From positions 356,500,001 through 356,564,000 of the forward strand of contig OZ024740.1 of assembly GCA_964016885.1 (NCBI GenBank): a DNA stretch of 64,000 bases, given 5' to 3'. Each line of letters starts with the position of its first letter. Positions within the stretch are counted from its first letter, which is position 1. Both the position numbers and the translations under genes were made by a program. Source of the stretch: Eledone cirrhosa. Taxonomy: Eukaryota. This document shows, piece after piece, positions 1-64,000 of this stretch. A model generated the notes under the pieces. It was not told the DNA's origin. It did no database searches and was given only the letters and a program-made list of their open reading frames with translations.

Positions 1-257
1 CAACACACAAAAACAAGATAGTTTAGGACAGAATAAGAAATCAGTTTGAGAGGAGGTCACAGAATGTGTGACTTTAATAATATATAAACAACCATCCGGT
101 TATTGAACCAACCAACCGGAAATGTATAACAAAACTGAAGTGTAAACCAAGAGATACGTGTTTTTATTGGCAACATAACCCTCCCAAAGTATAAAAATAT
201 CTGTTTCAACACACCTTTTCAGATAAGAAATCTTGCAAAACCAATTCAAAAACGAAG

Positions 258-289
<32 letters not shown>

Positions 290-348
290 TAGTCCAGAAT
301 TAGCCGTCGAAACGGCTTGAGCTCAGCCGTCGGGGTCTTACTTGTTCC

Positions 349-410
<62 letters not shown>

Positions 411-411
<1 letters not shown>

Positions 412-925
412 GAATGTAAATATAATGTATTTTGAATGCACTGTATGCTTAATTAAAAGCATTTTGAAGACCTTACGCTATTGTTTTAGAGTAGTGACAG
501 CCTCACTTACTTTAAATTTTCAGCAAACAGGGGGAGATAAAGCTGACATAGCTCTGTTTCGTAGTATTTGGTACTTATCAAAGCTAAGTACTCTACCTGT
601 CTGCTGAAAATCATGAATGTTTGATTCTTATGGAATTCTAGTAATAATCAAGAACTGATTATATAGAGCGGTTGCCGGTCAAGCAGAAACTAAAAATTAA
701 ATTGGTGCTCTGAAATAACGATATATATATATGAATGTAAATATAATGTATTTTGCAACACACTGTATGGTTAATTAAAAGCATTTTGAAGCCCTTACGC
801 TATTGTTTTAGAGTAGTGACAGTCTCACTTACTTTAAATTTTCAGCAAACAGGGAGAAATAAAGCTGACAGATCTCTGTTTCGTACTATTTGGTACTTAT
901 CAAAGCTAAGTACTCCACCTGTCTG

Positions 926-927
<2 letters not shown>
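411..927 (+). repeat. Direct repeat of ~195 bp
   Basis: 411-606 versus 732-927. Confidence 0.88.
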
Positions 928-988
<61 letters not shown>

Positions 989-1074
989 GAAAGTTATATT
1001 TAAAATTGTTGGGTTACAACTAGTAAATATTTATAACTGATATAAAAGCACTCGACAAATATTTGGAGTATATT

Positions 1075-1419
1075 TACAATATTAAATAAATGGAAACTAT
1101 ATTTATAAAACCATATCTATTTCATTATATATATTTCGGGGATATCATATTAACAATATGCTATGTCTTCCTCAGACAAAATACAATATAAACAGTTTTA
1201 TAGATAAATAGATTTGACATACCATAATAACACCGACTTAACCTCTTCAAATGCAAGTCGGTGTTATTATGGTATGTCGAATCTATTTATCTATAAAACT
1301 GTTTATATTGTATTTTGTCTGAGGAAGGCATAGCATATTGTTAATATGATATCCCCGAAATATATATAATGAAATAGATATGGTTTTATAAATATAGTTT
1401 CCATTTATTTAATATTGTA
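1075..1419. repeat. Inverted repeat with 165-bp arms and a 15-nt loop
   Basis: 1075-1239 versus 1255-1419, about two mismatches. Confidence 0.92.
1311..1376 (+). ncRNA. Type I hammerhead ribozyme-like motif (mirror copy on the minus strand at 1118-1183)
   Basis: tattttgt-CTGAGGA-[imperfect helix II with catatt/aatatg]-GAAA-tatatata-atgaaata. Helix I is 8 bp with two G.U pairs and the triplet is AUA. Confidence 0.65.
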
Positions 1420-2162
1420 TATATATATATATATATATAATAGTACAAATTTGGTATAACCCTTTAAGTACCGGTACATGTCACTGTTGTGACTAATTAT
1501 TTATAATTTCATTGAGCGTGGATTGTATTTACTTCCAGTGTAAGGTTAGAAAACCTTTACACTTTTGTATATTTTAATTATATATTGAATATTGATTGAT
1601 CGGTTTTATGTTGCAAACCAGCCCTTGCATATGTCTATGTATTTCTATATATATATATACATGTCTGAAAATGAATGGTGCAATTCTTTGTTGGCGCAAA
1701 TTCTAGTTGTTTGAATTCTGCCAACCAATCAGTGTGATCTTTCAACGACTGTCTGCTTCACTTTTGGAGTTCACGTGAAAGCACGATAGGTAATTGCTAA
1801 AATCGGAAAGCTTATCATCTCGCTAATCGTTTACTCCCAATAGATCGATATGTTATTGTCGAGCATCCTACTCATGAGTCGTCATTAGCCCAGATTCCAT
1901 AACATTTATCGATGTTACCTATTCGCCTGCATATGACAGTTCTAATAACTATTATAGGCGAATGATGGCGATGAAAAGAAATTCCGCCCGGGAAATAGAT
2001 CAGTGTAAACGATACCTGATAACTGCCGTAAAACTCACTAATTATGTTCGCTCTGGAATACAACGAGCAGTCTATCAACTACACACTTGTTACTTCATTG
2101 AGCGTGTGAGCACAGGCCGGCGGTCACTAGAATATGTTCGGTGATTTCCGTAATCTCTCTCT

Positions 2163-2246
<84 letters not shown>

Positions 2247-2431
2247 ATATATATATATATATATATATACAAGCAGGTATTGAACCAATAACAATATAGA
2301 CTTCGGCGAAATAGGAGAGTAGGAATTTATGGTCTCTAACATATTTCTGCGTTTATTTTATTAGTCTACATATGCTGACTACAATATATACTGTTCAATC
2401 ATAAGCAATACTTAATTATTTATCACATGTC

Positions 2432-2512
<81 letters not shown>

Positions 2513-3345
2513 TTATGTATATATGATCTTATGCTTTTATTATATTAATCTGTATCTTGTGGTCACATTTTCGTTTGAAACACATTTTCTCTATTATTTT
2601 TCTGAGAGTTGTTCTTGGTATGTATGTACTGTATGCATAACATTATATATATTAAGAAGTCTCCTCTATCTCTATGGGGAAACTTGCCGGTTGTTTATTC
2701 TGTTGTGTCCAAACTTACCGGTTAATGAAGAATAATATGTTTTCTGGAACAATTAGAAAAATGTTGTATGAACTACCATGGCGTTGATTGTATCTGTAAT
2801 GATGGCAGCTGCTAGTTCTATAAAGATTTCTTTGCCGTTTGAAAACGTTTATTTTCTATGTTGTGTTAACAAAGTTTTGTTTTATGTATGAATTATTAGC
2901 AATTTTGTATATATCATTTACAAAGATATGGATTTCAGTGACGAGATAATGATATTTCCTGTTTTGACACCGTTGCTGTCGTATTCCGACTGTGTCTGAA
3001 ATATTGTTATATCCATAAGATGATTTTGTTAAGCGGAATTGTTTCTAAAAGAAGAGGAGAGAGTATTGAAGTATCAATATATGAATATAGATAAAGAGAA
3101 CAAGAGATTTGAAACAATATGAAATAAGTATACATACCTAAGCTGTAAAGAGATGTCATCCGTATTTTAGTAGAAGAGTGCAATATAAAGCGGAATATAC
3201 ACAGTATCACAAATAACAAAAAGAACAGCAACAACGACAACAACAGCAGCAGCAGCTACGCCAACAACAGCAGCAACAACACCAAAAGCAACACCAACAA
3301 TAATAATAATAATAATTATTATTATTATTATATATATATATATAA

Positions 3346-3551
3346 GGGCGGTGGATTAGCAGTATCGGCAGAGAGTCCACGCCATGCTTTGCAGCAAAGA
3401 GATGCGGCCCTTTATGGTCTGAGTTCAAATCCCGCCGAAGTTAACTTTGCCTTTCATCCTTACGGGGTCGATAAAATAAAGTACCAGTAATACACTGGAA
3501 TAATTGCTGGCCTTGTGCCAAAAGTAGAAACAATTATTATTATTATTATTA
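3346..3551 (+). mobile_element. tRNA-type SINE, full length
   Basis: B-box-like gagttcaaatcc, body gcctttcatccttacggggtcgataaaataaagtaccag and an (ATT)n tail. More than ten related copies occur in the window. Confidence 0.85.
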
Positions 3552-4027
3552 TAAACAGCAACGAATCTAAGGAGGATCTTGAGAAGTTGAAGGAGAAGTA
3601 ATGATCCAACGGACCTTTTCTCCGTTGGCTATGGCTCACTCGTTTGATATATTGTCGGTATAACACCTGCCAGAGCAAAAACGTTACGAATGGTGATGAT
3701 GATGATGATGATGACAACAACAACAATAATAATAATAATAGTAATAATAATAATAATAATAATAATGATTTCTTTATTAACCACAAGGGTTTACATAAAG
3801 TAGACATTAAGGACAGTGCAGGACAATGCAGGACGGTACAAATGGGCATTTCTGCGTGTAAAAAAACAAAAACAGAGGATGTAACAAAAATAACAATGAA
3901 AATAACAATGAAAAATTCCCCAATAGGGGGGAGACTTCGGAGGGACATTTGTGGAGAAAGCCCAGTAAAAAGCCACAATGACCCTGACCACCAAGGCAAG
4001 TGCCCTTCCCAGTTTTCCACCTTTAAT

Positions 4028-7000
4028 TTACAGATATATACTCAGAGTAGGCCCATTCACTCGGGCCATTCTTGCTTCTCTCACCCATCTTTCAACAAAA
4101 TGCTGGGAAGAGAGCACTTCCCTCTCTACTCTGATTTTCCTTTTCAAATGAAATTTGAAAAAGTCAATCAGAGCATCACCGAAGAGGTAAGTGCTCGTCT
4201 TCAGCCCTTTCAAACGTGTCCACCATACTATCTCTTTCACCATGGCCACCAGGCAGATAAAAACTGCCTGCCCTTCCCGGCTAAAGGAGGAGGGCGGGGC
4301 AATCCTCACGATGGACTCAGATGATAGCCGGATCCGTCCTAAACGCGACAGCAGGTGTTCGACATAAACCCACAAGTCAGCAATTTTCGGACACTGGACG
4401 AGTGCGTGCAGGACGGTTTCGTCGCCCTGCGCGCATCTCGGACATGCCCGGCTGACGGCACCTCCATGCCTGTAGAGTTTATCCCGAACTGGCAAGGCTC
4501 CTCGGTAGCACTGCCAGGCCAGAGATTTCTGGAAGTTGTCCATAGGCCCTGGCCCGAAAGTTCTTCCGAAGAGATTGGCTAGTTGATTTTCGTCGACGCC
4601 TAGAGTTTCCCCAAGTACGTCATCGCTCTTCCCCTCCACTAATCCTCTATAGAACGCCGAGGTGGAGTTTCCACCGATCACATTGCCCGATTGGTCGAGG
4701 GCTGTGAGCGCCTGAAGACATTCCAGTCTCCAGGCGCTCCCTCTCGGTCTTCGCTTGACCCAGGACTGCAGCTCCGTCAAGGAAACGAGCTGGGGAAAAA
4801 CGCGTCTAGCAAACGGCGACCACACCTGATCACCGTCGAGGAAGAGGTGGAGATGTCGTAGCCTGAGCGCGTGCCTGCGCATCATCAGCCACGGCATGCC
4901 CAGCCCTCCACGTAGCGGGTGTTGACAACAGATGGACCGCCTGACCATCGGAGCACGTCCCTTCCACAAAAAGCGAAAGAGCAAACGCTCCAGCGCAGTC
5001 AGGCGAGGCTTAGGACAAGGTACGACGGTTAGGCGGTAGCAGATGACAGACGCGATGTACACGTTAGCCACCTCCGCTCGACCTTTCAGGGATAGCTTCC
5101 TCTCCGCCCATTTCTGGGTGAGAGAAGCCACCCTGCTCGTCACCTCGTCCCAGTTTTTGTCCGTCTGGAGGTCCGGACCGAACCAGACCCCTAGCAATTT
5201 AACCGGTCCGTCCGTCCAGCGCCCGACGACGCTGTTGGACGGCATGGACCTGCCTCTCCAGGTGCCGAGCTGCAGGCCCACTGACTTTTCCTGGTTGATC
5301 ATTGCTCCTGTCACCGCTTCGTATTCTCTTAGTGTAGTGCCGATCGCCTCGATGTGTTTGGCGTTCGACACCACTACGGTGACATCGTCCGCATATGCTG
5401 ACACGGATCTTCCGCATCCTAGTTCGCGCGGGACTCCCCTCAACGTCTCCAGTTTGTGCAGTAATGGCTCGAGAGTCAATACGTACAAGAGGGACGAGAG
5501 GGGACATCCTTGGCGGACCGAGCGCATGATGTTGAACGGTTCCGACAGGTGACCGTTCACTCTCACTACAAAGCAGATGTCGCTGTACATGGCAGCGATC
5601 CAGCCTCTGAAGACGGGCCCAAAGCCAGCCGCCCTCAGGACTGCCGCTAGGTAACGATGGTCGACCCTATCGAAAGCTTTCGACTGATCTAAATTGATCA
5701 AGGACCCACCCGTGCCAGGTTCCCTAGCTACCCTCTCTACGATGTATCGCATGAGGTGGAGGTTGTCGTGGATGGATCTGTCGGGAATGGCGCATGTCTG
5801 CGCCTCTCCCACCAGACCACCAACGACAAGCGCCAACCTCTTTGCTAGCACCTTGGCCAAAATCTTAAACTCTGTGTTTAGCAGAGTTATGGGCCGGAAA
5901 TTGTCTATGTTATCCCCCTTGTTCGGATCCTTTCTCAGCAGTGCCACCGCTCCTCGGCTCACAGAACTGGGAATTCTCCCGTTCTGTTGCCAGTTGCAGT
6001 AGACGTCCGCCAAGAGGCCTCCGAACAAGTCTGGCATCTGTACGTAAAGTTCATAGGGCAGACCATCCAAACCAAGCGATTTACCCCTTGTGCAGCCAGT
6101 CATTGCCTCCCGTACTTCAGCGGCTGTTATCGGCTTTTCGCAACACTTCGCCTCAGTGGCCGAGAGCCGCGGCAGTCCGTCGAGGTAGACACTAAAGTCC
6201 ATCCCTCTACCCGGCCCCCCGCTGCCCCCGAACAGCTGAGCGAAGTGTCGCTGAAAAGCTTCACACATTTGCCCGGGATCGAGTAGCATGCGCCCGTCGT
6301 GGTCCACCAAAGACCGGATCGTGGCTTTGTTGCCACGACGCGCCTCCGCCACTCGGGCCCATTGAACGGCTTTCGTCCCCTCGTGTCTGAGAGCACGCAC
6401 CCTAGCTCTGACAACGCAGCCTTCGTGCTTTGCATTGAAGAATTGGTCAAGGGCCAATTTCGCCGCAAGCACGTCGGTCGCAATGCCTTTGCTAAGCGCC
6501 TCGTCTAATTTTCTAACTAGTTCTCCCTCTGCTCTATTTTTCTCTATTGCTAAAGCCTTACTAAACCTAATCGATTCTATTCTAATCGCTCTTTTCAGAG
6601 CAAACCACCACTTGTTGTTGACGATGGCCCCCGTCAACGCCCGCTTAACTAGTTCGCTAATCCGGTCTCTGTAGGCCTTGCGCGCTGGTAAGGACGCGTT
6701 TAGCTTCCAGTAGCCGGGTCCTCGTCTATGAAGCCTATCTAAGTCAAGCACACAGGTCACGAATTTGTGGTCCGTGTAGCTGACTATCTTGAATTGTGGA
6801 CAGCCTATGCTAGACCTATCTATTTCCCTACAAAATACTCTATCTAGATATGATCTGGATGACCCTATGCGGTTTGTCCAAGTCCACATTGGCACATTCG
6901 GGAAATCCAATCGGTACCTGTCAGACAGTTCAAAACGCCTGAGCAGGTTGGTGAGGCTCTTGCACCCTCCACCCCTATCCGCTAATCCCACACAGTCCCA

Positions 7001-7447
7001 GCGTGCATCTAAGATCCCGTTCCAGTCGCCCACTAACACTAAAGAGCGGGACGTTCCAAGAAAGGTCTCCAGACGCCGGAAGAAATCAGACCGCCCTGCT
7101 CCTGTCGGGGCATAGACGGCCACTAGCCTGAAAGCTTGCCCGTCTCCGCTGGTCACGTCCAGCACCACCAGCTTACCCTCTGGGTCCAGGAAGATGGCCC
7201 GTATGGCGAGATCCAAACCTCTCCGAAAAAGCACAGCAACTCATCCACCCGATCCAGGACGGCTGGGAGATGCGTACACATCGTAGCCGCCGAAGATCGG
7301 TGCGAAGGCCCGTGCTTCGGAGATTCTGGTCTCGCTGATGGCCACTACATCTATGTTTAGTGACCTGAGGTCGTTGAGCAGGTGACCCTGCTTCCATGAC
7401 GACCCCAAGCCACGCGCATTTATGCTGCCTATTCTGAGTGAGGTCAT
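4028..7447 (-). pseudogene. Tx1 copy 1 ORF2: APE endonuclease, reverse transcriptase and CCHC finger, with one in-frame TGA at 7241-7243
   Basis: APE motifs SINARGL, AISETR, VYAP, GDWN, SYLDR, TDH. RT motifs FRPITLLN, DQSKAFDRV, QGCPLS, YADD. C-terminal CPRC..H..C. ORFs 7241-7447 and 4028-7234 are one frame joined across GGA-TGA-GTT. Confidence 0.93.
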
Positions 7448-7482
7448 GTTTAAAATAGAGTGGAAAAGATGGGAAAGACCAC

Positions 7483-9579
7483 TTACCGTACTTTTGGTAG
7501 AGGAGGGATGGTTTTTACATCCCTTTTCACTTGATCGTCTGGTGAAGGGACCGTTGAATCGTCCCTTCGGCTGGTCGTCGGCTCTTCTAAGAGAATGTCT
7601 GAATATACTCTTCGATTAATGGTTCCTCCTAGGTCCCTGAAATCACCAACTGCGTTGGGGAATTTCGTTTTAATGTTTGTGTATTGTTTCTGTGCTATTT
7701 TTAGCAGTCTTATGTTAGTTGGCGTTTTGATTGGTGCTGGTATTATGTAGTCCTGTTGTGAAATGTCTGTGTGTTCAATTATGTAAGTCATTAGTTTCTT
7801 GTTGTGTGTGTTTATTGCCGTGCATTTGTTTTTCTGGGGGTGGGGTGTGGTTCTGCTATTTTCTTGTCGTTGTTGCTGGGTGTGTGTGTTTTGTTGTTGT
7901 GTTTGCGATGTTGGTGCTTGTGGTGGTGGTGTTGAAGGTGTTGTTGGCGGTGGGGTTGTCGCCGGTGGTGATGGTGGTGCTGGTGTGGGTGGTGATGGTG
8001 TTGGTGGTGTTGCTGCTGTGGGTCTCTTTGCAGTAGACTTTACCCTTTTCTCATTTCTTTCCTCCCTTTTCAAAGGCGACGATGCGCTGCTTCTGCGTTT
8101 GTGCCTTCTTGCGACCTTTTGCCATCCCTCTCCCACCTCACACTCCATGTCTCATTCTGTAAGGTCGGGGAGGGGTACCAGCTCCACTCTTTCACTTGTT
8201 GTTGTTGGTGATGTTTGCACTGGAGTCTCTGTTGCAGCTGCATTTGGTATTGCTGTTGTTGTTGTTAATATTTCCACTGCTGCTGCTGTCTTTGATTTCC
8301 GTGGAGTGGGTATGGGTGCCACGGACCTATCGTTCCTGGTTGCCGCTTGTCCTGTTGCTGGTAGCCGTGGAGCCGGATTCGGAAGGAGGGGGGTTTTCTC
8401 CTTTCTCAGGGTCTTCTCGTTGCAGAAGGCCCTGAGGTGAGTCTTCGATCCACAGCGAAAGCATTTCGGGCGTTTGCCCTCAACACTTATGGGCAGTTGA
8501 GTGCCGTTATCGAAGTCTATCACATCCGGGATAGCTTCGATGCACTCCTGGTTGGTTTGGATTAGCATCTCAATGGAGGAGCCGACCCAATCTTCTATTA
8601 CTTTTTTCTGTACTTGCAGTACAGTTGTTTTGTCCTCGATTCCGACGAGGACAGACGCGGCCAGCCAAGAAGGGGTCATTCCGGGGGGGACGTGGGTCAG
8701 TTTGACCCTCACAATTTTTTGCCCGCAGTAGGAGGGCACCAACACCATTTCCTCGCTCCTTAGGGTCACTACGGATTGGGCCTTTGCCTCCTGGGGTGTG
8801 GCAAAAAGTACGTCTACGGTGGCGTATTTTTTGCCTCGGGTGATGTGCGTTTTCCTCTGCCACACAGACCCCAAGGCTTTTTGTATTTGGGCCTCTGTGG
8901 CTCTTTCCACCCTACGGGATTTTGTACTTACTGTACGGTACGTGACCGTACAGTGCTCTTGGGTTTCGAACAAATTTTTCGCTGCCTTGCAGATTGCTCG
9001 GTGTCCGTTCTTTGTCACCATCTTCTTCGCTTCCTCTAATTCCTCATTTGTTATGAGGATTGTTTCCAAGTTTTTCGCAATACCTGCAAATGAGATTGGT
9101 TTTTCTCTGCTGTTGTTGTTGTCGTCAGAGCTGCTGGTACTTTTGTTGTTGCTGCAGGTACTACGACTACTGCCTCCGCCGCTGTTGCTGTGGTTGTTGT
9201 TGGTGTTGCTGCTGCTAATGCTGTTGTTGTTTATGCTGCTGGTGATGCTGTTGCGGCTGCTACTGTTGTTTTCATTGTCACTGTTGCTGTTGTTATTACG
9301 GCTGCTACTGCTATTATTCCTGACGTCAGACGAATGAACTGGGTTTTCGTATTTCCCGCACACCTGTTTCGTCGCTGTCGTCGTCGTCGTGGAGAAACCT
9401 TGCACGCTTTGCACGAGACTTTTCTTTTCTTTCGTCGCTTGCGAAAGAGAAGGGAGGGAGAGAGACACATTTAAAGAAGGGAGGGAGAGAGACAATCTTC
9501 TCTCTGCTGTAGTGATGATTGAGGAAGAAGAAGACGGAATGAGTGGGAGTGACGTATGAAATTTCTTTTTGGTAGCCAT
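7483..9579 (-). pseudogene. Tx1 copy 1 ORF1 (gag-like nucleic-acid-binding protein), with a stop at 8152-8154
   Basis: MATKK start, zinc knuckle CFRCGSKTHLRAFC (CX2CX4HX4C), and Ser/Asn and Pro/Thr low-complexity tracts. The TGA here is TCA (Ser) in copy 2. Confidence 0.85.
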
Positions 9580-10677
9580 GTTTTTTTGTTTAAAATGAAA
9601 TTTTGGGTACAAAACCCCAATAACTGGTTATTTAACCCCGAAGGGCCAAATAACGGACAGAAAGACCCCTCTCACGAGGAGGAGGGTGTCTTTATCAACA
9701 ATTTGGTTCAAGTTTTAAACAATTTACAATTGTTTTAACGGTTAAAAATTACTATACCTTACAGAGCCGAGCCTCCGTCAACCATGGCATTCAATAATAA
9801 TAATAATAATAATAAACATAATAAAGAAGACGCACGAGGTGGTAGAAGGTCATGAAATCGCTCCCGTAAGTTTTGAATTTTTAACATATTTAAATCATTT
9901 GTGAAATAACAACTCTTAGTACAAATGTTACGTAAAGCATCCGGCTTGAGCCCCCAAAAAATTCGGACCCAAAATATATTGTTATAAGGCTCAAATATTC
10001 AAATATTCAACTTTGTATTGTACATTGTATATTCAAAAAAGAAAATGGCTATAAATGGAAGAAGAAGAACCCCCTCCTCTGTCTACACTATATAGAACAG
10101 CCAAACAACACCAATCTCACCAACACCAGAAACTAGATACACCACCTATCCAATAACCTCTCTGTGTACACTAAACACAACAGCCAGATAACGGCAACTT
10201 CACCACCACCACAACCAATCCCAACATAATAATGATAATAATAAATACTATTATTATTGTCCCAAGTTTTAACAAAATGTTTAATTCCAACATTAAGGGA
10301 ATTTATGTCAACACATGTACGCGACTAACCCCATAGATTCACCGAACGGACACCAGTAACGACAACGCCACCCATCCATCATTACTACCACTATCCCATC
10401 ACCGCCGCCACCACTCCTTCATTGCTACCACCGCTACAACACCATCACTACAGTAATACGATCACATCACCACCACCACTGCCTCAGTATCGACATCACC
10501 ACCACCACTGTCTCAGTATCGCTACCGCCGCTATTCTCTCCCATTGCTTCCTGCTAGTTGCTGCTAGCACAGCAGCAACACCACATTAAAGAATTCCTAC
10601 TAAAAAAGAGGAAGGCATCAAAATATATAGATAGACTCAAAAGAAAAAAACAAAAATCAAAACCAAAGCAGCACAGC

Positions 10678-10712
<35 letters not shown>

Positions 10713-10919
10713 AAAAAAAAACAAACAGAGAAAAGCAAAAACAAAACAAAACGTAAAGAAAATAAGAATGAAGAGAGAAACAAGCGGACGGACAGAGAAG
10801 AGAAGGGAAAAACTAAGTCAGACATTCGAACACTACATTACAATGAAACTTATGCTTATTCATTTTGGGGGGTTTTTCTGCCTGTTTGTTTGTTTGTTTA
10901 TTTGTGTTCGTCTACAGCG

Positions 10920-13900
10920 TGGTGATAATGCCACACAAGAGCCAAGTGGAGTGACGCAACCACCGGAGACGGTGAATCCACAGATGGTTATGTAACCATA
11001 CATTCGCCAATCCTCGATAAGAGTGTTTAAATATCGAACCTAAACAGTTCGAATAACGGTGAAATGGAGACTAGAACGTCATGTGACAGACTCTCACCCA
11101 ACAGGTGCTCCCTGGCTCAGCAGCAGGAACCTGGCTGTCAACCAAATACTGCTGGTGTCGGGGGAAGAAGAAGAAGGAAAGGGACCAGAACCAACTGGAT
11201 GAAAGAATTGAATAGAACTGTTATGCAATGTTACCTGAAAAGTAACCCCAAGGAGAGGGGCTATAGGAGACGAATGCATAACATCTGGAACGAGATTGGT
11301 CTATTTAAATTAGATGAACAAAAATTGGTCGGGCAGGCTCGGGTAATAAGAACTAATGGGTGGATAAGCGAGCTGGAACTGGAGGAACTGAGCAGAGAGA
11401 TTAGCTTGGAGATGGAGGGTGGAGTATGCCAGGCAAACGAGCCAGTGGGAAATGAAGGTGAAGAGGTCGAGAGAACGGAGGAACCACCCGAAGCAGACAA
11501 TGATCTGAATACTGAGATAAATAATACCTGGAACAGAGATACGGCCACTGAGGAGATGAATGCTGACGGGCTAGGACAAGATTCGGTTGACATCCTAAAT
11601 TTAGTGGTGGATGAATTGAACAATGATAGTGAGAGACCTATGAACCTAAGATTTGTAGACAGGAAAAAGTTAAAAGAAACAACAGCTAAGGTAAACAAAG
11701 TCATCCCATACCTTGAGGCGAGGAGCCTTCACCAGTGCAACAATATCCTCAAAGCAACAGCAAATACGGTGAGGAAACTACTTGGTATAAAAGCGAGAGG
11801 AAACAACAGACAAGAAAGAGCAGAGCCTTGGTGGAAGAAATGACTGAGTGGTCAAATCAGGGAAATGAGAAATGACATTGGAAAGCTTGAGTCACTACTG
11901 AATGGGACACTAAAAAACATAGGCACTAAAAATAGACTGGAAATAAAGTACAAAACTAGGAGGAAAAAGCTAAATATTATCATAGAGGAACTGAAGCAAC
12001 GCATTGTAGCAAAGAGTGCAAAAATCAGGCGATACGAGAACAGAGTCAGTCAGTATAAACAGAACCGCATGTTCGACAACAACCAGAAGATGCTGTTTGG
12101 ACAGCTTGAGGGGAAAGAAAGAGGCAACGACTTGATCCCTGAGGCGGAACAAACTAAAACATTCTGGAGAGGAATATGGGAGCAGGATGTTAGACATAAT
12201 GACCAGGCAGGGTGGATTGAGACAGTACAGAGGGAGATCGGTGAGCAGGCACACCAACAAACTGATTTGAGTATCACAGTTGAAACTCTTAAGGGGCAGG
12301 CCAAAAAACTAACCAACTGGAAATCACCAGGCTCAGATGGTGTGCAGGGGTATTGGATTAAAAATATAACATCCCTCCACCCGAAACTGACAACCATGTT
12401 CAATGACTGCTTGATGTCAGGTGAGGTACCAGAGTGGTTGACAAAAGGTACCACAGTTCTGATAATGAAAGACCGAATCAAGGGTAATGATGTTACCAAC
12501 TATAGACCTATCACATGTCTGTCCGTAATGTGGAAACTGTTGACGAGCATTGTGTCTGAGGAAATCTACCATCACCTCCACACAAACAACTTGTTACCGG
12601 ACGAACAGAAATGATGCCGAAAGAAGTCACGTGGTACAAAGGACCAGTTACTTATTGATAAGATGGTAATGGGGAATTGCAGGAGGAGACACACTGATCT
12701 TGCCATGGGATGGATAGACTACAGAAAGGAATTTGACATGGTGCCTCATTCTTGGATCACCAAAAGCCTGGAGATCTTCAAGGTGGCAGATAACATCAGA
12801 CAGTTGTTGGGCAGGAGTATGAGGTCCTGGGAAATAGAGTTAACATCAACTGGAGAATCCTTGGGAAGCGTGAAGATCAAGAGAGGTATCTTCCAGGGAG
12901 ATAGCCTGTCCCCTCTGTTGTTTGTCCTTGCCCTGATGCCCCTGACCAGTGTACTGCGAAAAGTGAGAGCAGGATACGGGTTGGGAAAGGGAGGGCTTAC
13001 CATCAATCACCTCCTCTTCATGGACGATGTTAAGCTCTTCGGGAAGAGTGAGAAGGAGTTGGATGTGCTTGTTGACACTGTCCGTATTTTCAGCAGTGAT
13101 ATATGTATGCAGTTTGGTATTAGTAAGTGTGGAGTCATTGTGATGAGGAGGGGTAGGCTGAGCAGAAGTAACGGAATCCAGATATCAACAGGTGAGATGA
13201 TAAAGGAAATTGACTCTGAGGAAGGATACAAGTATTTGGGCGTTCTGGAGGCTGATGCCATAAAGAGCAAAAAAATGAAGGAATTGTTAAGAAATGAATA
13301 CATTCGGAGAGTAAGGAGGGTATTGAAGTCACATCTGAGCAGCAGAAATGCCATAAGCGCAGTAAATTCCCGAGCTGTGTCTATTATTAGGTACAGTGGG
13401 GGAATTCTGAGATGGAATGTTGCTGAACAAAAAGAAATGGATAGGAAGACTAGGAAGCTATTGACTATCTACAACATGTTCCACAAGAGGAGTGATGTCG
13501 ATAGACTCTACTTAAGGAGATCTGAGGGTGGAAGAGGTCTTATCAGCATAGAGGACTGTGTTCAGATGGAGAAAAACAACCTACACAAATACGTGACTGA
13601 TAGTAAGGAGCCAATGCTAAGAACTGTACTGAAGGAGGGGACAATAGGCCAGGGGATGTCCAAGGAAGAAATAACATCAAGGAGAAAGAGCAGCCTTCAG
13701 GAAAAATCCCTTCATAGTACCTTCTTTGAGAAAACTGAATTTAAAGATCCACAGACATGGAACTGGTTGAGAAGAGGAGACCTTAAAAAGGCTACAGAAG
13801 GAATGTTAATGGCTGCGCAGGAGCAGGCCCTCAAAACGAAGTTGTTGAAACACCATATTCACAAGGAGGAGGCTAGCCCACTGTGCAGGATCTGTGGAGA

Positions 13901-14533
13901 GAGAGAGGAGACTGTGGCTCACATTGTATCCGAGTGTAAACACCTAGCCCAGACCCACTATAAGGGCTGGAGACATGATGTGATGGACAGCGTGATCCAC
14001 TGGCACCTGTGCAAAGTAAACAATTTACCACATTCTGAGTAGTGGTATGAGCATAAGCCAGAGGCGGTGATGGAGAACGATCAGGTGAAGGTGCTGTGGG
14101 ATTTTAGGATACAGACGGACAAGAAACTGGAACACAATAGACCTGACCTGGTGGTTGTGGACAAAGAAAAAATATCGTGTCTGATTGTGGATGTGGCCTG
14201 CCCATTCGACACGAGAGTGCAAGAGAAGGAGAGGGAGAAAATTAACCGATACCAGGACTTAAAGTGGGAGGTAAAAAGGATTTGGAACTGCCATGAAGTC
14301 AAAGTGATCCCGATTGTCATAGGCGCACTGGGGACTATCTCCAAAAGTTTCCAGGGATGGTTAAAGAAAATCGGCCCCTTCACGCTTTTTGGAACGCTTC
14401 AAAAGGCATGCCTAGCTGGGAACAGCAAGAAACCTCCGATACGTCCTGAATATCTGAGGCTGCAGGTAGTGGCTTGATATTCATTCCAACGGACTTTCCA
14501 GTTAACTAACATCAATGACTGAGATTCAAGGAA

Positions 14534-14574
<41 letters not shown>
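10920..14574 (+). mobile_element. R4/Dong-like RLE non-LTR retrotransposon, family A, near full length (5' end approximate)
   Basis: A single long decayed ORF, a short 3' UTR and a (TAA)n tail at 14535-14574. Confidence 0.88.
11064..14457 (+). pseudogene. Dong-like family A polyprotein (RT, CCHC, restriction-like endonuclease), decayed
   Basis: N-terminal WMKELN..MQCY motif; [31 protein letters not shown]; CRIC..H..C, RHD, RPDLVVVD..IVDVACP, KINRY. Stops at 11841, 12612 and 14040 and a frameshift near 14411. Confidence 0.9.
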
Positions 14575-14576
<2 letters not shown>

Positions 14577-15277
14577 CAAAACGAAGTGGTTGAAGCACCA
14601 TATCTACAAGAAGGAGGCTAGCCCACTGTGCAGGATCTGTGGAGAGAGAGAGAAGACTGTGGCTCACATTGTGTCCGAGTGTAAACACCTAGCCCAGACC
14701 CACTATAAGGGCTGGAGACACGATGTGATAGGCAGGGTGATCCACTGGCACCTGTGCAAAGTAAACAATTTACCACATTCTGAGAAATGTTATGAGCATA
14801 GGCCAGAGGCGGTGATGGAGAACAATCAGGTGAAGGTGCTGTGGGATTTTAGGATACAGACGGACAAAAAACTGGAACACAATAGACCTGACCTGGTGGT
14901 TGTGGACAAAGAAAAAAGATCGTGTCTGATTGTGGATGTGGCCTGCCCGTTCGACACGAGAGTGCAAGAGAAGGAGAGGGAGAAAATTAACCGATACCAG
15001 GACTTAAAGTGGGAGGTAAAAAGGATTTGGAACTGCCATGAAGTCAAAGTGATCCCGATTGTCATAGGCGCACTGGGGACTATCTCCAAAAGTTTCCAGG
15101 GATGGTTAAAGAAAATCGGCCCCTTCACGCTTTTTGGAACGCTTCAAAAGGCATGCTAGCTGGGAACAGCAAGAAACCTCCGATACGTCCTGAATATCTG
15201 AGGCTGCAGGTAGTGGCTTGATATTCATTCCAACGGACTTTCCAGTTAACTAACATCAATGACTTAGATTCAAGGAA

Positions 15278-15315
<38 letters not shown>
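14575..15315 (+). mobile_element. 5'-truncated copy of Dong-like A (CCHC-RLE, 3' UTR, TAA tail)
   Basis: Matches about 13830-14574 and ends in (TAA)n. Confidence 0.9.
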
Positions 15316-15317
<2 letters not shown>

Positions 15318-16056
15318 CCACAAAACGAAGTGGTTGAAGCACCATATCTACAAGGAGGAGGCTAGCCCACTGTGCAGGATCTGTGGAGAGAGAGAGGAGA
15401 CTGTGGCTCACATTGTGTCCGAGTGTAAACACCTAGCCCAGACCCACTATAAGGGCTGGAGACACGATGTGATGGGCAGGGTGATCCACTGGCACCTGTG
15501 CAAAGTAAACAATTTACCACATTCTGAGAAATGGTATGAGCATAGGCCAGAGGCGGTGATGGAGAACAATCAGGTGAAGGTGCTGTGGGATTTTAGGATA
15601 CAGACGGACAAAAAACTGGAACACAATAGACCTGACCTGGTGGTTGTGGACAAAGAAAAAAGATCGTGTCTGATTGTGGATGTGGCCTGCCCGTTCGACA
15701 CGAGAGTGCAAGAGAAGGAGAAGGAGAAAATTAACCGATACCAGGACCTAAAGTGGGAGGTGAAAAGGATTTGGAACTGCCATGAAGTCAAAGTGATCCC
15801 GATTGTCATAGGCGCACTGGGGACTATCTCCCAAAGTTTCCAGGGATGGTTAAAGAAAATCAGCCCCTTCACGCTTTTTGGAACGCTTCAAAAGGCATGC
15901 TTGCTTGGAACAGCAAGAACCCTTCGATACGTCCTGAATATCTGAGGCTGCAGGTAGTGGCTTGATATTCAATCCAACGGACTTTCCAGTTAACCAACAT
16001 CAATGACTGAGATTCAAGGAATAACAACAATAATAATAATAATAATAATAATAATA
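15316..16056 (+). mobile_element. Second 5'-truncated copy of Dong-like A with an open RLE frame
   Basis: ORF 15334-15945 ends ...QKACLLGTARTLRYVLNI*. It has essentially the same truncation point as the preceding copy and a TAA tail. Confidence 0.9.
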
Positions 16057-16327
16057 ACTGCCATGAAGTTAAAGTGGTCCCGATTGTCACAGGCGCACTA
16101 GGTACTATCTCAAAGAGTTTCCAAGTATGGTTAAAGAAAATTGGGCCCACCCCGCTTTATGGAACACTTCAAAAGGCATGCTTGCTGGGAACAGCAAGAA
16201 CCCTCCGATACGTCCTGAATATCTGAGGCTGCAGGTAGTGGCTTGATATTCATTTCAACAAACTTTCCAGTTAAATAACATCAATGACTGAGATTCAAAG
16301 AACAATAATAATAATAATAATAATAAT
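16057..16327 (+). mobile_element. Third, short and more diverged 3' fragment of Dong-like A
   Basis: Starts at actgccatgaag (the NCHEVK codons), followed by the 3' UTR and (TAA)n at 16301-16327. Confidence 0.85.
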
Positions 16328-16575
16328 GATTTCTTTATTAACCACAAGGGTTTACATAAAGTAGACATTAAGGACAGTGCAGGACAATGCAGGACGGTAC
16401 AAATGGGCATTTCTGCGTGTAAAAAACAAAAACAGAGGATGTAACAAAAAATAACAATGAAAAATTCCCCAATAGGGGGGAGACTTCGGAGGGACATTTG
16501 TGGAGAAAGCCCAGTAAAGCCACAATGACCCTGACCACCAAGGCAAGTGCCCTCTCCCAGTTTTCCACCTTTAAT

Positions 16576-19500
16576 TTACAGATATATGCTCAGAGTAGGC
16601 CCATTCACTCGGGCCATTCTTGCTTCTCTCACGCATCTTTCAACAAAATTCTGGGAAGAGAGCACTTCCCTCTCTACTCTGATTTTCCTTTTCAAATGAA
16701 ATTTGAAAAAGTCAATCAGAGCATCACCGAAGAGGTAAGTGCTCGTCTTCAGCCCTTTCAAACGTGTCCACCATACTATCTCTTTCGCCATGGCCACCAG
16801 ACAGATAAAAACTGCCTGCCCTTCCCGGCTAAAGGAGGAGGGCGGGGCAATCCTCACGATGGACTCAGATGATAGCCGGATCCGTCCTAAACGCGACAGC
16901 AGGTGTTCGACATAAACCCACAAGTCAGCAATTTTCGGACACTGGACGAGTGCGTGCAGGACGGTTTCGTCGCCCTGCACGCATCTCGGACATGCCCGGC
17001 TGACGGCACCTCCATGCCTGTAGAGTTTATCCCGAACTGGCAAGGCTCCTCGGTACCACTGCCAGGCCAGATATTTCTGGAAGTTGTCCATAGGCCCTGG
17101 CCCGAAAGTGCTTCCGAAGAGATTGGCTAGTTGATTTTCGTCGACGCCTAGAGTTTCCCCAAGTACGTCGTCGCTCTTCCCCTCCACTAATCCTCTATAG
17201 AACGCCGAGGTGGAGTTTCCACCGATCACATTGTCCGATTGGTCGAGGGCTGTGAGCGCCTGAAGACATTCCAGTCTCCAGGCGCTCCCTCTCGGTCTTC
17301 GCTTGACCCAGGACTGCAGCTCCGTCAAGGAAACGAGCTGGGAAAATACGTGTCTAGCAAACGGCAACCACACCTGATCACCGTCGAGGAAGAGGTGCAG
17401 ATGTCGTAGCCTGAGCGCGTGCCTGCGCATCATCATCCACGGCATGCCCAGCCCTCCACGTAGCGGGTGTTGACAACAGATGGACCGCCTGACCATCGGA
17501 GCACGTCCCTTCCACAAAAAGCGAAAGAGCAAACGCTCCAGCGCAGTCAGGCGAGGCTTAGGACAAGGTAAGACGGTCAGGCGGTAGCAGATGACAGACG
17601 CGATGTACGTGTTAGCCACCTCCGCTCGACCTTTCAGGGATAGCTTCCTCTCCGCCCATTTCTGGGTGAGAGAAGCCACCCTGCTCGTCACCTCGTCCCA
17701 GTTTTTGTCCGTCTGGAGGTCCGGACCGAACCAGACCCCTAGCAATTTAACCGGTCCGTCCGTCCAGCGTCCGACGACGCTGTTGGACGGCATGGACCTG
17801 CCTCTCCAGGTGCCGAGCTGCAGGCCCACTGACTTTTCCTGGTTGATCATTGCTCCTGTCACCGCTTCGTATTCTCTTAGTGTAGTGCCGATCGCCTCGA
17901 TGTGTTTGGCGTTCGACACCACTACGGTGACATCGTCCGCATATGCTGACACGGATCTTCCGCATCCTAGTTCGCGCGGGACTCCCCTCAACGTCTCCAG
18001 TTTGTGCAGTAATGGCTCGAGAGTCAATACGTACAAGAGGGACGAGAGGGGACATCCTTGGCGGACCGAGCGCATGATGTTGAACGGTTCCGACAGGTGA
18101 CCGTTCACTCTCACCACAGAGCAGATGTCACTGTGCATGGCAGCGATCCAGCCTCTGAAGACGGGCCCAAAGCCAGCCTCCCTCAGGACTGCCGCTAGGT
18201 AACGATGGTCGACCCTATCGAGAGCTTTTGACTGATCTAAATTGATCAAGGACCCACCCGTGCCAGGTTCCTTAGCTACCCTCTCTATGATGTATCGCAT
18301 GAGGTGGAGGTTGTCGTGGATGGATCTGTCGGGAATGGCGCATGTCTGCGCCTCTCCCACCAGACCACCAACGACAAGCGCCAACCTCTTTGCTAGAACC
18401 TTGGCCAAAATCTTGAACTCTGTGTTTAGCAGAGTTATGGGCCGGAAATTATCTATGTTATCCCCCTTGTTCGGATCCTTTCTCAGCAGTGCCCCCGCTC
18501 CTCGGCTCACAGAACTGGGAATTCTCCCGTTCTGTTGCCAGTTGCAGTAGACGTCTGCCAAGAGGCCTCCGAACAAGTCTGGCATCTGTACGTAAAGTTC
18601 ATAGGGCAGACCATCCAAACCAGGCGATTTACCCCTTGTGCAGCCAGTCATTGCCTCCCTTACTTCAGCGGCTGTTATCGGCTTTTCGCAACACCTCGCC
18701 TCAGTGGCCGAGAGCCGCGGCAGTCCGTCGAGGTAGACACTAAAGTCAATCCCTCTACCCGGCCCACCGCTGCCCCCGAACAGCTGAGCGAAGTGTCGCT
18801 GAAAAGCTTCACACATTTGCCCGGGATCGAGTAGCATGCGCCCGTCGTGGTCCACCAAAGACCGGATCGTGGCTTTGTTGCCACGACGCGCCTCCGCCAC
18901 TCGGGCCCATTGAACGGCTTTCGTCCCCTCGTGTCTGAGAGCACGCACCCTTGCTCTGACAACGCAGCCTTCGTGCTTTACATTGAAGAATTGGTCAAGG
19001 GCCAATTTCGCCGCAAGCACGTCGGTCGCAATGCCTTTGCTAAGCGCCTCGTCTAATTTTCTAACTAATTCTCCCTCTGCTATATTTTTCTCTATTGCTA
19101 AAGCCTTACTAAACCTAATCGATTCTATTCTAATCGCTTTTTTCAGAGCAAACCACCACTTGTTGTTGACGATGGCCCCCGTCAACGCCCGCTTAACTAG
19201 TTCGCTAATCCGGTCTCTGTAGGCCTTGCGCGCTGGTAAGGACGCGTTTAGCTTCCAGTAGCCGGGTCCTCGTCTATGAAGCCTATCTAAGTCAAGCACA
19301 CAGATCACGAATTTGTGGTCCGTGTAGCTGACTATCTTGAATTGTGGACAGCCTATGCCAGACCTATCTATTTCCCTACAAAATACTCTATCTAGATATG
19401 ATCTGGATGACCCTATGCGATTTGTCCAAGTCCACATTGGCACATTCGGGAAATCCAATCGGTACCTGTCAGACAGTTCAAAACGCCTGAGCAGGTTGGT

Positions 19501-19995
19501 GAGGCTCTTGCACCCTCCACCCCTATCCGCTAATCCCACACAGTCCCAGCGTGCATCTAAGATCCCGTTCCAGTCGCCCACTAACACTAAAGAGCGGGAC
19601 GTTCCAAGAAAGGTCTCCAGACACCGGAAGAAATCAGGCTGCCCTGCTCCTGTCGGGGCATAGACGGCCACTAGCCTGAAAGCTTGCCCGTCTCCGCTGG
19701 TCACGTCCAGCACCACCAGCTTACCCTCTGGGTCCAGGAAGATGGCCCGTATGGCGAGATCCAAACCTCTCCGAAAAAGCACAGCAACTCATCCACCCGA
19801 TCCAGGACGGCTGGGAGATGCGTACACATCGTAGCCGCCGAAGATCGGTGCGAAGGCCCGTGCTTCGGAGATTCTGGTCTCGCTGATGGCCACTACATCT
19901 ATGTTTAGTGACCTGAGGTCGTTGAGCAGATGACCCTGCTTCCATGACGACCCCAAGCCACGCGCATTTATGCTGCCTATTCTAAGTGAGGTCAT
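16576..19995 (-). pseudogene. Tx1 copy 2 ORF2 (APE-RT-CCHC), with an in-frame TGA at 19789-19791
   Basis: Same motifs as copy 1. About 30 amino-acid differences in 1068 by my count, with no frameshift. Confidence 0.93.
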
Positions 19996-20030
19996 GTTTA
20001 AAATAGAGTGGAAAAGATGGGAAAGACCAC

Positions 20031-22124
20031 TTACCGTACTTTTGGTAGAGGAGGGATGGTTTTTACATCCCTTTTCACTTGATCGTCTGGTGAAGGGACC
20101 GTTGAATCGTCCCTTCGGCTGGTCGTCGGCTCTTCTAAGAGAATGTCTGAATATACTCTTCGATTGATGGTTCCTCCTAGGTCCCTGAAATCACCAACTG
20201 CGTTGGGGAATTTCGTTTTAATGTTTGTGTATTGTTTCTGTGCTATTTTTAGCAGTCTTATGTGAGTTGGCGTTTTGATTGGTGCTGGTATTATGTAGTC
20301 CTGTTGTGAAATGTCTGTGTGTTCAATTATGTAAGTCATTAGTTTCTTGTTGTGTGTATTTATTGCCGTGCATTTGTTTTTCTGGGGGTGGGGTGTGGTT
20401 CTGCTATTTTCTTGTCGTTGTTACTGGGTGTGTGTGTTTTGTTGTGTTTGCGATGTTGGTGCTTGTGGCGGTGGTGTTGAAGGTGTTGTTGGCGGTGGGG
20501 TTGTCGCCGGTGGTGATGGTGGTGCTAGTGTGGGTGGTGATGGTGTTGGTGGTGTTGCTGCTGTGGGTCTCTTTGCAGTAGACTTTACCCTTTTCTCATT
20601 TCTTTCCTCCCTTTTCAAAGGCGACGATGCGCTGCTTCTGCGTTTGTGCCTTCTTACGACCTTTTGCCATCCCTCTCCCACCTCACACTCCATGTCTGAT
20701 TCTGTGAGGTCGGGGAGGGGTACCAGCTCCACTCTATCACTTGTTGTTGTTGGTGATGTTTGCACTGGAGTCTCTGTTGCAGCTGCATTTGGTATTGCTG
20801 TTGTTGTTGTTAATATTTCCACTGCTGCTGCTGTTTTTGATTTCCGTGGCGTGGGTATGGATGCCACGGACCTATCGTTCCTGGTTGCCGCTTGTCCTGT
20901 TGCTGGTAGCCGTGGAGCCGGATTCGGAAGGAGGGGGGTTTTCTCCTTTCTCAGGGTCTTCTCGTTGCAGAAGGCCCTGAGGTGAGTCTTCGATCCACAG
21001 CGAAAGCATTTCGGGCGTTTGCCCTCAACACTTATGGGCAGTTGAGTGCCGTTATCGAAGTCTATCACATCCGGGATAGCTTCGATGCACTCCTGGTTGG
21101 TTTGGATTAGCATCTCAATGGAGGTGCCGACCCAATCTTCTCTTACTTTTTTCTGTACTTGCAGTACAGTTGTTTTGTCCTCGATTCCGACGAGGACAGA
21201 CGCGGCCAGCCAAGAAGGGGCCATTCCGGGGGGGACGTGGGTCAGTTTGACCCTCACAATTTTTTGCCCGCAGTAGGAGGGCACCAACACCATTTCCTCG
21301 CTCCTTAGGGTCACTACGGATTGGGCCTTTGCCTCCTGGGCTGTGGCAAAAAGCACGTCCACGGTGGCATATTTTTTGCCTCGGGTGATGTGCGTTTTCC
21401 GCTTCCACACAGACCCCAAGGCTTTTTGTATTTGGGCCTCTGTGGCTCTTTCCACCCTACGGGATTTTGTACTTACTGTACGGTACGTGACCGTACAGTG
21501 CTGTTGGGTTTCGAAAAATGTTTCCGCTGCCTTGCAGATTGCTCGGTGTCCATTCTTTGTCACCATCTTCTTCGCTTCCTCTAATTCCTCATTTGTTATG
21601 AGGATTGTTTCCAAGTTTTTCGCAATACCTGCAAATGAGATTGGTTTTTCTATGCTGCTGTTGTTGTTGTTGTCGTCAGAGCTGCTGTTACTTTTGTTGT
21701 TGCTGCAGGTACTACGACTACTGCCTTCGCCGCTGTTGCTGTGGTTGTTGTTGCTGCTGCTAATGCTGTTGTTGTTTATGCTGCTGGTGATGCTGTTGCG
21801 GCTGCTACTGTTGTTTTCATTGTCACTGTTGCTGTTGTTATTACGGCTGCTACTGCTATTATTCCTGACGTCAGACGAATGAACTGGGTTTTCGTATTTC
21901 CCGCACACCTGTTTCGTCGCTGTCGTCGTCGTCGTGGAGAAACCTTGCACGCTTTGCACGAGACTTTTCTTTTCTTTCGTCGCTTGCGAAAGAGAAGGGA
22001 GAGAGAGAGACACATTTAAAGAAGGGAGGGAGAGAGACAATCTTCTCTCTGCTGTAGTGATGATTGAGGAAAAAGAAGACGGAATGAGTGGGAGTGACCT
22101 ATGCAAATTCTTTTTCGTAGCCAT
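20031..22124 (-). pseudogene. Tx1 copy 2 ORF1 (gag knuckle), with a stop at 20421-20423
   Basis: Contains CFRCGSKTHLRAFC. The TAA here is CAA in copy 1, and the frame continues to ...PPLPKVR*. Confidence 0.85.
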
Positions 22125-23299
22125 GTTGTTTTTTTGTTAAAAATAAATATTGGGTACAAAACCCCAATAAGCAGTTATTTAACCCCGAAGGGCCAAATAA
22201 CGGGCAGAAAGACCCCTCTCGCGAGGAGGAGGGTGTTTTTGTCTACAAGTTGGTCTAAGTTTTAAACAATTTACAATTGTTAAAGCGTTCAAAATTTACA
22301 GTACCTTACAGAGCCAAGCCTCCGTCAACCATGGCATTCAATAATAATAATAATAATAATAAGGGGAAGAAGACGCACGAGGTGGTAGAACGTCACGAAA
22401 TTGCTCCCGTAAGTTTTTTGATTTTTAACATATTTAAATCAATTGTGAAAGAACAATTCTTAGCACAAATGTTGCATAAAGGCACCGAATGAGGTCCCAT
22501 AAAGTTTCGGATCCATATTATATTGTTGTATCGCTCAAATATTCAATTTTGTATTATATATTTTGTATTCAAAAAAAGAAAATGGTTATAAATGGAACAA
22601 AACACCCTCTGTCTACATTATATAGAACAGCGGCAATTTCAATTTCACCAACACCAGAAACTTGATACACTACCTATCCCATCACACTAAATATAACAGC
22701 CAGATAACGGCAATTTCACCGGCATCATAATAATAATTACTATTATTATTGTCTCAAATTTTAAAAAATGTTTAATTCAAATTTTACGGGAATATGTCAA
22801 CACAAAATATAATGAAAATATATATTAAACATACGAACACAAACTCATAGATACTATATCAGTAACCACAACACGACCGCTGCCACCACCCCACCACATC
22901 CATCATCGCCGCCACCACTCATTCAATGCTACTGACACTATTCCCCTGTTAACTTGAGAGAGAAAAGGGAAGGTGGCGGTAGCACTAGACAAGAGAGAGG
23001 CTAGCAAAAGATATAAATAGATTGACTTGGTGACCTTGCCACGGCCAAACGTCTACATCCACAATTATGGGACTGCTGGCTCACCCCTTCCTCACCAACA
23101 ATATAAAAAGCCCCGGCACCACCACCGACATAGCCAGCAGCAATAACAGCCAACTACAACAAAAAGTATATTATATTATTGTAATGCACTGGGTGATTGC
23201 TGGCCTTGTGCCTGGAGTGGAGACAATTATTAATAATTTCATTCTTAAGCCACGCAATGCTCACATTAAGGAACCACTCATGATAATAACAATTTAAAA

Positions 23300-26200
23300 A
23301 AAAACAACAAAAAGAAAACCCCGTGACCAAGAAATACCGGGATGGCGGCCGGCGAGGAATAGCCATGTCTCTAGGGGAGAACGACCCCTCTAGTCTTGGT
23401 TGACACTCGTTCTAGAAGTGGTAACACGAAATGATTACCCCTTGGCGGATAAGGATAAAACGCGACAAAATAAAGTAAATGTCTAATGATAAAATCTCAT
23501 ACAGGATCGGCCGTCACCCGGGTAAAAAAGGGCCGCGTCCCTCAGAGAGGAACCAGACTGGGGTCGAAAAATCAGCTAATGGTTCAAACCTTCCCATCAC
23601 TTCGGAGCTGGAGACCTGCCATAATCGGAATACTCCTACTGTTGGCCCTCCATGCTCACCACCAAGAAATCCAAAGAAAAAGAGAGAAAATGGTCAAGGG
23701 AAGATAATAAAGAAGTCCTTGAGGCTTTCTACACTGCCATGTACTACCCATCAAATACATCGAATACAGAACAAACATATATCAACTGGAAAAAGAAACA
23801 TCCCGAAAACAGAGGCTATATTGACAGTAACAAACTAGCCAATATACGAAGAAATATTGTAAGAAAAAAGTTACTAACTGATATAGAAATTGATCAGATC
23901 AAGCTAGTAGCACAAAGTCAGCGAAGGGAAAATGAAGCATGTGTCAGTGAAAACGAGGTAAACTGTAACACTTCGAATCCCAGGGTTAGGGCGGAATCAC
24001 TGGCAACAGAACAAATTAAAGAAAGGAGCGAAAAAGTGGAGGGAGTGCATGCTCAGGATGAAACTCCAAATGAAAATAATGAGATCGTAAATGATAAAGA
24101 AATGAATGAGAATGAACTTGCCAACTTGAAGGATCAAATTATGATCGAATGGATGAAAATGAAAGAATCTGACATGGGGCAACGAGACACCCTCCCTAAG
24201 ATCCAGAACTCCAAACAGAACCAAAAGATAATACACAAGACTAACATAATTCTCAAAAACATTATCATCACAAACAAACTAAACATTACTGACTTAAATC
24301 ATCTCTATTATGCATCGGCTAAAGTCACCACTCACTTATGTGGAGTGAAGATGAAAAAACAAAGGAATTCCCACAAGAAATCTACTTGGCAAGAGAACAT
24401 CAATCGCCAAATAAACCTTCTCTGATCTGACATAGAAATTTTAACAAACTATAAAGTAGGTGAACATGTTAAACAAACTAAACTTAGAAAATTGAAAAAA
24501 AAGTACAGTATAAGATCAACATGTGACATAGACATGCTGATAGAAACAATCAAGCAAAAAGTGTCGGCCAAAGCTGCTCGTATAAGGCGCTTTGAAAAAC
24601 GATCTAGATTCTATAAGGACAATAATATGTTCAAAAACAACCAAAGAAACTTCTACAGAAAAATTGGTAAGTCAACAATAACTGCTAAATCAATACCACC
24701 CAAGGAGGAAGTGCAAGAATTCTGGGAAAAGATCTGGGCCGAAGAAAAAGTTCATGACATACATGCCCCATGGATAGACAGACAAATGAAAGAAACAGCT
24801 CACCTTGAAGAACAAACATGGGAAAATATAACAGTTGAACAGCTGCGCTTGGCTCTAAGAAAAACCAGCAAATGGAAATCCCCAGGAAAAGACAAAATAC
24901 AAAACTTTTGGATAAATGCCTTCACAGAGTCTCATGAGCTGTTAGCCCAACTTTACAATGAAATAGTTAAGGAGCCAGAAAAGATACCATCATGGCTAGT
25001 TAACGGCATTACATTCCTGCTACCGAAGAATGATGAGACAAACAATCACAAAAATTACAGACCGATAACCTGCTTGACCACAATGTATAAAATTTTAACA
25101 TCAGTCCTAACTGAATACACATATGACCACCTGATAACAAATGACCTATTTCCCATTGAGCAGAAAGGGTGTAAACGAGGCTCATATGGCTGTAAGGATC
25201 AGCTTCTGGTTAACAAAATGATACTGGAAGATTGTCATAATAGACACAAAAATCTATCGATTGCTTGGATAAATTATAAAAAAGCATTCGATAGTTTGCC
25301 ACAGAGTTGGATTGAAAAATGTTTAGAGATTTTCAAAATATCCCCCGTTGTCAGGAGGTTTTTGTCATTCAGTATGAGGACATGGAGAACGACACTCCTT
25401 TTGAATAGTGAAACAAAATCACTGGAAGCTGAAGTTAATATTAATTGTGGAATTTTTCAGGGTGACTCTTTATCACCGCTTTTATTCTGCATGGCACTTA
25501 TACCATTAAGTAAAATGCTCAATGAAACAAAACATGGATATAGAGTCTATGACAAAACCATTAATCACTTGTTCTACATGGATGACCTGAAACTATTTAA
25601 AGATTCTTAATCATGCACAGAATGCATCACCCTAAGGCAGACATAGATAGAATATATCTCCCTAGGAAAGAAGGAGGACGTGGGTTAATCCAGTTAGACA
25701 TTGCGTTGAAAACTGCAACAATTGGATTATCCACATATCTAAGGGAATCACATGATTGGATGATCAAACTCGTTTTGAAACACGAAAGCACCAAAAGATC
25801 ATATTCCATCACAAAAGATGCACAAAGATACAGTAATGGACTACAAATTTCAGAAGTCCCATTTACTGCTGAAATGGAAAACACAGAAAAAGCAAAGCAG
25901 GTAAAAGTAACTGCAAAGAAAGAACTGCTACAGAAACTGGCTAAGAAATGGCAAGAAAAGCCTCTGTATGGAAAATACCCAGAGCGAGCTAACAATCCTG
26001 ATGTTGACAAAACTTTAACCCATCAGTGGTTGGCATCCTCTGGACTGAAATCGGAGACTGAAGGACTGATTATATCGGCACAAGATCAGTGTCTGCCAAC
26101 AAAAAATTACCAAGCCAACATAATAAAAAATGGGTGCAGCCCATTATGCCGTGTATGCAAAAAACAACCAGAGATCATTGACCATATAATTTCAATGTGC

Positions 26201-26853
26201 AGTCCTATAGCTCCAACCGAATACCTAAACAGGCATGACAGAGCTGCACAATACATACATTGGATAATGTGTAAGCATTTTGACCTGCCCCATCAAAAGA
26301 ATTGGTGGGAGCATCAACCACCTCCCATACTTGAAAAAGATCACATCTCAATCTTGTGGAACTTTAGCATCCAAACAGACCGAAAAATAGATGCAAATAG
26401 ACCTGATATAATATTGAAGGACTTTCAAAGGAGGGTATGCCTGCTAATTGATATGTCTGTTCCAATAGACAAGAATGTATCTATAAAAACATTTGAAAAA
26501 TTGAGCAAGTATAAGGACCTGGAGATAGAAATTGGAAAAATGTGGAAATTGAGAACTAAAACAATACCAGCGGTTGTAGGCGCTCTGGGAATGATACCTA
26601 AGGGGTCTAACGACTACTTATCGCAAATCCCAGGAAACCCGCGTATAGGAGAAATACAAAAGATAGTACTAATGGGAACTGCCCATATACTAAGGAAGAT
26701 TCTGTCAATATAAGTACATCACAAGTCTAAACACTAAAGATGCATGTGTGAATATGTATGTTCTTTCTTGAACATGGCGGACCTTGTTGTCTCTTGAGGT
26801 CACTGGTTGTGACTTGGTGATAACTCGTATAAACATAAAGCAAGATAAATTCA

Positions 26854-26887
<34 letters not shown>
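23300..26887 (+). mobile_element. R4/Dong-like RLE retrotransposon, family B, internally deleted (5' end approximate)
   Basis: ORF pieces 23479-26713 with WSREDN..FY, KWKSPGKD, YRPITCL, QGDSLSP, FYMDD, CRVC..H..C, RHD and RPDIILKD..LIDMSVP. Frameshift near 23670, TGA at 24423, deletion near 25600, (TAA)n tail at 26854-26887. Confidence 0.88.
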
Positions 26888-28303
26888 GTTGTCAGAATTT
26901 TTTGTCATTCAGTATGAAGACATGGATAACGACACACCTTTTGAATAGTGAAACAAAATCACTGGAAGCTGGAGAAGTTAATATTAAGTGTGGAATTTTT
27001 CAGGGTGACTCTTTATCACCGCTTTTATTCTGCATCGCACTTATACCATTAAGTAAAATGCTCAATGAAACAAAACATGGATATAAAGTCTATGACAAAA
27101 CCATTAATCACTTGTTCTACATGGATGACCTGAAACTATTTGCAAAAAATGATGAACAATTGCAAGGGCTATTATCCACTGTGAAGCAGTTCAGTGATGA
27201 CATTAAAATGGAGTTTGGACTAGATAAATGCGCCAAAGCAACGTTCACCAGAGGAAAGCTGCTGAAGAGTTCAGACATTAATCTTGATCGGGGGAACGTG
27301 ATAAGAGAACTTGATCAAGAAAAAATTTACAAATATCTAGGTGTTTGTGAAGGAGACGGAATCAAGCACTCGACAATGAGGGAAAGGATAAGGAAGGAAT
27401 GTTACCGCAGAGTGAGAGCAATCTTAAAAACGGAATTGAATGCAAGGAATAGGATCGATGCCATAAACACGCTTGCCATACCAGTAGTAACCTACAGTTA
27501 CAATGTCATCAACTGGTCAAGCACAGAGGTCCGTAGGCTCGATACAAAAATTCGAAAATTCTTAACCATTCACAGAATGCATCACCCTAAAGCAGATATA
27601 GATAGAATATATCTCCCTAGGAAAGAAGGAGGACGTGTGTTAATCCAGTTAGATATTGCGTTGAAAACTGCAAAAATTGGATTATCTACATATCTAAGGG
27701 AATCACATGATTGGATGATCAAACTCGTTTTGAACCACGAAAGCATCAAAAGATTATACTCCATTACAAAAGATGCACAAAGATACAGTAATGGACTACA
27801 AATTTCAGAAGTCCCATTTACTGCTGAAATGGAAAACACAAAAAAAGCAAAGCAGGTAAAAGTAACTGCAAAGAAAGAACTGCTACAGAAACTGGCTAAG
27901 AAATGGCAAGAAAAGCCTCTGTATGGAAAATACCCAGAAAGAGCTAACAATCCTGATGTTGACAAAACTTTAACCCATCAGTGGTTGGCATCCTCTGGAC
28001 TGAAATCGGAGACTGAAGGACTGATTATATCAGCACAAGATCAGTGTCTGCCAACAAAAAATTACCAAGCCAACATAATAAAAAATGGATGCAGTCCATT
28101 ATGCCGTGTATGTAAAAAACAACCAGAGACCATTGATCAGATAATTTCAATGTGCAGTCCTATAGCTCCAACCGAATACCTAAACAGGCATGACAGAGCT
28201 GCACAATACATACATTGGATAATGTGTAAGCATTTTGACACCTCCCATACTTGAAAAAGATCACGTCTCAATCTTGTGGAACTTTAACATCCAAACAGAC
28301 CGA
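26888..28303 (+). mobile_element. 5'- and 3'-truncated copy of Dong-like B (RT core to CCHC)
   Basis: ORF 26902-28254 with QGDSLSP, YMDD, YKYLG and RHD. It begins directly after the TAA tail of the first copy. Confidence 0.88.
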
Positions 28304-28304
28304 G

Positions 28305-28755
28305 GCTGACATCAAGAAAAACATTACAGACAGTACAGGACGGTACAGGACGGTACGATGTGGGTTTTGTGCATGTAAAGTTTTTTATTATTTATATAAG
28401 AAAAGAAAAAATAAAGACATAGAAACATATATATATATCTAAACAATAAAAATGAAAATTGAAACAATGAAAAATTCCCCAATAGGGGGGAAACCTCCGA
28501 GGGTTACTCGTGGCGAAAACCACACAAAAGACCACGTCCACCCTGACCACCAGGGCAAGCGCCCTCTCACAATTTTTCAATTTCTCAAACTACAGGCGTA
28601 TATTCACAGCGGTCCCGTTCACTCGGACCATTCTCGCTACATTCACCCACCTTTCAACAAAGTTGCTAGAAGGCAGCACTTGCCTCTCCACCCTGATTTT
28701 CCTCTTCAAGTGAAACTTGAAAAAGTTAATTAGGGATTCGCCGAAATGGAAAGGT
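28305..28755 (-). mobile_element. 3' fragment of a second Tx1 subfamily
   Basis: Homologous to 3800-4185 (end of ORF2 and 3' UTR, including aatgaaaaattccccaatagggggg) but clearly diverged. Confidence 0.8.
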
Positions 28756-28769
28756 AAAGGCCTTTTGGA

Positions 28770-29400
28770 TTTAAGCCCCGATCCTTACCGATACTGCCGA
28801 CATATAAGGGACAATGTAATAGATGGGGACAGTAGGGGTTTTACACAAAAATTGAGGAAAAATTAGGAAAAAAATAACAATAAACACGTAAAAATACAAC
28901 AATGAAAATTCCCCAATGGGGGGATAACCACCCACGGTTGACTCAGATACCTCACCAATCCTGAACCACCCGACGCTTTAGGGCACCTGGGAAGGGCACC
29001 TCTCTCCCCAACTTCACCAGCCTACAGGCGCTTTTCACACGGCCTTTCTCGCCACATTCACCCACATTTCAGCAAATGTACTGGGGGAGGGGGTTAGCAT
29101 TTCTCTCTCTAAGCTCAACTTCCTTTCCAAGTGGTTTTTCCATTTTATTCACGGTCCATTTTGTTCGTATCAACACAAGACAAATGGCTGAATCTGCTGT
29201 TTGGCGCCAAGCACCGACTCTATTTTGCATGGTGAGAAGAGACTTCGTTTTTCGGTGCCCCACCTCGGTGGATTCTGGTGCTGATTGTAGTAGGGTAATT
29301 TTGTTTATATCTGTTTCTGTTTTGGCCTTCCTCGGACAGGCAACGGCAGCCGCAGCCATGATATGCACCCCATCCCATCACTTGTAGTTCAAGGCATACT
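28770..29400 (-). mobile_element. 3' fragment of a third, more diverged Tx1 subfamily
   Basis: 3' UTR motif aatgaaaattccccaatgggggg at 28901-28923 and residual similarity to the ORF2 C-terminus (AICLV...). Confidence 0.6.
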
Positions 29401-31308
29401 GTTTATGCTGCCTCTGTAGCTACCTATGAATTATTTCTCTTTTGCCTCCTCTGACAGAAGGCAATCAAATAGATTTTCTGTCGTATAGCAACTGTACCTA
29501 CTCCTCAGTACCACCAATTTGATTCCGAAACTCGACATACGTTCTTGATGGGTTTGTAATTTAAAATTGATCATTATTACCAAGAGATAGGCGGTGATAA
29601 ATAGTTAAAACACCGGTTAAATTGTCTTCTGATAATTGTGCAGGCTCTCTGAGTTAAAATCTCTCCAATCTCAACCATCGCCCAGAAATCAATAACATAA
29701 CGTACCAATAAACTAGTAAAGATTATTTTACCGACTGATGTCTTTTGTCTATTTCAGAAACAATTAACTACAGGTTCATGCAGAAACCACCTTATTACAA
29801 GCTTCTTTGCATTATTTCTGTGCTCACTACATACCCTTATTGTGTCTGTGTATCTGTATATATAGCTCAGTTAAGCAAAATTCAAAGAATTACGTCAAAT
29901 GTCTATTTACTGCCGATGACGAATAAATATGTTTGTGATAAATGGACAGCGTAAATAAAGAGAAAATATAACTGAAATACTTCTTAATGGGATTCAACTA
30001 TAGATATATCGGTTAACGAAAAGGAAAAAATACAGTAATAGCGTTATCACATTCTATAAAGATCAAATAAAACGAAAGACACATCCAACCACCTCCACAG
30101 AGATGTCATTTCATTGACTATTTTCTATTATATTTTCCCATTATTTTTACCTTCATTATTATAACTTAATAGATAGTAAAATGTTCCTTTTTCATGTGTG
30201 TGTATGTGAATGTGTATATGTGCATAAGTGTGTGTATGTGAATGTGTATATGTGCATAAGTGTGTGAATGTGTGAATGTGTGCAAACATGAGCTTCAATA
30301 TCCTACAATAGCTATACAAGAGTTAATAGGTGTATTGAGGAGGTAATTACGAAAGGTTTAAAAAACAAATAATATCTTTTGAGCAAGTTGCTGTTCGAAA
30401 TAGTTTTATTTTTTCTTAGTTATTTTTTCTTTCATTATGTGGAGAACCTTAATATAGTTATGCAAATGTATTACAAAATATATTTGATAGTATATGTCTC
30501 CAGGGAAACTGAAACAATTTCAAACCCATAATGATGCCATATTTATTACATTGTATAAAATGAAATTCGTTTATAAGAAAAGAACTACTGGATTAAAAGA
30601 AACAGAGACAAAAACAAATAAGCAAAACGTTTCAATCTATTTTGAAGTGACAATTCATGTCAACAGGTGTTTATCGATAAGATTCTGACAGCGATAATAA
30701 AACATCAAACATTACCAACGATAAGATGTGAATATGGAAAGATGAGAACTGTGTCTGAGAGAAGTCGGAGTGAAAGAAATTGAACACAGATAACATAACA
30801 CCTGTAACAAGAATATCATATTTGTGTCGAGGAATAGGTCTTTCTAATACTATCACATCTCACTTACTCCTACTCTCACTCTATCTATCTATATATCTAT
30901 CTATAAGCCCTGTTGAGTAATGGTCTAACCAGTTTCAAACTGGATTCCATTCTGATTTATATATATATATATATTATATTATATTTTGAGAATAAACTCT
31001 CAGTCCTTTACAATAATTAAGCTCCAGGAAGGGTCTCTTCCGAGCAGTTAATACATTTAAAGTGTACGATAAACACGAAATGTGTTTACATGGGTTTCGA
31101 GGTTCAAATTCGTCTACAGAACAGGTTTGAATTTTGAAATTTAAATATGTCCAGGAATCATGGCTGTTGCCAATATAATATTGTCTTTATTGACTTATAT
31201 CGAGACAGACAAATTGTATTCACTTTTATTAGTTTATTTCATTAATAGCTAACTTTGTCTGTTGCAATGTAAACACATTTCGTGTTTATCGTACACTTTA
31301 AATGTATA

Positions 31309-31341
<33 letters not shown>

Positions 31342-31342
<1 letters not shown>

Positions 31343-33345
31343 GAAGTAGTTACACAACAGTTAGTTCACCATACCGAGAACAATTCTTTCACCTTCGTGG
31401 ATCTTCAGCTCGGGATGTGTATGTTCATAGGAACAGGAAGGACAACCGTACGAACGCGCATGCGCAGAAACTCGGTCACTTCACACAGGCAATACTAGAC
31501 TGCGTGCGGGAGGTGTAAGGGAGATAACTGCGAAAGTCCGGAAAGTTTTTAGGTTGAAAATAAAATTTTAAAAATTAAAAATAAAATTACAAAGAATCAG
31601 TCCGGAGCCTTGTAGTTATGCAATAGATGTTTGATGACGTGTGGACAATGTGTGAAAAATTCACTCCTCTTGTTTCGGCAATCACTATTGCGTAATCTCT
31701 TTAGGATAGCTATTCGTTCGTCGATACATAAGCCACACGTCGGATTTCCCCTGGCGTATGGCTTGGATTTCGTGATGGCTTTCCATTGAATGGAGTAGCC
31801 TATACTTGAGTCCTTGAGGGACCATACGTGGCTCGCGAGTTTCGTGGATGAACGTCTTTCCGGGTATCTGAAGATAGACTGGTGGTTCAGGAAACGCTCC
31901 TTGAATCGGCTCTCCGCCATGCCCACATAGGATTTGACCTCCTGTGGTTCGTTTGGTCGGTTGGAAGTGACCACAGCTTCATAGATTACAGCTGGTGTGT
32001 TGCATTGTTGTTGAAGGGGGCATTCTTCAGGTATACGGCAAGAGCACCCTGGTGGGGTGTTGCTCCTAGGGCTGCTGTTGATGTGGGCCTTCATGTTCAT
32101 AGCGCAGGAGTATCCTAGTTTAACTTTGTGTCGGTTAAAGATGGAGCAGTATTTATGACCTATGGGGAAGTGTCTATCTAAGAGAGCTAGAAATGTTTTC
32201 CTACATTGGTTTTAACGTTGAGTGAGAAGGGAGGAGAGAAGCAGATAGTTTGTCTATTGATGTGCTTACTTTTCTTAATGGTGTTGTTGCTAGTGGGAGA
32301 GTAGGTGATAGGTTGTGAGAAGCCGCTGTTAGCCAACGCCGTCTTATAGTAGGGTGCCGCCCTGTCAAAGATAGCCTTATTAGAGGAGAGGTTTGAGATT
32401 CTAGTACTGATATTCTTAACGAGGTTTCTAAAAACAGTGGGAGGGTGGCATGAGTCCTTGTGAATGTAATTAAGTTTCTCGTTTAGCTTATAGAAGGGTC
32501 TGTGGATGTGTGTGCGAAGGTACAAATTAATGTCTAAGAAAGCTACGCTAGAGAGGTTGGTGGCTACTGTTATCCTAAGGCCTAACTCATTGAAGGTAGA
32601 AGCTAAGTCTTTTTTAAACCTGTCGAGGTCGTGACCACTTTTATGGCTCGATAAAATCAGTCCATCGTCACGGTATATTCCCGTGTGGAAGTGCGGGAAT
32701 CTAACACGTAATATGTCTGAGATAAAAAGGCCAACCAAGTCACATACGTCAGCACTGTCAAACGATCCCATGGAGACGTCGAACAGGTCTGAAGATGTAG
32801 ACGTCTTTGCCCAGGCTACTCCGTCGTTGAAGAGGAGGGTTTTCCGGTAGTGAGCGATGATTTCCCTCTCTAAACCATCGACGGTGGTATAAGTGGTAGC
32901 GAAGTCCAGCGCTTTGTTTAACAGGGTCTCTCAGATCGACGGATAAAAATCGACAATGTCAAACTGTGTGAACTTCGCTTTTGGGGGGATTTTAAGGAGT
33001 TAAACCACTTAATTACGGAGTCGCTGTTCTCCCACTGGGGCAGGTTGGACTTGGTCCTAATGGTCTTAACTATGTTTCTAAGTATGGCCTTACTGACTAG
33101 TCCCATAGCTGTGCGTGCCGGGTTTATTAGTCTGCATGTGGGGTTAGAAGTAAAGTCTACCTTGTGATCTTTCAGGGTGAGGAATGCCTCCCGCTAAGCT
33201 AGAGATTGTAGCTTCGTATCTACCTTAAGGTCGGTGGCGAGTTCCTTGGCTTCTGTATAATGTCGTGGTAGGCCATAAGGTTAGCTTTCTTATATTTAGA
33301 AATAATAGCGTTAAGGGCTAGGTGGCGGAAAGTGGTGTTGTCGAC
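31342..33345 (-). mobile_element. Penelope-like element, Neptune-type, 5'-truncated and frameshifted
   Basis: RT motifs MGSFDSADVCDLVG and IYRDDG (32187-32771), Cys linker CSCRIPEECPLQQQC, and GIY-YIG motifs AVIYE..SYVG..RFKERF..H (31597-32100). Bounded by (TA)n. Confidence 0.88.
31374..31413 (-). ncRNA. Minimal hammerhead-like motif in the PLE 3' region
   Basis: ccgag-CTGAAGA-tccacgaaggt-GAAA-gaattgtt-ctcgg. Helix I is perfect. A homolog lies at 61901-61941. Confidence 0.65.
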
Positions 33346-33546
33346 ATATATATATATATGTATATATATATATATGTATATACATATATATGTGTGTGTG
33401 TGTGTGTGTGTATTAGGAATTAGTATTGGTGTTCTGAAATAGCGATGTGTACATATAGTATATTTGATAATATACTGTATGTTTATTTAAAAACATTTTG
33501 AACACCTTTCGCTATGAGTTTTAAAGTAGGGACTACGTCACTTACT

Positions 33547-33743
33547 TGGTCTCGGCAAAAGCAAAGAATGGCAATTGACGGCCGTTTCTTGATCGTTACC
33601 GGCTGTCAAGACTACATATCCTTACGCTTCTGCCGAGAGTTATAGAAGCTGGACGCCGATTGCTCCAAGAATATGTAGTTTTGACAACCGCTAAAGATCG
33701 ATAAACGGCCGTCGATTGCTTGCACTTGCTTTAGCCGAGACCA
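33547..33743. repeat. Imperfect inverted repeat with ~77-bp arms
   Basis: tggtctcggc..gacggccgttt..actacatat at 33547-33623 pairs with 33667-33743. Confidence 0.8.
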
Positions 33744-34078
33744 CGCGAATGACAACATTCATCCTTTCGTATTCGATTAATAAAGTTCCAGTCTTGTACT
33801 GGAGTCGATGATTCCCCCCCCCCTCTCTCCCTCTCTTATTCTCTAACTTTTTTTAACTCACTCTTTTATTCTCTGGGAAAATTGTCTATGGAGATAGAAG
33901 GGCTTCGTCAGTTTTAAATTGCCCCAAACACAACATGGGTCAGGGCTGTGCTCATACGGCTCCACTAGGAGTTAAGAGTAATTTTCTTTACCTGTATATA
34001 CGTACATATATATATATATAAACAGTTCTACTCCTGTAGAATCTCATCTATATTAAAACTATATATATATATATAAAT

Positions 34079-35112
34079 CATTACAAAATAGTGAATGACA
34101 TATATACACACATAAATATCTAATGATATAAATGTACAATGGAACATATAGAACTTTAACAAAAGACAAGCTGTCTGTATAGAATGTAAGAATACACAGT
34201 TCGTTACAGTATCACATTAAAATTAAACATAAATTTAAAACATAAATACCATATATATTTCCCTCATATGTATCCCTCAGAAATCATGAATATATTTCAC
34301 CAAATATCAGTGCAGTTAGATAATCGATCTATCTAAACTTACACCCGTTAACATACAGAACAGAAGACGACGAGAGAAACACGTCATATTATTAAAGAAC
34401 CAACGCACGCGGTCATTTCCTGCAATGACATGAAAGGGTTCACGCCAACTAGAAATAGCTGTCTACCATCTCAACATATTAACAGCTCAACCAAGTAAGA
34501 GCATAAAAATATTATATATATATTACATTCAAGTTATAGATGTCATGTTTGAGATAATCTCGAACATGTGTCTTGTCTCCAAAAAAAAGCTCTAAGAAAA
34601 AAATTCAATGAATAAATCGGAGCATTTAATCTTTACAAAATAGTGAATGATATATATACACTCATAAATATCTAATGATATAAATTCGTCGTCTCCAATT
34701 CTGTATGTTTAGATAGATTGATTCCTTCCTTGGAGATCCAGATCGATTATCTAACTGCACCGATAATTGGTGAAATGTATTCATGATTTGTGAAGGATAC
34801 ATATGAGGGAAATATATATGATTTTTATCTGGTATCTATATTTTAAATTTTTGTTAAATTTTAAAATGGTACTGTAACGAACTATGTATTCTTACATTCT
34901 ATACAGATTGTCTCTTGTTAAAGTTTTATATGTTCTATTGTACATTTATATCATTAGATATTTATGTATGTATATATGTCATTCACTATTTTGTAATGCT
35001 TAAATTCCCGGATTATTCTTTGAATTTTTTTCTTTGAGCTTATAATGGGAAACAAGACACATGTTCCCGATTATCTCAAAGATGAGATGTAGAACTTGGA
35101 ATGTAATAAATA
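34079..35112. repeat. Nested imperfect inverted repeats
   Basis: 34079-34330 pairs with 34740-34998, and 34515-34685 pairs with 34943-35112. Confidence 0.8.
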
Positions 35113-35295
35113 TATACACAAGCACAATAACAACAAACATATATAAACACACACTAGTAAACTAAGATAGAATACAATAACCAAAACACAGTCACCCAAA
35201 CACGTAGAAGACAAAATAAATAAATAAATAAATAAATAAATAAACAGATAAAATAAAAATGTGCTAGACAAACAATACAACAGGAGGAAACATAA

Positions 35296-35350
35296 TAGTA
35301 CCACTGATGATGTTGCAACGAAATGTGCAACGAAAGAACTTTGTTAGACT
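35296..35350 (+). ncRNA. Hammerhead-like motif, partly degenerate
   Basis: CTGATGA-t-gttgca..tgcaac-GAAA. Helices I and III are poorly paired. Confidence 0.5.
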
Positions 35351-36477
35351 ATATATATGTATTTATATCTGTATTTTTGACCGTTGGTCAGTCAATGATA
35401 AACATTGAGGACCAAATGAATTAACTGTGGAGATATAAAAGATACAGAAGCGAAAACCAGCCAAACAGTGAGTGTGTTCTGTTATTATTTCTGGCAATAT
35501 TATAGCACTATGACCCTCCCCAAGTATAACAATATATATATGTATGTATATTACCTCTCAAAAAAGATTATTGGAAATTCAGCTTTACTGCTGCTGAAAA
35601 AAAGATTGTTTTAAATATGTAACTACTATTTAATATATGCCAAATTCATTAGATGAGATGTAACCAGTTGATCAGTTGGCATTTGAAAATTCTTCAATGA
35701 ATACGCGAGTATCTGCCAGAATTTATTAATTCTGGTGTTCTGTTCAAAACTACCCAAGGCTGTAATAGTATTATGTACTTCTTCGTGTGACAAAGCTAAC
35801 ACAGTTTATATTCATTGATTTAAGGTTTCTACCATTCTATAATGGAGCAACTGATTCTAGAATTATTTATTTTTATAAAGCGTTAAACTCCGGATATATT
35901 TGAATATTCAGGTGATGTAGCGTCTTTCTGAACGTCGGAATGCATACATATATTACCGGAACCTTTAAAGAGATTTTGAATAACCTGATACAACATTTTT
36001 GTTACCCGCATCTTCACAAGAGGGGGTTTTGATAACTGAACTAATATTTTAGAAAGAAACAAGTCGATGCTTAATTATAATATAATAGTTTGTAACTAAT
36101 TTATGAAGTTTTGAAGGTTCTATATATAATGTATTCTACTTTTGAAGTCAATGTTTTCTAAATGTCTCCTCATTAAAAGATACGTTGTTTATGCACTTAC
36201 CACTACTATTAACTAAATTTCTAAGAATTATTGTTACACATAAAATCATTCTCCCAATTATTTCATTTAAAAAACAACGCAATAATCGCATTCTTTAGAT
36301 TGAAATTACTTTCTTGTTTCTCTTAGAAAATGATTAGGGTCATGACATTTATATACGTCGTTGGTTGTATTTCCTGGTCAGTTGAAATAAATAAATACAT
36401 TTTGTAGCATAGTTTAATTCTATGGAAATGTCAAAACTCTTTCTTTCTGCTTCATTTTCGTAATGAAAATGTAATTA

Positions 36478-36800
36478 ATAATTGTTTCTATTTTTGGCAC
36501 AAGACCAGTGGATTACTGGTACTTTATTTTATCGACCCACAAGGATGAAAGGCAAGGTTAACCGCGGCGGGATTTGAACTCAGATCATAAAGGGCCATAA
36601 CTCTTTGCTGCAAAGCATGGCGTCTGACCCTCTACCGATACTGCCTAATAATTGTTTCTACTTTTAACACAAGGCCAGCAATTACCCAGTACATTACTGG
36701 TACTTTATTTTATCGACCCCGTAAGGATGAAAGGCAAAGTTAACCATAACTCTTTGCTGCAAAGCATGGCGTCCAACCCTCTGCCGATACTGCCAATCCA
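36478..36800 (-). mobile_element. Two tandem SINE copies, the second internally deleted
   Basis: Reverse complement of the 3346 family, at 36478-36645 and 36648-36800. Confidence 0.85.
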
Positions 36801-37689
36801 AAATAGATTTATACACTTTAAATGAAAAAGAAATGTATTTATATATGAAAGTAAAGCAATTACCCTAACCCTATTCAGTTCCAGATTTTCAAAAACATTT
36901 TTCATTTCATTCAAAGAAAAAATATACTCTTACATATTTTCAATTTCGGATATTGTAGGTTTCAAAAAAGTCCACACTAAAACAAATGAGTAAACGAATT
37001 TATTTACTTTCAACATCACTTTCACACACAACAAAATAAATTAATAAATAAATATATTTGATTTTAAGTAAACATGCTTTTCTTTTTCTTTACATCAGTC
37101 AATTGACGATTTTAAAGAAGATAGAATTGAATAAACTGAATGTGAAATTTTCTAAATGTTGTGTATTCATGTGGTTACAGGAAATAATTTCTTTGAATTT
37201 CCAGAGAAATCATCCTATCAATTTGTGCTGTGATAATGGACAGCTGCTATTTCCCACATCTTTCAATCCACCATCTGAGTTTCAAAATTGTCAACTTCAA
37301 ATATTGATATAGGTATCAAATTTAGACATAACGCATGAGCTTAGATTTTGATGATGAGTTTGATGATGAGTTTTTCCATCGAATATCTTCACATTTATAC
37401 GCTTCACCATATCAGGAACCACAATTCGTACATACATTTACGCTACGGTTTATCAGCAAGATTGCTGAATGACAATAGTAGACACAGCTGTGATGACATC
37501 CTTATTAAAATGATATTTAAAACATGAATCCTCTTCTTTCGCAAATTCAGTAAAGCACAATTAGCGATTTAAGCTAAGAGCTCTATATTATTTTCTTAAA
37601 ACAATTACTGAACATGCAATCGACACACTACAGAAAAAGGTGCAGAATTATGTCAGACGTGAAAAATCTCACAAACAGGTTGCAGTCGA

Positions 37690-38010
37690 GTGTGCTACTG
37701 GTAACATGTAACACATGTTGAATGGTCGCGCATTCGGTGACTCAACCGGCAACACTGTCAAGCATGCCTGATGTGGAGGATGATAATTGGACACCCTGTG
37801 GGTTGGAAGAACTCATGAGGTTCAATGGCCATCTAATAGTGTCCATATAGGAGTTGTGATGTGAAGAGTGTCAATCTATATCAGCGTTTGGATGGATGAC
37901 ATTGGGAGCGTCGAGAGTCGAGACCAGTACGCATGGTCGAATATTGGTCTTCCACATAAACCTCCTACCCTGGCTTGTGCCTCGGAGAACTTTCGAGATG
38001 CTAAGTCTAT
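37690..38010 (+). mobile_element. Possible decayed 3' end of an RTE-like LINE
   Basis: Weak remnants (VEDDNW..., RDQYAW) recall RTE C-termini. No intact frame. Confidence 0.35.
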
Positions 38011-38012
38011 TG

Positions 38013-38100
<88 letters not shown>

Positions 38101-39399
38101 TCGAAGGTCTGTTTTGCTAATATGCCCCACACGGGTAAATTTATGGGGAAAACGAGTTGAAAATGCAGTTGGAATCTTTCAGAAGCTTTATTTACAATAA
38201 AGTTACATGCGTTTCAAAACTGAAGAGAGATGGAGACATCTGTGGCTATGCTGACATTTAATTTGCATCTAATTGATGTTGGGAATATTTTTCGGTTTTA
38301 TACAAACATGTCGCTCAGATTGCGATATGTTTGAAGTAAAATTTGATAGATTGAAGATCACATAAATAGGCGTTGAATTCTTTTTTGTTAATTTCACGCC
38401 AAAGATCGGGAGTGTTTTTCAGGATTTAGCAGAAAAGTGACTCAAGTTTAAAATATAAGCTGATAGGCGAAGAATCATCACGTGATTAGGCATGGGGTTT
38501 GGTGATACTTTCGAGTTTGGCCTGTAGCATTTCATGGCTTTTGTATTCAATAGTCAACTGCAGTTGCTATTGTTCTTGTTTCAATCCCCCCAAAAAATCA
38601 AAAATACAGGAATTTTGTTTATGTATGTTTGTGATTGTGCGTGTTTGTAGCTAGTATTATTGTTTCCTGCTACGTCCGAATAACATTAACAATGACAGCA
38701 ACAAAAACATAAATAACAACACTAAAAATAATAATAATAATCTTTATTATTTTCATCAACATCATGATATTGACGACTATAATAATAATGATGATGATAA
38801 ACCAATCAGAAAAAGTTAAAACTTTGATTCATTCAAGAAAGTGGAAAAACCAATTATTGAAATATTGAATGAAATATTACAAAAATATAAATAAGGAAAT
38901 ACACGCAATGTATAATGCGGGTTGGGTGATGGGCTCTTGGCCTAGAGCGCAGCGCTGTTGGGGCGGCGCCCCGCGGACAAGACCGCAAAAACATTTCCGC
39001 AGACAATGGCCAGCGACACCCGCTGCAATACCCACTCCAAAGAACATAACTTGTACGTGATTATCTGTGTGTGCGCGTGTGTGCGTTGGGTTGTTATGAT
39101 TCAGTAAGTAACCGGGTGCACAAATGTATTTTCTTTTATTTATTCTTTTGTGTTCTGTGTGTGTCTCTCTGTGTCTCTGTGCATGGTACAGAGGATCGTG
39201 TTTTATAAAATAATAATTGTTTCTACTTTAGGCACAAGGCCAGCAATTACCCAGTGCATTACTGGCAGCAACAATAGCAATAATAATGATGATAATAATT
39301 ATATTAACAAGCTGAAGAATGTTATGTGTGCAGGTATGAGTGGGTTGCTAGAAACTATTCAGACGTGGTTTGTATTTTTGAATGAATATGTTTTCCTCA

Positions 39400-41060
39400 T
39401 TTATTCATGTTTGATCTGTGGCATTATCTCGACAGCGATATAATGGAGAACCTTGGAATTCGGAGCGATTTTTTCGTTGCACACAAATAAAACATCTCAC
39501 TAAGTGGTATCTCTCTTGTGGCGGAGTCATGCAATTGCTGGAGGTGCATTACCATTTTCTTTCTGAGGGTGTATTTGGTTTGCTCTATATACTCTTCGTT
39601 ACACCCTTTACATTTAAAGACATATATTATATCTTTTGTGAACAGATGAAATTACTTTTTACAAAATTTGTTTGTCCTGATTTGATTTTGTATAGTGCGC
39701 TTTCAATGAGGTTAATGCAAGTTTCACAATCAGCGTGACCAGACCTTTCGATGTTGTGGTGGGTAATTAAATGAAACTGAGTAAATTTTAAAACGATTTT
39801 GGTTGTCTTTTACTTTTCATTAGTTTCTGTGTTTCAAGTTCATTATTGGGTCTTGTCTCAATAGTGGAATGTTCTTGTGGATAATGTGGTATGCCTCCGC
39901 ATTTCTTAGATTGTGTGTTGAGATATAGGTTAGAGTATTGGATGTATCTGAAGTTGTTTTGTGTTCTTGGTAATTCTTGAATGTCTATTACTTTGGCACG
40001 TTCTATTCGGTAGTCTATTAATAATTGTTTCTACTTTTGGCACAAGGCCAGCAATTATCCCAGTGTATTACTAGTACTTTATTTTATCGACCCCGTAAGG
40101 ATGAAAGGCTAAGTTAACCTCGGCGGGATTTGAACTCAGAATGGCAAGGGCCGTAACTCTATGCATCGCTGGATACTGTCTTTCGAGTAGAATTTATTTT
40201 AGTTCTTGGAGTCTATTATTCCGAGATTCCTGATTTCAGACAATTGTACAGATGCGTCTTGCTAAATTAAATGGCATATTTATCTTTGTGTGTTTGGGTG
40301 GCTTTAGCTGTAAGTATTGTTTAGAATCCGTTGGTTTGTGGTAAATGTAAGTTAAATAGTGAATGTGGTGAATGTAAGTTTAAATAGTTGTGTCACATTA
40401 GGAATGAAAGTTGGTTTTGAATATATTCCATTCTGAATCGGATATTATTATTGATGCTGTTAATTAGGTTCTTGAATTCATTGAGTTGTGTGCTTCCATG
40501 GATTGAGACAGTCATCCAAGTGGTGTATCGAGAAAATATTTGTAGAAATTCATTTCATATTTTAATCTGAATTGTTCATATATCTGGACTTCCAAATATG
40601 CCATGATTAGATCGGCGTAAGTCGGAGGAACGTTTGTGCCCATCACAGAACCCGATATTTGTTTGAAAGTATTGCCATTGAAATAAAAAAAAAGTATTTT
40701 CATGGAATGTATTGTCCCACGGTAATTAAATTTTTTCTATTCTTTCCGGGATTGAATTAGGGAATTTTTCGAGCCGGAATCCTATTGCCCCTAGTGCGTA
40801 TTGGTGTGGGATCATAGCGCAGAGGTTTACTACATCAAAAGATATAATAATAGTGTCTTTGTCGACGTTTTAGGCAGGTGGTTTAAGAGGTGCAGGCCAC
40901 CTCTTATAAGGCATGGTATATATTTCAGAATTGGTTTCAGTAATAGGTCTATAAAGCTACTGATTCTGTGTGTTTCATAATATTTAACTGAATAAACTAA
41001 TAACAAGGATAAGCTTACACCCTTATTATCTGTTTTCAAAGAGTATCCACTCCAGCACAC
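39400..41060 (-). mobile_element. Decayed Penelope-like element interrupted by a SINE
   Basis: ISSFIDLLLKP, FKQISGSVMGTNVPPTYADLIMAYLE and a downstream remnant resembling YKPTDSKQYL. A SINE sits at 40018-40165. Confidence 0.75.
40018..40165 (-). mobile_element. SINE lacking its 5' end, inserted in a PLE
   Basis: Same family consensus as 3346-3551. Confidence 0.85.
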
Positions 41061-41300
41061 ATCAATAGAACATTAAAATACACGAACGAGCAATCCACTC
41101 TATCAATAATAGCTTAAATAAATACATCAACACGATATTTCTAATCAATTAGACAATATCAACAAATAATAAACACCAGAGAGATGCGGCTTAGGTCCAT
41201 ACGACAGTTCCACAAGAGGTTAGAAGAAATCAACTGAGTGTGTTTTCGAACACATCAGTGGCAAGTATTTTATGAAATAATTGTTTATACAGCAATTAAA

Positions 41301-41655
41301 TCAGTGCATTACTGGTATTAATTTTATCGACCCCGTAAGGATGGAAGGCAAAGTTAACCTCGACAGGATTTGAACTCAGACCGTAAAGGGCCGTAACTCT
41401 ATACTGCATAGCATGGTGTTCGACTCTCTAGCGATACTGCTAATCTACCGCCCTTTATCAAATAATTGTTTCTACTTTAGGCACAAGGCCAGCAATTACC
41501 CAGTGCATTACTGGTACTTTATTTTATCGACCCCGTAAGGATGAAAGGCAAAGTCAACCTCGGCGGGATTTGAACTCAGATCGTAAAGGGACGTAACTAT
41601 GCTGGAAAGCATGGCGTCCGACCCTCTACCGATACTGCTAATCCACCGCCCTTTA
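41301..41655 (-). mobile_element. Two tandem SINE copies
   Basis: Copies at 41301-41456 and 41461-41655, each followed by tttatcaaataat. Confidence 0.85.
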
Positions 41656-41762
41656 TCAAATAATGTTTACAAATACCAAATGAATGCACCCAAGATACAA
41701 GTTAACGTACTATGTTATTATTAGTATAATGTAGAGGTGTGGTAAATGGCGTTAACAGAGAC

Positions 41763-41835
<73 letters not shown>

Positions 41836-44800
41836 GATAGTAGCTACGGGTTCTCCTTAAAGGCCAACATTCTTGGCGTTCTACGTCACAATAACAGCAA
41901 ATACTGTTTCACCAAATCTTAAAGAAACAGTATACACTTGATAAGAGAACAATATAATTGTCGTAATGGTCACACGGAAGATCCTGAGAAATTAAAAGAA
42001 GACATAGAAAATAATTCCATACTAAAATGTAGCATTGGAAACAATATAATTAAAATTTAATTCTAAGTCATAAACGTTCAGATAGAAAACAACAGATATA
42101 TCCATTCCCTTTACATGAAAGACACAAATATAAGCATGAGACAGTAAATGCCAACGCAAATACAATATGTCTGTAACAACTTATATATGTACCTGTATGT
42201 ATGTGTGGGGGTGCCTTCAAACATGTGCATGAGTGTGCATACGTGTGTGAATGTATATGAGTATGTGTGTAAATACACACATTCTTCGATCATAAAGGGA
42301 ACATCGATTTTTTATTTAAAACAAACAGCAAGACATACATTTGGGAGCCACGGCTTTTGTTGAATTCGATTGTTATAGTGAAGCAATTCGATTTTCTTTG
42401 GCTTATAATTCGGAAAAAATGTTTTAGTTTTTTTCTTTTTTATTCCTTCATTTTAAATCTGTTTCCAAGATATTTGTTCTTTGTTAAGGTTTATTGTCAT
42501 TTCGTTGTGCCTTTTAATGTAATATATCTCTAGTTATTGGCTCTCTTTGAATAGAGTATGCATGTGTTACTTTCCAAAATGTGAAGAATTCATTCACTTG
42601 ACAATGAATGCCTTGGCCTTGGTTCAATCTAAACGTGGGTGAAATAATGAAAACCGGACAAGTAATTAAGAAACATTCATTGCATAATCTATTGAAATCA
42701 ATAAAAATTTTGAGCCGGAAAAGAAAATGAGCTCTGACTTGAAACGATAAGAAGAAACATAAAAATATCTAAACATTTATGGCAGGAGGTATGTAATCAC
42801 TCCCATATCAACACGTCATTAGGAGATCACTAGAAGAATTTTAAGCTTTTAAGACACGATTTAAAAAATCTTTGTCGAAGAAAAGAACAGTTTCTCAAAC
42901 TATACAAAATAAGAGTTTAAATTGTTTCCAAAAGATTATCTTCTGAGATAAATTTTTTTTTTTTCTTTTAAATAGTATTTGCATAATTCCCAAGACATTG
43001 AGTGATATTTTGACAGAATATTTCTTCCTGTTACCAACACAACTATTTAGCGGTTGTGTATTTCAACAGCCAAGATATTGCATCAATATTTGCTCTCTCC
43101 TATAAACTGATTATTCCAGTGCATAATACAAAATTAATGTTCCAAACGTATCGTTATCTTATTAATCTAGACTTTGCATTGTGATTTCATAATGCTTTTT
43201 GCTCGTTTTAGAAAATTAGTCAAAATATTCCTCACCGATCATGAAACCGAAATAGTGTTTTGTTCTAGACATAATTCACAACTACGGTCTATAGAATCTA
43301 TATGGAAGATTACTACTTCAAACAAGCACAAATAAAATGTTAAAGGCAAAGGAGGATTATTTGCAGCAGTAAATTTAATGTGTTTATTGTTCAATGGCAC
43401 CGAAGTGTAAAAGAAAAAAGTGACATTTCGGAATCATTGGTCTTCAACAATCATAAAGTATTTGGGTATTGAAATAAATTTGTTAATGACCCCGCGAGAT
43501 GAATGTTACATGACAGAACCTAAATAATTGATGAATGCCTGGTATTTACTTAACTTACGTTAGACATTTAAAGGGACTTAAAAACTGTGAGAAAATATAA
43601 AGTGTAGCATTCAATATTGGATTTTGATAAGCATTAATAAGATTTTTGCTACTTAGTCAGAGAGAGAAAGAGAGAGAGAAAGAGAGAGGGGGGGGGGAGA
43701 AAGAGAGAGAAAGAGAGAGAAAGACAATACCCGTAGATATTTTTTGGGTGTCTACAACTCATGGATAGTGAGAGGGAGGTAACTTTAAATCAAAATCTTA
43801 ACTTGAAAGCCCGTTTAAAGAAGGAACCTTTGCCTAAGTCATCCAGGGAGTAGGTGGAGGTCTTAAATCGGGATACATATAAAACTTATAAACTGTGAAA
43901 GCTACAACAGAATTAGTAGTTAGAAAGCAAGGATGCAGAACATATACTGCAAAGCATTTCTAGTACTTTGTCTTATGGAGTTGGATAGGATAAAAAACAA
44001 AGTTGACCTCGGCAGAATTTGAATTTAAAATAGCCAGAAGTATTATTAATAAGAAAGAACCCACAGGAACGTGAAGTACATAGCAAAGAACACAAAATCT
44101 ATACGTAAATATTCGATGCTTATATAAGTCAATCATCTATAGAGCTGAGTTTATATCCTAAGAACCTGGAGAAAATCCCGGATATAAAGTACATGAAAAC
44201 GAATAAGGTTAGATGTAAAATCTATTTATAACCAATTAGCTTACTTCCAATCATTCAAAAAGAGACATGCCATAGCATTATGAAGATATGAGAATATAGG
44301 AGTCTAATTCAATACACGTAGGCATGAAATGGTAAATCATCGAAAGTAACATGTCCTATTTAGGTGCAGAAAATCAATGTCCGTGCAGCTCAAATGAAGT
44401 ATACAATTCCACACAAATATTTGAAGATGACGGAATGCTGTTTATCATAGGGCTGCTAAATCAACAACAGCTGGAATTATGTAATACGCCATACTCACTC
44501 GCAACGTAGTATATCATTATAGATACCTTTACTGTTGTTTCGTTTTGGAATTTACATGATTCCGTCATTATAGTGTTATATTATGAATTCATGAACAGCG
44601 AGAAATTTTAATTAATGGTCATATAGTCCCTCGATTTTATATATAAATAAATGTAAATTCTCTTGATCTTTCATTGAGGAGAAAGGTTTTTTGAATTGAT
44701 CTAATTACTTACCCATGTAAGTTTCAGTCCTATAGAAATTAAGCCACCTTAATTAAAGTATACGGTGTGTGTTTATCAGAATATAACAAATATATGGGAA

Positions 44801-46842
44801 AGAATACTCAATGATCGCTACCCCAATGATGCCAACCCGGACAGTGTGGAGGAATGCTCTCCATCTTGCAGGATTCCAGATGCAGACTGCATGCTCCAGA
44901 TTATTCAGCAGAAAATGAGTACCTGCAGGGGCTGTTGGTTGGCCACCATGTGGGCCACCGGCCCCACGTCCAAGCAGGTTATTAACCATGAAGCTGGTAC
45001 ACGATTCAGGCTTCGTCTAATCCGTTCAAGCCCAAAGAAACGGATGACATGAAACTCTAACTATATATATGTCTATAATCATTTTCGAAGTATTTAATTT
45101 CATTTAATATCTGTTCATATTTTACTAAATCGTATAAACCACTGTAGTATTGCAATAACTACGAAACTAATCACCACTATCAGCATTGTTTGAAGTGGAA
45201 TATTGAAAAAATATGTTGTTGACAAAATTATATTGAGTTTTAACCGAGATATTATCGAAATATATGGACTTCACTTATAAATATATTTAAAAGATAATTT
45301 AGCCAATTTAGTGCCACTGCCAGACACTACAGAAGTAAAAAATATATATACAAGATTTCGCTCAATTGTGAACCAAGGCCTTCCCACATTAGTAACTAGC
45401 AACCATTCTATAGCGTAGTGCAGACAAAAGTAAAAGGAAATAAACAACTGAATTTAACTAATTACAGATTTTGTGGTGGTGTTTTCCAAATACCTGGAGG
45501 CTGTTTAATGAATAAAAAAGGCTGAAGTAGACTATGACAAATACGTGTTCAGCCATACTAAATACCTTCATTTATTTTAGACTGGTGAATTAGAAGTGAA
45601 AATAGATGTATGTTGTTGTGGAAGGTGTGAGTTATGGAAGGCAAGAAACACATCAGAAGCATTAAAACATCGACATCGTGACAGACAGTAGGCCGTATTT
45701 AAATGTAATCATAGTGATATGTGAACGAAGCTTAACGAGTGAGTTCATGTAGGAAATTTGATTTCGATTCAGAACGAATGAGAAGAGTGTATGTATAGGC
45801 AGCATTTAGGATATGAAATGCCTAATAAACATGACGCGATGTTGTCAGATATCTGGTGTCATCTGATGGTTTGGCTTTCAAACCTTTTTAAATAGTAGTG
45901 AGAAAGGATGCATGTCTGGTTATGGACAATTGAATCACTTACGATTCACTCTGAATAGCAAAATACCTTTCAAAATACATTTCAGAAAATGATCTTTTGT
46001 TTACTCCCAGAAAAACATCTGTTGTTTACTTCGTCGCAATTTATTGGTATTAGCCGTCGTCAAAATATGTTTTCTTCTTACGACTTGAAAGTAATAAAAA
46101 ATTCTAGGTTTCGAATTCAAACAGAAATCTGTTATATATTTGGCTAAAGATTTTTCTATAACTGGTGTATATTATGGATTCACTCACTCTATTGTCATGT
46201 AGTGCAACCATCACCAATACATGGAAGTTTTGGGATATTTCAAGATTGAAACATATTTCTTATTCCATATCTGTTGGAGATATAATCCTTTATTTCTCAG
46301 ATAATTCAAATAATGAATTTGATTATCGGTAATGCTATATTTTTATATTATATTTTGTGTGAAACAATAATCAATTTCCATAGATAGAAATAGTATCAGC
46401 ACAGTTTAAAGAACCTTTCTGTGTTCCTATTGAGACATTCGTTCTTCTTAGCAGGTTGATCTATCACGAGATTGTACCACTAAAGGATTCTTATTTAGCA
46501 TGACATCATACCGAAGCCTTTTCAAGTTTCATCAGCAACATACGCGCCAATCATTAAAATCATTTCAGTTGCTGACAATTGGCGTATGTAACACTATTTA
46601 AATATATGAATTGGAGAAAGCAATAGAGAAAATATAATAGATCTAACGTAAAACGTAACCCACCCCATTCACTCTATTTCTTTGAACAAAAATCATTATA
46701 TTCCATGCTATTTCCATTCTTGAAAAACTACGTTAAGACCTATAGAAATTGAGCTTGCAAAAGTAAATTAAGGAATCTATTGTGGCATTTCACATACAAA
46801 CTTCAAAAACTAGGCTTATATTCTGTAACACACACACACATC

Positions 46843-46876
<34 letters not shown>

Positions 46877-46929
46877 CCAGAAATAGCCGTCGAAACGGCT
46901 TGAGCTCTGCCGTCGGGGTCATACTTTTT

Positions 46930-46967
<38 letters not shown>

Positions 46968-47447
46968 GTGTGTGTGTGTATGTTTGTGTGTATGGTGGGG
47001 AATAGATGTGGCTGTATGTATGTGTAAATATTTATCTTGTATATGCAGTCACAATGTATTTACTTAGATATATCTTTTTGTTGTATTTCCGAATTTCAAG
47101 ATACGCTAGCATGTTGTTTATAATGTTATATTATTACTGCAAACTATCAATCAGCTTATTATCCGTAAAGTCTCAGGCAAATTATATTCAGAATCAATCA
47201 TATAACAAAGCCTGACTATCATTTATGCAAACGATTTTCTAGTAAGTGAAATGTCTTCTTGCGTATTTTGTTTTGGTTATACTATCATGCTTCCCACTTG
47301 ATATAAAAAGAGTTCTATCTGGACAGTGGCGCCCAGATAAGAGAAATTAGCGTACTAAAATCCTGATTTGTATTAGATCCTTTAATAAAAGAAATACGAG
47401 ATATTCAATGATAACAAAACCCCTCAGAAACACAACTATCTATCGCC

Positions 47448-47502
<55 letters not shown>

Positions 47503-47750
47503 GTTTTCACCATTCAGTATCGGATAATAGTACTGGCTTGCTTATGGTTATCGGTATACAGATGTTATGCAATGATCCGAAGAACAGAATACGCCGCTTA
47601 TCGTGTGTAATTTGAATTATTGTAAACGACTTGAGAATACTAGAAAAAGTAAAAATGGTGATGCTGCCATTGAATCTCTCACAATTCACACATAGACACA
47701 CGCTCAGACACACAACGTTTTTCTGTTGTCTTCGCCCACTGTTTGGATTC

Positions 47751-47941
47751 AATTGGCAGTATCAGTAGAGGATTGGACGCCATACTTTGTAGCATAGAGT
47801 TACGGCCCTTTATGATCTGAGTTGAGTTCAAATTCCGTCGAGGTTAACTTTGCTTTTCATCCTTACGGGGTCGATAAAATAAAGTACCAGTAATACACTG
47901 GGGTAATTAATTGCTGGCCTTGTGCCAAAAGTAGAAACAAA
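47751..47941 (+). mobile_element. SINE
   Basis: Same family consensus as 3346-3551. Confidence 0.85.
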
Positions 47942-48232
47942 TATATGATCTTAGCCATGCAGGACAGTTTTTCATATATATATGAAAAAAAATATATATA
48001 TAGTAAATGAGTGAAGAATAACATGGATCGGCTGTACATCGGCTGTAAGTGTTAACAATTTTCCTTAGTTTCATTAGTCCGGTGTGTCTAAAAATCGCTG
48101 TTCGTAAGATGCTACGTTACTCGACTAAGGAAATCTCTTGTTGAGTCTAACAACGACGAACGTTAAAACTATCCTCGATACAGAGTACTCGTAACCTCTA
48201 CTTAGATTACCTTAAACGATATGTCGTTAACT

Positions 48233-48310
<78 letters not shown>

Positions 48311-48394
48311 GAGTATATATAGCAGTAATAAACGAACCTAAATTTTAAACATTTGACTTTTTATTTAACTTTATTTTATATATATATATATATA

Positions 48395-48710
48395 TTGTAG
48401 GACCTCAACCATTAACGATAACAAGTGTTCTAGATGTTTGATTAATAGAACGATATGCTCGTGTAACTCACGTGCATGTGGCTGAGTATGCCATAGACAC
48501 GTGTACTCTTAACGTAGTTATCAGCAAAAATGAACGGTGTGTGAGAACGCTAAATCTTACATTTATAGGTACAACTCATTTTTCCAGCCAAGTAGACTGA
48601 AGCAAGACGAAATAAAATGTCTTACTCAAAAACACAACATTCTGTTTGGAATCGATGTCACAACGTTACGCTCATGAGGTGAAGACCATAAAAACTCTGC
48701 CACGGATATT
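48395..48710 (-). mobile_element. Older SINE of a second family
   Basis: gtggctgagta..gacacgtgtac..ttaacgtagtt and gaaataaaatgtcttactcaa..acacaac recall a common octopod SINE (from memory). Decayed. Confidence 0.5.
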
Positions 48711-50107
48711 CACCACATTACATTCACAGAGAATTTAAGTATATAGCAGTGAAACATAAAAAAATATAACTAGTGTCACGAGGAAAATGAACAGCTTTTA
48801 TCACGATTAAAAATCTTAAACCTAATTTTGCTCTTAACGCCAATTGTCAGTTGATAAGCCCAGCTAAATGTGAGGTCGGTTATTTAAAGGAAGATAAACA
48901 ACCAAACCAAGAAATCTATACACCTTCTCTAAATGGCGACGGCAATTTTACAAATAATAGCGATAACAGATTCATTCAATCTTATTGCAGATTTCTATCT
49001 GTCGCTCACTAAATAGGCAATGGTGGCATAGGAGTTATAATGTATATTAGGATAACTATGCTTTAAAACTGAGATTCCACCTATATCAAGCAATCTGACC
49101 CAGACGCTTCTTTTGATGTAAGCATGGGATAGTTTGAAAGTGTGAACATATGCATGTTTTAATAGGATTGTATACCTTAGATATTTTAGATATACTGTTG
49201 TCCCCTATAGCTATTAAATTATGCAAATGGTAAACATGAGACCAACTAGGGAAGGATACCAAAATATTTCTCAGTGTTTTTATTTCATTTTTACTTCCTT
49301 AATTTTTATTTCGATGGTACTTCTACGGCTCCATTATCGATCTTGAACCTCTGATTATTCACTTATTTACATATTGCTTTCCCTACTTATTATTCACCTA
49401 TTGAATTATTAAACAGAGGGATTGTTATCATTGTTTAACAAATATATTCATAATTCAGTTTCATTCAATCATTGATATATCAGTAGAAATGTTGATATAA
49501 AGGGGTTAATATTTAATTACGTAATTGTATATCATTCCATGCATACCAGTTATGTGCGTTAACCACTACGCTAGAGTGCCACTAGCGCCCTATTCTGCCT
49601 CTGAAAATTTCATTCTTGTAGCTAGAGATGTAAACAACCGTTCACTTGAGAAGAATTGAAGACATTTGAAATTTGAAATGTTAGTCGTCTCAACGCAGAA
49701 ATTGTCGATCCCTTTAAATAATAGAGATGTAATATACTAAAGGTTTAGTAAGGCAATTGTCATCAAACTGACAGTTGATAGGGTTAATATAGTTAAGAGT
49801 TGGTGCAGTAATTGAATGTAGGTTTTTATCTCCGAAATCCATTTAGCATTATAAGTTCTTATTCTAACAACTAAGTTCGTGAATATGGATTGGTCAGTAA
49901 TCCATTAGATTTATATGAAATATCGGTAGGCCGCTGAAAAGTTGTTAGAGATTGGTTTGAGGAACTTCTCAGCTACGTTAGTCTTTATATGTTAGTCTAT
50001 TATCAGTCTATTAACAAAATCGTTTAAACGTCACCATTTGATCCAGCTTTTTGTGTTCTAAGTTGAAATCTCACCGAGATCAACTTTGTCATTCATTTTG
50101 GTATTGC

Positions 50108-50302
50108 GGGGGCGGTGGATTGGTAGTATCGGTAGAGGGTCGGACGTCATTCTTTGACGCATAGAGTTACGGCCCTTGCTATTCTGAGTCCAAATCCTAC
50201 CGAGGTTAACTTTGCCTTTCGTCCTTACTGGGTCGATAAAATAAAGTACCAGTAATGCACTGGGTAATTCATGGCCTTGTGCCAAAAGTAGAAACAATTA
50301 TT
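50108..50302 (+). mobile_element. SINE
   Basis: Same family consensus as 3346-3551. Confidence 0.85.
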
Positions 50303-50345
50303 TTGGTGTTGCTAAAATAAAGTACCATTCAGGTTTTAAATTCAA

Positions 50346-50417
<72 letters not shown>

Positions 50418-51598
50418 AATTTTTCTAGGAATTAGATCTGCTTCGTTGCAACAACGACATGAAAAGCCGTTTATGGTATCTTATTTCTCGTAGATAGCCA
50501 CTCCCACTCTATTGTAAAGTAAATTGTAATGAATTCTACAGATATGTGAATACATTGTTCGTTTCTGTAACAATGAAACAATTATCTACCTGGATAACCC
50601 CTTCCACTCTTTTGCACAGGGGGAGCATTATTATCGAGGCTCGGGTAGAATATAGAACATAAACAAGATAATGATTTAATAAAATTTTGTTGAAAGCATG
50701 TAAAGATAGCAGTTAATACGTTTAAATGATATACCTACTGCTTAAATATTTCTACAGCAGATATATTACAATACATGACTATTTAATAAGTGTTACCCCG
50801 TAAACCTATAGTCAGACACACTGTTAAATTCTTGACCCCACCTAGACCAACTTTGCCCTCCATCCATCGTGCCGTTACCTTTCCGTTTACTCAAGGTATT
50901 TAAGAAAAAACGAAACGGATTTACAAATCAATACGTTCTGTCTTAGTAAATGCATATCAAGTGAAATTATTAACTAAGGTGTCGCATTAAATACAGCCAA
51001 ATAATTCAAGTTTAAACTTAATACAATCAATATGACATCACGTTCTAATACCCAAAAGGGATTAATTAAGGATTTATCAGAGGTTCATTAACAGTAGAAG
51101 TTAAGTCTGTATATACTTATTTGTCCAAAATGATCTGAGTTGCAGCTTCAGCTAAGAAGTATATCAGTGTTTATACTTTCTAACTTCATTCTTCACTCTG
51201 TTACATATCATTATCAGATTATAAGACCAAGTAATTTTCTTTCGTTTTTCTCTCTTTCTTAATCAATGCTTTCAAGTTAGAGAACACTCTTACCCGAGGC
51301 TAAAGAAATGATCACCTCATATACTAAAGGTTAACGAAAACAATGACATAACAGAACTTAATTTACTCATCTAAGACTATTTTATTGCTTTATACAACTG
51401 TTCTATTCCGATCAACAATCTTATAGACACCCCCCCCACACACACACACACACATATATGTATATGTGCATGTGAGCGTGTGTGGGTGGTGTGTATAAAG
51501 TCTAACGCAGGGAAGCAACACAATACAATGGGGACATATAAGTTTAAAACCAAATATAGTCGCAGAGTGTCATATGTATCTCTGTCTTTCTCTCTCCA

Positions 51599-51647
<49 letters not shown>

Positions 51648-52018
51648 AAAATCGGAATTAAGAGTATTCCGCAGTTCACTGTAATAATAATAATAATAGT
51701 ATTATTAGCTCAAAGAAGAATAGAGAATTTCCTTCCGAGCTCAAATGCAAGTATATATTACACAAAGAGAAATGTGTTACACAGTGAGATGTGTGTAAAG
51801 AATTATTACAAGTAATATTACCGTTACTGTATAGGGAACAATATCTATAGGTTAGCAATTACATAGAAAAAAACCAGATCAGAATCAAATCTCTGGATTG
51901 GAATTTTAAATCACAAACCTTATAACTATATTTTGCACACATATAATTCTTTACACACATCTCACTGTGTAACACATTTCTCTTTGTGTAATATATACTT
52001 GTATATATATATATTATA

Positions 52019-52068
<50 letters not shown>

Positions 52069-52108
52069 TTCAAAATATTAACAAAATAGGTATTCTTGTG
52101 ATCAAGTA

Positions 52109-52175
52109 TATTTTATTATACATATTTCAGAGGTACTGAGTTAACTTCAACAGTACGTCTTCATCAGATAAAATA
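52109..52175 (-). ncRNA. Type I hammerhead ribozyme with an intact core
   Basis: tattttat-CTGATGA-agacgtactg/cagtacctct (9 of 10 paired)-GAAA-tatgtata-ataaaata, with an AUA triplet. Confidence 0.8.
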
Positions 52176-52348
52176 AGATGATGCATGACATAGTATGACA
52201 TAGTAGATGGTTAAGATTCAGTCATAGTAGTCAATATTTATATTTTGAATTAATATTAATAACTCCTTAAAACCAATCTATTGAGTGTTTCCAATCTATT
52301 GTAAAACTCATTCTTTGATTTATTCATTGAACCTTGTTTAACCTTTAA

Positions 52349-52399
<51 letters not shown>

Positions 52400-52430
52400 A
52401 AAGAATAGAGGTGTAACACACAAGTTATTA

Positions 52431-52908
52431 TATATTGGTAAACGGAATAGAAAATGCTGACAAATTGTTCACAGTTGAAAAATGTTTTAATTAGGAATAA
52501 AAGAGTATTAGTGATTGTATGGGTTAGTATTCAGTTGTGGTTTTAAGTTTTTAAGTTTTTACCGGTTGCGCATTTCTAAATGCTTTTCAAAAATAATTTT
52601 GAGATAGAGTGTCCGTGCTGTTTGCTCTGATCTGATTAGTTTTGGGAATTCTACCTGTTTTTATGTTAAAAAATGGCTCCAGCGTTACTTTGGTGTTGCA
52701 AAATTTCTTGTGGTCAAAACAATTTTGATTGGTCGGTAGAGGTCATGTGAGTGTAAAAAATTGATTTTGCGCCAAGACTGTTTTTATGCTAAAAAAGTGG
52801 CTCCAGCAACAATTCTTGTGGTCAAAACAATTTTGATTGGTTGGTAGAGGTCTTGTGAATAAAAAATTGGTTTTGCGCCAAGATTGAGAAATGACTCTTT
52901 CACAACAA

Positions 52909-52989
<81 letters not shown>

Positions 52990-53063
52990 TGTAGTAGTAG
53001 TAGTAAGGTGTTCGATGTTGTGATAATGGTTAGCAGCGATGTGTGTCAAATGGCTATTGAGAT

Positions 53064-53125
<62 letters not shown>

Positions 53126-53285
53126 CAGAGTAATTCGTGGTGGCAGGGATGGTCAGTAAGAATGTGTCTGAAAGCAATGGGGGGTACTTTAGCATGTCAA
53201 AAGATATTTTTCAGCTTTTGTCTTATACGGAGAAGTGCGTGTGTGTGTATATAAGTCTCTTTGTATGTTGATGTACGCGTGTGTA

Positions 53286-53322
<37 letters not shown>

Positions 53323-53869
53323 ATGTGTGTGTGTGTGTGTGTGTGTATGTGTGTGGGTGGACCAGTATTTATTCCCCCTGGTAAAATGGTGTACATTATT
53401 CGATTTTTTCAGTAAAATCGGTTCTCTTAATAGAACATCAAAAATCTTAACAATAAAAGGTGTGAAATGATATTCACTATATATATATACACACATACAT
53501 ATATTCACTATATACATATATATATATACATATATACATATACATACACATATATATGCACATATATTTTTTTGTGTTGCACCATAGAGCATGTGTGTTT
53601 ACGTATATCATTGTGTTTATATGTGGGTAGAGATGTGTGCTGATGTAGGTATGTATGTTGACGTGTGTATGTTGTGGGTTCGTCTTAGGGAGAAGTGTTT
53701 AGACGGGGTCCGTATTTGTTAATGAAGTAAGATTCCTTGCTGATGCGCTGGGTGTGGGTGGCATTATCTTTAAATTTGTAGAGGAGAAAGATTCTGAATT
53801 TGGGATGATTTTGGGCGGCACAGGTATCAATGTGTTCACTCAGTGGTATTTTCCTGTATTCCCGTATTT

Positions 53870-53927
<58 letters not shown>

Positions 53928-54405
53928 TTGTTGTGAAAGAGTCATTTCTCAATCTTGGCGCAAAACCAATTTTTTATTCACATGACCACTACCGACCAAT
54001 CAAAATTGTTTTGACCACAAGAATTGTTGCTGGAGCCACTTTTTTAGCATAAAAACAGTCTTGGCGCAAAATCAATTTTTTACACTCACATGACCTCTAC
54101 CGACCAATCAAAATTGTTTTGACCACAAGAAATTTTGCAACACCAAAGTAACGCTGGAGCCATTTTTTAACATAAAAACAGGTAGAATTCCCAAAACTAA
54201 TCAGATCAGAGCAAACAGCACGGACACTCTATCTCAAAATTATTTTTGAAAAGCATTTAGAAATGCGCAACCGGTAAAAACTTAAAAACTTAAAACCACA
54301 ACTGAATACTAACCCATACAATCACTAATACTCTTTTATTCCTAATTAAACCATTTTTCAACTGTGAACAATTTGTCAGCATTTTCTATTCCGTTTACCA
54401 ATATA
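52431..54405. repeat. Near-perfect inverted repeat with ~480-bp arms extended by (TG)n/(CA)n
   Basis: 52431-52912 versus 53924-54405, with only a few mismatches seen. Confidence 0.93.
53685..53870 (-). pseudogene. C-terminal GIY-YIG endonuclease fragment of a Penelope-like element
   Basis: IPLSEHIDTC...RISKESYFINKYGPRLN fits the terminal E..FI....P.LN motif. Confidence 0.7.
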
Positions 54406-54413
54406 TGTATATA

Positions 54414-54507
<94 letters not shown>

Positions 54508-54929
54508 TGCCAAAACTGAGTGTTATTGGCTGATTATAGAGGTTGTGTATTTCTTAAAAATTCTAATGAATAACCAAGAAAATGTTATTAATGTTGATAT
54601 GAGAGAAAATAAGTTAATTATTTTCCAATAATCTTGGGCTTACATCACATTTCATTCACTATTATTCAACCCTGAGGGACGGAGTACCTGGTTTTATACA
54701 ACAGTAAACTTCTTCTGCATATCAATTAAATAAAGCTGTTCCAAACACCCTTACCCAATGCATGTTGTCACGAGTGAGGAGCAATCCATAAACGAAAAAC
54801 ATGTTTCAACGTACATGACTGTACTCAAATTATCACTTTTTAGCCTTTTTAGACTTTTTCAAAATACATCTAAAATGGTATATATATATATATATAAGTA
54901 TGTATATATATATATATAGTATAGTATAG

Positions 54930-54973
<44 letters not shown>

Positions 54974-55060
54974 TGTAGGAGGTGAGTTTTATTGTAGCAC
55001 AATAAAAGAATGCAAATATCTGATAAGTAGCACTCTACAGTTTGTATGGCTGGAGTATAA

Positions 55061-55357
55061 ATAATATAAGATCAAAAGATGGTTAAACAAGTTCCAAGTA
55101 TTTTATTATGCGCATTTCAAAAACAAATATCATCATGGGATGATATCTGCGTTCTCATCAGATACAATAGGGAGACATGATATGAAGCTTAAAAAACACT
55201 TGTGAATAGTGAAGTTTTAAATCAACATAATGTTGATTTAAAGCTTCATATCATGTCTCTCTATTTTATGTGATGAGAACGCAGATGATATTTGTTTTTG
55301 AAATGCGCATAATAAAATACTTGGAACTCTTTTAACCATCTTTTGACCTTATATTAT
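55061..55357. repeat. Inverted repeat with ~120-130-bp arms
   Basis: 55061-55191 versus 55241-55357, with an inner hairpin at 55216-55242. Confidence 0.88.
55099..55169 (-). ncRNA. Type I hammerhead ribozyme (damaged mirror copy on the plus strand at 55262-55319)
   Basis: tattgtat-CTGATGA-[~16-bp helix II]-GAAA-tgcgcata-ataaaata. Helix III is the palindrome ATGCGCAT. Confidence 0.78.
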
Positions 55358-55361
55358 ATAT

Positions 55362-55546
55362 AGGGCGGTGGATTGGCAGTATCAGTAGAGGGTCGGACGC
55401 CATGCTTTCCAGCATAGTTACGTCCCTTTACGATCTGAGTTCAAATCCCGCTGAGGTTAACTTTGCCTTTCATCATTACGGGGTCGATAAAATAAAGTAC
55501 CAGTAATGCACTGGGTAATTGCTGGCCTTGTGCCTAAAGTAGAAAC

Positions 55547-55551
<5 letters not shown>
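55362..55551 (+). mobile_element. SINE
   Basis: Same family consensus as 3346-3551. Confidence 0.85.
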
Positions 55552-55620
<69 letters not shown>

Positions 55621-55708
55621 CAAATTTATACGGGAACAAAACAGAGAAGCAGACAAATAAAGGTTTATTAGGTTCACGCTTTTGAGATATATATATGTGT
55701 ATATGTAT

Positions 55709-55804
<96 letters not shown>

Positions 55805-55887
55805 CCGTAGAGCAAATATTTATTATTAGTACAACTTAACGTTTAAGCAAATAATTTCTGCTTTCATTCTATTACGGGATCTTCTGA

Positions 55888-55891
<4 letters not shown>

Positions 55892-55941
<50 letters not shown>

Positions 55942-55977
55942 ATATATATATATTATGGTATATTTTACATATATATA

Positions 55978-56012
<35 letters not shown>

Positions 56013-56029
56013 GTGCGTGTGTGTATATA

Positions 56030-56094
<65 letters not shown>

Positions 56095-56133
56095 GTATAT
56101 ATATATATATACATATATACATATATATATATG

Positions 56134-56169
<36 letters not shown>

Positions 56170-56175
56170 TACATA

Positions 56176-56217
<42 letters not shown>

Positions 56218-56233
56218 TATATTATATATATAT

Positions 56234-56330
<97 letters not shown>

Positions 56331-56332
56331 TA

Positions 56333-56363
<31 letters not shown>
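55892..56363. repeat. Long interrupted (TA)n microsatellite (another at about 61547-61817; many shorter TA, CA, GA and CTA tracts throughout)
   Basis: Directly visible in the sequence. Confidence 0.97.
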
Positions 56364-57291
56364 GAACGTAATTTTACGAATATCCTGTCATGTGGAACTG
56401 CAACTCTTTGAGAACTTGATTTAATGAAAAATTCATTCGTAACGAAACTTGTAGTTGAAGTTATTTCCTCCAAGTAGAAGCAATAAAGCCGTATAGATAA
56501 AGTATTGCATTCAATGCTCATGCAAGCATTTCATTAGATTTCTATGAAGATCTCTATCGTTTCAGTTTCGATACCTCTAGGGAATAAGTAGTAGATTTTC
56601 TGTGAAAATATTTGAAAGGAGTTGATTAATTATTGATGTCCAAACTGTTGTCACCCAAGTATGTTGAGGATCGATGTCCAGTTCTATTAAAATAGGAGAT
56701 AATGGGATATCCCTCGACAGTACAGTACTAAAAATCAAGTAAATTTCCACGAACTCTATTGATCTGTGAATTAGATGTTCTTCCCAGAAACTCAATGATA
56801 TATTTGCAATGAATGTGAGTCAATGCCCTACAAGAAATATCAGAAAATTCTCCCTGGTAACTTTACTGTCTTAAATTCGAAGGACAAATTAAATAATCAC
56901 TTTCTACTTACATTTACTATGAATTCAGGATAGTTACGACTGGAATGTTTTTAATCATAGGTTCACTCATTTACTGCTGATCTCTAACAACGACTCTAAT
57001 GATTGTGAGTTCACAATCCATTTTCCGTTCACCATCTTATCCATTCATCGTTTTGTATTTCCTGAAATTCAATTTATATCACATATAATCTTGTATCAGT
57101 ACATACAAATCACATTTCGCTTGCAAATATGTCTATTCCTGCGCAATTCATAGTGATTATTAATCAATAACATGGTTTAGTGCTCTTATCATTACAAGTT
57201 ATATATCAAAACACTGCGATAATATTGTTATCTCACTCTCTCTCTCTCTCTTTCTCTTTCTCTTTCTCTCTCTCCATATCTCTCTCCCTCT

Positions 57292-57322
<31 letters not shown>

Positions 57323-57543
57323 ACCCTCTTCTTAGATATACTCTGCATGTGTAATATAAAACAATTGGTAGGCTTCCTGTAGTTCCTGATTCATTTCATT
57401 AATATTTCCCGCTTCAGTGTATGTTTTCTAATCCACTTATCACCGTTCGTAGTTATTCTATATGATGGTTTATAAAAATCAACTAGGGTAATATCTGATT
57501 CTGATATATGCTATTCTACATTTACGTGACAACAACAACAACA

Positions 57544-57613
<70 letters not shown>

Positions 57614-57825
57614 GGAAAGGTATGAGCAACAGAAATGATAGAAGGCTGGAATAATTGAATTAGATTTTTAATATCATACTTGTATGTTCTAACTTGGTTG
57701 TAAAAGGTATTGGCGTTTTTAAAATCCTTCTAGAGCTGAGACAATAAGTCTCAGTTTCCACCTGGAGTTGGTTCAATTGATCAAACACTTCTCGCTCCCT
57801 ACATGTGTACTATGATTGTTATCTA

Positions 57826-58015
57826 GTTGGCAGTAACAGCTGAGTTTGATTTCGCCATTTAGTTCTGAGTTAAATCCTGAGTTGAGTCAATTCTGCGTTT
57901 CAGTTTCTAAGGGGCGATAAATAAGGTATCAGTCAAATACTAGGGTCGATTTAGTCGAATTTCGCCGTCTCATAAACTGCTGACCTTGTGCCTAAATTAG
58001 AAATAATGATTATTA
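57826..58015 (+). mobile_element. Older, diverged SINE relative (further decayed copies near 58770-58945 on + and 62800-62890 on -)
   Basis: ctgagttaaatcc..gataaataaggtatcagtc..ctgctgaccttgtgcctaaattagaaa. Confidence 0.65.
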
Positions 58016-59230
58016 AGTCTTCTGTTGTTTCATGTGAGTTTCTACTGCATCACCTAGCACAACTCCATGTTACTGAGGTATGTGCAGTATTTCGTTCTGA
58101 TTTTTGATGGAGTTCAGGGAATGCACACTCTTATTAGTTTATTGCATGCAGTTGTTTGTGATATTTTTAGTATTTATTTTGTTGTGTAAAGGTGTGTGTA
58201 ATGTCAATTGTGTTGCCGTATTATATCCTGGTTGTATGGGGTGTGTTTTGTGTGTGAAGAATGTTCTATTTAAGTTTTGCTATTAAATCGATTATGTCAT
58301 GCGCAAGATTTGTCCATGTTTTAGCAGAGCTATGTTTTACAGTTTAAATAAGAGATATAGCCATGTCGCATATCTAATTCAACTGGAAACCATTCAGAGA
58401 CTATATTGTCACGTAGCGTTTAAATTACAGAATAAATTTCCGAGGGTAATGACCTCAGAAATTCCATATAACATCAAGATTTTGCTATGTACACTATCAA
58501 ATGCCATTCTTAATTTTAAGGAAATTGACGCATAATGAGGCATCTCTCTTGTTCCTTAGTGTAAAGAACATCTACTTTTCCTTAATCCCACTGATTCTAC
58601 CCTCATCTCATCTATTGTAAGTTGGAGAAGAGAACTTTGCTAGGGATAGAAAGACGTGCGATAACTATCGGGGTATCCCCTTCCTGTCAATTTCTTGTCG
58701 TAATATGATATTTTATATTATTGTATATGCTCTCGTCTGCACATTAAAGACCTTGTACCTATCGAAGAAATCGTTGGCATTTTTTGTGTCTCTTTATGTT
58801 CTGAGTATAAATTCTACCGAATTCTGCCTTTCCTCTTTCCAAAATCAATAAATAAAGTACCAGTCAAGTACTAGGTGGGTATAATCAATTTTCCTCTTCC
58901 CCTCAAAAAGATTGTTGGCCTTATGCTTAAAGTAAACACCATTATAAGCCATATGATTCTAATACTTGTTTTGCAATATGAAGATTTGAGGAATATGACG
59001 TAATATAAAGTATATAGTCAAACACAATGAAGTGAATGTAATGCGTTGCTAGTTATCTTGGCATATTGTACAACTAGTATTTCCGTTGATTTTATTTCTT
59101 TTGATATCTTGGCATATCCGTCCGTTGAATGAATTGTTTCGAGGTGTACACATATCTGCATATTAAGAAAGAAAGATCGATCGTTATTTGTTCTCGAAAT
59201 GTCTCTGCGTTTTATTTCGAAATACTGTTT

Positions 59231-59807
59231 TTCAGTTTCATCATACAATGTATGTACTTTATTGTTTCATCTTTCATTTCTCAAGGTTAGAATATGTTAA
59301 TGCCACACAATGTTATATCTAGAAAAGGTGAAGCATGCCTACAAATATAGTAAAATTGAAGAATATTATGCTTTCAAAAATTAATATTAATCAAAACATT
59401 CTGTACGTTATATAAATATGAACTTTTGAAGAAAGTGTGTTGATGTGTGAAGAAAGAATTTGGTAAAAAGAATCGACAAGTTTAAGATACATAATTTTGA
59501 CAAGCGTAACTCACTTGTGAATGTTTTCTCACTACTAACCTCATATTTAGAATTTATTATATATATATATATATATATATATTATTAGAAAGCGAGGTGT
59601 TTTACAAAATGAAAAAAAAAACGGTGTCCTACGCGAGTGAAAGTATAAGGAAAAAAGATGAAAACGAAAATGCAACTTGAGTTTTTTTTAATAAAAATAT
59701 ATATTTTTTCAGTTTCATAATAGAATGTATGTAGTTTATTGTGTTTCATCTTTCATTTCTCAAGGTTACCATATGTTAGTGTCACACAATGTCATATCTA
59801 GAAAAGG
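59231..59807 (+). repeat. Direct repeat of ~100 bp
   Basis: 59231-59328 versus 59708-59807. Confidence 0.75.
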
Positions 59808-59838
59808 GAAGTAAGGTTTTATACAAAACAGTGGATAT

Positions 59839-61612
<1,774 letters not shown>

Positions 61613-61805
61613 ATATATTATATATTATATATATATATTATATATTATATATATATATTATATATTATATATATATATTATATATATATATATATTATAT
61701 ATATATATTATATATTATATATATATATATATATTATATATTATATATATATATTATATATTATATATATATATATTATATATTATATATATATATATTA
61801 TAGAA

Positions 61806-61869
<64 letters not shown>

Positions 61870-63532
61870 AAGTAGTTCTACAACAGTTAGTTCACTATTA
61901 CCGAGAACAATTGTTTCACCCTATTCGGATCACCAGTTCGTAAACTAACTGTTGGGAGACTAAAGTCGTCCCATGGACTGAATGCTCTTCTACTACGGAT
62001 ATAACCCACCAGTGTTCTACTATTATATATATATAAGGACAGCTGACTTTCCTGGTGATATCTTTTGAATGAAACAGTTCTAGTCCTGTAGAAGCCGTTT
62101 CTATATTAAACTTAATATTTACATTCTACTAATGTATTGAGTACCTTACTACCTCTGGTTACCTGCGATTGAACCCCCGATGTATATATATATATATATA
62201 TATATATAACAAAACACTTCCAGACGAAGGGAGGGAAATACCGTTACAACCTCTAATAGAATGCCTTGCGGTATTTGTTCCTCCTCGTACTATAAGCTTA
62301 AAATCCAACTGAGATTAACTTAGCCTTTTAAACTTTCAGAGTCAATTTGTGCAGTAAAGTAGGGAGTTCGATTCAGTTTTGCCTATAGCCAAAACGTTTT
62401 AAAAGAAACACTTGAAAGAAGATAAGATGAAATCACCTTTGTGTTCTACCTCAAACATTCCAAGGCTAGCACATTGTGCTTTGATGCTTTGATATGGTTG
62501 TTCTTCGATTTGAAAGCATGATGAAGAATGTACGTTTCGATTAGCTTCATCGCCAATTGCCTTGAATGGTAGATCTTTTCCTTTCTCTTCGTTACTGCTG
62601 GTGAAATGATTGTTGCGGCTCCGATGGGATCCTTTCACATGACCGATTCGGAAAAAGAAAAATAGATAGATAGATAGACAGATAGATAGAGTGAAATGGT
62701 GTGAGAAAGAAAATGATGAGAGAGAGAGCGAGAGAGAGAGAGAGAGTGGAGAGAAACAAAATTGACTCGCGTGCTTCTCATTTCTCCACACTGAAAAGCT
62801 GAAAGTCAATGTTGGTGCCGGTGGGATTTAAACTCAGATTGCAGAGAGTCGGGATAAATACCGATAAGCCTTTGATCTGACGCCCTAATAACCCAATAAT
62901 TTGCTACCGTAAATCTGCCAGTAGCTTTACTAAGCTTTAAACTAAAGATTTCTAGTTTGAATGATGTCTGCAACCAGGGATAATATATTCAGGAATGGAT
63001 ACCTGATGACGCTGAATGATCAGAATAATCGACCATTATTCTGTAAATATACACCACGTTAAATATAAGGATTATTGCTTGAAACATGTATAATCTTATT
63101 AACAATACATTTCAAATACTTAGATACGGGATCTTTCGTTTCACGTTTGCTTTATTCCTGGTAACGACATCTGTTAATTCCTTTTCAAGCTTTTATTCAA
63201 TTTAGTAAAGGAATCTCAAGATAAAAATAGATTCGTATCTGATAAGACTTTATAGGTGTTCATGTTGAGAAATAGTGTACAGGTAAGATATTATTTTTAA
63301 CTGCTGATACTACACACATTAACACTCAATCTATAATGTGTCTTACCGGTTTGATTGTAAGATTTCTTTTATAATTACATTGACATGATACCATTAACAA
63401 AAAAGTTGATTTAATTAAAGCCTAGCCTACATACTTGTCAGAATTCGTATACGAATCGAATGTAGTTCTAATAACATTCTGCGACATCATCTTCACGCTA
63501 TGCATTAGGTTACTGTGTTAAGTAACCTAATT

Positions 63533-63952
63533 AACTAACAGGTTGAGAAAAAATACACCTGGACAAATCAAACGTTATACGTTTAAAGTGTTAATTATTT
63601 GTGTTTGTTTAATAGCATCTGGTCGAGAGCTTATTCTGATAGTTAGCGGAAATTATAATATTTCCTTTGTCTAAGATTTGAATGACCCGCCAAAAACCGG
63701 AGTTATTTCCCTTGCTAGAAATAACACGTGACAACTAAATATACCATTCGCTGCAGCTAGCGGCAACATTTAGCATCTCGCCCCATTATTTGGTAGAACG
63801 AAAACCTGTTGATGAATTGAATCCTCTGTTCGATCATGAATACCACGAGCTTGCCAGTTACGTAAGTCTGATATTTGATTTCCGATTCATGGAAACACTT
63901 TAAACGTATAACGTTTGATTTGTCCAGGTTTTTTTTTCTCAACCTGTTAGTT
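63533..63952. mobile_element. MITE-like element with ~60-bp terminal inverted repeats
   Basis: 63533-63592 is the reverse complement of 63894-63952 (acaggttgagaaaaaa..cctggacaaatcaaacgttatacgtttaaagtgtt), with TA outside ACAGG/CCTGT. Confidence 0.7.
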
Positions 63953-64000
63953 CTTTCGTTACTTTGGTATTGTGTGTTAGATTTTGCCTACCACAATGTT

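Follow-up and report, generated by a model that had tools for sequence, protein, structure and literature searches.

In the 3.0-Gb genome of Eledone cirrhosa, two groups of LINEs occupy the same TAA/ATT microsatellite on opposite strands: the Tx elements, of APE type, and the Dong elements, of RLE type. This arrangement had been noticed in a window of 64,000 nucleotides (the whole stretch of DNA that was analysed), and it was confirmed genome-wide. We consider it probable that it results from the strand chosen by each endonuclease, APE or RLE, together with RNA ends in AUU and UAA, respectively.

Organization of the window

The window carries ten LINE pieces of five families, as had been claimed; all six Dong-like RLE pieces are on the + strand and all four L1/Tx1-like APE pieces on the - strand. 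At the left, a SINE-like repeat with an ATT tail (3345..3552, +) has a 3' hairpin whose 5-base loop is identical to that of the Tx families. An imperfect (TAA)n run (3725..3766) is located at the 3' end of TxA copy 1, a full-length APE-type LINE of 6026 bp (3767..9792, -), whose ORF1 (9579-7486, -) presents one stop and whose ORF2 (7447-4031, -), with APE, RT and zinc finger, presents an in-frame TGA at 7241-7243. Head to head with it, across a (TAA)n run (9793..9814), lies a full-length Dong A (9815..14534, +), with a 5' UTR to about 11030 and a single ORF (11031-14477, +) interrupted by three in-frame stops. This element is followed by (TAA)13 (14535..14574), a 5'-truncated Dong A (14575..15278, +), (TAA)12 (15279..15315), another 5'-truncated Dong A (15316..16020, +), an imperfect (TAA)n (16021..16056) and a short, 5'-truncated Dong A (16057..16303, +). 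The tail of the latter meets the tail of TxA copy 2 across (TAA)8 (16304..16327). Copy 2, full length with 6012 bp (16328..22339, -), is not the sister of copy 1 and has the same TGA in the APE domain. Between its head and that of Dong B there is (TAA)7 (22340..22362). Dong B, with its 5' UTR (22363..26853, +), contains a SINE piece (23181-23232), shows an internal deletion near 25598, and is followed by (TAA)11 (26854..26887) and a 5'-truncated Dong B (26888..28306, +), whose 3' end was lost where TxB joins. The TxB 3' piece, with the ORF2 end and the 3' UTR (28307..28775, -), has lost its terminal bases and ATT run, and a TxC-like 3' UTR piece (28796..29133, -), 75-80% identical to copies elsewhere, has lost its terminal bases at a SINE-like remnant.

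All eight TAA runs of the original prediction were found, and (TAA)n is present at 8 of the 11 junctions, in agreement with the statement that most junctions consist of it. The other three (28306, about 28780 and about 29133) are the rightmost ones, and therefore a TAA junction is lacking for two of the four Tx pieces. The last LINE piece had been placed up to 29400; its real end is near 29133. As chance background, positions 30,000-64,000 of the window hold two AAT runs of 5 units, and 0.35% of the positions there coincide with an ATT run of at least 4 units in a given strand or lie no more than 8 bases away from one. That the two TxA copies arose by segmental duplication was considered and rejected, since the flank they have in common (9815-10420 and 22363-22940) is Dong 5' UTR and they present no private state common to both.

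Target and orientation in the genome

Directly before 2282 of the 2350 exact TxA heads in the genome we found TTATTATT (97%, perhaps an overestimate should AUU units upstream be part of the RNA). A Tx1 family is counted as target-specific when more than 20% of its flanks are of one target type (PMC4494074), a level that the TxA heads exceed. In addition, TxA tails were located by pattern search and 80 were sampled by position. ATT x3 follows 76 of these tails, and in the same sample ATT x3 or more is found at all 43 full-length heads, with a preceding run of median 8 units, and TAA at none. An AAT run precedes the 24 Dong heads out of 24, with (GAA)n intervening in one case.

The 5' ends that touch a pure run are all in the expected strand (144/144 for Tx and 135/135 for Dong). 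The wrong strand thus occurs in 0 of 279 such ends, the orientation relative to the repeat is not random, and the strictly opposite orientation originally proposed holds. Among the neighbours of the 80 sampled TxA copies there was neither a Dong in the same strand nor a Tx in the opposite one, and an inverted Dong abuts 20 of the 43 full-length heads and 25 of the 80 tails. ATT tracts that belong to SINE tails or to RTE-like 3' UTRs also hold TxA, with no adjacent Dong.

Empty sites, target duplications and truncated copies

Among 30 paralogues of one RTE-like 3' UTR, the ATT tract is uninterrupted in 25, contains an inverted Dong A in 2, and in 1 holds 28 bp of a TxA end together with a 20-bp duplication; further filled paralogues are known besides this set. 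The ATT repeat predates insertion, because empty paralogous sites carry the uninterrupted tract. Furthermore, short truncated copies lie in the repeat with target duplications, so ATT is not merely an encoded tail. Contigs from four public runs, aligned to 3340-4300 with repeats skipped, yielded no allelic empty site, as none of them spanned the junction.

Target duplications could be recognized at 11-51 bp; their first bases are ATT or GTT, and they begin at the junction of the element 3' end with the repeat. Truncated copies are bordered by duplications of 11, 14 and 20 bp, and copies in three arrays by those of 30-51 bp. Several 3' ends meet the target without any added ATT unit. The idea that each tail regenerates a target was therefore correct as to the regeneration, but this occurs mainly through target-site duplication and not through a new tail.

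The 5' junction of truncated TxA copies presents ATT x4 or more in 10 of 25 cases, and in 8 of the 10 copies shorter than 300 bp, compared with the background of 0.35%. The remaining 15 are heterogeneous: six join the body of an inverted Dong without ATT, three have (ACT)n or (CTT)n as their site, in two the junction is with TxA itself, in one it is with an earlier tail, and three have no explanation. The very short pieces L174 and L228 have no ATT on the 5' side, and several truncated copies of TxB (30 loci) also lack 5' ATT. The ATT specificity is strong but not absolute, and it is relaxed in truncated copies.

Structure of the arrays

In one array, nine full TxA copies differ by 5-84 substitutions and form four groups interleaved with dispersed copies in a tree read without support values; the 3'-most copy is the most diverged. 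The 10-unit array mixes several lineages, and for this reason it likely grew by serial insertion. Array spacers are 51, 36 and 30 bp long, and identical 51-bp spacers recur in the large array, where a unit truncated at its 3' end is joined to the spacer also found at the full copies. The tandem pair L284/L285 is identical, which indicates a local duplication or an assembly error at that pair; the close neighbours L274 and L275 differ from each other by 5 substitutions.

Coding capacity and classification of the elements

An intact ORF2 of 1139 aa is present in 35 of 62 near-full-length TxA copies. The TGA in the APE domain of both window copies was found in just 3 of the 62, and a family-wide dead endonuclease was rejected on this basis. 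The APE motif residues are conserved with respect to nine homologues. In the ORF2 of an intact copy, Pfam recognizes Exo_endo_phos (3e-14), RVT_1 (1e-28) and zf-RVT (7e-8); this architecture of N-terminal APE endonuclease, RT and C-terminal zinc finger is the L1 group/Tx1 pattern. The best solved-structure match is LINE-1 ORF2 (E 6e-46, residues 4-785), compared with 8e-21 for R2; these matches bring TxA nearer to L1 than to elements of RLE type. ORF1 gave no significant Pfam family, although a CCHC pattern is visible in its sequence; its Atlas look-alikes (0.90-0.93), a lead only, carry zf-CCHC, ZCCHC3-type RBD or RRM. ORF1 proteins of the L1 group and Tx1 have RNA-binding domains and a CCHC knuckle. 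Homologue searches with TxA returned no named animal Tx1, one match named TX1 being fungal and distant (26%), and the search with the APE domain gave two matches only. A single-sequence fold of this domain was poor (mean pLDDT 36.8) and was left unused. TxA, TxB and TxD form a young, high-copy group of APE-type LINEs of the L1 group, and they likely belong to the Tx1 clade.

Dong has a single ORF with RVT_1 and no APE family, and its sole solved-structure matches are R2. In the translation, motifs were located by eye that we take to be the CCHC and the PD..D-type RLE, in addition to the RT. Homologues number at least 120 (48-69% identity), with no family name among the matches listed. The ORFs of Dong A and Dong B are only 34-35% identical; the peculiarity of these elements is that, despite such divergence, both families have a common 5' UTR head (81% over about 330 bp). 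A Rfam scan of 9400-11100 gave no ribozyme at either head; an HDV-like ribozyme has been described at the 5' end of Bombyx Dong (PMC3774820). According to PMC7998251 and PMC3812793, the R4-clade Dong elements (Bombyx mori Dong, DongAg, DongBg, Darwinula Dong1/2) have a single ORF with RT and RLE, and are inserted in (TAA)n in most insects, molluscs and cnidarians; a divergent N-terminal Myb/SANT-like domain is also mentioned for R4/Dong (PMC7998251). The Dong elements of the window, with TAA on the sense strand, are alike in their single ORF with RT and RLE and in their site, and nothing essential is different. In Octopus vulgaris, Dong-R4 and L1-Tx1 are both listed as recently active (PMC13282606).

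Discussion

In the mechanism that we favour, the APE of TxA would nick the (AAT)n strand, probably at a T-A step, and RNA ending in AUU would anneal there and prime. As a mirror image, the RLE of Dong likely nicks the (TTA)n strand, with priming on UAA-ended RNA. The opposite orientations would arise because unrelated cutting enzymes start on opposite strands; the specificity and the choice of strand would reside in the endonuclease, with a contribution of RNA-primer annealing. Repeat remains on either side of every insertion, which turns one target into two. The new repeats would likely be reused later by either LINE class and by SINEs, building hubs in which Tx-Tx and Dong-Dong pairs are head to tail and Tx-Dong pairs head to head or tail to tail; some junctions were likely eroded afterwards by deletions. 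Regarding the proposal that an APE-type Tx1 converged on the Dong target using the other strand, the shared repeat and the opposite orientation were observed, while the Tx1 clade and the choice of strand by the endonuclease are what we infer.

Another explanation, which we consider unlikely, is that the endonuclease is only loosely specific and that site and orientation are set by the AUU end of the RNA, which would anneal to (AAT)n primers exposed by nicking. This would agree with the duplications that start with ATT or GTT at the element 3' end, with the TxA copies in (ACT)n or (CTT)n, with the 3'-truncated unit on the common spacer and with a SINE of similar 3' hairpin that inserts at short ATTATT sites; moreover, annealing aids priming in SART1 (PMC7265360). 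However, long runs precede the full-length heads, in contrast to the short sites of the SINE; a target resembling the tail is seldom found beside Bov-B LINEs with repeat tails (PMC13295347), and swaps of the TRAS1/SART1 endonuclease shift the target (PMC7265360). It seems very unlikely that Tx inserts at second-strand nicks left by the RLE of Dong, a route that would impose the opposite orientation: inverted Dong copies do adjoin many heads and tails, and the APE domain of each window copy contains a stop, but this stop is rare in the family, most ORF2 are intact, and TxA occupies SINE-tail and RTE-like ATT tracts without an adjacent Dong.

The almost invariant ATT at the heads, and the absence of a long 5' ATT run in 15 of the 25 truncated copies, might also be read as ATT carried at both RNA ends, with otherwise random insertion and hubs representing tolerated or low-recombination DNA. 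This is hardly credible, as it is already largely refuted by the tract in empty paralogues; in addition, the short truncated copies lie in ATT well above background, and in 0 of 18 new two-ended loci does a library repeat run on across the element. Finally, the arrays could come mainly from unequal crossing-over, tandem duplication or assembly error, as the identical pair, the close neighbours L274/L275 and the recurrent 51-bp spacers suggest. We find this extremely unlikely, given that array members belong to several lineages, some nearest to dispersed copies, that spacers have three lengths and that the window copies have no private state in common; furthermore, the orientation would be left unexplained.

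Target-specific Tx1, TAA-specific Dong, APE/RLE convergence and opposite orientation are each already known. Kibi, Koshi and crocodilian Tx1 families are, like TxA, APE-type LINEs in microsatellites, in their case (TC)n, (TTC)n, (TTCC)n or (TTTC)n; (ATT)n, which is AT-rich and shared with an RLE element, is not among the targets described for them in the accessible parts of PMC4494074 and PMC3812793. APE/RLE convergence is represented by Keno (Tx1, APE) and Utopia (RLE) in the U2 snRNA gene; their 3' flanks are identical, and therefore they face the same way, whereas Tx and Dong share a dispersed microsatellite in opposite orientation and with copies in thousands. Opposite orientation is represented by TRAS1 and SART1, both with APE endonucleases and of one clade. 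These R1-clade elements insert in one tandem repeat in opposite directions, with the target set by the endonuclease, so that a swap moves the specificity, and with RNA annealing helping priming (PMC7265360). Their target is the telomeric (TTAGG)n, while in the present case each strand is used by a different enzyme class. No ATT-specific Tx1-like group turned up in the literature searched. We give an even chance to the full proposal, namely that an APE endonuclease independently evolved strand-specific (AAT)n recognition mirroring that of the Dong RLE, that the two enzyme classes partition the strands, that their duplications together give rise, across the genome, to thousands of arrays that are ordered in polarity and extend themselves, and that such a system has not yet been described.

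With these results, (ATT)n joins the list of targets of APE-type LINEs, and an example is now available in which APE and RLE elements converge on one microsatellite, in opposite polarities. The Tx/Dong pair lends itself well to telling strand choice by the endonuclease apart from RNA-tail annealing, because many natural copies are intact and the three-base repeat presents a T-A step on both strands. For annotation, it should be considered that ATT/TAA microsatellite markers in octopod genomes lie in insertion hubs, and the mechanism offers a possible cause for the transposable element hotspots of these genomes.

Results

The eight TAA runs and ten LINE pieces of the original prediction, and the strand of each, are present in the window as claimed; its further statement that the junctions are mostly (TAA)n holds at 8 of 11 and fails at the three rightmost. 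TxA, an APE-type Tx1-like family, has two long minus-strand copies of about 6.0 kb with an ORF1 and an ORF2 comprising APE, RT and zinc finger, and the top solved-structure match of its protein was LINE-1 ORF2. On the plus strand, the pieces fall into two families, Dong A and Dong B; both have RT and lack APE, and R2 structures are their only solved-structure matches. A named homologue at 69% was found in Argonauta hians. The two Dong families have a common 5' UTR head (window 9815-10420 and 22363-22940; 81% over about 330 bp), for which a first look gave 2336 candidates genome-wide; since the proteins are only 34-35% identical, this suggests a promoter swap.

Other features of the window were also recorded. 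A TGA in the APE domain of TxA (window 7241-7243) recurs at the matching codon of the second window copy and, among 62 copies, in one other; the two window copies are not sisters despite this common TGA, which could be due to local gene conversion or a mutable site. On the minus strand, window 31597-32930 holds two frames resembling the RT end and the GIY-YIG-type endonuclease of what we take to be a Penelope-like element; these frames had no Pfam match, and the region is about 82% similar to a stretch of another locus (L296). Three long inverted repeats, at window 52349-54494 (623 bp, 96%), 59839-61519 (355 bp, 88%) and 34079-35116 (263 bp, 88%), could be candidate ends of non-autonomous DNA transposons.

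A pattern search of the 3.0-Gb assembly gave 3270 occurrences of the TxA tail (exact 37 bases) and 2350 of the TxA head (exact 27 bases), and TTATTATT lies directly 5' of 2282 of these 2350 heads. As a positional sample chosen without regard to similarity, we took 80 of the first 88 TxA tails listed on contig C1, omitting one already in the set, five array members, one inside a stretch that was already included and one other. Three ATT units follow 3' in 76/80, and all 43 full-length heads are preceded by at least three ATT units (TAA in 0/43). The remaining 37 copies are 10 TxD, two variants and 25 truncated copies; the TxD head was located in four of the 10, and ATT precedes it in 4/4. Three distinct Tx heads come after ATT, their ORF2s being 82-97% identical to that of TxA (protein, N-terminal part).

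From element position 2262 onward, TxD (L194, L205, L212, L248 and six more loci) matches TxA at 96% in ORF2 and 3' UTR, but its head and ORF1 are different (ORF1 core about 52% protein identity), which suggests an origin by ORF1 swap. A TxB-type tail with a TxA-type head was seen in L310 and L313. A 3' hairpin with an identical 5-base loop, followed by ATT, occurs in a SINE (window 3345-3552 and other copies) and in TxA, TxB and TxC; its stems vary between families with pairing retained, and this suggests a common 3'-end recognition signal. The partner of the SINE may nevertheless be another LINE, because its insertion sites are short ATTATT with duplications of about 12-16 bp.

The ATT repeat is older than the insertion. 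Several copies sit inside the 3' UTR of a LINE that its translation reads as RTE-like, and in 25 of 30 paralogues of this 3' UTR the ATT-rich tract is unbroken. Two others carry an inverted Dong A, two are unclear, and one (L342) carries a 28-bp TxA end that comprises nothing but the 3' hairpin and the terminal bases and is flanked by a 20-bp target duplication. Further paralogues have this tract occupied by a complete TxA, by a TxA piece of 158 bp, by TxA arrays or by an inverted Dong A. Uninterrupted and filled paralogues together show that the repeat predates insertion and that TxA and Dong use it in opposite orientation, as had been predicted. ATT is therefore not merely an encoded tail, a possibility considered at the outset, since paralogues without insertion already carry the tract.

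Orientation was evaluated on 442 distinct pure runs of at least 5 units in the loci collected up to that point, a count that is conditional on the presence of a run and so tests orientation, not specificity. All Tx 5' ends (125 heads and 19 truncated) read ATT and all Dong 5' ends (34 heads and 101 truncated) read AAT, so that orientation relative to TAA is not random. The five discordant rows are every one on a 3' side: three are matches to a SINE piece within the Dong B reference, one is a Dong tail next to a strand-flipping run, and one is an internal break. Across the repeat from 80 TxA tails we observed an inverted Dong in 25, a same-strand Tx in 20, a SINE in 10 and nothing recognised in 25; across it from 43 TxA heads, the figures were 20, 15, 1 and 7.

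Random 5' flanks at truncated Tx copies would have spoken against target specificity, and here the outcome was mixed. At least four ATT units stand at the 5' junction in 10 of the 25 truncated TxA copies of the C1 sample (background 0.35%), namely in 8/10 under 300 bp versus 2/15 longer. Three of the 25 lie within (ACT)n or (CTT)n, six abut an inverted Dong body without ATT, two join TxA, one adjoins a previous tail and three are unexplained. Internal deletions are frequent among the matches listed for these copies, and we infer from this that the long copies without ATT reflect deletions spanning the junction. Two very short pieces outside this sample had no ATT 5', and the 5' flanks of truncated TxB are mixed as well.

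Target duplications are discernible where the target is imperfect. Those at truncated copies measure 11, 14 and 20 bp (other flagged rows, near-pure ATT, were left out of the count); a scan of 87 full copies showed duplications of 30-51 bp in three arrays. The duplication starts exactly at the last base of the element, with GTT in three cases; therefore, an added tail is not required. Pure runs have a median of 12 units on the 3' side versus 8 on the 5' side. One array on C1 is made up of 10 units, nine full and one 3'-truncated, whose spacers repeat the upstream flank (51, 36 or 30 bp). The nine full copies, which are 5-84 substitutions apart, fall into four groups; in a tree without support values some members are nearest to dispersed copies and the 3'-most unit is the most diverged. 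This fits serial insertion into a regenerated upstream target, and the proposed self-extending array probably stands in this form, with mainly the duplication instead of a new tail regenerating the target. An identical tandem pair outside this array shows that local duplication or assembly error occurs too. One TxA unit, at L277/L278 (G000:C1, about 441.14 Mb), is cut at position 2117 and borders the same 51-bp spacer as the full copies, which is what internal priming would produce.

Discussion

Under the established mechanism of target-primed reverse transcription, Tx, whose sense strand reads ATT, has to use the (AAT)n strand as primer; for Dong, the primer is the (TTA)n strand. The target could be set by annealing of the RNA alone, which we regard as unlikely: ORF2 is intact in 35/62 near-full-length TxA copies, the stop of both window copies is present in only 3/62, and the residues that make up the APE motifs are conserved. 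For these reasons a strand-preferring APE, helped by RNA annealing, is the probable explanation.

Tx1 families with (TC)n, (TTC)n, (TTCC)n and (TTTC)n targets have been described (PMC4494074; PMC3812793), and Dong targets (TAA)n (PMC3812793; PMC7998251). Convergence on a single U2 site, with identical 3' flanks, is known for Keno and Utopia (PMC4640811), and in telomeric repeats TRAS1 and SART1 insertions face opposite ways (PMC7265360). The Octopus vulgaris annotation of 2026 reports active Dong-R4 and L1-Tx1 families, and the word "target" is absent from its main text (PMC13282606). The available text of PMC9115989 does not contain "Tx1", and an ATT-specific Tx1 was not found in that of PMC3747384, PMC13295347, PMC4758252, PMC3774820, PMC9004415 and PMC5753468. 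We found no ATT- or TAA-specific Tx1 in the literature searched; Repbase, Kojima and Fujiwara 2004, or the figure and supplements of PMC4494074 could list one. Precedents exist for every ingredient, but we found no published account of an APE LINE with an ATT target or of two enzyme classes dividing the strands between them; the ATT/TAA insertion pattern is real and genome-wide.
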